A stretch of 64,000 nucleotides of DNA from an uncultured Verrucomicrobiae bacterium. GTDB taxonomy: Bacteria; Verrucomicrobiota; Verrucomicrobiia; Chthoniobacterales; UBA10450. Below are positions 1-64,000 of the stretch, piece by piece. A program made the position numbers and the translations under genes. The notes under the pieces are model-generated. The model had not been told where the DNA came from and did not search any database. It saw only the letters and a program-made list of their open reading frames with translations. Position 1 is the first letter of the stretch. Each line of letters starts with the position of its first letter. The stretch is taken from the NCBI GenBank assembly GCA_963726745.1, contig CAVSDR010000003.1:992001-1056000 (forward strand), written 5' to 3'.

Positions 1-707
1 GCGCTTTGCTCGTGCGTGAAAGTGATGCTGCCACCGGTGGCCGCGGCGTATTGTGCGGCCTCGGCGATGACGCTCGGGTGCAATTCGAAGCCCGGCGGGT
101 GGGCCACGCGGATCTCACAGCCGCGCGCCGCGGCGGTCAGGAGAAAGCTATTCGGCACGGCTTTTGGCAGCGGTTTGATGTGTGGCGCCCAGGTGAGGGC
201 AACGGGCAGGCCGCGCGCGGCGCCGAAGTTTTCCTCGATCGTGAGCAGGTCGGCCAGACCCTGGCAGGGATGCTCGCGCGCGCTTTCCAGACTAACGACC
301 GGCACGGTCGCGAATTGCTCGAAGGCATGGAGGATGCGGTCGGCGTTGTCGTCGTCGTCGTTTTGGTTGGCGGCGAAAGTGCGCACGCCGAGCGCGTCGA
401 CGTAACGGCTGAGCACGGGGACCGCTTCCTTCAGATGCTCGGGGCGATCGGCGTTCATGATCGCGCCAACGCGATCCTCGACCTTCCAGGTGTCGCCGGT
501 GTCGAGCACGATGGCGTTGCCGCCGCCGCGGAGCATGACCGCCTCGAAGGAAGTGCGGGTGCGCAGCGAGGGATTGAAGAAAAGCAGGCCGAGGATCTTG
601 CCGGCTAAATTCTGCTGGTGCGGCTGGCCTTTCGCGGCCTGCGCTGCGGCCAGGAGCCGGTCGACGTTTTCCAGGCCGAGCCGGGCGATCGAGGTGGCGT
701 GCTGCAT
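1..707 (-). CDS. argF: N-acetylornithine carbamoyltransferase-type transcarbamylase (3' end outside window)
   Basis: Own translation from ATG 707: MQHATSIARLGLENVDRLL...FFNPSLRTRTSFE...HPCQGLAD...TWAPHIKPLPKAVPNS. SLRT and HPCQ motifs; follows argD and carB. Not in the ORF track because it runs off the window. Confidence 0.88.
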   Translation of the reverse strand, partial: MQHATSIARLGLENVDRLLAAAQAAKGQPHQQNLAGKILGLLFFNPSLRTRTSFEAVMLRGGGNAIVLDTGDTWKVEDRVGAIMNADRPEHLKEAVPVLSRYVDALGVRTFAANQNDDDDNADRILHAFEQFATVPVVSLESAREHPCQGLADLLTIEENFGAARGLPVALTWAPHIKPLPKAVPNSFLLTAAARGCEIRVAHPPGFELHPSVIAEAAQYAAATGGSITFTHEQS

Positions 708-713
708 GACTCG

Positions 714-1838
714 TTAGCCGAAGCGATGCACTTCCGCGGCGAGCGCAGCCATCGCGTCGTCACTCAGGTTCAAGGGCGGCATCAGCCGCAAAACCTCCGG
801 GTCGCTGCTGCCACCGACGAGGATGCAGTTCTCTTGCAGGTGTGCCTTCAGCTCCTTTGCCGCCCCCGGGACTTCGAGGCCGAGGAGCAAGCCGCTCCCG
901 CGCACCGCCTGCACGCAGGAACCGTCGAGCATTTGCCGGAGCTTCCGCTCGCAGGTGAGCGCGCGCTCCATCAATTGCTCCTGCTCGATCACCTCGAGCG
1001 TGGCCAGCAGGGCCGCGCAAGCCAGCGGTGAGCCGCCGAAAGTGCTGCCTAAATCGCCCTGCTTAAGCTGCGCCGCGATTGCTTCCGTCATCAGCAATGC
1101 GCCGATCGGCACACCGGAGGCGAGGCCTTTCGCGCTCGTGATCATGTCCGGCAGCACACCATGTTTGGTCGCTGCATACGGGAAACCCAGGCGGCCCACG
1201 CCGGTCTGGATCTCATCGAAGATCAAGAGCGTGCCGGCTGCACTCGTTAGGCGGCGGAGCTTCTCCAGGAAGCTGGTCGTCGCCGGTCGAATCCCGGACA
1301 TGCTCTGGATCGGCTCGAGCAGAACCGCGGCGACGGTGGCGAAATCGAAGGCGTCGAGCGCAGCTTCGTCGTTCCAGGGCAACTGCGTGCAAGGCGCAAG
1401 CAACGGCGCGTAAGGCGCGGAGATTTTCGGGTCGTCGGTCAGCGAAAGCGGGAGGGTGCCGCGGCCATGCCAGCCGCCGGCGAAGGCGGCGAAGCGATGG
1501 CGCCCGGTGATTTTGACGGCCACCTTGAGCGCGTTCTCGTTCGCTTCGCTGCCGCTATTGCAAAAAAAGACGCTCGCCATGCCGGCGAACCTAACGAGTG
1601 CTTCCGCGGCTTGATTCCGCACCGGCACTTCCGCGGCGGTGCTGTAGAATAAAAGCTCGTGCGCCTGCGCGCTGATCGCGTCGGCTATTTTCGGGTGCGC
1701 GTGCCCGGTGCTGCAGACGCAATGGCCGCCGTAAAAGTCGAAGTAGCGGCGGCCTTCCGCATCGAAAACGCAATCGCCTTTCCCGCGCACGAGCGGAAAC
1801 GGGTAGGGCGGGTAGGTCGGTAGGAGCGCGGCGCTCAA
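714..1838 (-). CDS. argD: acetylornithine aminotransferase (class III PLP enzyme)
   Basis: FCNSGSEANE, LIFDEIQTGVGR, SAKGLASGVP, GSTFGGSP motifs; start overlaps the carB stop. Confidence 0.9.
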   Translation of the reverse strand: MSAALLPTYPPYPFPLVRGKGDCVFDAEGRRYFDFYGGHCVCSTGHAHPKIADAISAQAHELLFYSTAAEVPVRNQAAEALVRFAGMASVFFCNSGSEANENALKVAVKITGRHRFAAFAGGWHGRGTLPLSLTDDPKISAPYAPLLAPCTQLPWNDEAALDAFDFATVAAVLLEPIQSMSGIRPATTSFLEKLRRLTSAAGTLLIFDEIQTGVGRLGFPYAATKHGVLPDMITSAKGLASGVPIGALLMTEAIAAQLKQGDLGSTFGGSPLACAALLATLEVIEQEQLMERALTCERKLRQMLDGSCVQAVRGSGLLLGLEVPGAAKELKAHLQENCILVGGSSDPEVLRLMPPLNLSDDAMAALAAEVHRFG

Positions 1839-4800
1839 GGATGATATTCCTGGAGGCTCTTCACGGTGATGCCGTGACTTTGCAGGGCGCGAATCCCGAC
1901 CACGCTGGCCTGGGCGGCGCGCATCGTGGTGATGATCGGGATCTTCGCGGTGCGCGCGCGGCTGCGCATGGTCAGCTCGTCTTCGCGCGGAATTTTGCCG
2001 CTCGGGGTGTTGATGATCAGCTGGACGTCGCCGTTCATGATCCGATCGAGCACGTGCGGCCGACCTTCGCGCAGCTTGAAAACGCGCGTCACCGGCAGGC
2101 CGGCTTCGCTCAAGGTATCGGCGGTGCCGCTGGTCGCGATGATCCCGAAGCCTAACGAGAGGTAATCCCGCGCCAGCGGGACGACGCGCTGCTTGTCGGT
2201 GTCTTTCACGCTGATGAAAACGTTGCCTGTTTTCGGGAGCGGCGGCGGCGCGGCCATCTGCGACTTCGCGTAGGCGCGGCCGAGGTCGACGTCGATGCCC
2301 ATGACTTCGCCGGTGGATTTCATCTCCGGGCCGAGGGCGGTGTCGCTCCCGAGATAACGCAGGAACGGGAAGACCGGCTCCTTGACCGAGAAATGTTTCG
2401 GCAAAATCTCTGCGGTAAAACCGAGCGTGCTCAGCTTTTCGCCGGCCATGACTTTGGCCGCGAGCTTGGCCAGCGGAACGCCGATCGCCTTGCTCACGAA
2501 CGGGACCGTGCGCGAGGCGCGCGGGTTGACCTCGAGCACGTAGAGGTCGTCGCCTTTGACGGCGAACTGCACGTTCATCAGGCCGCGCACTTCGAGCTCA
2601 CGCGCCATCGCTTTCGTCGCGGTGGAGATTTCAGCCAGCACTTTGTCGGGGAGCGAAAACGTCGGGATGGCGCAGGCGCTGTCGCCGCTGTGAATGCCGG
2701 CGAGCTGGACGTGTTCCATGATCGCGCCGATGACCGCGGTCTCGCCGTCGGCAATGCAATCCACATCCACCTCGACCGCGTCCTCGAGGAAGCGGTCGAC
2801 CAGAATAGGCCGGTCGGGGCTGACCTCGATCGCCGTCTGCATGTAGCGCGCGAGATCGGTGTCGTTGTAGACCAGCTCCATCGCCCGTCCGCCAAGGACA
2901 AACGATGGCCTAACGAGCACTGGATAGCCGACACGCTGCGGCGATCGCAAGCGCTTCCTCCGCGCTGACTGCGGTGCCGCTGGGCGTTTGCCGCAGGCCG
3001 AGCTTGTCGAGCATGGCGGCGAAAAGCTTGCGGTCTTCCGCTTTCTCGATGCTCTCGGGTTGCGTGCCGAGAATGGGGACGCCGGCCGCGCGCAGGCCGG
3101 CGGCGAGGTTGAGCGGAGTTTGTCCGCCGAACTGCACGATCACGCCCTCGGGTTGTTCCTGGTCGTAAATGTTGAGCACGTCTTCGAGCGTGAGCGGCTC
3201 GAAGTAGAGTTTGTCGCTGGTGTCGTAATCGGTCGAAACGGTCTCGGGATTCGAGTTCACCATGATCGTCTCGAAGCCGAGCTCGCGGAGCGCGAAGGCG
3301 GCGTGCACGCAGCAGTAATCGAACTCGATGCCCTGGCCGACGCGATTCGGGCCGCCGCCGAGGATCATAATCTTCCGGCGATCGCTCCGACGCATCTCGT
3401 TCTCGGTCCCGTAGGTCGAGTAGTAGTAGGGAGTAAAAGCTTCGAATTCCGCCGCGCAGGTGTCGACCAGGCGGTAAGTCGGGATCACGCCTAACGACTT
3501 ACGAAGGTCGCGGATCGCGGACTCCGATGGAATTCCAGGCGACCGCGAGCTGGCGATCGGAGAAGCCGAGCTTCTTCGCGCGGCGGAGGGTGTGGAGGTC
3601 AGGCTTCCAGCCTGACTCGGCGAGCAGGCTTCCAGCCTGCTCATCTCCTAACTGCAAAACGGCCGCATCACGTAGAACAAACGAACCGGACGCCAATCCG
3701 GCCAGATCGGGATTCCGCCGGATATATTCCCGCGAAGCCGCCAGATGCGCTGCGTCGTGGACAATCGTGTCGAAGCTCTCAGCCATCCAAACCGGTCCGG
3801 CATGCTGCAAGTCGCGGTTGAGTGCATTGGCAGTGAAGGATTTCCAGGAATGCAGTATCTCGCCGAGGGTCCGTCCCTCGTTAGGCCGGACGAGAACATG
3901 CACGTGGTTAGGCATGACCACGAAGGCGTCGAGCGCGTAGCGTTCGCCGTCGAAATGCTCGAGCGCTTCCGCGACAACCTTGGCGGCAGCCGGTTGCGCG
4001 AGCAGGCAGCTGCCATGGCCGCGGTCGAGCCATTCCTCGCGGTTTTCTTCGCAGAGGCGGAGGTATGAGCGGGCGGTTTGCCAATCCCATGGCTGAGGGT
4101 GCGCAGCCACGAATCGCTCGGTTTCCTCGCGCCACTGCTCGAGGACTTCTGCCGGGACAGAGTCGGCCAGGCGGAAAGTGACGAAGTAGGTCGCGCCGGG
4201 TTGTTCCCAGTGGGGGAGATGGCGGCGGGTTTGGTGGATTGCGGCTTGTGGGTCCAGGCCCTGGAAGATTGGTGGCTCTTTGCGACGGGCTGGAAGCCCG
4301 TCGGCCGAGTCAGCCTGGAAGCCTGACTTCCGGGCTTGTGGCAGGTCCGCGGCAGCTTCCACGATTTGGCGGATGTTGTGCAGGAACCACGGGTCGATTT
4401 TCGTCAGCTGGTGGATTTCTTCGGTCGTTAGGCCGTCCTGGAAGGCTTGGGCGACGTAGAAAATGCGCTCGGCGTTCGGGACGGCGAGCTTCAGGCGGAG
4501 CGCCTCGGGGTCGACGCGTTTTTCGGCGCCGTCGGCGCAGAGGCCAAAACGTTTGATCTCAAGCGAGCGCAATGCTTTTTGTAGCGCTTCCTTGAAGGTG
4601 CGGCCGATGGCCATGGCTTCGCCGACGCTTTTCATTTGCGTGGTGAGCGTCGCGTCTGCTTGCGGAAATTTTTCGAAGGTGAAGCGCGGGATTTTGACCA
4701 CGCAATAATCGATCGTCGGCTCGAAGCTCGCCGGCGTCTCGCGGGTGATGTCGTTGCGGATTTCGTCGAGGGTGTAGCCGACCGCGAGCTTGGCCGCGAT

Positions 4801-5766
4801 CTTAGCAATCGGGAAACCGGTGGCCTTGGAAGCGAGCGCGCTCGAGCGGGAAACGCGCGGATTCATCTCGATGACGCACATCCGGCCGTTCTGCGGATTG
4901 ACAGCAAATTGAATGTTCGAGCCGCCGGTCTCGACGCCGATCTCGCGGATGACCGCGAAGGAAGCGTCGCGCATGAGCTGGTACTCGCGGTCGCTTAAAG
5001 TCTGCGTGGGCGCGACGGTGATGGAGTCGCCGGTGTGCACGCCCATCGGATCGACGTTCTCGATCGCGCAAATGACCACGCAGTTGTCCGCGCAGTCGCG
5101 CATCACCTCCATCTCAAATTCCTTCCAGCCGACAAGCGATTCCTCGATCAGGACCTCGCTCACGGGGGAAAGCTCGAGGCCGAGGCCGGCGATCTGGTCG
5201 AGTTCCTCGCGGTTGTAGGCAATGCCGCCGCCGCGTCCGCCGAGGGTGAAGGCCGGGCGGATGATGAGCGGGAAGGTGCCGATGTTGTCGGCAATTGTCG
5301 AGAGCTCGCCTAACGAGTGCGCGACTCCGGAGCGCGGGACGTCGAGTCCGATGCGGAGCATGGCTTCCTTGAAGAGCTGGCGATCTTCGCCCTTGGCGAT
5401 GGCCTGGGCATTCGCGCCGATGAGCTTCACGCCGTGGCGCGCGAGCGCGCCGTTGCGATTCAATTCCATCGCGGCATTGAGCGCGGTCTGGCCACCCATC
5501 GTCGGGAGGATCGCGTCCGGCTTCTCGCGTTCCATGATCGCCTCGATCACCTCGGGAGTGATTGGCTCGATGTAGGTCCGGTCGGCAAATTCCGGATCGG
5601 TCATGATCGTGGCCGGGTTCGAATTAACCAGCACCACCTGGTAGCCCTCCTCGCGCAACGCCTTGCAGGCTTGCACCCCGGAATAATCGAACTCGCACCC
5701 TTGGCCAATGACGATCGGGCCGGAACCGATAAGGAGGATTTTCTTGAGCTCGTTGTTGCGCGGCAT
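1835..5766 (-). CDS. carB: carbamoyl-phosphate synthase large subunit, with in-frame transposase/REP insertion and two apparent single-base frameshifts (~3525, ~2937)
   Basis: [76 protein letters not shown] and a C-terminal MGS domain, spread over ORFs 3499-5844, 2910-3644 and 1835-2950. Confidence 0.95.
3594..3642 (+). repeat. REP-like double hairpin (left end of element)
   Basis: GGAG-GTCAGGCT-tcc-AGCCTGAC-tcggc-GAGCAGGCT-tcc-AGCCTGCTC: two perfect stems with 3-nt loops. Confidence 0.9.
4283..4331 (-). repeat. REP-like double hairpin (right end, inverted copy)
   Basis: Reverse complement GGAAGTCAGGCT-tcc-AGGCTGAC-tcggc-CGACGGGCT-tcc-AGCCCGTCG aligns without gaps to 3594-3642. Confidence 0.9.
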
Positions 5767-5874
5767 CGGCGCGCGAACATTAGACGAAAAGGTTGGCGCG
5801 TCACGAAGGAATGCTTCGCTGGGCGAGATGCCCAGGAGGCCCACAGGCGGAACGCCTGGGCGACACGGCCGACG

Positions 5875-6345
5875 CTACGCGGCGGCAGCGGCGCGGCGCT
5901 GGCGGTCGAGGTAGACCTTACAAATTCCCTTCATCCGCGTGAGGATGTAATAGGTCGTTTGGCTGCGCACGCGCACGAGCTCCGCACCGACGATGCGGGT
6001 GACGAAGTCGCTGGGTAAATCGATGATCTCCTGCGGCGTGGCGCCATCGAGGCCCTTGCACAAAATGGAGGCCATCGCGCGGGTGAGCGTTTGCACTTCC
6101 GGGCCGAGGGTCATGCGGAAGTGCGCGCGGCCTTCGTCGTCCACCTGCAGGTAAACGCCCACGGTATCGGCGCATTCCTCGTCCTTGCGCACGTCTTCCA
6201 GCTGGAAAGTTTCGCCCGCGCGCGGCTCCTGTTTGCGCGCGCTGTCGGCATAGGAAACGAGGGTCTCGCGGCGCTCCACTTCCGGCAACATCTCGAAGAG
6301 GTGGATGATCTGGTCGAGCTTCGGCGGATACATCGGTTTACTCAT
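5875..6345 (-). CDS. SufE family Fe-S sulfur-acceptor protein
   Basis: YPPKLDQIIHLFE...DEECADTV...ILCKGLDGATPQEIIDLP...RVRSQT. Confidence 0.7.
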   Translation of the reverse strand: MSKPMYPPKLDQIIHLFEMLPEVERRETLVSYADSARKQEPRAGETFQLEDVRKDEECADTVGVYLQVDDEGRAHFRMTLGPEVQTLTRAMASILCKGLDGATPQEIIDLPSDFVTRIVGAELVRVRSQTTYYILTRMKGICKVYLDRQRRAAAAA

Positions 6346-7103
6346 GCACGCCGCTCCGGCGCGGACAAGTGCCGCACAAATTCCCCGACCAGTGGAAAGT
6401 GATCCGAGGCGACACACGCGAGGGCAGTGCGATGGACCTCGAGCGAGACCGGATGGAGCGCGGCATTGGTGAAAATGTGGTCCACCGCCAGAGTTGGCCA
6501 TCTCGTCGGATAAGTCCGGCGCGGGTGCGGCGAGGGCAACAAGGCCCGCGCTTCGCGCAAAGTGCTGGCAAAAATCTGGTGGATGCGCGAACCGGGCCGG
6601 CTATTGAAATCGCCCATCAGGAGAAGCGGCTCATCTGTGGGAGCGGCCCCGAGATGCTCGGTTTTGACCAGCGCTTGCGCCTGGAGAAGACGCTCCGACA
6701 GCCCGAGGCCGAAGTGGGTATTGATCGTCTGCACGCGCCCGATTTCCGTCTCCACCTCGGCCCAAAGCGCGACCCGCTGCTCGCGGCAATACCAGGTGCC
6801 GCAGCCAGGCAATTCAATCGAGCGCGCATGCGTGAGCGGGAAGCGGCTGATGACTGCATTGCCATACTGTTCCTCCGCGCGGCGCATCGCCGGCTCGAAG
6901 AGAAATTGCCAGCCGAGCTCGGCCGCGATCGCCTGCGCCTGGTCGACGCCCGCCGAGCGCGCCCGGCCGAGGTCGAGTTCCTGCAAACCGACCAGATCCA
7001 CCTGCATGCTCGCAATCACTTCCGCGATGCGCTTCTCCGAGCGCTGGCGGTCGATCCCGACACAGCCATGCACATTGTAGGTGGCGACGCGGAGCCCGGG
7101 CAT
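6342..7103 (-). CDS. endonuclease/exonuclease/phosphatase family protein
   Basis: ATYNVH, GLQE, NTHFG, GDFNS, VDHIF, SDHFP motifs; adjacent to a cardiolipin synthase-like gene (ybhP-clsB-like pairing). Confidence 0.85.
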   Translation of the reverse strand: MPGLRVATYNVHGCVGIDRQRSEKRIAEVIASMQVDLVGLQELDLGRARSAGVDQAQAIAAELGWQFLFEPAMRRAEEQYGNAVISRFPLTHARSIELPGCGTWYCREQRVALWAEVETEIGRVQTINTHFGLGLSERLLQAQALVKTEHLGAAPTDEPLLLMGDFNSRPGSRIHQIFASTLREARALLPSPHPRRTYPTRWPTLAVDHIFTNAALHPVSLEVHRTALACVASDHFPLVGEFVRHLSAPERRA

Positions 7104-7106
7104 GGT

Positions 7107-8411
7107 TCAGAGTTGCGGGCGCAAGGGGAGCGCGAGCCGCCCACGCCACTTGTCCTTCCACGGGCGTTGCCGCCAATCCGCGAGCGTGACTTCGCGTGAG
7201 TGGCTTTTGTCCTCCTCGAAAACACGCGTGTGCCGGCGCACGAAGTCGCGGCCCAGGACGTTGAGATTCGCCTCTTCGTTCAGCGAGAGGGAGCGGTTGT
7301 CGAGATTGGCCGAGCCGACCGAAGCCCAGACGTCGTCGACCAGGAGATACTTGCAGTGGAAGCGCGCCGGCAGGTATTCGAAGAAACGCGCGCCCGCCTC
7401 GAGCAACGGACCCCAGAGCGTCTGCCCGACGGCGCGCACGGTCTTCGCGTCAATGTCCGGGCCGGGGGTAATGATCTCGACCTTCACGCCGCGCTCGAGC
7501 GCCTGCAGCAACGTGTCGAGGCAAAGCTGATCGGGAATAAAGTAGGCGTTGGCGATCCGGATGGTGTGCCGCGCGGAGGCGATCGAGACCAGCAACATCA
7601 GGCGCGCGCTCGCGGAGCCTTCGCCGGCGGAACTCTTGAAGACCTGGCAACGGTCGTCGCCCGCCACCTCGAGCGCGGGAAAATAGTCGTCGCCATGGAG
7701 AAGCTCGGCGCGCGTCTGCAGCCAGTTATCCATGAAGGCCTGCTGCATCTGGCCGACCGCGGGACCTTCGAGTTCGTAATGCGAATCGCGCCAAAGATGT
7801 TTCGTGCGGCCGTCGCCCCGCCAATCGTCCGCGATCCCGGTGCCGCCGATGTAGCCATGCCGGCCATCGACGATCAGGAGCTTGCGGTGCGTGCGGAAAT
7901 TCATCGTTAGGCCGATGAAGCGAAAGACCTCGAGCTGCACCGGCGAAGCGCGGATGCGGTTCATCGCGCGCGCGTGCAGCCCATCGCAGCCGAGCGCGTC
8001 CTGCAGGAAATGCACCTTCACCCCGGCCTCGGCCCGCTCCACCAAAGCGTCGGCAAACGCCTCCGCGATTTCGCCTTCCCGCCAGAGGAAATTCTCGAAG
8101 CAAACCGTGCGCTCAGCGCTGCGGATGGCGGCCAGCATGGCCGGGAAAATTTGGTCGCCATTTTCCAGCGGGAGCACGCGGTTCCCGTCGAGCAACGGCG
8201 GCCCGAGCATCTGCCCCATGGTCCGGGCAAAGACTTCGTCGCCCGCGTCGTAATCCGCCTCGATCCGGTGGCCGACCTTCTTCTCGTTAGGGAAAAAATT
8301 CCGCGCGATCAGGAGCGAGGCCAGGCCGCCGGCCGCGGCCGCCGCCAGGAGCCGGGGCCATTGCGCTTCGTCGCCGGGAGCATCGTGCCACTTCACTCTC
8401 TCTATTCGCAT
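7107..8411 (-). CDS. phospholipase D family, cardiolipin synthase ClsB-like
   Basis: Two HKD motifs (RTHRKLLIVD, FHCKYLLVD), GSANLDNRS. Confidence 0.85.
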   Translation of the reverse strand: MRIERVKWHDAPGDEAQWPRLLAAAAAGGLASLLIARNFFPNEKKVGHRIEADYDAGDEVFARTMGQMLGPPLLDGNRVLPLENGDQIFPAMLAAIRSAERTVCFENFLWREGEIAEAFADALVERAEAGVKVHFLQDALGCDGLHARAMNRIRASPVQLEVFRFIGLTMNFRTHRKLLIVDGRHGYIGGTGIADDWRGDGRTKHLWRDSHYELEGPAVGQMQQAFMDNWLQTRAELLHGDDYFPALEVAGDDRCQVFKSSAGEGSASARLMLLVSIASARHTIRIANAYFIPDQLCLDTLLQALERGVKVEIITPGPDIDAKTVRAVGQTLWGPLLEAGARFFEYLPARFHCKYLLVDDVWASVGSANLDNRSLSLNEEANLNVLGRDFVRRHTRVFEEDKSHSREVTLADWRQRPWKDKWRGRLALPLRPQL

Positions 8412-8450
8412 CTCTCGGGCGCGACGCGCCCTTCCCCGTGATCTCGCTGC

Positions 8451-9290
8451 CTAACGAACGGGCGGCGGCGTCGGCTGCTGGTTCGCCTTTGCCGGTGGCG
8501 TGCGTCCCGGCGGCCGCTGGCCGCGCCCGGGCGGATTGCGTCCCGTGCCGCCGCCGCTGCCGCCGCCGAGATTGATCGAGGGCAAGCCGAGCCCGCCGAG
8601 GCCGGAGAGGATGGGGCCAACGCCGCCACCGGAGACCTGCGTCCCTTGGTAGACCGGCTCGTTGTGCGCCGCCTCCGCGATCAGGTCGCGGCTGGGCAAC
8701 GGCGCGAATCCCACGATCAACGGATGCGTCTGCATGAGCTGGTCGAGGTCGATCTTGACCGGCTGCCCGAGCGTGGTCGCGCCCGCGGGCACCTCGAGCA
8801 TCTGGCCACCGCGCAGGTCGCGCGTTTGCGCCGGGACCTTGCGGAGGGAAAGACGCGCGTTGCCCTCGAGGACAATCAGCCGGCTGCGTCCGCCGCGGCT
8901 GCTTTCGAGGATCAAGGTGGTTCCCGTAACGGCGACGCTCACGGCGTTCCCGCGCACGCTCGCGCCGCCGGTGTTTTTCGGCACGCGCAAGAGGATGGAA
9001 CCGCTCTCCAGCTCCACGCTGCGGCCGCCGCGGGAATGGGTGTAGATCGTGTTCTCGCCCAGGCGGGTGAGCGTGAGATCGCGGAAGGTGAGCTCGGATT
9101 TCGAGCGCTCGCCGGTGCGGACCGCAGTCGTCTCGTCCACGACCGCATCGAGTTTCGCCGGCTGGGGCTTGCTCTCGTTAGGCAGCAAGTTCACTTCGCG
9201 GACGATGCGGGTGACGCGGGCCTCCTTCCCGGCGGCCAGGAGGACCGTCGGCAGCGCGAGAAAAAGGAGAAGGCAGGCGCGGCCGCTCAC
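8451..9290 (-). CDS. secreted FecR-domain protein with Gly/Pro-rich tail
   Basis: Signal-like N-terminus; VRTGERSKSELTF..TRLGENT...AVTGT pattern; GTG start inferred. Confidence 0.7.
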   Translation of the reverse strand: MSGRACLLLFLALPTVLLAAGKEARVTRIVREVNLLPNESKPQPAKLDAVVDETTAVRTGERSKSELTFRDLTLTRLGENTIYTHSRGGRSVELESGSILLRVPKNTGGASVRGNAVSVAVTGTTLILESSRGGRSRLIVLEGNARLSLRKVPAQTRDLRGGQMLEVPAGATTLGQPVKIDLDQLMQTHPLIVGFAPLPSRDLIAEAAHNEPVYQGTQVSGGGVGPILSGLGGLGLPSINLGGGSGGGTGRNPPGRGQRPPGRTPPAKANQQPTPPPVR

Positions 9291-9372
9291 TCCGTGATTC
9301 TCGGAAACGCGCGCGCGGAAGTCGAGCTTCCTTCTCGACCAGCGGCGCGCTTTCGTGCTCATTGGCGCCGGC

Positions 9373-9813
9373 ATGAACGCGCATTTTTGGCAGACCAACC
9401 AAACCCTCTTCGATCTCGCCTTGCTCCTCTTCCGGCTCGCCCTTGGGATTTGTTTCGTGGTCCACGGCCTGGGCAAACTCGGGGTGGTCGGGCCCGGGAG
9501 TATGAGCGGCTTCACCGGCTGGCTGCAGTCGCTCGGCTTCCCCATGCCGGCGCTGCAGGCACGGGTCGCGATGCTCTCGGAGTTAATCGGCGGTGCCTTT
9601 ATCGCGGCCGGTTTCCTGACCAGGTTGTCGGCTATTTTCGTTTGCGTGGCGATGGCGGTAGCGGCGGCCGTGGGGCACAAGGGCGGCGGCTATTTGATCA
9701 CCAATACGCCGCCCGGGAACGAGTATGCGCTCAATCTCGCGCTGCTCATGATCGTGCTTCTGCTCCTGGGGCCCGGGAGCCTCTCGCTCGATGCGCTCCT
9801 TTTCACTCGTTAG
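9373..9813 (+). CDS. DoxX family membrane protein
   Basis: LLLFRLALG..FVVHGLGK, ELIGG..GFLTR, EYAL, GPGSLSLD. Confidence 0.88.
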   Translation: MNAHFWQTNQTLFDLALLLFRLALGICFVVHGLGKLGVVGPGSMSGFTGWLQSLGFPMPALQARVAMLSELIGGAFIAAGFLTRLSAIFVCVAMAVAAAVGHKGGGYLITNTPPGNEYALNLALLMIVLLLLGPGSLSLDALLFTR

Positions 9814-9862
9814 GCGGCGCGGGTTTGCGTTCGCCGGTCGCCTTGCGTAGCAGTCCCTCGCT

Positions 9863-10594
9863 GTGAAAGCCTTTATCGCGCGCCAAGGAACCGAGCTGGG
9901 CGAGTTCACCCGCGAGCAGATCGAGCAGCTCACGCGCGTAGGCGAATTCCTCCCCGGCGACATGTACTGGGAGCAAGGAATGGAGGATTGGCAGCCGCTG
10001 GTGGAAGTGCTGGGTCCAAATTTTTGGGCGAAACCCGAGCCGCCGCTGAGCGTGCGGCAACGGCTCGCAATTGGCGGCGGGATTGCGCTTCTGGCGCTCG
10101 CGATTTTCGCGCTGGTGATTCGCTGGACGATCACGGATGCGCCGAGCACGCCGATCGCCACGCGGGCGGCGGCGCCGGTGACGCAGACCGCGCCGCTCGA
10201 CCAAGGCGCGGAGAAAGAGGTGCGCGCACAGGCGATCGACGCGCTTCGGCGGAAATTGCAGGCGCTCCCGAGCCAGGCGACGGCGCCGCTCTTCCTCGCT
10301 TATTACGATGTCGCGGTGGAGATGCGGCGCTCGCTGATGGCGAACACGCCCTACGAGGTGACGATCCACGGGAGCGAAAACAGCGTCGACCCCGCGACGC
10401 AGGAAACGACGCGGCGCACGACCTTCGACCTCCTGGCGGAGTACACCGCCGGCGAGTGGACCTTTCGACGCTACCTCGGCTCGGTGCAGAGCACCGATAA
10501 CTCGGACACGATCGTGATCGAGGCCGGGCCGGGATCAGATACGTTGCCGACAATAGTGACGCTGCTCGGGTTGAAAGTGCCGGCTAAACCCTGA
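9863..10594 (+). CDS. GYF_2/DUF4339-domain membrane protein
   Basis: N-terminal RQGTELGEF...YWEQGMEDWQPL, then one TM helix. Confidence 0.7.
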   Translation: MKAFIARQGTELGEFTREQIEQLTRVGEFLPGDMYWEQGMEDWQPLVEVLGPNFWAKPEPPLSVRQRLAIGGGIALLALAIFALVIRWTITDAPSTPIATRAAAPVTQTAPLDQGAEKEVRAQAIDALRRKLQALPSQATAPLFLAYYDVAVEMRRSLMANTPYEVTIHGSENSVDPATQETTRRTTFDLLAEYTAGEWTFRRYLGSVQSTDNSDTIVIEAGPGSDTLPTIVTLLGLKVPAKP

Positions 10595-10607
10595 ACGCTT
10601 GGGAAAA

Positions 10608-13106
10608 TTACTCGGCCCGGAGGGCAGCGATGGGGTTCACGCGCGTGGCCCGGAGCGCGGGCACGAGGATGGCCGCCGCCGCGACCGCGGTGAGCAAGGC
10701 CGCGACCGAGCTGTAGATCACCGGGTCGAGGGTGTTCACCCGGAAAAGGAAATTCTGCATCGCCGCGCGGCCGATCACGCCGAGGAGCACCGCGGCCGCG
10801 CCCACGCCTAACGAGAGCCCGATGACGAGCTGCCAGGCGCCCTGTCGCATGACCAGCCGGAGGATCCGAGCCGCGTCCGCGCCCAGCGCCATGCGGATGC
10901 CAAACTCCTGTGTGCGCTGATTGACCGAGAAACTCATGACGCCATACAAGCCGACGGCAGAGAGCAAAACTGCGACCACGCCGAAAGCGGTGAAGAGCGT
11001 CGCGGTGATGCGATTGACGCCGAGAATTTCATCGTGCAAACGCGCCGGCGTGCCGCCGAAGTAGGTCGGCAAATTGGAATCGAGCTGGCTCACCGCCTGG
11101 GCCAGCGGCGTGGCCAAAGTCTCGGCACGCTGGCCGCGATGCGGGCGCACCATGAGGGTGGCAAATTGCGAAACCTGCTCGGTGCCGAGCAGCGGCATGT
11201 AGAAGCCGGCGCTGTCCGTCTGCTGGTTAAACGGCCCTTGCATGAGCATATCCGGAACGACCCCAACGATCGTGCGCCAGGGCTGCGGCGCGGCCGGATT
11301 GAAGACGCGAATGCGCCGTCCGAGCGGGCTGGCGTTGCCCCAATATTTTCGCGCGAAGGTGGCATTGACGATCGCCACCGGCTGGCTGGCGTCGCTGTCG
11401 GCCACGGTGAAATCGCGGCCTTCCAGAAGCTTCAAACCCACGGTCTCGAAGTAACCATCGGAGACGGACTCGAAATTGCCGCGCGGGCGGTCGCGTTCGG
11501 TCACGTAACTTTCGCCATCGACTTCGTATTGCGCGAAAGGGGCGAAGGTCATGCGGAAGCGATCCGTCATGGCCGCGGCTTCGAAGTTCGGATTGCCGCG
11601 GAGTTCGCGCAGAGCGCGCACGAAGAACTGCTGGCGCGCCTGGGCCGTGGGATAATCGCCTTCAAACAAGCCCATGCGCGCGGTGTAAAAGCTCGCTTCG
11701 TCGTAGCCGTAGTTCAGGTGGATCTGGTTGCGGACGGATTTGATCTGCAAGGTCGCGGCGATGAGGAGCGCGGCGGTGAGCGCGATCTGCGCGATCACCA
11801 GCGTGCGCGTGAGGACATTCACCAGCCGGCTGCTGTTGCCGCGGCCGCCTTCTTTCATGACCTCGGCCGGGCTGGCCCGGACCGCGAGGAGCGCGGGCAC
11901 CAGGCCGGAAACCACCGAAGCCACGAGCGTGATCGCGATCGTGAATAGCAGCACCGGTCCGTCGATGGTAAACGAAACCCAATAAGGCAATGGGAAGGGC
12001 AAGGCGTTCGTGGTGCGCACGAGCAAGCTCACGGCCCAATGCGCCAGGAGCACGCCCACCGCCGCGCCGAGCAGGGCCACGAGCAGGCTTTCGGTGAGCA
12101 TTTGCCGCACGATCCGCGCGCGCGTGGCCCCGAGCGCTCCGCGAATAGCCAGCTCTTTGGCACGCAGAGCGACGCGGCCAAACTGCATATTCATCACGTT
12201 CACGCATGCGATCAGGAGCACGACGATGACCGCGCCGAGCATCGCATAAACGGTCTGGCGAAGCTGCGGGCCGGTGAAGCTGTTAAGCAACGGCTGCACT
12301 TTCGCGGAGACGAGCTGGCCATTGGTCTTCGGATATTCCCGCGCCAGGCGGCGCGCGAGCTCGACAAATTCCAGGTTCACCTGGTCAAGGCTCACGCCGG
12401 GCTTGAGCCGGCCGATGATCGCCGGGCCGTTGTTTTGCGCGGTCGGATCCTCGCGCGGCTTTGCCGGGAACTCATTGAAGAGCGGCACCCAGAGCTGCTC
12501 CGCCACCGGGAAAGCAAAGCCTTTCGGCATCACGCCGACGACGGTGGCAGCCTTGCCATTAATCCGGATGGCCTGGCCGACGATCTGCGGATCGGCATTG
12601 AAATCTCGCTGCCAAATCTCGTGTCCCAGGATCGCGACCTTCTCTGCGCCCGGCTGGTTATCCGCCGCGGTAAAGTCGCGGCCGAGCACCGGCGAGACGC
12701 CGAGGATGCGGAAGAAATCCTCGGTGACGTAACCGCCGGTGTAGCGCGTGGGATTGTTCTTATAGGTGACGTTGACGGTCGAGCCATTGAGGTAGGCGAC
12801 CATCATGGAGAAAGATCGCTGCGCCTCGCGCAGGTCGAGGTAATCCTGCGCCGTGGGGATATTGCCGGCGCCGTTGTTGTTTTGATTGTCGGTCGCCTGC
12901 GGGTCGAGCAAGCCCACGCCCACGAGCTGCTCGGCCTGGGGAAAGGAGAAGCCGCGAAGCACGAAGGCGTTGACCACGGTGAACTGCGTGGTCACACCAC
13001 AGATGCCGAGCGCGAGCACGGTCACGGCGAGGAAACAGAAGGTCTTCTCTTTCGTGAGCACGCGCAGGCCGACGCGGAGATCCTGGAAGAAGGATTCGAA
13101 AAACAT
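10608..13106 (-). CDS. duplicated MacB/FtsX-type ABC transporter permease (ADOP-like)
   Basis: QDLRVGLRVL, LLIACVNVMN, RGALGATR, QRTQEFGIRMALGA, PIAALRAE. Confidence 0.9.
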   Translation of the reverse strand: MFFESFFQDLRVGLRVLTKEKTFCFLAVTVLALGICGVTTQFTVVNAFVLRGFSFPQAEQLVGVGLLDPQATDNQNNNGAGNIPTAQDYLDLREAQRSFSMMVAYLNGSTVNVTYKNNPTRYTGGYVTEDFFRILGVSPVLGRDFTAADNQPGAEKVAILGHEIWQRDFNADPQIVGQAIRINGKAATVVGVMPKGFAFPVAEQLWVPLFNEFPAKPREDPTAQNNGPAIIGRLKPGVSLDQVNLEFVELARRLAREYPKTNGQLVSAKVQPLLNSFTGPQLRQTVYAMLGAVIVVLLIACVNVMNMQFGRVALRAKELAIRGALGATRARIVRQMLTESLLVALLGAAVGVLLAHWAVSLLVRTTNALPFPLPYWVSFTIDGPVLLFTIAITLVASVVSGLVPALLAVRASPAEVMKEGGRGNSSRLVNVLTRTLVIAQIALTAALLIAATLQIKSVRNQIHLNYGYDEASFYTARMGLFEGDYPTAQARQQFFVRALRELRGNPNFEAAAMTDRFRMTFAPFAQYEVDGESYVTERDRPRGNFESVSDGYFETVGLKLLEGRDFTVADSDASQPVAIVNATFARKYWGNASPLGRRIRVFNPAAPQPWRTIVGVVPDMLMQGPFNQQTDSAGFYMPLLGTEQVSQFATLMVRPHRGQRAETLATPLAQAVSQLDSNLPTYFGGTPARLHDEILGVNRITATLFTAFGVVAVLLSAVGLYGVMSFSVNQRTQEFGIRMALGADAARILRLVMRQGAWQLVIGLSLGVGAAAVLLGVIGRAAMQNFLFRVNTLDPVIYSSVAALLTAVAAAAILVPALRATRVNPIAALRAE

Positions 13107-13196
13107 AAGGGGAGGTCCTGGGGGGTTGGTTCGCGCCGGCGGGACCGGCACGACTCCGCGCGCGAAAGCGAGGCCGTGCCGTGGGGCTTTGCTGAT

Positions 13197-13430
13197 TTAG
13201 ACAGCAGGCTGGGCCGTCGGGGCAGCGGCGTGCTGGCTCACAATGGCTCCACGGGTGAGGTTGGTGGGCACCGTGAACGGCTGCTGCGCAATCTGCCAGA
13301 CAGCGAAGACCGCGCTCAGGATCAAGAGAGCGTAGGCCAGGGTCTCGGAGACGGTGCGCTCGCGCTCCTCGGAACGGAGGATCAAGGCGTAGGTGGATTC
13401 GAACTGCGGGATTTCGGGGTAGGTTTTCAT
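13197..13430 (-). CDS. small single-TM hypothetical protein
   Basis: MKTYPEIPQFESTYALILRSEE...LAYALLILSAVFAVWQ; directly downstream of a sigma54-type promoter. Confidence 0.6.
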   Translation of the reverse strand: MKTYPEIPQFESTYALILRSEERERTVSETLAYALLILSAVFAVWQIAQQPFTVPTNLTRGAIVSQHAAAPTAQPAV

Positions 13431-13460
13431 GGTGGTTTGGGGTTGTTGCCTGAATAGCTT

Positions 13461-13476
13461 TGCAAGGGCTGTGCCA
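13461..13476 (-). promoter_or_regulatory. sigma54 -24/-12 promoter
   Basis: Minus strand TGGCAC-AGCCC-TTGCA, matching TGGCAC-N5-TTGCW, 30 bp before ATG 13430. Confidence 0.8.
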
Positions 13477-13493
13477 CGCCGATCGCCGAGTCG

Positions 13494-13506
13494 TAAGCCG
13501 TTGATT
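13494..13506 (-). promoter_or_regulatory. IHF-type binding site upstream of the sigma54 promoter
   Basis: Minus strand AATCAA-CGGC-TTA = WATCAA-N4-TTR. Confidence 0.6.
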
Positions 13507-13753
13507 CCAAGCGAGTTTGTGTCCGCGGCGGAAAACTCGCCGCCCGCCGCGCATATCGACTGTGGGACCGGCCTGTCCGCTTTCGGGACGCGGCGGTTGA
13601 TCTTGTCGGCTATTTCCAGCGAGGGGTTCATCAGCTTCCCCAATGCGATGCCCGCCGGCCTGCTTTCGGATTCAATTTTTCGCCGTCGCCTCGTAGGGCG
13701 GCGAAATTTTCCTGTTCCCTCGCGGGGAACTCTGTCATCGTGAACTCTTAATC

Positions 13754-14209
13754 ATGCAGATGTTCTCACCCAATCGGAGACCGGAACCGGCGACTCCGAC
13801 TCACCCCGAGCCGACCGCTCCTCTCGCCACGATGACTCCCACCTCTCCGCTTCCGTCTGCCCGTCCGTCCCGCGGCGGCGTCCTCTCGGCCGGTGTTTCG
13901 ATCAATGGTTCGCTCACCTTCGGCGAAGAACTGGTGATCGATTGCCAACTAGAAGGTTCGATCACTTCTGCCGGAAAACTCACGATCGAAAAGAACGCGC
14001 ACATCACGGGCGAGATTCGCGCCGGCTCCGTTACCGTCCTCGGGACGGTCGATGGCAATGTGACCGCGGGGGAACGTTGCGAGCTGCGCGCTGGTTGCAC
14101 CCTCCGGGGCGACATCGAGGCACCACGACTCGTGGTCGATGACGACGCGACCTTCGTGGGCAGCGCGAAGATTACCAAGCGCGCTCAGCCCGCCTCCGCG
14201 GCGGCTTAA
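13754..14209 (+). CDS. bactofilin (polymer-forming cytoskeletal protein)
   Basis: SINGSLTFGEELVIDCQLEGSI...VLGTVDGNV...LRGDIEAPRLVVDDDATFVG. Confidence 0.88.
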   Translation: MQMFSPNRRPEPATPTHPEPTAPLATMTPTSPLPSARPSRGGVLSAGVSINGSLTFGEELVIDCQLEGSITSAGKLTIEKNAHITGEIRAGSVTVLGTVDGNVTAGERCELRAGCTLRGDIEAPRLVVDDDATFVGSAKITKRAQPASAAA

Positions 14210-14242
14210 GTTTCCCTCGCGACGGCCGCCGGCCGCTCCGCG

Positions 14243-14794
14243 CTAGGAGGTGAACTTCGCGTAGACCGCCAGCACCGGGTAGTAGCAACGGTTCTTGCTG
14301 CGGTAATCGCTCACGAAGCCGTTCTTCGTGCGCAACTCCACATGCCCGGCGCCGTTGCTTCCGCGGCCGTAGACGATGACCGCGCCCAGCGGTGCCTCAT
14401 ACGGGTCGCGGGTGGCGAGTTTCTTGAAGCCGTGATTGCGCACCAACTCCTCGCCCGCCTGGCAGGCAAAGTTGGTCTTCGGATAGGAAGTGACCGCGCC
14501 TGCGGCGAGCAGAGCTTCTTTCACGTAGCGCCAGCAACGGGCCTGCGTATGCGCATTCGCCCGCTCCTCGGCGATGCTCACGGCGCGAAAAAGGCGTCGA
14601 TCAAAGCGCGCATCGAGGCGGGCTTCGGGATGTATCACGCCATAATAACGGCGAATGACCTGCACCGAAGTGATCCGGCCTCCGCGGCCGACATAGTAGA
14701 AACGCTTACTCGATTTCGTCAGCCCAGCCGCATGCAGCGGCATCGGGAAGAGACACACGAGACCTAAAAAAAAGAAAGCGACCAGTCGAGGCAC
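14243..14794 (-). CDS. secreted protein with CHAP/NlpC-P60-like Cys-His dyad (putative amidase)
   Basis: Signal peptide; ARCWRYVKEAL ... GAVIVY ... GHVEL; SDY. Confidence 0.6.
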   Translation of the reverse strand: MPRLVAFFFLGLVCLFPMPLHAAGLTKSSKRFYYVGRGGRITSVQVIRRYYGVIHPEARLDARFDRRLFRAVSIAEERANAHTQARCWRYVKEALLAAGAVTSYPKTNFACQAGEELVRNHGFKKLATRDPYEAPLGAVIVYGRGSNGAGHVELRTKNGFVSDYRSKNRCYYPVLAVYAKFTS

Positions 14795-14806
14795 GCGCCT
14801 GTGTAG

Positions 14807-14822
14807 TGCAAGGCTTGTGCCA
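14807..14822 (-). promoter_or_regulatory. sigma54 -24/-12 promoter
   Basis: Minus strand TGGCAC-AAGCC-TTGCA just upstream of the 14243-14794 gene. Confidence 0.7.
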
Positions 14823-14902
14823 TGTCACTTGGAATTTCTCGCAATCTCATTTCGCTGGCTAAATCCTGGTAGCCAGCGCCTTTGCTCCGCCGAGAGTCTC
14901 CC

Positions 14903-15362
14903 ATGTTTGCGCCTGACGATCTGCGCGCCGCGGAGGAATTCATGCACCGCCAGATTCCGCTTACCCGCGCGATGGGTCTCCGTCTCGTCGCTGCCGGGCC
15001 CGAAGGCTTCGCCGTGGAAGCGCCGGTGGCTTCCAATTCGAACCATCTCGGCACCGCTTTTGGCGGTAGCATCAACGCGGTGGCGACACTCGCGGCCTAC
15101 GGATTTCTTTGGCTCGTGCTTCGGGATTCCGCGGTGGAGATCGTAATCGCCGAAAGCTCCATTCGCTTTCTCGCGCCGGTGCGGGAGATGATTCACGCGC
15201 GCTGCCAGGCGCCCACAGCCGACACTTTGGCGAGCTTTCCGCAAGGCGCTGGCGTCTGAGGGGCGCGCGCGTCTTCCGCTGCAGGTGCGGGTGGACGAGG
15301 GGGCGACGCACGCGGCCGATTTCCGCGGAACCTTCGTGGCCGTTGGCAAAAGCACAGCCTGA
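14903..15362 (+). CDS. YiiD C-terminal-like hot-dog thioesterase (frameshift ~15240)
   Basis: IPLTRAMG, NHLGTAFGGSI, SSIRFLAPV; continues in another frame to FRGTFVAV. Confidence 0.75.
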
Positions 15363-15433
15363 GCGCCGGGCACGCGCGTAACTTTTGGCTGGCCCTTTCG
15401 CTCGCGCCGCTTCGCGCCGAAATTGCCGACGCC

Positions 15434-15844
15434 ATGGAACCGCTTCGCTCGATCAAACTTCGCTGGCTGCAGAGCGCGCTCGGCGACGTCTCCTACCGCG
15501 TCACCACGATGCATTTTCTCCCATCCGGCCCACCGACCTGGCAGCCGGCGATCAATGCTTACCGCTGCGCCGATTGCCTGCGCATCTGCGTCGAGCTTGC
15601 CGGGGTCGATAAGTCGTTAATCGATCTGTCTGTGGAGCCGGAACGGCTGGTTCTCCGTGGAACCCGCGAAGTGCCGGAACCGAGCGGTGCTCAGGGCCGC
15701 GCGCTCCAGACGATCGCGATGGAAATCGATTACGGGCCCTTCGAGCGCGAAATTCGTTTCCCCGCTGAGGTCAATGTCGCCGAAGTCACCGCCGAGCAAC
15801 GCGAAGGCCTGCTCTGGATCATTCTGCCGCTAAAAAAATCGTGA
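15434..15844 (+). CDS. Hsp20/alpha-crystallin small heat-shock protein
   Basis: WQPAINAY, VELAGV, MEIDYGPFEREI, GLLWIILP. Confidence 0.88.
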   Translation: MEPLRSIKLRWLQSALGDVSYRVTTMHFLPSGPPTWQPAINAYRCADCLRICVELAGVDKSLIDLSVEPERLVLRGTREVPEPSGAQGRALQTIAMEIDYGPFEREIRFPAEVNVAEVTAEQREGLLWIILPLKKS

Positions 15845-18266
15845 GCGACGAGACCCAGAGCGCCCTGCAATCCGATCTTCAGCGCGACCGCCGCGGAGGT
15901 TCCGCCTAACGACTCCAAGACGGTCGCTGAAAGTGTCGGCAAAATCCCGGAAACGCTCGCGATCTTGCCGGTGCGCGGCTTTGTCCTTTTTCCTGGAACG
16001 ATTGCGCCGCTGCAAGTTCGTCGCGCGGCCTCGATCCAGCTCCTCGACGAAACCCTGCCGCAAAGCAAAATCGTCGGCCTCATCACGCAGCGCGACGAAA
16101 ACATCGAAGAGCCGCAGCCGCACGACCTTTACGAAATCGGCACCGCCGTCCTGGTCATGAAACTTCTGCGGCAGGCCGATGACCACTTGGTCGTGGTGGT
16201 GCAAGGTTTGCGCCGTTTCAAGCTGCGCAAAATTATCGGCACCTCGCCATTTTTGCGCGCCGAGATCGACTTGCTCGAGTCCCGGCCCGCGCCCACCGGC
16301 CCGGAATGGCAGGCCGCTTTCCGCAACCTGCGCGATTCTGCCGCGCAATGGCTCGAGCTCACGCCCGATGTCCCGAGCGAAGCCGCCGCCGCCGTTCGCG
16401 GGATCGAGGAGGCCGAGCAATTAGTCGATTTTCTCGCGCCGAACCTCCAGATCGACACCGCGCAAAAACAGGCCTTGCTGGAGGAACTGGATCTCGAGAA
16501 ACGCCTGCGCGCGGTCCAGACCGGCATCTCCTCGCAGCTCGAGATCGCGCAGATCCAGCAGAAGCTGCAAAAGGATGTGCAGTCGCAATTCTCCGATGCG
16601 CAGCGGCGCGCGTATCTGCGCGAGCAGGTCAAAGCGATCCAGCGCGAGCTCGGCGAAGGCGATGCCGGAACGGACGAGCAAATGGCGCAATTGCGCACGC
16701 GCCTGGAGAACGCGCAGCCACCGGCCGAGGTTATGGCGCAGGCCGAGCGCGAGCTGAAACGGCTCGAATTCATCCCGCCGGCGAGCCCGGAATATTCTGT
16801 GATCGTCGGTTATGTGGAGACGATCGCCGATCTCCCCTGGACGAAGTTGAGCGAGGACAACCTTGACCTCGACAAGGCGCAGGAAATTCTCGATCGCGAT
16901 CACTACGACCTCGAGAAAGTAAAGCGCCGGCTGGTGGAATTCCTGGCGGTGCGCAAACTCAACCCGAAAGGCCAGGGCCCGATTCTCTGCCTGTTAGGGC
17001 CGCCCGGAGTCGGCAAGACCAGCCTTGGGCAATCGATCGCCGATGCGCTCGGGCGAAAGTTTGTCCGCATCAGCCTCGGCGGGATGCGCGACGAAGCGGA
17101 AATCCGCGGGCATCGCCGCACTTACATCGGCTCCATGCCCGGCCGTATCATCCAGGAGCTCCGCCGCACCGGCACGCGCAACCCGGTGATGATGCTGGAT
17201 GAGATCGACAAAATCGGCGCCGACTTCCGGGGCGACCCCGCGAGTGGTTTGCTCGAGGTGCTCGATCCGCGGCAGAACTTTGCCTTTGTCGATCGCTACC
17301 TCGACGTCCCGTTCGACCTCTCGCAAATCATCTTCATCGCGACCGCGAATTACGTCGACGGCATTCCCGCGCCCCTGCGCGACCGCATGGAAGTGATTTC
17401 GCTCGCGGGCTACACCGAGCGCGAGAAGCTCGAGATCGCGCGGCGTTACATCGTCCGCCGGCAGCTCGAGGAAAATGGTCTTCAGCCCGGAGCAAATCGA
17501 GTGGGAGGAGAGCGCGCTGCGGCTGATCATTAATGACTACACGCGCGAAGCTGGCGTGCGCGAACTCGAGCGGCAGATCGGCGCCGTCAGCCGCAGCGTG
17601 GCCGCGCGGGTCGCTCGCGGCGAGACCGCGCACGTGAAAATAGACGACGCTTTGGTGCGCGAGTTTCTCGGCGCGGAGCTCTATGTGCGCGAGAGCCGGC
17701 TCAAGGCGAGCGCGCCCGGCGTGGTCACTGGATTAGCCTACACGCCGGTGGGCGGCGAAGTCTTGCACATCGAGGCCACGCGTTATCCCGGAAAAGGCAA
17801 CATCACCCTCACCGGCCAGATCGGCGACGTGATGAAGGAAAGCGTGCAGGCTGCGCTCAGTCTGGTGCGCAGCCGCGACGGCGCGATCGGCGCGCACGCG
17901 GACGACTTTCGCGAGAACGACATCCACGTGCACGTCCCAGCGGGCGCGGTCCCGAAGGATGGGCCGTCCGCCGGCGTGGCCATGTTCACCGCGCTCGCTT
18001 CGCTCTTCAGCAATCGCAAGGTGCGCGCCGATGTCGCCATGACCGGCGAGGTTACGCTCCGCGGTTTGGTTTTGCCGATCGGTGGCTTGAAGGAAAAAAG
18101 CCTCGCCGCGATGCGCGCCGGGATCACCACGGTGATCTTTCCGAAGCTAAACGAGAAAGACCTGGCCGACGTCCCCGCGGAAGCGAAGGAGAAGATCAAA
18201 TTCATCCCGGTGGAAAACGTCGATGAAGTTTTAGCCAGCGCTTTGGAACCGGAGGAAGCGAAGTGA
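15841..18266 (+). CDS. lon: ATP-dependent protease La (frameshifts ~15872 and ~17488)
   Basis: GPPGVGKTS, GHRRTYIG, LDEIDK, PKDGPSAG, TGEVTLRG, GGLKEK. Confidence 0.93.
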
Positions 18267-18776
18267 GCCGCGCCTTCGTGCGCGAGGACGATCGTCCCGA
18301 GCCGCCGCTGGCCCGGCCAGCCTCGGCCTTGCCGGAAGGCGCGAAGAATTACATCACCGCCGATGGCCTCGCGCGGCTGCGGGAGGAACTGCGGAAGCTG
18401 GTCGAAGAAGAACGCCCGCCGCTCCTGGCCGCGACCGATGATCCGGACTCAAAGCGTCGGCTCCTTTCTCTCGAGCAACGCCGGCAAAGTCTGGAGGAAA
18501 GCCTGCTCTCCGCCGAAGTGCCGGAGCCGCGCGGCCGATCCCGAGGTGGTCCGCTTCGGCGCGAGCGTGCGCGTGCGCCGCGCCGATGGCGAGGAGGATG
18601 ACTACCGCATCGTCGGCGTGGATGAGATCGATCTCGACCGGAGCTGGGTCAGCTGGCTGTCGCCGATCGCGCGCGCGCTCCTGAACGCCCGGCGCGGCCA
18701 GCGGGTGCGCTTTCGTTTTCCCTCCGGCGAAGAGGAACTCGAGATCGTCGAAATTTCCTACGACGCTCCGCGGTGA
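18263..18776 (+). CDS. GreA/GreB family elongation factor (frameshift ~18530)
   Basis: MSRAFVRE, NYITADG, VRFGASV, YRIVGVDE, SWLSPIARALL. Confidence 0.8.
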
Positions 18777-18807
18777 AGCTGCGGCGCGCGTGTGTTAGGT
18801 TCGCGCG

Positions 18808-19605
18808 ATGTCCGACCAGTCCGCCAAGCTCACCATCGCCGGCCGCGAGTTCACTTCGCGCCTCCTGCTCGGCACGGGCAAGTTCGCTTCGAACGAGTCG
18901 ATGCGCGACGCCCTCGCGGCCAGCGGCACCGAGATCGTGACCGTGGCCTTGCGCCGCGCCGATCTTTCCGGAAAGGCCGACCCGTTCGCGAACATCCTCG
19001 AGTTCATCGATCCGCAACGTTACCTGCTCCTGCCGAACACCAGCGGCGCGCGCAACGCCGCCGAAGCCGTGCGCCTGGCGCGGCTCGCCGTTACCGCCGG
19101 CTTGCCGAATTGGGTGAAGCTCGAGATTCATCCCGACCCGCGCTATCTCCTGCCCGACGGCGTCGAGACGCTCGCGGCCGCGGAGATTCTCGTGAAGGAA
19201 GGCTTCGTCGTCCTGCCTTACATCAACGCCGACCCGGTGCTGGCAAAGAGACTGCAAGATGTGGGCACGGCCACGGTCATGCCGCTCGGTTCGCCCATCG
19301 GGAGCAACCGCGGCATCGAGACGCGCGCGCAGATCGAGATCATCATCGAGCAGGCGACCGTGCCCGTGGTGGTCGATGCCGGCCTGGGCGCGCCCAGCCA
19401 GGCAGCCGAGGCGATGGAGATGGGGGCCGATGCCGTGCTCGTGAACACCGCGATCGCGATCGCCTCCGATCCGAGCCGAATGGCGCAGGCTTTCCGCAAA
19501 GCGGTCGAAGCCGGGCGCGACGCGCGCGAGATCGGTCTCGCGGAAGCGCGGCAAACCGCGAGCGCGACCAGCCCGCTCACCGGCTTCTTCTCGGAGAAGG
19601 ATTAA
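18808..19605 (+). CDS. thiG: thiazole synthase
   Basis: [41 protein letters not shown]. Confidence 0.95.
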
Positions 19606-19617
19606 GCGCGCCCTCGC

Positions 19618-19863
19618 CTAACGAATCCCCGGCGTCGGCCCGCTCTGCCAGCGCGCGTAGGTGTCGTTGTAAAATTGAAACTGCCGGCCGCCCAGCCGGC
19701 GCACGGTGCTCCAGCCGTTGCGCGTGGCAAAGTCCTGCAGCTCGGCCGCGGTCAGTTGTTGCAGGATCAGGAGCTCGCTCGGGTGCGTGATGAAACACTC
19801 CGGCCGCCCGGCGAGGGCGCTGGCTATTTTTGTTTCGATCGCGGATAGCTCGTCAGAGATCAT
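19618..19863 (-). CDS. small hypothetical protein
   Basis: ATG 19863 preceded by GAGGAGG; 81 aa MISDELSAIE...FQFYND. Confidence 0.55.
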   Translation of the reverse strand: MISDELSAIETKIASALAGRPECFITHPSELLILQQLTAAELQDFATRNGWSTVRRLGGRQFQFYNDTYARWQSGPTPGIR

Positions 19864-20029
19864 TGACCTCCTCATTCGTCCGGCGCGCCGGCGGCTCGTT
19901 CTTTTCGATCTCGCCGCCGGGAAAAGTGGGCGGCGGTTTCGGTGGCCGATTCAATTTCTCTCCGAGCGCATCGTGCGCTTTCGCCGAGGGCGACGGCCCG
20001 TGGGCCTCTGGTTTTTCGGGGTTGCTCAT
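19853..20029 (-). CDS. very small Pro-rich hypothetical protein
   Basis: 58-aa open frame MSNPEKPEAHGPSP...EEVNDL overlapping the next start; below the ORF-track cutoff. Confidence 0.35.
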   Translation of the reverse strand: MSNPEKPEAHGPSPSAKAHDALGEKLNRPPKPPPTFPGGEIEKNEPPARRTNEEVNDL

Positions 20030-20133
20030 GTGGCGTTGCCTTCCACTGAGGAAACGCAGCCCGCCCCGCCCGCGGCCCTGTATCCCGCGGGCCGGTTCGC
20101 CTTCCTTCGCTGGTTAGGCTAAACTCCGCCCGC

Positions 20134-21348
20134 ATGTCGACCGAAACTATCGAGCTCCGCGGACACATCATCGATTCGCTTATTCTTCCCAAAGTGCTGG
20201 ATGAAATCCTGACCCGCGGCGCGGAATTCAAGATCGCCGAGATCCGCATCGGCCAGAATCGCGTCGACCAAAGCTACGCCCGCATCGAAGTCTCCTCCGA
20301 CTCGAGCGAGACTCTCGGCGAACTGCTCCTGCGCCTGCGCCAGCACGGCGGCGAAGTGCAGGAGCGCAAGGACGTGCAGCTCGCGCCCGCGCCGGCCGAC
20401 GGCGTTTTCCCCGAGGGTTTCTACGTGACCACCAACGGCCAGACCTTTGTGCAACTCAGCGGCCAGGAAGTCGCGGTCGAGTCGCCGATGATGGACAGCG
20501 GGATCGCGGTCGACGCGGCCGGCAAGACCGCGCGCACGGTGAAATTCAACGATCTCCGCGCAGGCGACCAGGTGGTCGTGGGCCAGCAAGGCATCCGCGT
20601 GGCGCCGATGCAGCGCGACACGACGCACACGAACGTGTTCCAGTTTAACAACAACGTCTCCGCGGAAACACCGAAGACCGCGATCATCCGCGAGATTGCC
20701 GGCGAGCTGCGCCGCATCCGCGAAAAGGACGGCAAAATCCTCGTCGTGGCCGGGCCTTCCGTGGTTCACACCGGCGCCGGCGGCTATCTCGAGAAGCTGA
20801 TCGAGCTTGGCTTCGTGCAGCGCTTCTTCACCGGCAATGGCCTCGCGGTTTACGATGTCGAGAGCGCTTTCTACGGCACCTCGCTCGGGGTGAATCTCGA
20901 GCGTGGCGCGCTCACCGACGAGAGCCACGACAACCACATGCGCGCGATCAACCGCATCCGCCAGGCCGGCGGGATTGCCGCCGCGGTGGAGCAGAAAATT
21001 CTCACGCGCGGGATCATGGCCGCCTGCGTCCGGCACCAGGTCGATCTCGTCCTCGCCGGCTCCATTCGCGACGACGGCCCGATTCCCGGCGTCATCACCG
21101 ACACGGTCGAGGCCCAGCGCGTCATGCGCGAAAAGCTCCGCGGCGTTTCGCTCGTGCTCATGCTCGGCTCGATGCTCCACTCGATCGCGGCGGTGAACAT
21201 GCTCCCGGCGAGCGTGCGCATGGTCTGCGTGGACATCGCCCCGCGCGTGGTCGCCCGGCTGACCAGTGCGCATCCTTTCCAGGCCGTCGGCCTGGTCACC
21301 GATGTGGAGCCGTTCCTGCGCGAGTTGCTCGACGATCTCGCTGGCTAA
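20134..21348 (+). CDS. TIGR00300/LOR-SDH-like protein (ornithine cyclodeaminase-type, similar to the AgrE/ArgZ C-terminal region)
   Basis: LRGHIIDSLILP, DGVFPEGFYVTTN, AGPSVVHTG, LAGSIRDDGP, MLHSIA, CVDI. Confidence 0.8.
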   Translation: MSTETIELRGHIIDSLILPKVLDEILTRGAEFKIAEIRIGQNRVDQSYARIEVSSDSSETLGELLLRLRQHGGEVQERKDVQLAPAPADGVFPEGFYVTTNGQTFVQLSGQEVAVESPMMDSGIAVDAAGKTARTVKFNDLRAGDQVVVGQQGIRVAPMQRDTTHTNVFQFNNNVSAETPKTAIIREIAGELRRIREKDGKILVVAGPSVVHTGAGGYLEKLIELGFVQRFFTGNGLAVYDVESAFYGTSLGVNLERGALTDESHDNHMRAINRIRQAGGIAAAVEQKILTRGIMAACVRHQVDLVLAGSIRDDGPIPGVITDTVEAQRVMREKLRGVSLVLMLGSMLHSIAAVNMLPASVRMVCVDIAPRVVARLTSAHPFQAVGLVTDVEPFLRELLDDLAG

Positions 21349-21359
21349 TTCCTTTGTTT

Positions 21360-22167
21360 ATGCGCGAGCTTCTTCTCTGTCCGCCGGATCACTACAGCAT
21401 CCAATACGAGATCAATCCCTGGATGAGCCGCGCCCAGGAGGCGGACAAGGACCTCGTGATGCAGCAGTGGAAAAATCTTCACCGCGAACTCAGCGCGCTC
21501 GACACCAAGGTCCATGTGATCACAGCCGGACGAGAAGCTGCCGGACATGGTCTTCACCGCGAATGCCGGGCTCGCGGTCGGCCGCAAATTTATCCCGAGT
21601 AATTTCCGCCACGAGGAACGCTCGGGTGAAGCGCCGCTCTTCGCCGCCTGGATGGAGGAGCGCGGCTACGAAATCATCTGGCTGCCCAAGGATCTCTACT
21701 TCGAGGGCGAAGGCGACGCGCTCTTCGGCAACGACGCCCTTTTCTGCGGCTACAAATTCCGCACCGACATCAACTCCCATCGCGCGATCGCCGACTTGTT
21801 AGGCTGCCTCGTCATCTCGGTGGAGCTGGTCGACCCGCGCTTCTATCACATCGACACCTGCTTTTGCCCGCTGGGCGATGGCGGCGCGATGTGGTTCCCG
21901 CAGGCCTTCGACGAATACGGCCAGCGCGCCATCCGCGATCGGCTCACGAACTTGATCGATGTCTCCGAGGAGGAAGCGACCGTCTTCTGCTGCAACGCCG
22001 TCGTCCTCGAGCGCGACATCGTCCTCCCGCAAGGCGCGCCCAAATTAGTCGACAAGCTCACCGAGCGCGGCTTCACCTGTCACCCGCTGCCGATGTCGGA
22101 ATTCCTCAAGGCCGGGGGCGCCTGCAAGTGTTTGACCATGCACATGCCGCAGCGGCAGTCGGTCTGA
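21360..22167 (+). CDS. amidinotransferase/arginine dihydrolase-like protein (frameshift ~21525)
   Basis: LLCPPDHY..YEINPWM, PDMVFTANAG, FEGEGD, FYHIDTCFCPL, EFLKAGGACKCLT. Confidence 0.85.
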
Positions 22168-23938
22168 TCACCGTTCCCGCTTCCGCTTCGCCAAAAGCGC
22201 CGCCTCGATCTTCCCCAGCGGCAGGCAATTCATCACGTCGGCTTTCGTGAGCCAGCCTTTGCGCGCCACGCCCACGCCGAACCATAACTCCTGCAGCCGC
22301 TCGACCGCGTGCGCGTCGGGATTGATCACGCACTTCACCCCTTTCTCCTTCGCCAGCGGCCACCAACGCCAGTCGAGATCGAGACGCTTGGGCGCGGCGT
22401 TGATCTCGATCCACGTGCCCGTTTCCGCGGCCGCTTCCAGCACCGCCGGGATGTCGACCGCGTAGGGCTCGCGCCGCAGGAGCAGCCGGCCGGTCGGGTG
22501 CGCCAGGAACGTCACGTAAGGGTTTTGCATGCGCGCGGATGATCCGCTCCGTCATCTCCGCTTCCGGCAGGGTGAAAGCCGAGTGCACCGAGGCGACCAC
22601 GTAATCGAGCTCCGCGAGGAACTCGTCCGGGAAATCGAGCGAGCCATCGCGCAGGATGTCGCACTCCACCCCGGCAAAAATCCGGAAATCGCCATCTCGC
22701 TCGCTATTTAGCCGGCGAATTGTCGCCAGCTGCACGCGCAGGCGCGCCTCGTCCAGGCCGCGCGCCTGCACCGAGCTGCGGCTGTGATCCGCGATCCCGA
22801 GATATTGCAGCCCCAGCTCCTCCGCCGCGGCCGCCATTTCCTCGAGCGAATTGCGGCCATCACTCGCGGTGGTGTGGCAGTGAAACGTCCCGCGCAGATT
22901 TTCTTTCTCGAGCAACCGCGGGAGCGCGTGCTTCTCCGCGGCCTCGAACTCGCCGCAATTCTCGCGCAGCTCCGGCGGCACATAGTCCAGGCCTAACGAG
23001 CGGTAAAGCTCCGCCTCCTCGCGCACTTCTGGAATCGGCTCGGAGATTTTCGCCTTCCGCTTCGCCGCCGGGTCGACCGGCACCGGGCTGAGGCGATACT
23101 CGTTCAAGGTCCACCCGCGCTGGAGCGCGCGGTTTCGCATCACGATGTTGTGCTCCTTGCTCCCGGTAAAATAATTGAGCGCGAAGGGATACTCCGCGGG
23201 CGTGACCACGCGCAGGTCGCACTGGATCCCGGAGCGCAGGCGCACGCTCGTCTTCGTCGCCCCCGCGACGATGACCGACTCCACCAGCGGATGCCGGACG
23301 AACGCTTCCGAGATCGCCGCCGGCTCTTTCGTCGCCACGATGAAATCAAGATCGCGCACGATCTCCTTCCGGCGGCGGTAGCTCCCGGCGACCGAGACCT
23401 GGAGCGCGGCCTCGAGCGCGCACAGATCGTCGCGCAAAGTTTCCGCCTCGCCCGCGATCGCGCCGAGCTGGAAAGAGCCGACATGCTTCACGCGATCGGC
23501 GATCGCCTGCGCGAGCTTCTCCTGCGTGGTCTTGCCGAAGCCAGGCAACTCCGCGACGCGGCCGGAGTCGCACGCTTCCTTGAGCTGCGCGATCGAGCTG
23601 ACCGCGAGCTTTTCGTAGAGCGCCTTGATCTTCTTCGCGCCCAAACCCGGGAGGGTGAAAAGCTCGAGAATGTCCGCGGGAAATTCCGCGCGCAGCTGTT
23701 CGAAGATCTCCGAGCGCCCGCTTTCCGCGAGCTCGCGCACCACGCCGGCGATGCCTTTGCCGATCCCCGGAATTTTAGCCAGCGTCTCGGGATTTTGCAG
23801 GTCAGCCACGGTCCCGCCCCAGGTCTCGATCGAGCGCGCGGCGTTGGTGTAGGCGCGGATCTTGAACGGGTTCTCCGCCTTCAATTCCAGCAGCGTCCCG
23901 ATTTTTTCCAGAGTGTCGGCTATCCCCGCCTTGTCCAT
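22168..23938 (-). CDS. polX: DNA polymerase X / PHP exonuclease (frameshift ~22530)
   Basis: NPFKIRAY, GSYRR..DLD, FTGSKEHN, HCHTTASDG, DHS, HPTGR, INPDAH. Confidence 0.9.
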
Positions 23939-23991
23939 GGGCTCATCGATAATCCGGGAATCGCTGCGCGTCGATTGTGCTACCGTCCCGG

Positions 23992-25056
23992 ATGAAATTC
24001 CGCCTGCTGGCCGCGGTGCTTTTCATGGCCGCGCTTTCACCCGCGCCCGCGGTCATCCTCTTCCGCACAGCCGATCCGGAAGCGAACACGACCGCGCCGG
24101 GCGGTGATCTTGCCGGCAGCGGCTGGCAATACGAAGGCCTCTGGGGAGGCTTTCTCGGCACGCCGATCGCGCCGCAATATTTCATCTCCGCAAAACATAT
24201 CGGCTTGCAGGGCGACCTCGTGTTTCAAGGTGCGACCTACCACGTCGTTGCGGCCTTTCCCGATCCCGCAAGCGACCTGCAAATCCTGAAAGTGGCGGAG
24301 ATTTTTCCGTCGTTCGCGCCGCTTTATAGCCGGCAGGATGAAGTCGGCCAACGCTTGGCCGAGTTCGGCCGCGGGACGCAGCGCGGCCCGGAGATTTTTC
24401 TTGGCGGGACGCTGCGCGGCTGGGCTTGGGGCGCGGGCGATGGCCGGATGCGCTGGGGCGAAAATCTCGTGAGCGCGATCTTCAGCGAGAACGCGGAGAA
24501 CGATTACCTCGTCTCGGCTTTCGACCAGAATGGGCTGCCTAACGAGTGCCACCTTTCGGCGGGCGACTCCGGAGGCGCGGCTTTCATCAACGATGCCGGC
24601 ATTTGGAAACTGGCCGGGATCAATTACGCGGTCGATGGCCCGCTCTACACCGACAGCGCGGGGAACGGCGCCTTCACCGCGGCGCTCTTCGATGCCCGCG
24701 GTTTCTTTGCCGAGGAGAATGGCAACTATGTCGAAATTACCGGTCCCACCGCGGTGCCGACATCGTTTTATCCCACGCGCATTTCACGCCGCCTGCCTTG
24801 GATCGCGAGCGTGCTCGCCGAGGGCCTCCTCACGCGGGAGGCGGATCGCATCGCCTTCACCTACACCCGGCTGCTGCTTCCGCCGACGGACTTGAGCTAC
24901 GCGCTCGAGCAATCCAACGATCTCCGCAATTGGTCGCCCGCCGCGCTCACCGAGGAAGTCCTCTGGAGCAACGCCTCGGTCGAGCGCGTGCGCGCCAGCC
25001 GCCCGCTGGCCGATGCCGGGCCGCTCTTCTTCCGGCTGCGCCTCAGCGCGCCTTAG
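23992..25056 (+). CDS. secreted trypsin-like serine protease domain protein
   Basis: Signal peptide; ISAKH (His), SDL (Asp), AGDSGG (Ser); C-terminal SNDLRNW...FFRL module. Confidence 0.65.
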   Translation: MKFRLLAAVLFMAALSPAPAVILFRTADPEANTTAPGGDLAGSGWQYEGLWGGFLGTPIAPQYFISAKHIGLQGDLVFQGATYHVVAAFPDPASDLQILKVAEIFPSFAPLYSRQDEVGQRLAEFGRGTQRGPEIFLGGTLRGWAWGAGDGRMRWGENLVSAIFSENAENDYLVSAFDQNGLPNECHLSAGDSGGAAFINDAGIWKLAGINYAVDGPLYTDSAGNGAFTAALFDARGFFAEENGNYVEITGPTAVPTSFYPTRISRRLPWIASVLAEGLLTREADRIAFTYTRLLLPPTDLSYALEQSNDLRNWSPAALTEEVLWSNASVERVRASRPLADAGPLFFRLRLSAP

Positions 25057-25073
25057 CAGTCGTTAGGCGCGGA

Positions 25074-25673
25074 TCACATCCGCCCGCGGCGCTTGTAGAA
25101 GTCCACCCGCGCGAGGATCGAGTCGACGTAATTGCGCGTCCCGGGGAAGTCGATGCTTTGGCGGAAATCCTCCGGCGCCAGAACCACGGAATCGTCGCCG
25201 CCGGCCCAGCGGATCGCGCGGCTGGCGCCGGCGTTGTATTCCGCGAGCGCGAAAGGCAACGGATCGCTCTGGTGCTTCCAATGCTGGAGCGCGCGCGCCA
25301 GATACCAGCTCCCAGCCTGCAGGTTCACTCGTGGATCGAAGAGCTCCTCCGCGCGAAAATCCTCCACCTTCGTCTCCCGGGCCCATTCCTGCGCGGCGCG
25401 CTCGGTCACCTGCATGAGCCCGCGCTCGCCCGCGCTACCGAACTTCCGCGGATCGAACCGGCTCTCGCGCCAGACGACCGCCTTCACCACCATCGGGTCG
25501 AGATGATGCTGCGCCGAGACTGCGGTGATGAGCGCATCCTGCCCCTGGAAGCGCGCCGGGCTGAGCCACTCGTGCAGCGTGTAGACCGGGTCGCCCGAGC
25601 GGAGGGCAAACATGGCCACCGCCGCGCCGGCCGCGAGCAGGCAACAGATCAGGAGTTTGAGAAAAAAACGCAT
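25074..25673 (-). CDS. soluble lytic transglycosylase (SLT) domain protein
   Basis: WRESRF, GLMQV, AEYNAG, TRNYV. Confidence 0.88.
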   Translation of the reverse strand: MRFFLKLLICCLLAAGAAVAMFALRSGDPVYTLHEWLSPARFQGQDALITAVSAQHHLDPMVVKAVVWRESRFDPRKFGSAGERGLMQVTERAAQEWARETKVEDFRAEELFDPRVNLQAGSWYLARALQHWKHQSDPLPFALAEYNAGASRAIRWAGGDDSVVLAPEDFRQSIDFPGTRNYVDSILARVDFYKRRGRM

Positions 25674-25734
25674 CGCGGAATCAATTCGTGGCGGCCCGGG
25701 CGTTGAACATCGAACATCGCACCGCGAACGTCGA

Positions 25735-27970
25735 ATGCTGAACCCGCCCCAATTCGCCCGCGTTATTCTTGATCGCGCGATTCACCGCGAGCTCGACTAC
25801 GCCATCCCGGAAAATTTAGCCGACCGGCTGAACATCGGCTGGCGCGTGCGGGTGCCTTTTCGCGAGCGCTCCGCGCTCGGGACGGTCGTTGGCTTGCTCG
25901 AGAAATCCGACGCGCAAGGGCTGCGGCCGATCGAGGCGATCGTGGGCGACGGCCCGGCGTTGAACGCCAAGCTGCTTGAGCTCGCGCGCTGGATGGCGGC
26001 TTACTATTGCTGCTCGATCGAGACGGTCATGCGCAGCCTCCTGCCGCAGGTCATCCGGCGCGCGGAGGTGAGCTTCAAGAAGCAGCTCTTCGTCGAGCGC
26101 GGTCGCGCGCCGACCGCGGAGGAACTCGAGAAACTCCAGCGCCGCGCCCCGCGACAGGCGGAACTTCTGGAGGCGGTCGGCAAATTAGCCAGCGCGATCG
26201 CCGCCGCCGATCTCCTCCGCCAAACCTCGCTCGATAACCAAACTCTGCGCGCGCTCGAGAAGCGCGGCTTCGTGCAATTGCGCGAGACCGCGGTCCGCCG
26301 CGACCCGCATGCGGACGAGCAATTCATCGCCACGAGCAATCTCGAGTTGAACCCCGAGCAGGCAATCGCGCTGGCCGCGGTCGAGCAGTCGTTAGGCGAT
26401 CCCGCGAATGCAAAGCCGCTCCTCCTGCACGGCGTCACCGGCAGCGGCAAGACGGAGATTTACCTGCAAGCCATCCGTTGGACGCTCGACCGCGGGAAGA
26501 CCGCGATCGTGCTCGTGCCGGAGATTTCGCTCACGCCGCAGACGGTCGAGCGCTTCAAGAGCCGCTTCGCGGAAGCGCCAGACACCGTCGCGGTTTTACA
26601 CAGCAAGCTCTCGGAAGGTGAGCGCCACGACGAATGGCACAAGATCCAGATGCGGCGCGGCGCGCATCGTCATTGGCGCGCGCAGCGCGATCTTCGCGCC
26701 GCTGGAAAACCTCGGGCTCATCGTGGTGGATGAAGAACACGAGACAACCTACAAGCAGGAAGAAGCGCCGCGCTACCAGGCGCGCGACGTCGCCGTGGTT
26801 CGCGCGAAACTCGAGGGCTGCGTGGTCTTGTTAGGCAGCGCCACGCCTTCGCTCGAAAGTTATTACAACGCCACCCGCGGGAAGTATCAGCTGCTCAACC
26901 TGACCCTGCGGGTGGACGACAACCAGATGCCGATGATCCGGATCGTCGATCTGCGGCTGGAATCGCGAAAGGCCAAGGGGCTCACGATCATCGGCGAAAA
27001 ATTATACAGCGCGATCACCGCGCGGCTGGAGAAGCGCGAGCAGACGATCCTGTTCCTGAATCGCCGCGGCTTCTCGACTTCGCTTCTTTGCCGCGCCTGC
27101 GGCGAAGCGCGGGAATGTCCGAACTGCAGCGTCGCGCTCACCTTCCACCGCACGGCCGCGCGCTTGAGCTGCCACCTCTGCGGCCACACCGCGACGGTGC
27201 CGAAGAAATGCCCGGCCTGTCATGAGGACGCGCTGATCTATTCCGGCTTCGGGACCGAGAAAGTCGAGGCGCACGTGCAGCAGATTTTTCCGAAAGCGGT
27301 GGTCAAGCGGATGGATGCCGACTCGATGACGCGCAAAGACGCCTTTCGCGACACCCTGCGCGCCTTTCGCGCGGGCAAGATCGATGTCCTCGTGGGCACG
27401 CAGATGATCGCGAAAGGGCTGCATTTTCCCAACGTCACGCTCGTCGGAATCATCAACGCCGATCTCGCGCTCCACTTGCCCGATTTCCGCGCGGGCGAGC
27501 GGACCTTCCAATTGCTCACGCAGGTCGCCGGGCGGGCCGGGCGCGGCGAGACGCCGGGCGAAGTTTTCGTGCAAACGTTCACGCCGTTTTCGCCCTCGAT
27601 TCAGTTTGCGCGGCACCATGATTTCGCTGGCTATTTCGAGCAGGAACTCGAGTTCCGGGAGCGCTGCGACTTTCCGCCGTTCAAGCACGCGGTCCTGGTG
27701 ACGATCCGCTCCGAGCACGAGGCGCGCGGGAAATTCTCCGCGGAAACGATCGCGCGCCGCCTGCGCGAGGCGCTCCCGGCGGAGTTCATCCTCGGCGAGC
27801 CGACGCCGGCGCCGCTGGAGAAATTGCAAAGCCAATACCGCTTCCACATCCTCCTGCGCGGCGACGCGATCGTGCGCCTGAGCCGGCTCTTGCGCGAGAC
27901 ACTCGACAAGCTGCCGCTGCCGGAAGACGTGATCGCCTCGGTCGACGTGGACCCGTATCAACTGCTCTGA
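25735..27970 (+). CDS. priA: primosomal protein N' (frameshift ~26650)
   Basis: GVTGSGKTE, VPEISLTPQ, DEEH, four CxxC pairs, GTQMIAKG, QVAGRAGR, DVDP. Confidence 0.95.
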
Positions 27971-29325
27971 GGCGGGGTGAGCGTCTGCGACTCCGCTACG
28001 ACTTCGCTCGGGACGGCGAGGTGGACGGTTTCGCCTTCCTTCGCGGCCGCGACCTCGAGCTGGCCGCCTTGTTCCCGCACGCGCTCGCGGGCCCGCTCGA
28101 CCATCGCGTCGACCTTTTCGTCGTGATGATCGGGATCGTGATGAAACAAGAAAAGCCGCCTTGCCTTGGCGCGCAGGGCGAGCTGCACGGTGTCGTCGGC
28201 GCAGGTGTGGCCCCAGCCGCGGCGCGCCGGGTATTCGATCGCGTCGTATTGCGAATCGGCGATCACGACCTCGGCGTCGCGCAGGAAATCGATCACCTTT
28301 TCGTCCTGGATGCGGGCGTATTCCAGGCCATGCGCGGAGGTCTCGTGGTCGGCTTTTTGCCGCTCCAGTTCGCAGCGCTCGTAGGCTTCGTGATCCGGCA
28401 GGTAAACCACGTCGCCGGCAGGAGTCGTTAGGCGATAGCCCAGGCAAATCCCGGGGTGATTGGCAAACATCGTCCGCACCTGGACCGCGCCCATGTCGAA
28501 CTGCATGTCGTTTAATTCCTCGAAGGTCAGGTGCGTCGCCATCTGGTGCAGGCCCACGGGAAAGAAAGCGCTCTGCATTTGCTCGAAGAGCGCCCCGCGC
28601 AGGCCGTGGACCGCGCCTTCGTAACCGAGGATGCGGATGTTTACCTTGGGATGGTAGGCCGGGACGAAGAACGGGAAGCCCTGGATGTGATCCCAATGCG
28701 TGTGAGTCACGAGCATGATCACCTCCAGTCCATCCGGCCCGATCTCCCGCATGAGCGCCTGGCCCAGCCGGCGAATTCCCGAGCCGGCATCGAGGATGAT
28801 GATCTGCCCGCCGACGCGCAGCTCCACGCAGGAGGTGTTGCCGCCATAGCCGGAAGTCTCGCGACCCGGTGTGGGAATGGAGCCGCGCACGCCCCAGAAG
28901 CGGAGCAAGGTCGGGCCCGCGGCCGTTGGCCTAACGACTGGTTCCGCGACCGCGGTCTGGCCGTTGTGGCCCGCGGCCTCGAGCATGCGCAGGAGTTCCG
29001 CGGGCACGATCGGCTTGAGCAAGTAATCATCCGTGCCCGCGGCGAAGGCGGTCTCGCGATCATTCGCAAAACGGCTCCCGCTGGTGAGCACCACGCGGGT
29101 GTGTGCGAGCGTTTCCTGCTCGCGAATGTGCCGGCAAACCTGGAAGCCATTCCGCCGCGGCGTGCGCAGGTCGCAGACGACCGCATCGGGCCGGTGCTGG
29201 TTGACCAACTCGAGCCCAGCCTGGCCGTTTTCCGCCTCGAAAATGAGCCACTCGCCCCCTGCGAGACACTCGCCAATGAGCGTGCGCGTGAGCGCGTCGC
29301 TATCGATCAGCACGAGCGTCTTCAT
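27958..29325 (-). CDS. receiver domain fused to MBL-fold metallohydrolase
   Basis: N-terminal REC (LVLIDSD, VCDL, YLLKP); GVRGSIPTPG, GGNTSC, DAGSG, THTHWDHIQG, HHDP. Confidence 0.85.
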   Translation of the reverse strand: MKTLVLIDSDALTRTLIGECLAGGEWLIFEAENGQAGLELVNQHRPDAVVCDLRTPRRNGFQVCRHIREQETLAHTRVVLTSGSRFANDRETAFAAGTDDYLLKPIVPAELLRMLEAAGHNGQTAVAEPVVRPTAAGPTLLRFWGVRGSIPTPGRETSGYGGNTSCVELRVGGQIIILDAGSGIRRLGQALMREIGPDGLEVIMLVTHTHWDHIQGFPFFVPAYHPKVNIRILGYEGAVHGLRGALFEQMQSAFFPVGLHQMATHLTFEELNDMQFDMGAVQVRTMFANHPGICLGYRLTTPAGDVVYLPDHEAYERCELERQKADHETSAHGLEYARIQDEKVIDFLRDAEVVIADSQYDAIEYPARRGWGHTCADDTVQLALRAKARRLFLFHHDPDHHDEKVDAMVERARERVREQGGQLEVAAAKEGETVHLAVPSEVVAESQTLTPPQSS

Positions 29326-30423
29326 AGATTAGCCGACACTTTCTCGGCCTGGGGAATCCGCAGGGTGAAGCAATTGCCCACGGGCTCCCGCGCTTCGTAA
29401 AGAATTTCCCCGCCCGCGCGCTCCACCGCCGCGCGGCAAAATTGCAGACGCAAAAGCGAGGCATCGGAGCCCTCGGAGGACGCCTTCGAAAGCAGGCCGT
29501 CGCAGAGATCGGGCGGGAGCGGCGGCCCGTCGTCGCACAACTTCAAGGCCACGCTCTGTTCCTCCGCGCGCAGCTCGAAGCTGACCACGCCACCGGCCTT
29601 GGTGTTCGTTAGGCAAATTTCCAGGACGCTGCAAACGGCGCGGCGAAGGTGGTCGCCGCTCATGGCCACGCGCGTGTCCGGCGGGGTCTGATCGGAGACC
29701 GCCAGCCGCGCCGGCTTCTCCCACGCGGCCGCGGTTGCGCTTGCGGCGCGCACGATTTCCGCGAGCCCGCAGGCCGGCGGGGAGTCCGCGCTTTGCCCGT
29801 AGAGCGTTTCCAGCTCCGAGCGGAAGACGGTGAGGATGCGATGAATCAGCGCCTGTTGATCGGCCGCGGCGCGGGCGGCCAGGCTGAGCAGCTGGCGAGT
29901 GCGCGGCGGGTGGTTGTTCTCCAATTCGAGGAGGCGCAGCGAGGTGATCAAGTTCCCGAGCGCGGCGGTCATCTGCTCGGCGATCCAGCTCAAGAGCACT
30001 TCTTTTTTGCGCGTCTCGCTGTTTAAACGCTGGAGCGCGATCACGGTCTCGCGCGCGGTCTGGAGCATCTGCCGTTTGGTCTCGAAGGCTTCGCCTTGCC
30101 GTTCGAGCAGGAGCACGGCGGCGCCGCCGACCCGGAGCGCGCTCGCTTCCAGGGTAACCTCGCGGCCGTCGGGCGCGGTCTCGATCCACGGGCCGGATTG
30201 CACCCGCAGCTCGCTGTCTGTTTGCCAGCATTCTCGGGCGTCGATCAGGAAATTTTCGAGAAACGGCGAGGCCTGCGCGACCGGCAGCTCGCCCGTCGTT
30301 TTGCAGTTGCGGCCAGAGCGCGCGGAGCCAAGCGGGCGGGTCGCCCTGCAGCCGGAGCGCGCCATCCTCGGCCTGGTGAAACACCGCCAGGCCGAGGGCG
30401 GTGAGGAGATCGTGCGCCGACAT
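29322..30423 (-). CDS. histidine-kinase-like protein, degenerate (frameshift ~30312)
   Basis: SPFLENFL..SGPWIE sensor region, coiled coil, HATPase-like C-terminus (DDGPPLP, GGEILYE, GNCFTLRIP); no His at the expected H-box. Confidence 0.65.
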
Positions 30424-30932
30424 CAGCGTTCGTTAGGCAGCGTGATCATCCGGCGGCTGAGCTCGGCGAAAATTTCCTCCACCGCCGCGCCTTCCTTCGC
30501 GCTGGTGCGAAAATAGGTCCAGCCCTTCGTGTCCAGCTGCGCGGTGTGGGCGTCGTCGATCTCCCATTGCGCGGCGAGGTCGGCCTTGTTCAAGGCGAGC
30601 AGAAACGGCACCGGGCCGACGACCTCCGCGACACGTCCCTGGAGCTCGATCGCCTGGTCGAGTGTGACCGCGCGGGTGCCATCGGCGACTAAAAGATAGC
30701 CGCTCGTCCCGCGCAGATAGGAAGTCTGCAGGCGCTGGTAATCGTCGTCGCCCGCGAGATCCCAGATCATGAGCAGGACTTCGGTCCCGCCGGCGTCGAC
30801 CGTTTTCTTGTCGATCTTCACGCCCACGGTGGTGAGATATTTTTCCGAGAAAAGGCTGTGCACGAACTTGGCCACCAGGCTGGTTTTGCCGACGCCGGAG
30901 GTGCCAAGGAGGCAGACTTTTTTCTGGATCAT
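30423..30932 (-). CDS. Ras/Rab-like small GTPase
   Basis: G1 GTSGVGKTS, G2 YLTTVG, G3 WDLAG, G4 NKAD, G5 TSAK. Confidence 0.92.
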   Translation of the reverse strand: MIQKKVCLLGTSGVGKTSLVAKFVHSLFSEKYLTTVGVKIDKKTVDAGGTEVLLMIWDLAGDDDYQRLQTSYLRGTSGYLLVADGTRAVTLDQAIELQGRVAEVVGPVPFLLALNKADLAAQWEIDDAHTAQLDTKGWTYFRTSAKEGAAVEEIFAELSRRMITLPNER

Positions 30933-32854
30933 GGAAGCGCGAGTGGCCGCGGCACGACCTTGAATTGCACCCGGCGCTCGGCCTCGTCGGGAAGCGGCTT
31001 GCCCTCCGGTGTAGTCGGCGGCGCCTCCTGCGGAAGAGGCAGCAACATCTCGCTGCGAAAGCCGCAGGCCTGCAGGAAATCCCGCACCTTCTCCGCGCGG
31101 CGCAGGCTCAGGTCGCGGTTCTTTTCCTCGGCGCCTACGGAGTCGGCGTGCCCGTGGATTTCGAGCAGAATCTCCAGCCCCAGCCGGCTGGCGGCGCTTT
31201 GACAGCGGCGCAATTCCTCCGGCAAACGCGAGAGCGCGGCGAAGCCCTCGGTGGCGATGTTGTCCTTCCCGAGCAGGAAATAGACGAAGGCATTTGCGAT
31301 CACGGAGCGGGACTCGTTAAAGGCGCGCTGGTCGACGTCGACGACCTTGCGCTCGTCGAGCGCGGTGATTCCCGGGAGCGTGGTCGCGCGGTCGCGGATT
31401 TTCGCGAGCCAGCGATGTGAGGCTTCGCCGGTGAGGATGAGTTTGCCGTTGGCCACGGCCGCGGTCACGCCCTCCGGCAGGCCGAGTTGCTCCTCGAAAC
31501 GGCGGGCCGCGAGCGCGGGATCGTAGGCAATGCGGAGGTCGCGTTCCTCGATCGCGGCAACGCCGGCGACGAGCGTGCCTTCGCTGCGCACGCGCGTGAG
31601 CCACTCGTAAGGCGCGGCCCCGGAGACGACGAGATGATTGCCCTCGACCGCGAGCCGCGCGCCGGCTGGCGGCTGGAAACGCTGGTCGACGCGCCGCTGC
31701 ACGCTCGCGGGATCGAGCGCAAGATAATCCTTCCAGGCGAAGCGGATGCGCGCGGGATTCATCCCGGTGCGCTGCGCGACCTGCTCCGGGTCGACCGCCG
31801 CGTGGTCGCGCAGGCCGGAGACTTCCGAAGGGCGAAACCAATGCCGCTGCGCTTCCGTGATCACGATCCCGGGCTGCGCGGCGAGCTCGCCGACAAAGTG
31901 CTGCCAACGCCGCTCCGCCCGCCAGAGGCTCACGATCGCGCCGGCACAAAGTGCTGCCAAAATCACCAGGAGAAACCACGCACGCGATGGGCGGCGGCCG
32001 GTTTTTTCCCGGGAATATTGCGCGCGCAAGCAGGCCTCGAGTTCCGGCCGGAGCGCTTCGAACTGCGCGGCGTCGCCGTTGAAATGTGCCAGCGCGCTGC
32101 CTTGGAGGACGTGGATGCTCTCGATCGCCTCCTCGAGCGTCGCGCGCAGCTCGCGCGGTGGCGTTCCGCGCACGACCGCGGCCAGGAACGCGTGCCGCCC
32201 AGGGGCCACCCAAACTTCCAGCTGGCCCACGCGAAACTCCTCCAGGGTGGATTCCTCGCCGAGGGCAAAGGAGTCCCGGGCAAAATCCTGGATGGCGCTG
32301 AGCATGCCGGCGACCATGTCGGAGTCGCGGCCGAGCGCGGGATCGGCGGCCACATGGAGCAGCGCGAGACTGGTCGCGCGATGAATCAGGAAGACCTGCT
32401 CGACGCGGTAGACCAGGCTGCGGAGCATGACCACCTCCGCGAAACTGCGGCCGGTGCGCAGCGCCTCGAAGCGCCACCGCAACCCGCGCCAGGAGAAGGT
32501 GTGCTCGAGCGTTTGATTAAGCGATTGCAGGAGCCGCCGCATGCTTTCCGCGATCGAGCGGCGCACGATCGGCCCGATGATCGGATGGAGCGCTTCCACG
32601 AAAGTGCCCGGGCGCTGCGCGATCGAGTCGCGCACGGAATTCTCCACCGCCGGGCGAAGCGCGCGCGACAGCTCCTCGCCGCGCTCGCGGCTCAGCTTGA
32701 GCGCCTCTGGCAGGATCGCGGCGACGTCACGCGAGCGTCGCTCCTTGTCGGTCACCTGCGTGCGCAGCTCGCGCAATTGCTCGCGGTCGCGGCTGAGGAG
32801 GAGGCGGCGCAGCTCCTCGAGCTCGTTGACCGGATCGACGCGAGGCCGGGGCAT
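30929..32854 (-). CDS. bitopic membrane protein with C-terminal OmpA-like peptidoglycan-binding domain
   Basis: Cytoplasmic region (YRVEQVFLIH, VAGMLSAIQDF), one TM, repeated BON-like segments, IHGHADSVG...NRDLSLRRA...RRV. Confidence 0.8.
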   Translation of the reverse strand: MPRPRVDPVNELEELRRLLLSRDREQLRELRTQVTDKERRSRDVAAILPEALKLSRERGEELSRALRPAVENSVRDSIAQRPGTFVEALHPIIGPIVRRSIAESMRRLLQSLNQTLEHTFSWRGLRWRFEALRTGRSFAEVVMLRSLVYRVEQVFLIHRATSLALLHVAADPALGRDSDMVAGMLSAIQDFARDSFALGEESTLEEFRVGQLEVWVAPGRHAFLAAVVRGTPPRELRATLEEAIESIHVLQGSALAHFNGDAAQFEALRPELEACLRAQYSREKTGRRPSRAWFLLVILAALCAGAIVSLWRAERRWQHFVGELAAQPGIVITEAQRHWFRPSEVSGLRDHAAVDPEQVAQRTGMNPARIRFAWKDYLALDPASVQRRVDQRFQPPAGARLAVEGNHLVVSGAAPYEWLTRVRSEGTLVAGVAAIEERDLRIAYDPALAARRFEEQLGLPEGVTAAVANGKLILTGEASHRWLAKIRDRATTLPGITALDERKVVDVDQRAFNESRSVIANAFVYFLLGKDNIATEGFAALSRLPEELRRCQSAASRLGLEILLEIHGHADSVGAEEKNRDLSLRRAEKVRDFLQACGFRSEMLLPLPQEAPPTTPEGKPLPDEAERRVQFKVVPRPLALP

Positions 32855-32863
32855 GGGCGGCGC

Positions 32864-33463
32864 CTACACTCCGGGGACGCGGAACTCGTTTTTCAGGCGC
32901 AAGGCGACCTCGCTCAGCATCTCGGCAAGCGCCTCGCGACCGGTCATGGCGGTGCGGATTTGCTCCGCTTCGCGCGCCAGGCCGGCCTGGAGATGCTCGT
33001 GCTTCTCGCGAATGTCGGTGCTGAGCGTGTTGGCTTGCTGCAATAATTGCTGCCGCAAATCCTGGAGCTCGCGGCCGGATTGCTCGCCCAGGCCATTGAG
33101 CTTCCCATCCAGGGCGCGCGCCGTCTCCGCCAAGTCGCGCGCTATTTTCTCGAAAGCCTGCACGCGCTCGCTCTGCTCCGCCGCCAGGCGGTGCCGCAAG
33201 GCTTCAAGCTCGCCTTTGAAAAAGCCCTCCAGCGCCTCGATCCGCTTTTGCGTATCCGCGCGTGCTTCGCCGGCTTCGCGGGCCAGGCGTTCGTCCAACC
33301 GCTGGAAGCGGCCGTCGTACTCGCGCATCTGCGAGCCGAAGAGAATGTCGCGAATACGGTCGACCTTGGCGTTTTCCTCGAGGCCGTCCGGGTCGCCGCC
33401 ATGGCGCTCGGTGGCGCTGGCGTTCTCCGGGATGGGGGTTTCCTGGATTTGCTGAGCATTCAT
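32864..33463 (-). CDS. coiled-coil hypothetical protein, first gene of the GTPase operon
   Basis: VDRIRDILFGSQMREY followed by long heptad-like helices. Confidence 0.7.
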   Translation of the reverse strand: MNAQQIQETPIPENASATERHGGDPDGLEENAKVDRIRDILFGSQMREYDGRFQRLDERLAREAGEARADTQKRIEALEGFFKGELEALRHRLAAEQSERVQAFEKIARDLAETARALDGKLNGLGEQSGRELQDLRQQLLQQANTLSTDIREKHEHLQAGLAREAEQIRTAMTGREALAEMLSEVALRLKNEFRVPGV

Positions 33464-33877
33464 GGGGGCTGCCCTTTCGTGCGCCGCGTCCCGCAGACGC
33501 TGCGCGGTTCCGATGTTTCTTCCAGCGCGATTTGTAGCACCGCGGCCCGGGCAGCGGCAAGGCTGGTCTCGGCGAAAAGCAAAACCGATTGGGCTAGCTC
33601 CGGAGCCGAAGGCGTCGGCAATTTTTACATAATTGCGGCAATTGAGAAAAATGCGTCGCAAACAATCTTTCGTCGTAAATGCTATCTACACAGATGTAGT
33701 TTACATTTTAAACCGCTTTGATTGCCGCCCGGTGGTATATCCCCTGCTCTAAAGGCTTCGCCGTTCCCCCCAGAACCCGATTTACTTTGGCGTTTTAAGT
33801 CCTGCCTCGGGGCTCCGGACTTGGTGCGCCGAACGGCAAAGCGCGTATGCCTGGTAAGCCGCGCTCGGCTGCGTTCC

Positions 33878-33919
33878 CGTCGCAGGGGAGTGAAGGCCAA
33901 CGCCTCCTCCTCTGCGACG
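33878..33919. terminator. long GC-rich hairpin downstream of the tRNA (possible terminator)
   Basis: CGTCGCAG-GGGA...TCCT-CTGCGACG with inner AGGC-caac-GCCT; no clear U-tract. Confidence 0.4.
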
Positions 33920-33971
33920 TAGAACCCGGCCTGCCAGCCGATCTCCCAATGTGCTGGCTAATTTTTCGGGG

Positions 33972-34044
33972 AGCCGGCTGACGGGTTCGAACCGACGACC
34001 TGCTGATTACAAATCAGCTGCTCTACCAACTGAGCTAAGCCGGC
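33972..34044 (-). tRNA. tRNA-Thr(TGT), CCA not encoded
   Basis: GCCGGCTTAGCTCAGTTGGTAGAGCAGCTGATTTGTAATCAGCAGGTCGTCGGTTCGAACCCGTCAGCCGGCT: full cloverleaf, anticodon TGT. Confidence 0.97.
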
Positions 34045-34449
34045 ATTTTTCCTCGAAAAAGGAACGGGCTTCGCGACTTCGCCGCGCCCGAGGCTCTTTG
34101 TATACCCACGACGTTGCGCGCCGGCAACCGATTGCTTCGCGGCCGTGCGGTCACGGGAGAAATTTCGGAGCGCCGGCGCGCGCTCTTTCCTTACCGAGCA
34201 AAAGCTTCGGAGCCTTCCTGCGATAGAACCAGCGACTTGGGCGCGAGCCGCAGACGCGTAGTGCTCGGGCGATTCGCGAGACGGGAGCAGCGAGGTCCCA
34301 GCCTCCGCGGTGCTGTGCATTCATGCGGACGGTGGCAGTGCGGCAGGATTTGTTTCTGGGCCGCCGGCGCGCTTTGTTAAGTCGCGCAGGCGAAGAAAGC
34401 CTCGCCATTGCGTCGCAAAAGATCGGAAGTAGTAAGCACCACTGCATTC

Positions 34450-35697
34450 ATGCCCTCTTCTGCACCGGACCTGGACCTGATCGAAGCCAACCCGACGCCG
34501 CCCACCTCGCCGCCGCCGCGAGCAGGCTGGCTGCGCCGCATCCTTGGGATGCGATTCCTGGTGATCTCGATCGCGGTGCACGTACTCCTGGGCTTGTTCG
34601 CCGCCGTCTGGGTGGTGCAGAGCTACAGCGCGAATCGCAAGCTCACTTTCAAGGGCGGCCCGCCCTCGCCGAACAAGGCCACGCGCGCGATCGAGCACAA
34701 AGTGCAAATGGCGAAAAAGCAGAGCACCATGACCGCACCCGCGATGAAGCGAATCGTGAGCACGGGGATTTCGAAAGTGACGCTGCCGGAGATGCCGGCG
34801 ATGCCAAAATCTCCCACGACGCCGAACCAGATGGCGGGAGCAATGGGCGCACAAGTGGGCGCAGCCGGCGGACCGATGGGTGCGGCCGGGCCATCCGGCG
34901 GCGGCGGGCCGGTCTCGATGTTTGGCCTGCGCGATGCGGCCGGCGGGGTGAAGGGGGAATTTTACGATCTTAAGCAGAGCCCCAGCCGGAAAGAAACCGG
35001 GATGGACAAGGAGAAGTATGCGGAAGTCGTGACCGACTTTGTGAAGGGCGGTTGGAACACCTCTGTGCTCGCGCCTTATTACAAAGCCTCGAAGCCGCTC
35101 TACTCTTCGCAGTTCATGATCCCATCGATCAAGGCGGACGAAGGCCCGAAGGCCTTCCAGGTGGAGCGTGACGTGAAGCCGTCGCTCTGGCTCGCGCTCT
35201 ACCAGGGCGAGGTGACGCCCTCGGAGAGCGGCACGTTTTTCTTCGTCGGGGCGGGCGATGATGTCCTGTGCGTGCGCTTCAACGGCAACACGGTGTTAAG
35301 CGCGAACTTCAACATCCCGAACGACCCGCTCGCGCGCGCCACCGGCCGCTACGACTACAAGTGGCCGCCCCCGCCGTCGTGGTCGATCCCGGGTGGATTC
35401 TACAAGGGCCAGGCGATCACGGTGGAAGCGGGCAAAAGTTACCCGATCGAAATCCTGATCGGCGAGCAGCCCGGCGGCGATCTGCACGCCATTCTCCTGC
35501 TCGAGAAGCAAGGGCAAGAGTACAAGAAAGACAGCCACGGCAATCCCATCCTGCCAGTCTTCCGCATGGGCGCCGGCAAGCCGCCGGTCTTGAAGCAGGG
35601 CGAAACCCTCCCGCCGCACGACCCCGACGGCCCCATCTGGCGCGCCTCCTCCGAGACCAAGCCAAAGTCCGCGCTCGACGCGCTCAAGCGGCCATAG
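34450..35697 (+). CDS. membrane-anchored protein with PA14-like domain
   Basis: ISIAVHVLL TM anchor, Pro/Gly linker, GEFYDLKQ, FFVGAGDDVL..F, YPIEILIGE. Confidence 0.6.
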   Translation: MPSSAPDLDLIEANPTPPTSPPPRAGWLRRILGMRFLVISIAVHVLLGLFAAVWVVQSYSANRKLTFKGGPPSPNKATRAIEHKVQMAKKQSTMTAPAMKRIVSTGISKVTLPEMPAMPKSPTTPNQMAGAMGAQVGAAGGPMGAAGPSGGGGPVSMFGLRDAAGGVKGEFYDLKQSPSRKETGMDKEKYAEVVTDFVKGGWNTSVLAPYYKASKPLYSSQFMIPSIKADEGPKAFQVERDVKPSLWLALYQGEVTPSESGTFFFVGAGDDVLCVRFNGNTVLSANFNIPNDPLARATGRYDYKWPPPPSWSIPGGFYKGQAITVEAGKSYPIEILIGEQPGGDLHAILLLEKQGQEYKKDSHGNPILPVFRMGAGKPPVLKQGETLPPHDPDGPIWRASSETKPKSALDALKRP

Positions 35698-35856
35698 AGA
35701 GAGCGGTGGTTAGTGCTTAGCGGGCTGGACGGTTAGTGTCCGGGGAAGCGCTAAAGGCGCGATATGTCTATCGGATCGCCCACCCGTTCGCGAAGCCCTT
35801 TTCCCAGACCCCCTGGTCATCGCAAAGGAAGAGATAGCGCGGGCGCCCCGCCGTAA

Positions 35857-36960
35857 TTACTCCAAGAGGCGCGGGGCGGCCGTGGTCGCGCCGCGGAAGA
35901 ACTCGAATGGAAAGGAAATGGAGCGCACCGACTCCGACGGGTTCTGGATGCGATAGAGCAAGCGTTGCAACGCGGCCGCGCCCATCGAGTGATAAGAGGC
36001 GGTCACACTCGTGAGCGGTGTCTCGATCGCGGCCGTCACGCCGGTGCCGTGAAAGCCGGTTACGGAAACCTCTTCCGGCACGTGCAGGCCGCGGGAAGTC
36101 ATCCAGCGGACGAGCCGGTGCGCGACAAATTCGGTCGAGCACATCCAGGCGGTGACGCCTTCGTTGCGCGTCAATTCCTCCGCGCGTTCGAGGTGGGATT
36201 TTGTCGCTACGCGCGGATCGCTCAACGTGCTCGCCTCGACCTCCAGGGCCCACTCCGGGCGGTAGCGGATTCCCAGCCGCCGCAAGGCGGCGACATAGCC
36301 GCCGAAACGCGCGGTCGACCAATGCAGCTCGCCGCAATACCCGAGAAACCCGATCCGCCGGTGCCCGAGCTCATGCAAATGCGTGGCCAGCATTTGCACG
36401 CCCTCGTGGTTAGCCACCTCGATCAAGTCGAGGTCCACGCCCGGGTAACGATGCATGATCGAGACCGCGCGCAGCCGGGTGTGAATCGCGCGCACCACTT
36501 CCGCGGGCCAGCGGAAGACGAAGATCACGCCATCGAGCAGGCTGGATTGCATCGCCGGCGGGCGGGCATCCTCGTGCACGAGCTTCTCGCAATCGGCTGG
36601 GCTCACGAAATGCACCATCAGCGAGGCGTTCAAGCCCATGGCTGCCTGGCTCATGCCGACGAGGTATAAGGGTGGGGGAGCATGCCGATCGGGCGTCTGG
36701 ATGAGCACGCCCACGTGCCGGAGCGTTTGCTTTTGCAGGTGCTGTGAGCGGTAGCTTTTTGGCAGCCGATAGCCAAGCTGCGCGGCCATCGCAAAGACCC
36801 GGGCGCGCGTCTCGGGATTGATCCCGGGCACGCGCCGGAGCGCCCGCGAGACCGTGGGAATGGAAAGGTTCAGCCGCTCGGCGATCATTTGCATGTTCGC
36901 CGCGCCCCCGCGTTTCCCTTCGGCAGGGAAGGCCACCATCGAACTGGTGCTATCGGGCAT
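35857..36960 (-). CDS. LacI family transcriptional regulator
   Basis: MQMIAERLNLSIPTVSRAL HTH; LHELGHRRIGF; VPEEVSVTGF; LTSV. Confidence 0.9.
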   Translation of the reverse strand: MPDSTSSMVAFPAEGKRGGAANMQMIAERLNLSIPTVSRALRRVPGINPETRARVFAMAAQLGYRLPKSYRSQHLQKQTLRHVGVLIQTPDRHAPPPLYLVGMSQAAMGLNASLMVHFVSPADCEKLVHEDARPPAMQSSLLDGVIFVFRWPAEVVRAIHTRLRAVSIMHRYPGVDLDLIEVANHEGVQMLATHLHELGHRRIGFLGYCGELHWSTARFGGYVAALRRLGIRYRPEWALEVEASTLSDPRVATKSHLERAEELTRNEGVTAWMCSTEFVAHRLVRWMTSRGLHVPEEVSVTGFHGTGVTAAIETPLTSVTASYHSMGAAALQRLLYRIQNPSESVRSISFPFEFFRGATTAAPRLLE

Positions 36961-37196
36961 TTTCAACCTTGTAACCACAATCGCACGGGAGACCCAGATG
37001 AAATTAGCGATCCCAATCGTGGGCGCAGAGCCACCCAGAGATTACCTATTCTCTGCAGGAGTCAGCGACCCGGAGAATCCCGCTTGGGCCGCTGGGAAAA
37101 GCTAATTTAGCCAGCAACTTCCGGCTTTGAAAAAACGGTGATTTCTTAGGCTCAGCACCGTGAGCGCTCGCGCGGAACGCAGTTCATCTTCGCGTT

Positions 37197-37962
37197 CTAC
37201 TGTACAACACCCGTCGAGAACGCGAGCCGGACTGGCCAAAGTGGAATGCGCTTGTTGCTGGTAAAGCCGATGTCCAGCGTGTTGTTCAATTCGAATTCGT
37301 AGGTGCTCGAGGGCTTGAACTCGTAGGCCAGGGTGAAACTCTTGCCGTCGGGCGAATATTGGAAGGCCGCTTTGGAGAGATCGACTTCCTTCTTGTTCTC
37401 CTGCATGTGCAGACCGTGTTTCGTCGTCTGCATCGGCTTGTCGAAAGTGATCGTGACTGATTTCAACTTCGCCGGGTCGAGATCCTTGGCGCCGTTTCCC
37501 GGGATGGTCGAGAGCGCACGAGGCGGGGCATCCTCCGGCGCAGGATTTCCCGCGGTTTGAAAAACGAGGAAGTAGGGCGGCGCGGATTTGCCTCGCTGAT
37601 TTTGAAAGCCAACTCCGGGGATTTTTTTCTCGTTCAGCGCGAAGACGTAGACCTTGCCCGGCTGAAAACTCACGTTCAGCGAAAAGGTCTTTCGATCGGG
37701 ACTGATCTTGGAATCGAGATCCAGCTGCGGCACGACACTGCTGCGGCCCATCCAAGCGGTAAAGGCAGGACTCATTACCTGGTCGAAGGTGACCGAGAGT
37801 TCTTTCTGCCCCGAGTTAACGCCGACTTGCCACGCTTTGGGCGAGGTTTCGATGACTTTCGGGACGGCATCCGCGGGAGCGGGAGTGGGTTGCTGTGCGC
37901 CAACCGACCCGAGCCGATAAAATTAAAGGAATAGCGAATGCAATTAGGGCAGCAGGTTTCAT
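37197..37962 (-). CDS. secreted protein with two Ig-like (Big_5/SbsA-type) repeats (frameshift ~37905)
   Basis: Signal peptide; PKVIETSP...SVTFDQVM...SPDRKTF and PRALSTIP...TITFDKPM...SPDGKSF. Confidence 0.65.
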
Positions 37963-37965
37963 TGT

Positions 37966-40900
37966 TTATTCGGTTATCGGACGCTGTGCAATGACTGTGT
38001 AGCGACTGTCAGAAGTCTTCTTCGCGTCGGGATTGCTGCCTTGGGGCGCGAAGATTGGCTGGCGTTCTACAAAGGCTTCGCCGAGATACTCAGCCACGAT
38101 CTCGGAATCCTTCTCAACCGCCCCAAGTTGACCGCTGGCGTCTTTCTGATCCTTGATAGCTTGTCCTACGTACAGGACGCGAAAGACGTTGCCACGTGTC
38201 GTAGTTGAACTGCTGACTTCGCGAAATGCCTGCTCTGCCTGGATGTCTGTACGGTAGTATTTCGTGTCCGTGATGGCTGAAGGATCACTTCGCAGTATAC
38301 TGTAGATTACGCGAGATTGGGCGGAGTTGGCTGCCACATTCGAGGCCTCACTGCCTGAGATTAATCGACTTAGAGTGGAAGCGAGTTCGGCAGGCTGGAA
38401 ATAAGGCCGCGCGGGGTGCTTGTCTGGAGTTGCGATTTCTTTGTTAGCACCTTCTAGAGGTATCCGCTTGTTGGATACGCTCGCGAACCGATATTTCCGT
38501 GGGGATGAGCCAGTGGAGCCAGCGCTTGGAGGCGACTCCGTGTTGACTTCCAGCAGCAGATTTACTCCGGTGCTAAGCCGATCTGCATTGAGGTCTGGCA
38601 GCGCCGTCCCTACCGGTAACCCGAGGAACAAGCTCCGCAACAAATGCACCGGGGAGGGCGGAGTGGCGGTGGTATCCGACATCTGTTGCTGTGAGTTGAT
38701 GTTGATCGCGCCGCGTCGCGTTGTCGGCCCACCCGCGCGGAACAGATCGAGCAGCACGTAATCGACTGCCTGTCTGCGATATGTGGGAATGTCGTCCTTC
38801 GGGCCGGTCTGAGCGGTATTGGAAGGCCGCTCAGGTTGCTGCAAATATACTGTTCGCCAAGGGTATTGTGCCGCAGAAACGTTTCCAAGCTCGCCAATGT
38901 TCAGAAGTGGTTGATTACGGATGAAAGCAAAAGGCCGGTCCGCGGTTTGATCGAACCAATCGAACGCATACGATTTGAGATTTGTTTCCGATTTGTCTTC
39001 ACCGAAGGCAACGCGTGCGGGATCCGTGCGAGTAATGTTTCTCCATCGTTCATTCACCAAGCGAGCTCGAAAGCGGGGATCTCCGTGGTCTAACTCGGTA
39101 TTCCCGCTGAGCCCATAGGTAAGACTTATCGCAGCCGTCGATTTGTTATCTTTGAGGAAATCCCCGGTTGAGGGTGAAGCGTTGTTGTATCCCGTTAATT
39201 TCGGGTTAATACCTATTGCTGTAACGTCGATTTTATCACCAGCAGGGCTGTAGACGGTAATTTCCACTTTACCATCTTCCAGGCGCGGGCGCTCATCATT
39301 CGTTGGCTTGATCGTATAAGTGACGTTCTTCGTCACGACGTCGTTCGTCGTTTCAAAAGTGCGCGCGCCAGAGTTTGTCGTTCCATCTACCCCCGGTTGG
39401 ATCTGAACTCCTGATCCTTTCACTGCCTTAAGATCAGTCGCTTGGATAACGAAGGTCTGAGTCTCCACGTCAAAAAATGGGGCGTTGTTTTTGTCGAGCA
39501 CAGGAACGCCCTTTATCTCAACCCGCCCGATTTTTTCCGTTAGGTTCAACGGAATCTCGAACATGTTGAGAAATCGCAACCGCACTTTTAGAGCGACATT
39601 TGCAGTCCCCGTAGGCGGGACAGCCGTAGCGCTGGTGGCAGTGTAGATGAACTCCACTCCAGTTATATACGGCAGCTTCTCGATCCCTATTATCGGGACA
39701 GGATCGGCGAATCCTGGGATGACGTAATCGTCTAAAACCGTGGGGGTATCGTCGGTGTCGATGTAGTCGATCAAGTTAGCCGCAAATTGCAGTCGCAAGC
39801 GTTCGTCGCCCCAGACTTGCGAATAGGCGAGGTTGCCGATTGGAGTTGGGCCGGTCCACGCGTCACGAATCCAGTCCGAGATCCGCTTAGCCAGAGATTT
39901 TTTTGCGTCATTACTGGCACCTGCGTCGGCTACGAGTTTGTTGATATCGAGTTTCTCCCAACCCCTCGCGGTCGTGTCGTCGTCTTTTGAGACAATGGTC
40001 AAAATGTGGGCGTACTCCGGGAATGTAGTCTTCCACTGGTCCAGCAGAGCCATGGTGGACTTGGACGGGATAACAGTGCGGGGGGCCGGAATGTAAGCAT
40101 TGAGCGCAGCAGCACGATTCGGCGATGGCAAAGCGGCCGCTGGATTGACCTCTTGAATTTGCGAGGTCAAAGCGGGAGAGGGCGTCGGAGTCGGTGGGAC
40201 CGCCGGAACGTCGTTGATTCGTAGGTTCTTGTCCGCCGTCGTCGATGAAGTGTTGCCGCTGACGTCCACGTTGATCTTCATGCTCTCATCTTCAACGAAA
40301 TAGGCATACCGGCCGATAAGTTCACCAGCCGAATTCCGAACACGCACCCATTGGCCGTATGCCGGTGGCGGCGAGGGTGCTGGAAGACGGACGCGGGCGG
40401 CGTTCAACGAGCCGGCCGTCCACGTCTCCGACGCGGATGACTTGATTGAAGTCGTAGCTGTTTACCGCCGTAAACGGTTAGCGGCGCGGAAAACCTGTGC
40501 TCTTCAATTGCGGGGGTCAAAGGGGAGATCTGAACGTGGGAACGACCTGGGCCGGGATGGTTTACTTGCGGCGCCTGGATCAGGTCCCGGCGAAGTCGAT
40601 GCTCAGGGCGCGTGAGACGCAGGGCGTCACCACGGGCATTGTCCAGCTTCAGATAATCGTCTACGGTGGATCGCCGGTAGATTAAGCCGAATCGGAATAG
40701 GAGAGGCCGGCGGGCTAGGCGACACGGTCGGTGCGGGCATCGCGGTGATGTAGTTGCCCGTTTTGGTGTGCTGGTAGAGGAGATTAGTCGCCGCGCTCAG
40801 GCCCGCGTCGGCCACGATTTTGGCGCGCAGGCGATTGGCGTAAAGAGAGGAGGTCGAGCGATCGGTGCGGCTGTTCAGGAGATAAGCCACGACCACGGTG

Positions 40901-40971
40901 ACGACCAGGGCCATCATCACAAGGGTGGCAATCAAGGCGAAGCCGGAAGCGGGACGGAGGTTAATTTTCAT
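37966..40971 (-). CDS. large PilX-like / Verru_Chthon cassette protein A-like (frameshifted in 40400-40690)
   Basis: GFALIATLVMMAL N-terminus; GRYAYFVEDESMKINV; AANLIDYIDTD; GAININS; TTRGNVFRV..VGQ. Confidence 0.75.
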
Positions 40972-40974
40972 CGC

Positions 40975-41721
40975 TCAACGCAGCGGCAGTTTGAAATCGC
41001 CGAAGAACTCGCGCGCGCTACGTTTCATGGTGTCGTTGTAGGTCGCGCTGCCGACGGGCACGCCGGCGAGGCGAACGAGGGTTTTGTCGTCGACTACTTT
41101 TATCCGCAGGACAATGCGGCGCGGGGTTTTCCCTTCAGTCACGGTATTGCCCGCAGCGCGCGAGCTCCAACTGTCACCCGGGAGGGCGACGTTGTTGTCC
41201 ATGTCCTGTTGCGAGTAGGAGCGGATTTCGAATTCCATCACGCCGTCGGCCACCACGCGCCATTTGAAGTTCGCGCTCGCACTGGTAGGCGCCACTTTGA
41301 AACGGCTGCCCTGCCCGATCGCCCAGGCGGCCGCGCTATCCATGAAAGCGCGCTCAAGCCGGTGCGCGCTCGTGTCCAGACGGTAGGCAATGACGCAGAG
41401 ATCGCCGGTGCCGGAATTCGGATACGGCGAGACGAAGAAAATGTTCTCGGAAGTCTTCGCGACCGGCGGGGTGGTCCCCTGAAGCTCGGTCGCGTTCTCG
41501 ACGAATTCCATGCCGTCTTTGGCCGCGAGCGCGGCACCGATTTCATCCTGAATGCGACCGATAACCCGGCGCGCACTCGAGTAGGTGTCGAGGCGATTCC
41601 GCGCCTGTTGCCAGGCCACCATGGTGGCGGAAACGACGTTGGCCAGGAGGACGACGAGAATGGAAGTGATCGCGAGAGAGATCAGCAGCTCGACGAGCGT
41701 AAATCCGCGGTCGCGCTTCAT
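40975..41721 (-). CDS. prepilin-type protein (PulJ/cassette protein C-like)
   Basis: RGFTLVELLISLAI prepilin cleavage motif. Confidence 0.85.
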   Translation of the reverse strand: MKRDRGFTLVELLISLAITSILVVLLANVVSATMVAWQQARNRLDTYSSARRVIGRIQDEIGAALAAKDGMEFVENATELQGTTPPVAKTSENIFFVSPYPNSGTGDLCVIAYRLDTSAHRLERAFMDSAAAWAIGQGSRFKVAPTSASANFKWRVVADGVMEFEIRSYSQQDMDNNVALPGDSWSSRAAGNTVTEGKTPRRIVLRIKVVDDKTLVRLAGVPVGSATYNDTMKRSAREFFGDFKLPLR

Positions 41722-42140
41722 GGCTTGGGGGTATTCATCAAAGTGGTGAAGCGGTAAACACTCTGACTCGCCGCGGGCGCGTTTGCCGGGTAGCGCACTT
41801 CCGCGTTGAAGACCGAGTCCGCGGGCACCGGCGGACTAAGCGGCACGATGCTAATGCCGAATTGGTAGACGGCCGCGGAAGTCTTGTTCGTCCCGAGGTC
41901 GCCCAGATTGGCGTCGAAGTAGCGGGCATTATAGGAGGCGGGAAAATTGACCGCGCTGAGCGCACGGAGGCGGTCGAATTCATTGGCCGCCAGTTGCGCC
42001 GCGAAGGTCTCTTCGCGCGAGCGGCGGTTGGTGTCGTTCGCCACGGAGAGGAGACCGACGGTCGCGAGCACGGAGAAACTCACGATCCCCATCGCGAGGA
42101 CCACTTCGACCAGGGAGAAGGCGCGCGCTCGGGACCTCAT
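41718..42140 (-). CDS. prepilin-type protein (cassette protein B-like)
   Basis: RAFSLVEVVLAMGIVSF. Confidence 0.85.
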   Translation of the reverse strand: MRSRARAFSLVEVVLAMGIVSFSVLATVGLLSVANDTNRRSREETFAAQLAANEFDRLRALSAVNFPASYNARYFDANLGDLGTNKTSAAVYQFGISIVPLSPPVPADSVFNAEVRYPANAPAASQSVYRFTTLMNTPKP

Positions 42141-42820
42141 TGCAGGCGCGCGCTCCCAGTCAGCGGATCGATCGCGACGCGATATTTCAGGTTGGGATTT
42201 TTTTTAGTGATGCTGCCGCTGTTATCGGGAATGGCATCGACCACGGCGAGAATTTGGCTCGGCGAGTTCGGGTCAAGACTGGTGGAGCCATTCGAGTGAA
42301 ACTCGATGTAGGCCCCGGTGAAGGTCGTGGTCGCGCCATTGCCAGACTGGGTGTTGTCGATCCGGGTCGTCGAGGTTTTGCGCGCATCGATCACACCCTC
42401 CTCTGTGGTGGCGTTCACCGTCGGCGTCGGATCGAAGGTGGCCGGCTGCGAGAGACGAGTCCACTTGCCGCGCTGCTTCCAGGTATTCGCAGTCTTGTTG
42501 AGACTAACAACAGCGTAGGCGCGCAGCGGCGCGTCCAATGGTACCGGACTCGAGTTGGCACTCGGGTCTCCTAAAATCAGCAGGCGGGTGCGGGTGCGCT
42601 CAGCGATGGCAATTTGCCGCGCATTCTCGAGTTCGGCCGTGAGTTGGCGGGCCGCGCCTTCGAGCGAACGGCCAGTCGCCGGCGCAAGCGCTGGCACGAG
42701 CAGGGCGATGGCAATCCCGATAATCGCCATCACAACCAACAGCTCGATGAGCGTGAAGGCACGAGGGCGTAAACGGGACCGGAGGACAGGGATATGCAAG
42801 GCGCGGGATGATGACAGCAT
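42137..42820 (-). CDS. prepilin-type protein (FimT/GspH/cassette protein D-like)
   Basis: RAFTLIELLVVMAII, ARQIAIA, IEFHSNG, IDPLTG. Confidence 0.85.
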   Translation of the reverse strand: MLSSSRALHIPVLRSRLRPRAFTLIELLVVMAIIGIAIALLVPALAPATGRSLEGAARQLTAELENARQIAIAERTRTRLLILGDPSANSSPVPLDAPLRAYAVVSLNKTANTWKQRGKWTRLSQPATFDPTPTVNATTEEGVIDARKTSTTRIDNTQSGNGATTTFTGAYIEFHSNGSTSLDPNSPSQILAVVDAIPDNSGSITKKNPNLKYRVAIDPLTGSARLQ

Positions 42821-42919
42821 TGCGCTGCGGGGGGCAATTTTAATCCCGAATGAGCCGATGCAAACCCGGAGATTTTTTGCAAGCGCCGCGCCGTCGATCA
42901 GCCGCGGAAAGCGCGGAGA

Positions 42920-43600
42920 TTAGCGATTGGAAACCGTCAGCGGCTCCGCCGTCTCAAGCTGCTTCACCACCGTGCTCAGGTAGACCGACTCCGGATGGTA
43001 GGCCTTGTATTTCGTGATCTCGGCGCGGTTCATCACCTTGAAGCCGTAGCGCTCAAACATTCGCTCGCCGCGCCGGCTCTCGAAGGTGACGATTTGCCCG
43101 AAGACCGCCTTCTCGCCGCAGCGATGAAGATACGAAAAATAAGCGCTCAAGAGCGAGCGGGTGGTCGACATCTTGCGCGCGTCCGGCAGGAGATTGATGT
43201 GGAAATGCGGGGTCCGCCGCGGCGCTGCCGGGACTTCGCGCCAGCCGTTCATCAGGATCCAGAGAATGAAGCGGCGCGAGCGCTCGTGATAGCGCGGGTA
43301 ACGCAGGAGCGCGCGCCCGAACAGCACGATGTTTTGGTAGAGCGAGTAGACCTGGTTGCGGAGTGATTTCCGGCAACCGAGCAGGTAACCGTGAAGCTCG
43401 CCGTCCTTCTCGATCACGAAGGAAGATTCCGGCTCGTGATCGGTGTAGTAGGTCGTGAGGAAGTCGGCAAAAAGCTCGCGGTCCTCGTAAACCGGATCGA
43501 TCGGCTCGCCGAGGAAACCCGTCTGGCAACAGAGCCGCCGCACCGCGGCGCGATCCGACGCCCGATAGTTTCGGATGGTAAATTCCTCGGGCGGCTTCAT
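42920..43600 (-). CDS. GNAT family acetyltransferase
   Basis: IRNYRASDR, YYTDHEPE, GYLLG, HFHINLLP, FERYGF. Confidence 0.75.
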   Translation of the reverse strand: MKPPEEFTIRNYRASDRAAVRRLCCQTGFLGEPIDPVYEDRELFADFLTTYYTDHEPESSFVIEKDGELHGYLLGCRKSLRNQVYSLYQNIVLFGRALLRYPRYHERSRRFILWILMNGWREVPAAPRRTPHFHINLLPDARKMSTTRSLLSAYFSYLHRCGEKAVFGQIVTFESRRGERMFERYGFKVMNRAEITKYKAYHPESVYLSTVVKQLETAEPLTVSNR

Positions 43601-43604
43601 GCGA

Positions 43605-44745
43605 TCAGTGCCCATAGCCTGCGCAGACTTCCCGGTAAATGCAAAAGAGCCGCGCGAAAACCTCCGGCCAGGCGAAGCGTCCCGCGACCGCCGCGGCCGC
43701 CTGCGCGCCAATTTCCGGCAAGGGCAAACGCGCCATCCGCGCGATCGCTTCCGCGAGTGCTTCGGCGCTGTTCTCCGTGGCCCAGGCGGATTGACCGTGC
43801 AGGATGGCATCGTCCATGTAGCTCCCGCGAATGCCGACCACCGGCGTGCCGCAAGCCTGCGCTTCCAGCGCCACCAGGCCGAAGGTTTCCTCCACGCCGG
43901 GATGCACAAAGAGGTCCGCCGCGCGGTAATAGCCAGCGAGCTCAGCAGCGTCGCTGCAGTAGGGAATCCAGGTCAGGCGATCACTCGTTAGGCCACGGAG
44001 CAAGTCGCGCTGCTGGCCGTCGCCGATGACCAGCGAGGTGAAAATTAGCCGGCAACTTCTCCAGCGCTGCGAAGAGAGTTTGCGTGTTCTTTTCGCTCGC
44101 GAGCCGGCCGACATAGAGCAGGAGCGTGCGACCTGCGGCGGCGGGGATTTCCGCGCGCGCGCCTTCCGGCCGAAAGATCCCGGTGTTCACGCCGAGCGGC
44201 ATCGGCCGCGTGTTTGGCACGCCCCAATTTTCCAGCAACGCCGCCAGCCGCGCCGAGGGCACCAGCGTGACCGCAAAGCGCCGGTAAAGCTCGCGCGTGT
44301 AGGCTTCGCCGGCGCGAAGCGCGAGCCGCGCCGCGGTTTTGCCCAGCCGGCGCACCGGCCCGCGTAGATACGCCTCGACGAAGTGCGAGTGGTAAAACGC
44401 CACCACCGGGATGCGCTGCCTCTGGCCGATCGCGAGCGCGCGCCAGCCGACCTGATACGGATCGGCCGACTCGATGATGTCCGGCCGCTCGCGCGCGATG
44501 ATTTCCTCGACCGCGCGCAGGTCGAGGAGCGCGCGGTATTGCGTCCGGCGTGAGATCAAGGGCGAGCGAATCGTGCAGGTGCAGAGGCGGCCTTCGCGCA
44601 CGATTTCATTCTTCGCGCCCGGGATGACGAGCAGGTGCTCATCGCCGCTGCCGGATTCCTCGATGAAGCGCCGCTTCTCCCCGAGGTAGCGTTTCACCCC
44701 GCCGCTCAACGGCGAGTAAAACTGCGTCAGGTCACAGACCTTCAC
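43605..44745 (-). CDS. glycosyltransferase family 4 (frameshift ~44035)
   Basis: FYSPLSGGVKRYL, YVGRLASEK, ETFGLVALEAQACGTPV. Confidence 0.88.
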
Positions 44746-44766
44746 GGTCGTTCGGCGGCGCGCGCT

Positions 44767-45693
44767 TTACGAGTTCAGCGCGCTCAGGTAGCGCTCGGCC
44801 TCGAGCGCTGCGGCGCAGCCGGAGCCGGCGGCGGTAATCGCCTGTTTGTAGACGCGATCGGCCACGTCGCCGGCGATGAAGACGCCCGGGTGCTTGCTCT
44901 CCGCAAGGTGACGCGCGATCAAATAGCCATCGGGATCGGTCTCCAGTTTTCCCTGGAAAGCCTTCGTGTTCGGGTCGTGGCCGATGGCCACAAAAACGCA
45001 GGCCACATCGAGCCGCCGCTCGGCGTTCGTCTGCACGTCGCGCAGGTTCACCGCGGTCATCTCGCCTTTTTCGTCAGCGATATATTTCGTGATCACGGTG
45101 TTCCAGATCGGCTCGATCAAGTCGCACGCGAGCACGCGGTCGGCCATGATCTTGGAGGCGCGCAGGCTGTCGCGGCGATGGATCAGGTAAACCTTGGAAG
45201 CGAAGCGCGTGAGGAAGAGCGCCTCCTCGGCTGCGGAATCCCCGCCGCCAACCACGCAGACGGGGACGTTGCGGTAGAAAGCGCCGTCGCAGGTGGCACA
45301 ACTCGTTAGGCCATGGCCGATGAGCTTCTCTTCGTTCTCCAGCCCGAGCCAGCGCGCGGCCGCGCCGCTCGCGATGATGAGCGATTGCGTCTCGACCCAT
45401 TCCTCGCCGTCGAGTTGCACCCGCACATGGCCGGCGGCCGGCTCAAACGCGGTCACGAGAGCGTATTTGAACCGGGCGCCAAATTTCTCCGCCTGCGCAT
45501 GCATGTTCATGATCAACTGCGGGCCGTCGATTCCTTCGGGGAAGCCGGGAAAATTTTCCACCAAAGTGGTGGTGGAAAGCTGGCCGCCAGGTTGCGGTCC
45601 TTCGAGCACGAGCGGGGCGAGGTTCGAGCGCGCCGCGTAGATCGCCGCGGTCAATCCCGCGCAGCCCGTCCCGACGATGATCACTTTTTCCAT
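44767..45693 (-). CDS. trxB: thioredoxin reductase
   Basis: GTGCAGLTAA, ENFPGF, CATCDG, GGGDSAAEE, AGDVAD..YKQA. Confidence 0.95.
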   Translation of the reverse strand: MEKVIIVGTGCAGLTAAIYAARSNLAPLVLEGPQPGGQLSTTTLVENFPGFPEGIDGPQLIMNMHAQAEKFGARFKYALVTAFEPAAGHVRVQLDGEEWVETQSLIIASGAAARWLGLENEEKLIGHGLTSCATCDGAFYRNVPVCVVGGGDSAAEEALFLTRFASKVYLIHRRDSLRASKIMADRVLACDLIEPIWNTVITKYIADEKGEMTAVNLRDVQTNAERRLDVACVFVAIGHDPNTKAFQGKLETDPDGYLIARHLAESKHPGVFIAGDVADRVYKQAITAAGSGCAAALEAERYLSALNS

Positions 45694-45759
45694 GCGGCCG
45701 GAACTTAGCATGCCGCGCGAGCGTGCGACAATCGACCGGCCTGTGGCTACCTTCCGCCC

Positions 45760-46554
45760 ATGCCCGAGCTGGCCGAGGTGGAGTTCAATCGCAAGAAATG
45801 GGATGCCGGCCTGGGCGCGAAGGTGCTCGCAGTCGCGCTCCACGGCGCGAAGCGGATCTTTCGCGGGAGCGACGCGAAAGAGATCGCGCGCCGCCTAACG
45901 AGTCAAAAGCTGCTCCGCTCCGAGGCGCGCGGGAAGCAGATGCTCTTCGTCTTCGGCGGCGACAACTGGCTGGGGCTCCATCTCGGGATGAGCGGCGCGC
46001 TCCGGACCGAGCCGGCGAAGTTTGCGCCCGAGAAGCACGATCATCTGGTCCTGCGCCAGGCGAAACAGGCGCTGGTTTTTCGCGATCCGCGGCTCTTTGG
46101 GCGAGTGAAATTTCATCACGGAAAGGAGACGCCGCCTTGGTGGAGCAGTGCGCCGGAGATCGGCTCCAAGGAATTTACCCAGCGATATGTGGCCGATTTC
46201 CTCCAGCGCCATGCGCGCGCGCCAATCAAGGCGGTGATCCTGCGGCAGGAAGGTTTTCCGGGTGTGGGCAATTGGATGGCGGACGAAATTCTTTGGCGCG
46301 CAGGAGATTTTGCCGGCGCGCAAAGCGGGGTCGTTCAGGCGTGGAGGAACGCAGCCGCGCTGCGGCGGGCGACGCGGTTTGTTTCGCGCGAAGCGCTGCG
46401 CGTCATCGGGCACGATTATTCGGACCCGCCAAAGAGCTGGCTAATTCACGAGCGCTGGAGCGCGAAAGGCGTGTGCCCGCGGCATCGCACGCTCTTCAAG
46501 CGGGCGACGATCGGCGGGCGGACGACGGCCTGGTGCGCGCAGTGCCAGGTGTAA
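45760..46554 (+). CDS. Fpg/Nei family DNA glycosylase
   Basis: MPELAEVE, RGK, HLGMSG, DPRLFG, GVGNWMADE, C-terminal zinc finger GRTTAWC..CQ. Confidence 0.9.
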   Translation: MPELAEVEFNRKKWDAGLGAKVLAVALHGAKRIFRGSDAKEIARRLTSQKLLRSEARGKQMLFVFGGDNWLGLHLGMSGALRTEPAKFAPEKHDHLVLRQAKQALVFRDPRLFGRVKFHHGKETPPWWSSAPEIGSKEFTQRYVADFLQRHARAPIKAVILRQEGFPGVGNWMADEILWRAGDFAGAQSGVVQAWRNAAALRRATRFVSREALRVIGHDYSDPPKSWLIHERWSAKGVCPRHRTLFKRATIGGRTTAWCAQCQV

Positions 46555-46555
46555 T

Positions 46556-46608
46556 TTCCGGGAGCGCAGCTGTCGGAAACGACAGGCTGGCAGCCTGTGC
46601 TCCCGGAA
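46556..46608. repeat. intergenic compound hairpin related to the carB-element REPs
   Basis: TTCCGGGAGCGCAG...CTGTGCTCCCGGAA outer stem, CTGTCG-gaaa-CGACAG, and ACAGGCT-ggc-AGCCTGT; between convergent genes. Confidence 0.65.
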
Positions 46609-47295
46609 CTACCGCTCCAGCGCCACCCGAAAGAGCGTGGCGATGATGCGGGTGCCGGCGAGCAAGGTGCCGCGCAGGCTCCCGGAGACTTTGGATTCGC
46701 CGCCGGTGCGGCAGCGGTGGTTCACCGGGATCTCGCGGATGCGCAGGCCGGCGCGAGCAGCGCGCATCTGCATCTCGAGGTTCCAGCCGTAGGTTTCCTC
46801 CTTCATCCCGAGGCGCGCGAGGGCGTCGCGCCGGATCGCGCGAAAGGGACACATGTCGGTGTATTGCACGCCGTAGAGCGGGCGAATGAGAATGCCGGCT
46901 AAATATCCGGCAAAGACCTGCTGCGCGTTCATGCTCCCGGGTTCGCGCTCCCCGCGAGTGCGCGAGCCGATGACGAAGTCGGCCAGGTTGTCGGCAATCG
47001 GCCGGACGAGCGTTTCCATGAACTCCGGGCAATCGCTCCCGTCGCCATCGAGGAAGACGACGATCTCGCAGTCCTCCGCAACCGCGGCCACGCCGGCAGC
47101 GCAGGCGCGGCCGTAACCGCGCGGCGCCTTCACCACCTGCGCGCCTGCCGCCTGCGCGCGCTCGGCGGTGCGATCGGTGCTGCCGTTGTCGACCACGATG
47201 ATCTCGTTAGGCAAACCAGTCGCGCGGCAGGCCCGCACGACCTCGGCGATCGGCTCCTCTTCGTTGAGCGCGGGAATGACAACCGACACTTTCAT
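46609..47295 (-). CDS. glycosyltransferase family 2
   Basis: VVIPALNEE, VVDNGSTD, FLDGDG, YTDMCPFRAI. Confidence 0.9.
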   Translation of the reverse strand: MKVSVVIPALNEEEPIAEVVRACRATGLPNEIIVVDNGSTDRTAERAQAAGAQVVKAPRGYGRACAAGVAAVAEDCEIVVFLDGDGSDCPEFMETLVRPIADNLADFVIGSRTRGEREPGSMNAQQVFAGYLAGILIRPLYGVQYTDMCPFRAIRRDALARLGMKEETYGWNLEMQMRAARAGLRIREIPVNHRCRTGGESKVSGSLRGTLLAGTRIIATLFRVALER

Positions 47296-48302
47296 CGCAG
47301 GACCATCGCCGCGGTGCCGAAGTAAAGCAGGAGCGCGCAGAAATCGGCCAGCGCGAGGGTCACCGGGCCGGCGGCGATTTTCGGATCGAGCTTCAGCCAA
47401 TGCAGGAGCGACGGAACCGAGAGCCCGAAGAGACACGCGGTAACCAGCGAGACGCTGATGCTCCCGCCAATGACGCAGGCCGCGAGCAGGTCGCGCCGCC
47501 AGGTCCAGACGATCGCGCACACGACCACGCCGCACGCGCCGCCGAGGAGCGCCGCGGTGGTGGCCTCGCGGCGGAAAGCTTCAACGAACCAGCGGCGCGT
47601 CGGCTTCTGCGAGCGGAGCGCTTCGATGGTCACAGTCATGGATTGCATGCTCACGCTCTCGTTCAGGCCCAGGACCATGGTGAGGAAGAACGCGATCACC
47701 AGGCTCTCGGCGAGCGTGGTTTCAAAAGCGCCGGCTAAAAGCGCGCAAGCCGTCCCGCTGAAGACCGTGGCCAGGAGCCAGGGGAAGCGGTAACGAAAAA
47801 TGCGCGCGGGCGAGGCGCCGCGGATTTGGGAAAGGTGGAAGCCGAGCGACTCGAAAAAAGTATCCGCCGGCGGCCGAGGTGGCTCGCTCAGTCGCTCCTC
47901 CGCTTCCAGCACTTCCTGCCGGAAAAGCCCGACATCGACCACGCCGACAACGCGGCGCTCGGCATCGACCACCGGGAAGGCGAAGAACTTGTAGAGCACG
48001 AAGAACTCGCAGGCATCGAGCACGGTCGCAGTCGCTGGGAGCGCGACCACGCGGCGGATCATGATCTCCTCCAGCCGCGTCTCAAGCGGCGCGGTCAGCA
48101 GCCGTCTCGTCGGCAAAACGCCGGCTAATTTCCGCTCCGCATCGACCGCATAGAAGTAGATCACGCGTTCGCCCACGCCTTCGCGCCGGATGGTATCCAG
48201 CGCCTCCTGCACCGTCATGTCGACCCGCAGGAGCGGCAGATCCTTGCGCGCATGGAGCGCGATCGGCTCGTCAAAGTCGGGAATGACGGCCGGCTCGTCC
48301 AT
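47292..48302 (-). CDS. mgtE: MgtE-family magnesium transporter (CBS pair plus membrane domain)
   Basis: CBS pair, RFPWLL, LKLDP..AGP. Confidence 0.8.
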   Translation of the reverse strand: MDEPAVIPDFDEPIALHARKDLPLLRVDMTVQEALDTIRREGVGERVIYFYAVDAERKLAGVLPTRRLLTAPLETRLEEIMIRRVVALPATATVLDACEFFVLYKFFAFPVVDAERRVVGVVDVGLFRQEVLEAEERLSEPPRPPADTFFESLGFHLSQIRGASPARIFRYRFPWLLATVFSGTACALLAGAFETTLAESLVIAFFLTMVLGLNESVSMQSMTVTIEALRSQKPTRRWFVEAFRREATTAALLGGACGVVVCAIVWTWRRDLLAACVIGGSISVSLVTACLFGLSVPSLLHWLKLDPKIAAGPVTLALADFCALLLYFGTAAMVLR

Positions 48303-49432
48303 CAAGTGGAGGCCACGCGGTGGACGATGCCTTTTTTGCGGAGGATATCGGCCGCTTCGCTGAAGTAATCCTTCACGTTGGCCTGGGTGCGGATCCAATC
48401 GAGGTAACGGCCGATGCCGGTCGCGAGGTCGACCTGCGGAGCGTAACCGGCCGCGCGGATGCGCTCGGTGCCGCTGATGAGCGAGCGCATTTCGCCCGGG
48501 CGAAATTCGCCGTTGGTTTCGGGCGCGAGGCGGATGCCAAGGGCGTCGGAGATTTGCTCGGCGACTTCGCGAATCGGGACGCCGCGGCCGCTGCCGACGT
48601 TCACTGGATAGCCGTCGAGTTGATCGGTGGTAGCGGCGAGGAGATTGGCGCGCGCGATGTCTTCCACGAAGGAGAAGTCGCGCGTTTGCTCGCCATCTTC
48701 GTAGAGCACGGGCGGGAGATCGTTCAGCAGGCGAGTGCAGAAAATCGCGATCACGCCGGTGTAGGGATTAAAGATCGATTGCCGCGGGCCGTAGGTGCAG
48801 GAGTAGCGGAGCGCGACTGTGGGGATGCCGCTCTGTTTGCCCCAGAGAAGGACGAGCTTTTCCTGGTCGACTTTCGTCAGGCCGTAGACGGTTTCGCCGC
48901 CAATGGGCGCTTCCTCCGGCGTGGGCACGCTGGTGGTGACGGCGCCGCATTTCGGACAATGAACCGACCAATCGCCGGTGCGGAGCTGCTCGATCGGGCG
49001 GACGCCGGGAAAGACCAGGCCGTGCTCCGGGCACTGGCCGGCGCCTTCGCTGTAAACCGCCTGCGAAGAGGCGACGACGATTTTTTTAACCGGCAACTTC
49101 TCCTCGCGAATGATCTCGAGGAGTTGCGCGGTCCCGAGCGAGTTCACCTCGACGTATTTCGCGATCTCCGGCATGTAGCCGCCGTAAGCCGCCTGGTGGA
49201 AGACGACGTCGATCTTCTCGAGCGCGGCGCGCATGGTCGCGCGGTCGCGCAGGTCGCCCTGGAGAAACTCGGCGCGCTCATTCACCCACGCCGGCTTGCC
49301 CTGCTTGTGCGTGTTTGGCTCGAGGTTATCGAGGATGCGGACGCTCCAGCCTTCGCGCAGAAGCAGGTCGACCAGATGCGACCCGATCAAGCCCGCTCCG
49401 CCCGTGACCAACGCTCGTTTTTCCGTCGTCAT
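48302..49432 (-). CDS. NAD-dependent epimerase/dehydratase
   Basis: VTGGAGLIGSH, YGLTK, YGPRQ, RDFSFVED. Confidence 0.9.
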   Translation of the reverse strand: MTTEKRALVTGGAGLIGSHLVDLLLREGWSVRILDNLEPNTHKQGKPAWVNERAEFLQGDLRDRATMRAALEKIDVVFHQAAYGGYMPEIAKYVEVNSLGTAQLLEIIREEKLPVKKIVVASSQAVYSEGAGQCPEHGLVFPGVRPIEQLRTGDWSVHCPKCGAVTTSVPTPEEAPIGGETVYGLTKVDQEKLVLLWGKQSGIPTVALRYSCTYGPRQSIFNPYTGVIAIFCTRLLNDLPPVLYEDGEQTRDFSFVEDIARANLLAATTDQLDGYPVNVGSGRGVPIREVAEQISDALGIRLAPETNGEFRPGEMRSLISGTERIRAAGYAPQVDLATGIGRYLDWIRTQANVKDYFSEAADILRKKGIVHRVAST

Positions 49433-49530
49433 GTGATCGCACACTGGTCGCTGATCGCACCGGTTTCGCAACGCCGCGCGCACGGAGAGCGCCGCGCAGA
49501 TTCCGCGGCCGCGGCAGAGGCGACCTCTCG

Positions 49531-50283
49531 TTAGGCTCCGAGGCGGGCGGAGAGTTGCGCGAGGCAGTCGCGGGTCGCGGGCGCTTCGAAGCCGGCGTGC
49601 TCCGGATCCGCCAAAGTGCTGGCTAATTTCTCCAGCGTGGCGCGATCGTCCACGTCGAACCAGGTCGGGAGCATGTGGACATCGAGCCCCAACTCGGCCG
49701 CGCGTTCGAGCGTCTGCGTGGCCACACGCTCCGTGCTCCAGTCGATCCGCTCGAAGAGCGCCGCGTGCGCCTGTTTCATCCCAATGAGGTAATAGCCGCC
49801 ATCCTCCGAGGGACCGAAGACGATGCGGTCGCCGGGTTGCGCGAGCGCCGCGGCGGCGTCGCGGTAGGCTTCGACTGGGACCGTCGGGCTGTCGGAATCG
49901 ATCAGGCAAACCGACTCGAAGCCGATCTCGAAAAGATCCGCGGTCGCAAGCGTGAGCCGTTCGCCGAAAGCGTCGCCGCGCTGCGCGATGAGCTCGAACT
50001 CCGGCGGAAAGATATCGGCGTAGACGGCCTCTTCACCGACCGGGGTGTAGACGGCAATGCCGCGGGCGAAGGCCTGGCCGCAAGCGGCCTGGATGGCCGC
50101 GCCGGTGTCGCGCAGGAAGCAGGCATTGAGCGCGGCGGCTTCTGCCGGGGTGAGCGGCGGGCTGAGGCGCGTCTTCACTTTTCCGGGACGCGGCGCCTTC
50201 GTCATGACCGCGAGGGCGCAAAGCCCGGGCGGCACTTGTTTGCCTAACGAGCGATCGAAAACGCGGTGGCCCGGCGCGCTCAC
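49531..50283 (-). CDS. TIGR04282/DUF2064 family glycosyltransferase-like protein
   Basis: KAPRPGKVKTRL, QRGDAFGER, DSDSP, GPSEDGGYYLIG, WFDVD. Confidence 0.85.
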   Translation of the reverse strand: MSAPGHRVFDRSLGKQVPPGLCALAVMTKAPRPGKVKTRLSPPLTPAEAAALNACFLRDTGAAIQAACGQAFARGIAVYTPVGEEAVYADIFPPEFELIAQRGDAFGERLTLATADLFEIGFESVCLIDSDSPTVPVEAYRDAAAALAQPGDRIVFGPSEDGGYYLIGMKQAHAALFERIDWSTERVATQTLERAAELGLDVHMLPTWFDVDDRATLEKLASTLADPEHAGFEAPATRDCLAQLSARLGA

Positions 50284-51008
50284 GCTTTCGCGCAGAGCGC
50301 GTATTGGTAGCGGCCATCCTGCCAGATGCGGACCTCGCCCCACGGCTGGGTGGCAAAGAGCTCCGCAAATTCCCGCGCGGCGAGCACGGTCGCGCGGCGG
50401 GGCTCGCGGCAGCCATTGTTCATCCGGGTGGCGCGGGCCAGGAGCCACATCGCGAGCAAGGGCAGCGAAGCCCAGAAGGCGTAGCGCGGCTCGGCGATGA
50501 GACAGCGACCGCCGGGCCGGAGGATGCGGTGCATTTCGCCGAGAGCGCGCGCCGGATCGGGCAGCACGGTGAAGAGCCGGGCCGCAAGGACGAGATCGAC
50601 GCTCGCGTCCTCGTGCGAAAGAGAGAGCACATTGTCGGCGGCGAAGCGGCAATTTCTGAGCGCCAGCCGGCGGGCCTTGGCGCGGGCGCAATCGAGCTGA
50701 CGGGCAGCGCGATCGATTCCAAGAACGGAAAGCCCGGGGAAGCGCTGCGCGAAACCGCAGGAGTAAAAGCCCGGGCCGCAGCCGAGCTCGACCATTTGCG
50801 TGCCGGGCCGCGGCCGGCCCGCGGGCCACAGCGCGCGGATCATCCGGCTGGTGTCATCGCGGAAAAGACGCTCCCGAAAGAAGACGTAGAGCCAGGCGAA
50901 ACGATTAAAGAGGCTATCGTCCTCCTCCCGCGCCGCGGCGAACTCCGTGGGACGCGCGGAGATTTCTCCGGCAATCATCGCCGCGGGTCTCTCGATGGTC
51001 TGGCTCAT
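50280..51008 (-). CDS. class I SAM-dependent methyltransferase
   Basis: VELGCGPG, LGID, RILRPGG. Confidence 0.85.
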   Translation of the reverse strand: MSQTIERPAAMIAGEISARPTEFAAAREEDDSLFNRFAWLYVFFRERLFRDDTSRMIRALWPAGRPRPGTQMVELGCGPGFYSCGFAQRFPGLSVLGIDRAARQLDCARAKARRLALRNCRFAADNVLSLSHEDASVDLVLAARLFTVLPDPARALGEMHRILRPGGRCLIAEPRYAFWASLPLLAMWLLARATRMNNGCREPRRATVLAAREFAELFATQPWGEVRIWQDGRYQYALCAKA

Positions 51009-51306
51009 GCTTAATTAGGCAGCGCAATCACCGCGACTGCCGGAGGGGAAAGCGAGCAGACCAGGGAAGTTTTTCACAGGCTTTCTTTGAATGATTTCTT
51101 AAACCCCAGCTCTCTCTTCATCATCTGGGAGCCAATAACCGGCCGGATCGCCGTGCCCACACGAGGCGTGGCCGTCGCGCCAGCAGCCTGTGCATAAACG
51201 GAGGCGCAAGGACCGACAACTCGCTCCGGAGTGGAGAAGGACGGATGGTGTTCACGGTTATTCAAAGATGTTGGCTTCTTGCTGAGCGTTCCATTAACAG
51301 AACGGA

Positions 51307-52137
51307 ATGCCTTCGTTCCGGGTCGTGGTTTGGTTGCTCGCGAGCCTCCTGGCGACGCGCGCGCCTGCATTGGGAAACGCCGATGAGCCGAGTCTCGCGC
51401 GTATCGGCCAGATCCTCGCGGGCAAACCAAAGGTCGACCTGACGCACGCCTTCGCTCCCGGGATTCCGCATTGGCCCGGCTTTCCGGAGGAGAAACGCGA
51501 GACGCTCTATTGGTATGAGAAAGGGCGCGGCTCGATGGGCACGGGTTTCTTTGCGGAACGCTACGCGCTCGTGGGGCAATGGGGCACGCACGTGGATCCG
51601 CCGGCGCATTTCCACCGGGGACTGCGCACGGTCGACCAGATCAAGCTCGAGGAAATGATCCTGCCGCTGGTGGTGATCGATGTGCACGAGGAGGTGGCAA
51701 AAAATCCGGACTACACGCTGACGCTCGAGCGCGTGCGGGCATGGGAGAAAGCGCACGGGGAAATTCCTGCGGGCGCGTTTGTGGCCTTGCGCACGGATTG
51801 GTCGAAGCGCTGGCCGGATGGGGCGGCGATGGAAAACAAGGATGCGGCCGGCGTGGCGCACTACCCCGGCTGGGGCAAGGAAGCGCTGCAGTTCCTCTAC
51901 GAGACGCGCAAGATCACCGCGAGCGGACACGAGACGACCGACACCGATCCCGGCCTTGCCACTTCCAAGGACGACTACACGCTCGAGACCTATGTGCTCG
52001 GGACGGATCATTACCAGATCGAGTTGCTGGCTAATCTCGACCAGGTGCCGGAGGCAGGCGCGTTGGTCGTGGTCACGTTTCCCAAGCCGAAAGGCGGTTC
52101 CGGATTTCCCGCGCGCGTCTTTGCGATCCTCCCGTAG
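51307..52137 (+). CDS. cyclase / kynurenine formamidase-like protein with signal peptide
   Basis: VDLTH, GTHVDPPAHF, HETTDTD, IELLANL, GSGFPARVFA. Confidence 0.85.
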   Translation: MPSFRVVVWLLASLLATRAPALGNADEPSLARIGQILAGKPKVDLTHAFAPGIPHWPGFPEEKRETLYWYEKGRGSMGTGFFAERYALVGQWGTHVDPPAHFHRGLRTVDQIKLEEMILPLVVIDVHEEVAKNPDYTLTLERVRAWEKAHGEIPAGAFVALRTDWSKRWPDGAAMENKDAAGVAHYPGWGKEALQFLYETRKITASGHETTDTDPGLATSKDDYTLETYVLGTDHYQIELLANLDQVPEAGALVVVTFPKPKGGSGFPARVFAILP

Positions 52138-52188
52138 CGCGAGTCTCCGCACGGCCAAAGGCTGCCGCGCGCGCGAACCTTTAACCCT

Positions 52189-52920
52189 ATGGCAAACCGA
52201 TTCGCAGCTCTGGCCGACAATAAAGCGCTCAACCAAATCGGCGAGGCGCTCCAGGTAAACGTCTCCGATGGCGAGCGCATCGGCTCGATCGCCGCCGGCG
52301 CGGCGCTGGTGGTGCTGGGATTGTCGCGGAAGTCGATCGGCGGCTGGCTCCTGGCCCTGGCGGGCGGCGCGCTGGTCGCACGCGGCGCCACCGGACATTG
52401 CCTGGCCTACGAAAATCTCGGGATCAACTCCGGGAACCTGAACCGCGAAACCGGCGTGCCCGGAGATCGTGGGATCAATGTCGAGCGCTCGATCACGGTG
52501 GCGCGGCCCCCGGCGGAGGCGTTCCGTTTTTGGCGGCAACTTGAGAACCTGCCACAGATCTTTGAGCATGTGGAATCGGTCCGCGAGCTCGATACCAAGC
52601 GCTCCATCTGGGTGGTTAAAGGTCCGCTCGGTCACGACGTGGAATGGACCGCGGAGATCATCAACGAGCGCAACGGCGAGATGTTGTCGTGGGAATCGCT
52701 GCCCGGCGCGGAAGTGCAAAATGCCGGCTCGGTTTGGTTCGAACCAGCCGCGGGTGGCGGCACCCGGGTGAAGGTCTCGCTGCAGTATCTCCCGCCGGCC
52801 GGCGCAGTCGGCGCGGCGCTGGCGCGCTGGTTCGGCGAAGCGCCCGAGGTGCAGCTCGCGGAAGATCTCGCGCGCTTCAAGCAGGCGCTGGAGAGCCGGC
52901 CGCTCGCGACCGCGCGCTGA
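52189..52920 (+). CDS. DUF2892 + SRPBCC (cyclase/dehydrase) protein
   Basis: NVSDGER, GATGHC..Y, FWRQLENLP, WTAEI, SWESL, DLARFKQ. Confidence 0.85.
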   Translation: MANRFAALADNKALNQIGEALQVNVSDGERIGSIAAGAALVVLGLSRKSIGGWLLALAGGALVARGATGHCLAYENLGINSGNLNRETGVPGDRGINVERSITVARPPAEAFRFWRQLENLPQIFEHVESVRELDTKRSIWVVKGPLGHDVEWTAEIINERNGEMLSWESLPGAEVQNAGSVWFEPAAGGGTRVKVSLQYLPPAGAVGAALARWFGEAPEVQLAEDLARFKQALESRPLATAR

Positions 52921-52946
52921 AGTCGTCGCCTAACGAGCGGTGTGGC

Positions 52947-55464
52947 TCACGGCACGGTGTAAAATTCCACCTGGCCAACGCCGCTGCTGCGATCGCGGCC
53001 CCGCACGATGGCGGTGTAATTGCCTTTCGTCAGCGTCGCGAGCAGGGCGGACTCGCGCGAGTTTTCCGGCGCCAGACCGGTAGCGGTGATCTCCGCCGCC
53101 TGGGTCGCGTTCCAATCGTCGTTCGTGGCCAGGATCGCGCCGTTGTGATCAAAGAGGAGCAGCTCCGGATTAGCCAGCGCGCCCTCGACCCCACGCGCGG
53201 TGAGCGAAGGACCCAGCCCGCGCACGAGCACCCGCACGCTGCCGGCGCCATCGGTGCCGCTCCCGTTGCCCACGATCAAGCCGCCAATGAGGACGTTCTC
53301 ATCCACCCCGACGAGGCCGCGGCTGCTGACGTTGGCCAGTTGCGAAACACTCCCGGGCGCGAGGTCGTAGACTTCGACCAAGGCTACGCCGGTGGAGTGG
53401 TCGCGCCCGCGGACGATGGCGGTGTAGGCGCCGGGGCTGAGCGTCTGCACGATGGCAGATTCGCGGTCGTCTTCCGGTGGCAGGCCGGTGGACTCGATGG
53501 CGGCAGCGTCGGCCTCGCGCCAGTCGTCATTCGTTAGGCTGGGGCCGTTTTGCGGGACGAGCTGGAGGGTGGGATCGGCCAGGGCGCCGGCGATCCCGTG
53601 CCGCGCGAGCGAGGGACCAAGGGCGCGCAGCAGGACGCGTTTCGGCTCGCTCCCGGTGATGATGAAGCCGCCGATGAGAGCATTGGCATCGCCCATGCCG
53701 ACACGCGCACGGGTGGAAAGGTTGAGTTGCCGGCCGGTGCGGAAGACGGAGGCGGGATCGTTTGGATCGGTGCTCGGCGAGGAACTCCGCGCCGTTGTCT
53801 TCGCCATCGCCATCGGCGTCGCCCGCAGGGCCGCCAGTGAGGTTGCTGTCTATTTGGCCTAACGAGAGGCGGGCGGCCTGCCAGCTGAGAAAGCTCAATG
53901 CCGGCGCCAGGCCCACGCGGGTGACGAAGGGATCGGGATCGCCCGTGCGCGTATCCACCCAGACCGGCACCGCCGGGACGTCCGGCGTGGTGCTTTCCGC
54001 AAGGCCGAGATAATCGCCGAGCATGTAGCCGCTGCTCGTGCGCGGGGCGAGCGCAGCCTCGGTGGAGACGGAAGTGAGGCGAAGATTCGGCTGCCAGGTG
54101 GCGCCGCCGTCGAAGGACTGCGCGAGGTAGAGATCGACCAGCGTGGCAGAGCCGGGATTGTCGCGATGATCGTAAAAGGCGACCGTGATCCGCTGGCCGT
54201 CGGGCGACGCCGCGATCGCGGGATTAAACACGCCGGAGCCGGCGGGATTATCGCTGATCGCAACCGGCGCGCGCCAGGTCGAGCCGCTGTCGGAGGATTT
54301 CGTGAAGAGAATGCGCGGCGCCCCGCCGAGGCGTCCCTGGCACGCGACATAGAGATTGCCGACGTGATCCGCCGTGGCCGATGGGAGGAAACCGCCGCTG
54401 CGGATCTGGCTCTCGGAATAGAGGGCCACGTTGGCGATTTTGCGCGAAGCGCCAAAGCTCGTGCCGCCGTCATTCGAAACCGCGACCGCGAGAAAGTCGT
54501 CCGCGGAGGAGGCAGTGCGATTAAAGTTCCAGTAGACGAGCGCGAGTTTGCCATCCGCGAGGAAGACCGGCTGCGCGCCCTGCGTGTCCTGATTGGCGGA
54601 ATCGATCAGCGCGATCGGGCTCCAGGTCAGTCCGCCGTCATCGCTGAAGGAGCGGACGATCGGGCCGCCGTTGGTGTTTGTGGGGCCGAAGAGGGTGAAG
54701 GCCACGAGGATGCGGCCGGCGGTAGCGGTGCCGGGGAAAGGATTTAGCGCCATCCAATTTTTGTCCGGGAAAATCGTGTCGTTAGGCGATTGGTAGACCA
54801 CGACGGGCGCGGCGAAGGTTTGCCCGCCATCGGTCGAACGGCTCACGAGCACTGCGCTGGTGGTGAACTGTGGATTGAGCGCGGCGATGGTATTGAGATA
54901 GGCCGCACCGTCGAGTCCAACGCCGGCCACGGGATCGCTCGCCCGCGGATACGGGCCGCCGCTTGCACTCGTTAGGCCAGGGATGAGCGCGCGCGTCCAG
55001 GTCAGGCCGCCGTCGCGGCTCACCCCGTAGCCGCAGTCGACCGCGCCGCCGTCGGTGAAACGGCCTTCCTGGAAAGTGGCGAGGAGAAAGTCGGGATCGC
55101 CCGGGGAGCGGGCGACATGCGGCTCGGCCTGCGCGCGCAAATTAGACGGCAAGCTGGCGGGATCATCGCCCAGGCGAATGCCGGCGCGCACCCGGCGATC
55201 GAGCGCAGTTTCGACGGCGGCGCTCTGCGCCGGGACGCGGCGAGTGTCGCGGGGCGCGGGGCTTTCAACGAGATCGCCTCCGCGATCGAGCCGGAGCAAG
55301 GCGCCGGAAGAAAGATGCTCGAGCGGGACCTGCTGGAGGGCACGCGGCAGCCGCGCACGATCTGGGGCCGGCCAACCCGGCGGCGGGGGCGTTTCTGCCC
55401 TAACGAGTGGTGCGAGCAGCGCCAGAGTGACGACGAGACCAGAGAGCGCGCGCGGCAGTTTCAT
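52947..55464 (-). CDS. secreted BNR/Asp-box (sialidase-like) protein with C-terminal tandem NLSTR domain (frameshift ~53775)
   Basis: Repeated S.DGG.TW/F boxes, DKNW, GDY; then NLSTRARVG..LIGGFII..RALGPSL and NVSSRGLVG..RGLGPSL. Confidence 0.8.
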
Positions 55465-55561
55465 GGTGGCGAGGTCAAGCTTACATGATCCCGCGGCAGA
55501 AGCAGGCGGGTGAAGTTGCTGGCTAATTTGCGCCGGACTCCGAAGAGGCGAAGGTTCGCGC

Positions 55562-56327
55562 ATGGCTCCGGTGCGGCGCGCCCTTTTCATCCAGTTCGGC
55601 GGGCTGCTCGCAGCTGCGGTTCTGCTGTTGGTTTTGGCGCGCCTCTTTCCCTTGGCGGACTGGATTGCGCTCGTCCAAGAGCGGGTCATGGGCTGGGGCG
55701 TTTGGAGCGCAATTTGTTACCCGCTGCTCTACGCCGGTTGCAATGTGCTTCTCTTGCCGGGCGGTTTTCTTGAGCATCGGCGGTGGGTTTTTCTTCGGCC
55801 TCTGGTGGGGGTTTCTCATCATTCTGGTGGGCAACGTCGGCGGCGCGGCGATCTCGTTTTACATCAGCCGTTGGTTCGGGCGCCGCTGGCTGCGACGGAG
55901 ATTAGTGCGGCATCCGACCTTTGGCGCACTGCAACCAGCTCTCGAACGCGAAGGATGGAAGATCATCTTATTGAGTCAGTTACATCCGCTGTTTCCCACC
56001 AGCCTTTTGAATTATCTCTACGGTTTGACGACCATCCGCTTTCGCACCTGTATCACTTGGGTGGCCGTGGGTCAGGCGCCGGGACTGTTTTTGTATGCCT
56101 ATATCGGGACGCTGGGGCAGCTCGGCCTGCGGCTGGCGCGGGGACAAACACATCCGCGCCTCGTGGAATATCTCGTCTGGGGCGGCGGCCTGGCCTTGAG
56201 CGCGATCATCCTTTTCTTCCTTGGGCGCATCGCACTGCGGCTGATGAAAGAGGCGGAGTTAGCTGCTGCGCAAGCGGAACCGGCGCGGGTGAATCCGGCG
56301 GCAAATTTAACGAGCGTTGAGATCTAA
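55562..56327 (+). CDS. TVP38/TMEM64 (DedA/VTT) membrane protein (frameshift ~55765)
   Basis: LLLPGG, GGGFFFG, FYISRWFGR, HPLFPTSLLNYLYGLT. Confidence 0.8.
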
Positions 56328-56330
56328 TCC

Positions 56331-56721
56331 ATGACCGAACAACAGCTTACAGAATCGGCTTTGGCTGCGCGAAAAGCGGCCTATGCGCCGTATTCCCATT
56401 TTGCGGTGGGCGCAGCGTTGCTCTGCGATGATGGTTCCGTTTTCCAAGGATGCAACGTCGAGAATCTTTCGTTTGGATTGACGATGTGCGCCGAACGTGT
56501 CGCGATCGGCGCCGCCGTTGCAGCCGGCCGACGCAAGTATTCGCTTCTCGCCTTGGCTTCGGAATCTTCCGAGCCGGTAGTCCCTTGCGGCGCGTGTCGG
56601 CAAGTGCTGGCCGAGTTTTCGCCCAGTTTGCAGATTGTTAGCACAACGGTAGACGGCAAATTAGCCCACTATAGTCTTAAAGGAGCTTTTGCCGAGGCCG
56701 AGCCAAGGCATTCTTCGGTAG
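56331..56721 (+). CDS. cdd: cytidine deaminase (frameshift ~56680 near C-terminus)
   Basis: AYAPYSHFAVGAA, NVEN, CAER, PCGACRQ; shifted frame gives ELLP...GILR-stop. Confidence 0.9.
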
Positions 56722-56735
56722 TTCTACGTGGAACA
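56720..56735. promoter_or_regulatory. parS-like site
   Basis: AGTTCTACGTGGAACA, near match to TGTTYCACGTGRAACA, at the cdd-mnmG junction. Confidence 0.6.
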
Positions 56736-56736
56736 A

Positions 56737-58593
56737 ATGCCCGTGAAGTCATATGACGTCATTGTAGTAGGCAGCGGTCATGCCGGCATCGAAGCTGCGC
56801 TGGCCTCGGCCCGGATCGGTTGCGCCACCCTGCTGCTTACCCAAAATCTGGACACTATCGGCCAAATGTCCTGCAACCCAGCCATCGGCGGGTTGGCCAA
56901 GGGGCACATGGTCCGTGAGATCGATGCATTGGGCGGGTTCATGGGCGAAAACGCCGACGCTACCGGCATTCAGTTTCGCCTGCTCAACCGCACCAAGGGG
57001 CCGAGCGTCCGGGCGCCGCGGGCGCAATGCGACAAAAAAGCTTACCAATTTCGGGCCAAGGCGGTCTTGGAACGGACGGAACATCTCGACGTTAAACAGG
57101 CAACCGTCTCGAAAGTGCTGGTCGACGCGGATGGAGTAACGGGCGTCGAGACCGACTTCGGCGGGACGATTCCTGGCCGTGCGGTAATCATTACGTCAGG
57201 GACCTTCCTGCGCGGCTTGCTGCATGTGGGGGAGACGACCAAAGCCGGCGGCCGAATGGCGGACACCGCGTCAGGGCTTAGCGAGAACCTGCGTGGCATG
57301 GGGTTCGAGGTAGGGCGTTTCAAGACGGGAACGCCGTGTCGGCTAAATGGTCGGTCGATCGATTTCGCGAAGTGCGAGATTCAACATGGCGACGAGCCGG
57401 CGCCGTTTTTCAGTTTTATTCGAGACGCGGGGAAGAAGACAGTAGCCGACATTTTCACGCTGAATCGTCCGCCGTTCCACGTGGAACAAGCCAACTGCTG
57501 GATCACCTACACCAACGCCCGGACTCACGAAATCATCCGGGCCAATCTTCATCGGTCGCCCCTTTATTCCGGGCGGATTGAGGGAACGGGGCCGCGTTAT
57601 TGTCCATCGATCGAGGACAAGGTGGTGAAGTTTTCCGAAAAACCGGCGCATCAGCTTTTTCTTGAGCCCGAGGGGTTGCATACGAACGAGTTTTACGTCA
57701 ACGGCATTTCCACCAGCCTGCCGGTCGACGTGCAGGAAGCGTTTCTCCGCACTATCCCAGGCTTGGAAAATGCAGAGATGATCCGCCCTGGTTATGCCGT
57801 CGAATATGACTATTTCCCCCCGACCCAGCTGCGCCATACCCTGGAGACGAAATTGGTTTCGGGCCTTTACTTTGCCGGACAAATCAACGGCACCTCAGGT
57901 TACGAAGAGGCGGCGGCGCAAGGTTTGATAGCTGGCGCAAACGCAGCGCTAAAGGTCCGAGGAGGCCAACCATTTCTGGTCGATCGCACCGAAGCCTACA
58001 TCGGCGTTTTAATCGACGACCTCGTCTCCAAGGGGACGGATGAACCGTATCGGATGTTCACGAGTCGTGCGGAAAACCGCTTGGGTCTTCGGCATGACAC
58101 CGCGGATGAACGTCTGACCGCGAGGGCTCGAGCATTCGGGTTGATCCCCGATGCGCGCTGGGAACAACATCAAAGCAAAATGGATGCGCTGGAAAAGATC
58201 CGGCGAGCAGCGCGAACTGAGCGTATCGATGGGCGCCTCGTTTTCGATCTCCTGCGTCGCCCGGACTTTTCCGTCGCCGACCTCCCTGCAGGGATGGCTC
58301 TCCTCGCGCCGACGGCGCTCTGGGAGCTGATCGAGGTGGAGGCGAAATACGAGGGCTACATCCGACGGCAGGAAGCGCAGAATCTACAAGTCGCCGGAAG
58401 ATATTCCCAAGTTATCCCGAACGCCGTTGACTTCAGCGCGCTGTCTGGGTTACGGCCTGAGACCCGGCAGAAATTGGATCGCCACCGGCCGGCTACCTTA
58501 GGCGATGCGAGCAGAATTAGCGGAATTACACCGGCGGATCTCGCCATGCTGTCGCTCTTCCTGAAAGCGAAGGCAAAAGTTACTACGCTATGA
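56737..58593 (+). CDS. mnmG: tRNA uridine 5-carboxymethylaminomethyl modification enzyme
   Basis: [60 protein letters not shown]. Confidence 0.97.
57473..57488. promoter_or_regulatory. parS site within mnmG
   Basis: CGTTCCACGTGGAACA with perfect 14-bp palindrome GTTCCACGTGGAAC, encoding FHVEQ. Confidence 0.8.
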
Positions 58594-58612
58594 TGCCGTG
58601 TAGTTTACCGGT

Positions 58613-59242
58613 ATGATCTTGCTGGCTATTTCCGTCGTTCTTACGGCCTACCTGCTCGGTTCGATCCCGTGGGGTTTCCTTTTTGGTCGGTTTCGCGGAA
58701 TGGATATCCGCGAGCACGGGAGCGGCAACATTGGCGCGACCAATGCCCTGCGTGTGCTGGGAAAACCGTGGGGCGTCGCCGTGTTTATTCTCGATGCCTT
58801 GAAAGGCCTCCTCGCAGTGCGCCTGGCCATTTGGCTGGCGCAGTCGACGCCGGGGGCCGCGCCGTACACCGAACTCATGGCGATTGTGGCTGCAGCCGCG
58901 TGCGTGGTCGGGCACTCGTTTCCGGTTTGGCTGCGCTTTCGGGGCGGGAAAGGGGTGGCAACTTCGGCGGGCGCCCTGGTCGGGGTAATCCCGCTGGCCG
59001 CGTTGGCAATTTTAGTGGTTTGGTTGCTGACTTTTCAAATCACGCGCTTCGTGTCGCTCGCCTCCATTTGCGCCGCCCTCAGTCTTCCGCTGGCCGTGCT
59101 CGCCCTGGTCCTGGCACACCAAACGCGCGGCTGGGTCTTGCTTTACTTCTCGGTCGCAATGAGCGCGCTGGTCGTTTGGCGGCACCGGGGAAACATCAGC
59201 CGCCTGCTGGCTGGCACCGAACCGCGTTTCGCTCGCAAGTGA
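58613..59242 (+). CDS. plsY: glycerol-3-phosphate acyltransferase
   Basis: YLLGSIP, GSGNIGATN, GHSFP, GGKGVAT, RHRGNI. Confidence 0.95.
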   Translation: MILLAISVVLTAYLLGSIPWGFLFGRFRGMDIREHGSGNIGATNALRVLGKPWGVAVFILDALKGLLAVRLAIWLAQSTPGAAPYTELMAIVAAAACVVGHSFPVWLRFRGGKGVATSAGALVGVIPLAALAILVVWLLTFQITRFVSLASICAALSLPLAVLALVLAHQTRGWVLLYFSVAMSALVVWRHRGNISRLLAGTEPRFARK

Positions 59243-60253
59243 TGGAACAAAGACGCATTGCCATTCTCGGAGCCGGTGGCTGGGGCCTGGCGCTGGCGGT
59301 CCTGTGGGCTCGCCGCGGCCAGGAAGAGATTACCCTGTGGGGCCATAACCCAGCGCACCTGGAGCGCATCGCGGCCGATCGCAAAAATCTCTCGCGCCTT
59401 CCTGGCGTGGAATTGCCCGCCAGCGTGCGCCTTTCGAGCGATCTAAGCGATTGCGGCCGCGCCGACCTGCTGGTGCTCGTGACCCCGTCGACTGCGGTGC
59501 GGGAAATAGCCGGCAACTTGAAAGCCGTCCTCTCCCCCGACTCGGTGCTCCTTAGCTGCACCAAGGGTATCGAGCACGGCACTGGCATGCGCATGAGCGA
59601 GATTCTCGAGGAACAACTCCCCGGCCACCCTGTCGCCGTTCTCTCCGGGCCGAATCTCGCCGTGGAAGTTTCGCGCGGGCTGCCCACCGCGACGGTGTTG
59701 GGCTGCCGCGAACGCGCGCGCGCGGAGGAATTGCAGCAACGCCTCGGCGGCTCGCACTTCCGGATCTACTCGAGCGACGAGACGGTCGGGATCGAATTAG
59801 GCGGCGCCTTGAAGAACGTCTTCGCGATCACCGCCGGCGCGAGCGACGGCCTGGGCTTGGGCGACAATGCGAAGTCCGCGCTGGTTACGCGCTGTCTCGC
59901 GGAACTCCTCCGGCTCGGCACCGCCATGGGCGGGAAGGCCGAGACCTTTTACGGCTTAAGCGGCGCGGGCGACCTCATTGCCACCTGTTTCAGCCAGCTC
60001 AGCCGCAATCGTCGCGTAGGGCGAGGAACTCGGGAAAGGGCGCACGCTTCGGGAAATAACCAGCGAGATGGGGACGATCGCGGAAGGCATTCCCACGACG
60101 AAGAGTGCCTACGAATGCGCCCGCCGGCTCGGCGTGGAAACGCCGATCATCGATCAAGCTTACGCCATGCTTTACCAGGGACGCCGGCCGCAGGAGGCGC
60201 TCCTGGAATTACTCCAGCGCGAGCAGAAATCCGAAAGCTTAACTCTTCGTTAG
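59242..60253 (+). CDS. gpsA: NAD(P)H-dependent glycerol-3-phosphate dehydrogenase (frameshift ~60022)
   Basis: GAGGWG, TKGIE, SGPNLA, GGALKNV, GDLIATC, SRN, AEG. Confidence 0.93.
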
Positions 60254-60256
60254 GCT

Positions 60257-60282
60257 CTCGTTAGGCGAGTTGGCCTAACGAG
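60257..60282. terminator. hairpin built from two inverted copies of the over-represented motif, between convergent gpsA and purN
   Basis: CTCGTTAGGC-gagttg-GCCTAACGAG: perfect 10-bp stem. Confidence 0.7.
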
Positions 60283-60858
60283 TCATTCGCAGAATTGACT
60301 GAGCGCCGCCGGGTAGAGCTCGCGCTCCGCCAGTTGGATGCGCCCGTGCAGACTCTCCGGCGTGTCGCCCGGGAGGATCGGCACCTCGCGTTGCGCGATG
60401 ATCTCGCCGGTGTCGACCCCTGCGTCGACGAAGTGCACCGTGCACCCGGTGATCGTCTCCCCGGCCGCGAGCGCCTGCTTCCAGGCCTCCAGCCCGGGGA
60501 ACTTTGGCAGCAGCGAGGGGTGGATGTTCAAAATCCGGTGCGGAAAAGCCGACAACATCGGCTCCTTGAGGACGCGCATCCAGCCCGCGAGCACGACCCA
60601 TTCGACAGTTGCTTCGCGCAGCATTTGCACCAGCGCCGCTTCCGCTTCCGGCTCCATTTTCGTGCGAAATTTCCCCGGCGGCAGATACGCGTGCGGCACG
60701 CCGAACTCGCGCGCAATCTCGAGAATGCCCGCGTCGAAATGGTCCGACACGATCACGCGCGCCTCCGCGCACAGGCGGCCCTCACGGATCTGCTCGAGGA
60801 TCGCGCGGCAGTTGCTGCCTTTCCCCGAGCCGAGAATGCCAAGACCGATCGCCGCCAT
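60283..60858 (-). CDS. purN: phosphoribosylglycinamide formyltransferase
   Basis: GSGKGSN, LAGWMR, NIHPSLLP, GCTVHFV, DTGEII. Confidence 0.95.
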   Translation of the reverse strand: MAAIGLGILGSGKGSNCRAILEQIREGRLCAEARVIVSDHFDAGILEIAREFGVPHAYLPPGKFRTKMEPEAEAALVQMLREATVEWVVLAGWMRVLKEPMLSAFPHRILNIHPSLLPKFPGLEAWKQALAAGETITGCTVHFVDAGVDTGEIIAQREVPILPGDTPESLHGRIQLAERELYPAALSQFCE

Positions 60859-60860
60859 TG

Positions 60861-61334
60861 TCAGTGCATGCGCTCGATCAGGCCGGAAGTCGAGTAGCCC
60901 TGCTCGAACGGCAGGATGCGAATCTCCGCCCCCGCCGCCTCCAGGACCGCGCGCTCCGCCGGGTCCAGACTGTCGACCTGGTAGTCGCCGCCCTTCACAT
61001 AGATGCCTGGCTGGACCCGCTCGAGAAAAGCGGTCGCGCGCACTTCCGGGAAGATGACCACAAAGTTCACGCAGGCCAGCGCCGCCAGCACCTCGGCGCG
61101 GTCGCGCTCGGGATTGAGCGGGCGCGCGTCGCCCTTGAGCGCGCGCACCGAAGCGTCGCCGTTTACCCCCACCGCGAGCGCGTCGCCCAGCGCGCGCGCC
61201 GCCTGCAGGTAACGCACGTGCCCCACGTGCAAGAGATCAAAGCAACCGTTCGTCACTACCAGCTTGCGGCCCTCCGCGCGCAGCGTCGACGAGAGGCCGG
61301 CCAACTCTTCCGCACTCACGATTTTACCTCTCAT
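60861..61334 (-). CDS. D-glycero-D-manno-heptose 1-phosphate adenylyltransferase (RfaE domain II-like)
   Basis: TNGCFDLLHVGH, VNGDASV..LKG, VKGGDY, STS. Confidence 0.88.
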   Translation of the reverse strand: MRGKIVSAEELAGLSSTLRAEGRKLVVTNGCFDLLHVGHVRYLQAARALGDALAVGVNGDASVRALKGDARPLNPERDRAEVLAALACVNFVVIFPEVRATAFLERVQPGIYVKGGDYQVDSLDPAERAVLEAAGAEIRILPFEQGYSTSGLIERMH

Positions 61335-62227
61335 GACTGGGGCGGCGGCACGAAGACCCGAAGCGCTCGCGGCATGATTTCGAAGACCGCCGGCTCGTTC
61401 CCCACAAGTTCGCCATCGACGTTGAACCACATGCCCGGCTGCGAATGGATCGCCACTCGCGCGGCACGGCGGAAGATCACGTTCTCGCTTTCCAGATGCG
61501 TGCCGAGGCCGATCGCCGCGATCACCAGCGCGATTGCGGTGGCCTGGTTTTCGGGAATCAAAACCACGTCCAACAAGCCGTCGTCTATTTTTGCTTCGGG
61601 CGCGATCTCCGTGCCGCCGGCAACGAAGCGGCCATTGGCGACGACCACGTTATAGAGATCGAAAATCTCCGGCGTGCCGCCATCGAGCGAGACCTCGGTG
61701 CGGTAGGCGCGCAGGTCCGGAAGCGCTTCCGCGGCGCAACGCAGATAGGCCAGCGGCCCCCAAGTCTGCTTGATTTCCGGGGTCATGATTTCGTTGACCG
61801 CGCCGCTGAAACCGCCCGCGGAGACGTTGATGAAATAGCGCACGGCGTCGCTGCGCACGCGCACCAGGTCGACCGGGCGCGTGTGGCCGGCGGCAATCAC
61901 TGCGAGGCATTCATCCACCGTGGCCGGCAGTCCCAAAGTGCGCGCAAAATCGTTCCCGGTCCCGAGCGGGAGCAGGCCTAACGAGACTTCGCCCGCGTGT
62001 TCCGCGAGGCCGTTGACCACCTCGTTCAGGGTGCCGTCGCCGCCGGCCGCCAGCACTTGCTCGCACCCGCGCTCCACCGCCGCGCGGGCCAGGCGCGTGG
62101 CGTCGCCTTCCTTCCCGGTGAAGTGCACCTCCGCCGCCGGCAGGTGTTGCAGCTTCGCGCGCAATCCCGCCTCGTCATCGACACTGCCGGCCCCGGGATT
62201 GCAGATGACGAACGTCTTTAACCTCAT
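61331..62227 (-). CDS. diacylglycerol/lipid kinase family (YegS-like)
   Basis: NPGAG, GGDGTLNEV, PLGTGNDFA, DDGLLD, NVDGE. Confidence 0.9.
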   Translation of the reverse strand: MRLKTFVICNPGAGSVDDEAGLRAKLQHLPAAEVHFTGKEGDATRLARAAVERGCEQVLAAGGDGTLNEVVNGLAEHAGEVSLGLLPLGTGNDFARTLGLPATVDECLAVIAAGHTRPVDLVRVRSDAVRYFINVSAGGFSGAVNEIMTPEIKQTWGPLAYLRCAAEALPDLRAYRTEVSLDGGTPEIFDLYNVVVANGRFVAGGTEIAPEAKIDDGLLDVVLIPENQATAIALVIAAIGLGTHLESENVIFRRAARVAIHSQPGMWFNVDGELVGNEPAVFEIMPRALRVFVPPPQS

Positions 62228-62352
62228 GCCGCGGCACGTTCGCTGCGCCGCGCGGAAACGGCAACGGGAATGCGGCCTCCCGGAGCCGGCCGGACAAGAG
62301 TCTTGTCGGCCCCGGCCGGTGGCCTTACCGTCCGCCTGCAAATTCCCACCCC

Positions 62353-63171
62353 ATGGACTTCGAACTCAACCCCACTCCTCAGCGCGCTCGTCGCCAGCCC
62401 CGCGCGGCTGCAGCCGAGGCCGCCTTCGAGATTTCGTCCCGCCCGCTGATCGGCGAGGCACCCGCCGCCGCGGTCGCACCCGCGCCTTCGGCCGCCGCGA
62501 TTCCGCCCACGCTCTGCCTGATGGCGCGCGATCCGCATACGCTCTTTGCCTATTGGGAGATCGACTGGACGGATGCGTTTCGCGACGGCAAGCCGGCCGA
62601 CCGCAAGGTGCATCTGCGTTTGCTCAACTCCGCCGACAAGGAGCAGACCGTGGAGGTGGAGCCGATGGCCGGAAGCGCCTACCTCCCAGTAGACGGTGCC
62701 GACGAAGAATACCGCGGCGAGATCGGTTTTTTCCGGCCGGCCGGGAAATGGAATGCGCTGGCTGTTTCCGCGAACATCGCCACGCCGCCCGACAGCCTGG
62801 TTGATTTCGACGAGACGGAATGGGCCACGGTGCCATTCCACCTCAGCTTCCAGCGCATGATCGACATGCTCCGGACCGCGCGCGCGCCGCTCACCGTGCA
62901 GCTCGCCGAGTTGCGCGAACGCTCCGCAGCCCCGGAAACGGAAGCCATGCTGAGCGCCCCGGAGCGCGAACTAAACCGCGCCGTGCGCGCGGTCGAAAGC
63001 CGTCCGCCCGCCGCTCCGGGCGCGGCCCGGCCTAACGAGTTGTCGAAAAAGCAAAAGCAGAAACGCCTCGAGCGCATCCTCGGCTTCGGTGGCGCCGGGT
63101 TGAGCCCGGCCGAAGGCTTCGGCGGCGCGAGCGAGAACGGTCTTGGCGGCAGCAGCCGCGGCGGGTCCTAG
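62353..63171 (+). CDS. DUF4912-domain protein
   Basis: LMARDPHTLFAYWEI ... Y..EIG ... SANIATP. Confidence 0.75.
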   Translation: MDFELNPTPQRARRQPRAAAAEAAFEISSRPLIGEAPAAAVAPAPSAAAIPPTLCLMARDPHTLFAYWEIDWTDAFRDGKPADRKVHLRLLNSADKEQTVEVEPMAGSAYLPVDGADEEYRGEIGFFRPAGKWNALAVSANIATPPDSLVDFDETEWATVPFHLSFQRMIDMLRTARAPLTVQLAELRERSAAPETEAMLSAPERELNRAVRAVESRPPAAPGAARPNELSKKQKQKRLERILGFGGAGLSPAEGFGGASENGLGGSSRGGS

Positions 63172-63878
63172 CCGCCGCCCAGATAGGCCTGCTTGACCTG
63201 CGCGTTCGCCCGCAGCGCGCTCGACTGGTCGGCTAAAATAATCCGCCCGGTCTCGAGCACGTAGCCAAAGTGCGACACTTCCAGGGCGAGGTTGGCGTTC
63301 TGTTCCACCAGGAGAATGGTGATGCCTAACGACTTGTTGATCTCGCTGATCTTTTGGAAGATCGACTTCACCAGGAGCGGGGCGATCCCGAGCGATGGCT
63401 CGTCCAGCATCAGGCAGCGCGGCTTGCTCATCAGCGCGCGACCGATCGCGAGCATCTGCTGTTCGCCGCCAGACAAAGTGCCGGCAACCTGCTTCGCCCG
63501 CTCCTTCAGCCGCGGGAACATCCCGAAGACGAGGTCGAACTCGCTGCCTAACTTCCCGCGATCCTTTCGCAGGTAAGCGCCCATCAGGAGATTTTCGTGC
63601 ACCGTCAGGTTGGCGAAAATCATCCGCCCTTCCGGCACGTGCGAAAGCCCGCGGGCCACGATCCGGTGCGGCGCCTCGTTCGCGATCTCCACCCCTTCGT
63701 AGCGGATCGAGCCGCTCCGCGCTTTCAGCAATCCGGAGATCGCGCGCAAGGTGGTCGACTTCCCGGCGCCGTTCGCCCCGATCAAGGTTACGATCGAGCC
63801 CTGCTCGACCTTGAGCGAGATCTCGTGCAGCGCATTGATCGAGCCGTAGGCGACCGCGAGGTTGGTAAGTTCCAGCAT
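63168..63878 (-). CDS. livF: branched-chain amino acid ABC transporter ATPase
   Basis: GANGAGKST, VPEGR, LSGGEQQM, DEPSLG, VEQN. Confidence 0.92.
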   Translation of the reverse strand: MLELTNLAVAYGSINALHEISLKVEQGSIVTLIGANGAGKSTTLRAISGLLKARSGSIRYEGVEIANEAPHRIVARGLSHVPEGRMIFANLTVHENLLMGAYLRKDRGKLGSEFDLVFGMFPRLKERAKQVAGTLSGGEQQMLAIGRALMSKPRCLMLDEPSLGIAPLLVKSIFQKISEINKSLGITILLVEQNANLALEVSHFGYVLETGRIILADQSSALRANAQVKQAYLGGG

Positions 63879-63884
63879 GACTCG

Positions 63885-64000
63885 TTAGGCAGAAGCGGAT
63901 GCTGCTGGCGGTTCTTCGCCGAGGTAGGCTTCAATCACTTTCGGGTTGGACTGCACTTCCGCGGGCGTGCCCTCGGCGATTTTCTCGCCGTAGTCGAGCA
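63885..64000 (-). CDS. livG: branched-chain amino acid ABC transporter ATPase, C-terminal fragment
   Basis: [27 protein letters not shown], upstream of livF. Confidence 0.85.

Follow-up and report, generated by a model that had tools for sequence, protein, structure and literature searches.

Why is a single nine-letter word, GCCTAACGA, written so often into the ordinary genes of an uncultured soil bacterium? In the window, the whole 64-kb stretch of DNA analysed here, the word has exactly 40 copies, 19 on the forward and 21 on the reverse strand (Table 1), in agreement in number, split and starts with the hand count of about 40 in a preliminary description. It estimated less than one copy by chance; 100 dinucleotide-preserving shuffles of the window contained 0.26 copies on average and never more than 3. 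Of the 7-base core CTAACGA the window has 45 copies where 2.79 would be expected, and the word in its fuller form reads GCCTAACGAGT. Across the whole genome (G000; 3,406,779 bases or 3.41 Mb, 94.7% complete), 1312 copies were counted, 681 forward and 631 reverse, approximately one per 2.6 kb, where first- to third-order Markov models expect 16-20. Enrichment is seen on all 7 contigs, and GCCTAACGAG is the top-ranked 10-mer by count. Enrichment also survives synonymous-codon shuffles (n = 10), which preserve all proteins and codon usage and leave intergenic DNA untouched: 231-243 copies remain, including the 174 untouched intergenic ones, with about 60 in coding DNA. The far too frequent writing of the word into ordinary genes is confirmed.

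Table 1. Copies of the word and related features in the window. Each row is an exact word copy unless described otherwise; strands of genes are given in brackets.
Positions	Strand	Context
1244..1252	-	acetylornithine transaminase gene (714-1838, -); frame xGC CTA ACG A (L-T)
2150..2158	+	carB C-terminal part (-); TCG TTA GGC (S-L-G)
2908..2916	+	carB; true frame CTC GTT AGG CCA (conserved L-V-R-P), apparent stop because of 1-nt assembly frameshift ~25 nt upstream; common to relatives L002, L007
3489..3497	+	carB; true frame TCG TTA GGC (S-L-G), called intergenic because of frameshift near 3535; common to relative L003
3878..3886	-	within RAYT/IS200-like insert of carB; frame CCT AAC GAG
4425..4433	-	carB N-terminal part; GGC CTA ACG ACC (G-L-T-T); relatives carry I-S-I or M-S-I, therefore amino acids changed
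5308..5316	+	carB N-terminal part; TCG TTA GGC (S-L-G); relatives S-I-A and similar
7904..7912	-	cardiolipin synthase gene (7107-8396, -); L-T frame
8449..8457	+	TAG is stop codon of FecR-domain gene (8451-9290/9680, -)
9175..9183	-	FecR-domain gene; P-N-E/D frame
9807..9815	-	TAG is stop of HvfX-like gene (9355-9813, +)
10806..10814	+	ADOP permease gene (10608-13106, -); S-L-G frame
15904..15912	+	spacer upstream of lon (15965-)
19616..19624	+	end of small ORF (19618-19863, -), directly after thiG (18808-19605, +)
22991..22999	+	PolX gene (22106-23938, -); S-L-G frame
24537..24545	+	gene of unknown kind (23977-25056, +); P-N-E/D frame
25060..25068	-	spacer, convergent genes (25056 / 25074)
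26389..26397	-	priA region; ORF 25612-26733 with PriA N-terminal domains; intergenic by gene caller
28425..28433	-	response-regulator/metallo-hydrolase gene (27958-29325, -); L-T frame
28929..28937	+	same gene (27958-29325, -); V-R frame (GTT AGG)
29606..29614	-	histidine-kinase gene (29322-30365, -); L-T frame
30430..30438	-	final codons of small-GTPase gene (30423-30932, -); P-N-E/D frame
30439..43984		word-free stretch, 13.5 kb; partly low in GC (57.7% over 37-43 kb)
37966-42820	-	minor-pilin operon inside the word-free stretch; three class-III signal peptides; 800-aa protein without known family
43985..43993	-	glycosyltransferase gene pieces (43605-44745, -); first copy past the word-free stretch
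45303..45311	-	pyridine-nucleotide-disulphide oxidoreductase gene (44767-45843, -); L-T frame
45893..45901	+	ORF end (45895-46119, -), adjoining or overlapping Fpg-like ORF 45760-46554 (+)
47204..47212	-	GT2 glycosyltransferase gene (46609-47295, -); P-N-E/D frame
49528..49536	-	TAA is stop of DUF2064 gene (49531-50283, -)
50242..50250	+	DUF2064 gene; S-L-G frame
52928..52936	+	spacer directly past polyketide-cyclase-like gene (52189-52920, +)
53531..53539	-	end of ORF 53145-53537 (+), overlaps BNR-repeat gene end (53527-55464, -)
53857..53865	+	BNR-repeat gene; S-L-G frame
54779..54787	-	BNR-repeat gene; P-N-E/D frame
54969..54977	-	BNR-repeat gene; L-T frame
60247..60255	-	final codons of gpsA (59239-60264, +); S-L-G frame; first in three-copy cluster
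60258..60266	-	TAG is gpsA stop; left arm of inverted repeat, convergent genes
60273..60281	+	spacer; right arm of inverted repeat with 60258..60266
61976..61984	+	diacylglycerol-kinase-like gene (61331-62227, -); S-L-G frame
63030..63038	+	DUF4912 gene (62353-63171, +); P-N-E/D frame
63324..63332	+	ABC ATPase gene (63168-63878, -); S-L-G frame
63882..63890	-	TAA is stop of gene leaving window end (63885-, -)

The word acts at the level of DNA, not of protein or RNA, since it is found in all four open frames, in stop codons, in spacers and in both orientations relative to genes, and since TCG-TTA-GGC is strongly preferred as a spelling. Genome-wide, the frames are S-L-G (450 copies), x-L-T (226), P-N-E/D (214) and x-V-R (75), with 173 stop-codon copies; according to crude gene calls made for this analysis, only 174 of the 1312 copies (13%) are located in spacers. 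The preliminary description had rightly placed most copies within genes and identified the first three frames, missing x-V-R and the copies overlapping stops. TCG-TTA-GGC encodes 452 of the 784 S-L-G tripeptides against 4.3 expected, while the tripeptides themselves exceed the prediction from amino-acid composition 1.6-fold (S-L-G) and 2.4-fold (P-N-E). The synonymous variant GCCTAATGA has 0 copies against 9 expected. The flanks carry nearly no information, with neither conservation nor a hairpin, leaving a bare word.

Along the genome, spacing is uneven overall (CV 1.14), and close neighbours are rarer than chance, with 32 gaps below 200 nt against 98 expected. Inverted pairs less than 60 nt apart number only 2 among the 1312 copies, one being the 10-bp inverted repeat at 60258..60281 (CTCGTTAGGC, 6 nt, GCCTAACGAG). 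Density rises from 0.10 per kb at 56-60% GC to 0.59-0.65 per kb above 66%, and four of the five longest gaps (21-35 kb), those annotated, correspond to polysaccharide/exosortase clusters and giant secreted proteases. Flexible DNA, comprising polysaccharide and secreted-protein islands, is depleted of the word and the resident GC-rich core genome is enriched in it, a core-accessory difference that the preliminary description had proposed examining. In an alignment of carB from 9 genomes, 10 word sites were observed, only 2 of which are common to at least two genomes; copies align gap-free with the orthologous codons of relatives, and several came with amino-acid changes. These alignments show that sites arise via point substitution and turn over rapidly.

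All 24 genomes tested from the same genus are enriched in the word. In all 16 tested from other families it is no more frequent than a control word (background level), and other phyla gave 0 copies in 1.10 Mb. It is family-wide in one Chthoniobacterales family, the nearest named relative of which is a Candidatus Udaeobacter MAG, and was seen in 150 other genomes of that family, with a maximum of 4336 copies (1.36 per kb). Its identity is kept in about 25 genera, and its densities are genus-typical, spanning a more than 100-fold range among genera with similar genomes. Independently assembled relatives carry it, among them L002, L003, L004 and L007, short-read MAG contigs from other studies; this answers the concern about an assembly artefact. 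New here are a second word of very high abundance, GYYGGCTAAWT, which this genome carries 539 times, an unrelated word in sister genus g44, AAGATCGACA, which contains GATC, and one further sister genus without any word; genome G059 is word-free. Genus g21, poor in GCCTAACGA, has the dialect word NCTAACGAGAA. A literature search found no paper describing GCCTAACGA, as the preliminary description had supposed for this lineage.

The best reading of the word, held tentatively and with somewhat less than even confidence, is an uptake signal of the DUS/USS kind. It resembles the self-recognition tags for DNA uptake in Neisseria and Haemophilus, here as a candidate for that role. Point substitutions have written the word into the GC-rich, resident core of the genomes in this soil Chthoniobacterales family (Verrucomicrobiota), and some sequence-specific, orientation-blind process keeps it exact, most probably the one known for DUS and USS. 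The DNA receptor of the type IV pilus/ComEC uptake machinery may prefer word-bearing fragments, such that uptake and recombination into other cells would favour alleles that gain or keep the word, constituting a molecular drive. The word would then accumulate where proteins tolerate it, and recently acquired islands would stay word-rare. Decayed uptake-signal copies are common in Haemophilus, whereas in this genome variants with one mismatch in the core do not exceed chance or fall below it. Both this and the uneven overall spacing count against the uptake reading.

Regarding the machinery, the competence genes to which the preliminary description pointed are encoded in part. The genome has ComEC (849-aa frame), DprA, 3 secretins, many pilins and 6 ATPases of the PilT family that score over the cut-off, and the sole trace of ComEA is a 29-bit HHH match in an apparently frameshifted ORF. 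The ComP_DUS profile (PF16732) gave only matches below its 27.3-bit cut-off in this genome (21.9 and 19.1 bits), which represent the generic pilin N-terminus. Of 151 family genomes, 143 retain ComEC, among them word-free G059 and all 16 of word-poor g21; therefore, competence genes do not track the word. In support of the uptake reading, both known uptake-word systems are credited to minor pilins: passages of PMC3868556 and PMC4906244 name ComP, and part of PMC12616744 presents PpdA/ComN as a predicted reader. Unlike known uptake signals, the present word is accompanied by no ComP homologue above cut-off and almost no terminator pairs: about half of DUS/USS copies are located in terminators according to a portion of bioRxiv 10.1101/2025.10.24.684340, compared with the intergenic share and two inverted pairs given above. 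Furthermore, neither the second word nor the unrelated word of the sister genus would be expected from a single conserved receptor. "Uptake or other genome-wide marking sequence", as the preliminary description put it, is a fair wording, given the missing ComP_DUS, the two inverted pairs, ComEC in word-poor genera and the second word; biased uptake, a pilin reader and spread by recombination are inferences.

Selected binding sites for an abundant lineage-specific chromosomal protein (nucleoid, repair or segregation loading, or a "self" mark for a defence nuclease) are an unlikely explanation. Orientation-blind occurrence on both strands, the deficit of close neighbours, concentration in the resident core and conservation of the word over about 25 genera are all consistent with it. 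The rapid turnover in carB is opposed to it, as are the very weak selection available per site among thousands of sites, a general population-genetic inference, and the lack of an identified candidate protein; an essential chromosomal role is also hard to reconcile with the density range among genera and the zero in G059.

A methyltransferase or modification target, with linked short-patch repair or conversion bias making near-matches exact and with no uptake, appears quite improbable. The depletion of core near-variants is as conversion predicts, and unrelated words within one family, two in one genome, recall fast switching of methyltransferase specificity; the GATC of the g44 word fits as well. 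Words of 9-11 contiguous asymmetric bases, however, are longer than usual methylase sites. The genome's methylases are of the C5 type (one), the N4/N6 type (one) and the type-I-like N6 kind, but Vsr was not found in the 94.7% complete genome. The C5 methylase and the word do not go together: the enzyme was not found in word-rich G071, and its homologues in word-rich G083 and word-poor G068 are just 36-37% identical. All 5 genomes tested for the N4/N6 methylase have it conserved, word-free G059 among them. Two methylases recognise HIP1, the model for such a target, and HIP1 is quasi-periodic, as stated in part of PMC13756078.

A polar guide sequence of the Chi or KOPS type is highly improbable. 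One word per 2.6 kb falls within the density range of E. coli Chi, contig C3 displayed a weak forward excess over its first 650 kb (144 to 104, summed bins), and the g21 dialect is strand-biased within one 400-kb stretch (10 to 37). Against these stand the near-equal strand totals, the kb-scale interleaving of plus and minus copies in the window and the absence of correlation with either GC skew or the strand of genes in this genome (rho -0.05 and 0.04), in keeping with the strand neutrality first claimed; it should be noted that GC skew is itself weak, so that replichores cannot be placed independently. A mobile-element remnant or target (MITE, REP/RAYT), an assembly artefact or a by-product of codon or peptide usage is refuted in practice by the featureless flanks, the codon-aware null, the independent assemblies and the gap-free carB alignment, even though a RAYT-like gene with REP-like hairpins and one word copy is located inside carB in the window and indel errors are present in the assembly. 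Around the copy at 45303..45311, soil-metagenome contigs differ at 45298 and 45313-45328, and none of the 40 differences listed, from a total of 180, falls within the word.

The asymmetric 9-mer CTAACGAG / GCCTAACGA, referred to here as the main word, is a real, very strong and family-wide signal at the DNA level; it is not a peptide motif, a codon habit or a repeat element. In the window, exact matching of GCCTAACGA recovered 40 copies, 19 on the plus and 21 on the minus strand, reproducing both the count of about 40 in the preliminary description and every start listed there. Its estimate of less than one copy per window by chance also held, since dinucleotide-preserving shuffles yielded a mean of 0.26 and a maximum of 3. 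The 7-base core CTAACGA occurred 45 times, as compared with 2.79 expected. Enrichment beyond the window, which spans G000:C3:992001-1056000, was established by k-mer analysis of the source genome (G000; 3.41 Mb in 7 contigs, 63.7% GC, 94.7% complete), in which 1312 copies were present (681 forward, 631 reverse) against 16-20 predicted by Markov models of order 1-3. All contigs carried 0.32-0.53 copies per kb. The main word is the second commonest 9-mer of this genome, the commonest 10-mer being GCCTAACGAG, with 820 copies. Genes were called by a crude codon-score method (approximately 3000 genes, 81-89% coding per contig; stops exact, starts approximate), according to which 174 copies (13%) are intergenic. 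The coding frames are S-L-G (TCG TTA GGC; 450 copies), L-T (xGC CTA ACG A; 226), P-N-E/D (CCT AAC GAx; 214) and V-R (GTT AGG; 75), and a further 173 copies overlap a stop codon (GCC TAA or CGT TAG). Sense-strand and antisense copies are about equally frequent relative to the gene, which argues against a role at the level of RNA. The excess withstood a codon-aware null: ten within-gene shuffles of synonymous codons left 231-243 copies, including the 174 untouched intergenic ones, so that about 60 remained in coding DNA as compared with 1138 observed. TCG-TTA-GGC spells 452 of the 784 S-L-G tripeptides, where codon usage predicts 4.3, and TTA represents 2.8% of Leu codons. Furthermore, S-L-G (784 vs 481) and P-N-E (252 vs 103) exceed the expectation from amino-acid composition, a surplus of about 300 and 150 tripeptides respectively, indicating that the main word alters proteins.

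Positions 3-9 (CTAACGA) are nearly invariant, with one-mismatch variants there at or below chance; GCCTAATGA, a synonymous variant in the S-L-G frame, has 0 copies against 9 expected. Enriched variants carry changes at the first two positions, together with GCCTAACAA (121 copies). The flanks are nearly free of information, apart from G at +9 (62%), T at +10 (43%) and A or T at +13. The manner in which sites arise can be observed in an alignment of carB from the source genome and 8 relatives, where 10 main-word sites were found, two of them common to at least two genomes. At the conserved L-V-R-P site, the outgroup Arg codons are CGC or CGT, relatives L004 and L005 carry CTC GTC AGG, one base off the word, and the full word is present in the source genome and in relatives L002 and L007. 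Elsewhere in the source-genome carB, amino acids were altered to form the word, as in S-I-A to S-L-G and I-S-I to L-T-T. This pattern implies that substitution creates sites repeatedly and independently, and therefore that a persistent directional force is at work.

By CarB, the closest named relatives share 86-90% identity and come from soil MAGs that bear the labels Chthoniobacterales, Verrucomicrobia, Verrucomicrobiota or, in one case, Candidatus Udaeobacter sp. Presence in related DNA was confirmed in four independently assembled contigs, L002, L003, L004 and L007, the last having 12 copies within 16 kb. The 67 loci compared from other lineages, 1.10 Mb in total, contained 0 copies. With the reversed main word counted as control, enrichment was observed in 24 of 24 same-genus genomes (138-2412 copies vs 27-118), and in 16 of 16 genomes from other families of the order the word was at or below control (1-19 vs 12-99 copies). 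In 150 further family genomes, all with a completeness of 80% or more, each genus has its characteristic density. Copies per genome number 1241-4336 in genus g37 (1.36 per kb in G083), 1808-2628 in g18, 1297-1836 in g30, 354-1803 in g38, 160-2435 in g1, the source genome's own genus, and 22-198 in g21; genome G059 (g35) has 13 against 29 for the control, and G068 (g44) 60 against 79. These tallies take in four unpublished genomes (G001, G008, G045 and G155), of which the conclusions are independent because each genus range holds without them.

Along the source genome, gaps shorter than 200 nt between main words are rarer than expected (32 vs 98) and those longer than 15 kb commoner (10 vs 3.7). 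Eight pairs lie within 60 nt, including two inverted ones. Terminator-type pairing is thus nearly absent, with two inverted pairs under 60 nt among 1312 copies, a count taken from word spacing. Copies become 6-fold denser as local GC increases: stretches of 56-60% GC have 0.10 per kb, those above 66% have 0.59-0.65 per kb. Across codon-score quintiles reflecting gene typicality the trend is only mild, 0.26-0.39 per kb. Among the five longest gaps (21-35 kb), the four annotated contain O-antigen/exopolysaccharide and exosortase clusters and giant secreted proteases. The main word is therefore under-represented in flexible or recently acquired DNA, the acquisition of these islands being judged from content and GC.

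The words that rank next in over-representation in the source genome form a second motif, longer and looser than the first: GYYGGCTAAWT (fuller form SAWNKYGYYGGCTAAWTT). Its 539 copies in that genome compare with 12 for the control; the window has 15 of them, where 0.14 would be expected. It occurs on both strands and in several frames, about 80% of copies being genic, and has GSCTAA in common with the main word. Only 6 of 24 other same-genus genomes are enriched for it (G011, 238; G015, 113; G017, 60; G009, 45; G018, 41; G002, 36). Additional words were sought in 254-400 kb sampled from each of four family genomes. In 400 kb of G091 (g21; L151-L170) the dialect NCTAACGAGAA was found, the strand counts of CTAACGAGA being 10 to 37; copies of the CTAACGAGAA type display extra conservation downstream. 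In 362 kb of G068 (L132-L150) an unrelated word, AAGATCGACA, has 95 copies on both strands (0.26 per kb, 39-fold over expectation). No hyper-abundant word was found in the 400 kb sampled from G059. In 254 kb of G002 (g1; L081-L093), the main word has a density of 0.04 per kb and the best other word, CGGACGGCAA, has 29 copies with strand counts of 25 to 4; such a bias may mark an element of another nature, perhaps polar or repeat-borne. Among 12-mers of the source genome, the commonest represent the tandem hexamer GCCAAC read in its different phases (about 145 copies), indicating a long (GCCAAC)n array, or array family, somewhere in that genome.

The main word appears most like an uptake signal, and uptake bias followed by recombination is the explanation we prefer, tentatively and with a confidence somewhat short of even. 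Word-bearing DNA would be preferentially taken up and then recombined into the recipient. The preliminary description proposed an uptake or other genome-wide marking sequence. The DUS of Neisseriaceae and USS of Pasteurellaceae are described, in the available text of the sources, as words of 9-10 bases with hundreds to thousands of copies (bioRxiv 10.1101/2025.10.24.684340, PMC3630211, PMC3868556, PMC7811141). The source genome likewise carries a short asymmetric word on both strands at a copy number far beyond chance, restricted to a taxon and with a dialect in a related genus. By the general description of such words in the accessible part of bioRxiv 10.1101/2025.10.24.684340, the resemblance to USS comprises a 9-base asymmetric core with weak flank preferences, hundreds to thousands of copies on both strands, mostly coding locations in several frames where proteins tolerate the word, origin by point mutation, dialects in related taxa and rarity in foreign DNA. 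In contrast to USS, the sequence and phylum are unrelated, AT-rich helically phased flanks are not seen, one-mismatch copies at core positions are not enriched, only 13% of copies are intergenic, and inverted pairs are nearly lacking, whereas about half of DUS/USS are placed in predicted terminators by the same source. With DUS, which employ the ComP receptor (PMC3630211, PMC3868556, as far as the available text extends), it shares family-wide occurrence, genus-level dialects, widely differing densities, a non-palindromic form of 9-12 bases, and a genome encoding type IV pilus genes and many minor pilins. It differs from DUS in that no ComP_DUS-family protein exceeds the cut-off, terminator-type inverted repeats are nearly absent, one genome contains two different words, and the word of a sister genus bears no relation to the main one instead of differing from it by 1-3 bases as a dialect would.

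The genes for uptake, a check suggested by the preliminary description, are encoded: ComEC, DprA, three secretins and six PilT-family ATPases score over cut-off, and pilins are numerous. ComEA is represented by a single 29-bit HHH match, in a frameshifted-looking ORF. These genes make uptake bias with recombination possible. Such genes are widespread among bacteria. Within the family, 143 of 151 genomes retain ComEC regardless of word density, word-poor genera included, so that competence genes are uninformative either way. The best ComP_DUS (PF16732) matches, 21.9 and 19.1 bits, fall below the 27.3 cut-off and were rejected as a DUS receptor, only the generic pilin N-terminus being covered. 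A minor pilin of the operon in the window is a candidate DNA receptor. For the first pilin of this operon, partial matches of 26-48% identity occur in 14 of 15 genomes, word-free G059 giving the best of them, and the hypervariability of this pilin across the family leaves no usable correlation with the word. Counted against uptake, or unhelpful to it, are the lack of ComP_DUS, the weak ComEA, a ComEC untied to density, the scarcity of inverted pairs and the existence of two words.

Alternatively, a methylase or repair process could lie behind the main word, by analogy with HIP1 (GCGATCGC; cyanobacteria). HIP1 too is a hyper-abundant short word in genes, in any frame, conserved at high taxonomic rank and with its function open, according to the available text of PMC13756078. 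HIP1, however, is palindromic and known methylases act on it, whereas the main word is non-palindromic, and neither the C5 nor the N4/N6 methylase of the source genome tracks it in the five genomes in which these genes were compared. The single C5 methylase is sporadic among these genomes, which were selected for having either a high density of the word or none; the N4/N6 methylase is kept in 5 of 5, word-free G059 included. Vsr was not found in the source genome (assembly 94.7% complete), and type-I-like N6 methylases are encoded there. The N4/N6 enzyme (PF01555) looks like a conserved orphan methylase. A polar word of the Chi or KOPS kind was rejected: as claimed previously, there is no strand bias, the orientations being interleaved in the window and uncorrelated in 50-kb bins with GC skew (rho -0.05) or gene strand (rho 0.04), where weak GC skew prevents replichores from being mapped independently. 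A REP, MITE or RAYT-mobilised repeat is dismissed by flanks without information and by copies that match relatives codon for codon.

A broader and rather doubtful proposal is that this family of dominant soil bacteria uses a switchable self-DNA code: an ancient word, CTAACGAG, would be common to most genera, newer ones would have appeared in sub-lineages (GYYGGCTAAWT within part of the source genome's own genus, AAGATCGACA in a sister genus), and one genus would have lost the code. The readers would be fast-evolving DNA-binding proteins, such as hypervariable minor pilins, and differing words would either hinder or direct the exchange of genes among soil populations living side by side. If so, uptake-sequence biology would have originated independently a third time, here outside Proteobacteria, and two codes would for the first time be seen in one genome; uptake words are described in only two proteobacterial families in the available text of bioRxiv 10.1101/2025.10.24.684340. 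An equivalent in Verrucomicrobiota would make self-DNA tagging a recurrent solution, and an uptake signal would imply frequent natural transformation in a soil lineage that ranks among the most abundant and least tractable. If the main word is not an uptake signal, an unexplained force is rewriting thousands of codons, which is also worth knowing. Whatever the mechanism, the main word is a sharp marker for MAG binning and for spotting foreign DNA, visibly reshapes proteins, and offers a ready bait for its reader. No description of it was found in literature on Udaeobacter/Verrucomicrobia with DNA uptake sequences or natural competence, and none of the terms "competence", "natural transformation" and "pili" appears in the available text of PMC7343977; as far as the literature was searched, the word is unpublished and novel for the phylum. 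New here are the whole-genome statistics and family-level density map, the second word, the unrelated word in a sister genus and the genus without a word, the depletion in glycan and secreted-protein islands, and the negative results obtained when competence genes, one pilin and two methylases were assessed as correlates.

Coordinates of features (window positions unless another sequence is named)
Feature	Position	Strand	Description
Second-word copies	600, 14854, 21340, 22706, 25814, 26183, 33953, 37105, 44043, 46436, 46894, 48120, 49618, 55518, 57338		
Hairpin of main words, 10 bp	60258-60281		Between convergent genes; one of the two close inverted pairs
Gap free of the main word, 13.5 kb	30439-43984		Contains the low-GC (57.7%) minor-pilin operon
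Minor-pilin operon	37966-42820	minus	Three class-III signal-peptide proteins (228, 141, 249 aa), PilX-like 115-aa ORF, ~800-aa protein without known family
N4/N6 DNA methyltransferase (PF01555)	G000:C3:981317-982012		~10 kb before the window; 68-74% identity in 5/5 family genomes
Gene breaks	~2938, ~3535, 17475-17533, 21348-21547, ~26400-26700		
Break, ComEA-like ORF	L095 1474-1761		
carB insert, ~740 nt	3590-4330	minus	In frame, between CarB residues ~477 and 517
REP-like hairpins of carB insert	~3590-3640		GTCAGGCT-GGA-AGCCTGAC and GAGCAGGCT-GGA-AGCCTGCTC
Inverted hairpin copy	~4305-4330		Other side of carB insert
1-nt length differences from soil-metagenome contigs	55524, 55769/55772, 56679		

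Several conserved genes of the window are split (carB, lon, argZ-like and priA), which points to 1-nt indel errors typical of long-read assembly. Public reads contained 5-7% of sampled words in only two soil runs of one study, and the contigs from these runs that match the window represent small fragments of relatives. Of the 180 contig-window differences, 40 were listed, and none of those 40 falls inside the main word at 45303. Both carB breaks are 1-nt frameshifts, after which the wrong frame continues until the word's own TAG. The class of words at stop codons is consequently inflated by an uncertain amount, and the idea that the word supplies stop codons (173 copies) was rejected for the two carB cases as frameshift artefacts. 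Coding potential downstream was no higher at word-stop sites than at gene ends overall (47% vs 44%), and the class is therefore real in part. Stop usage by the crude gene calls is almost even at 64% GC (TGA 1047, TAG 1045, TAA 903), and 96 TAA and 75 TAG lie inside the main word; TGA is usually the dominant stop at such GC.

The insert in carB is missing from L001, L004, L005, L006 and L009 and aligns in L002, L003 and L007. It encodes a Y1 transposase domain of the RAYT/IS200-like kind that contains an HVH motif (NF047646, E=3e-16; PF01797). The element may have been domesticated, or may be tolerated, as an in-frame insertion within an essential gene.
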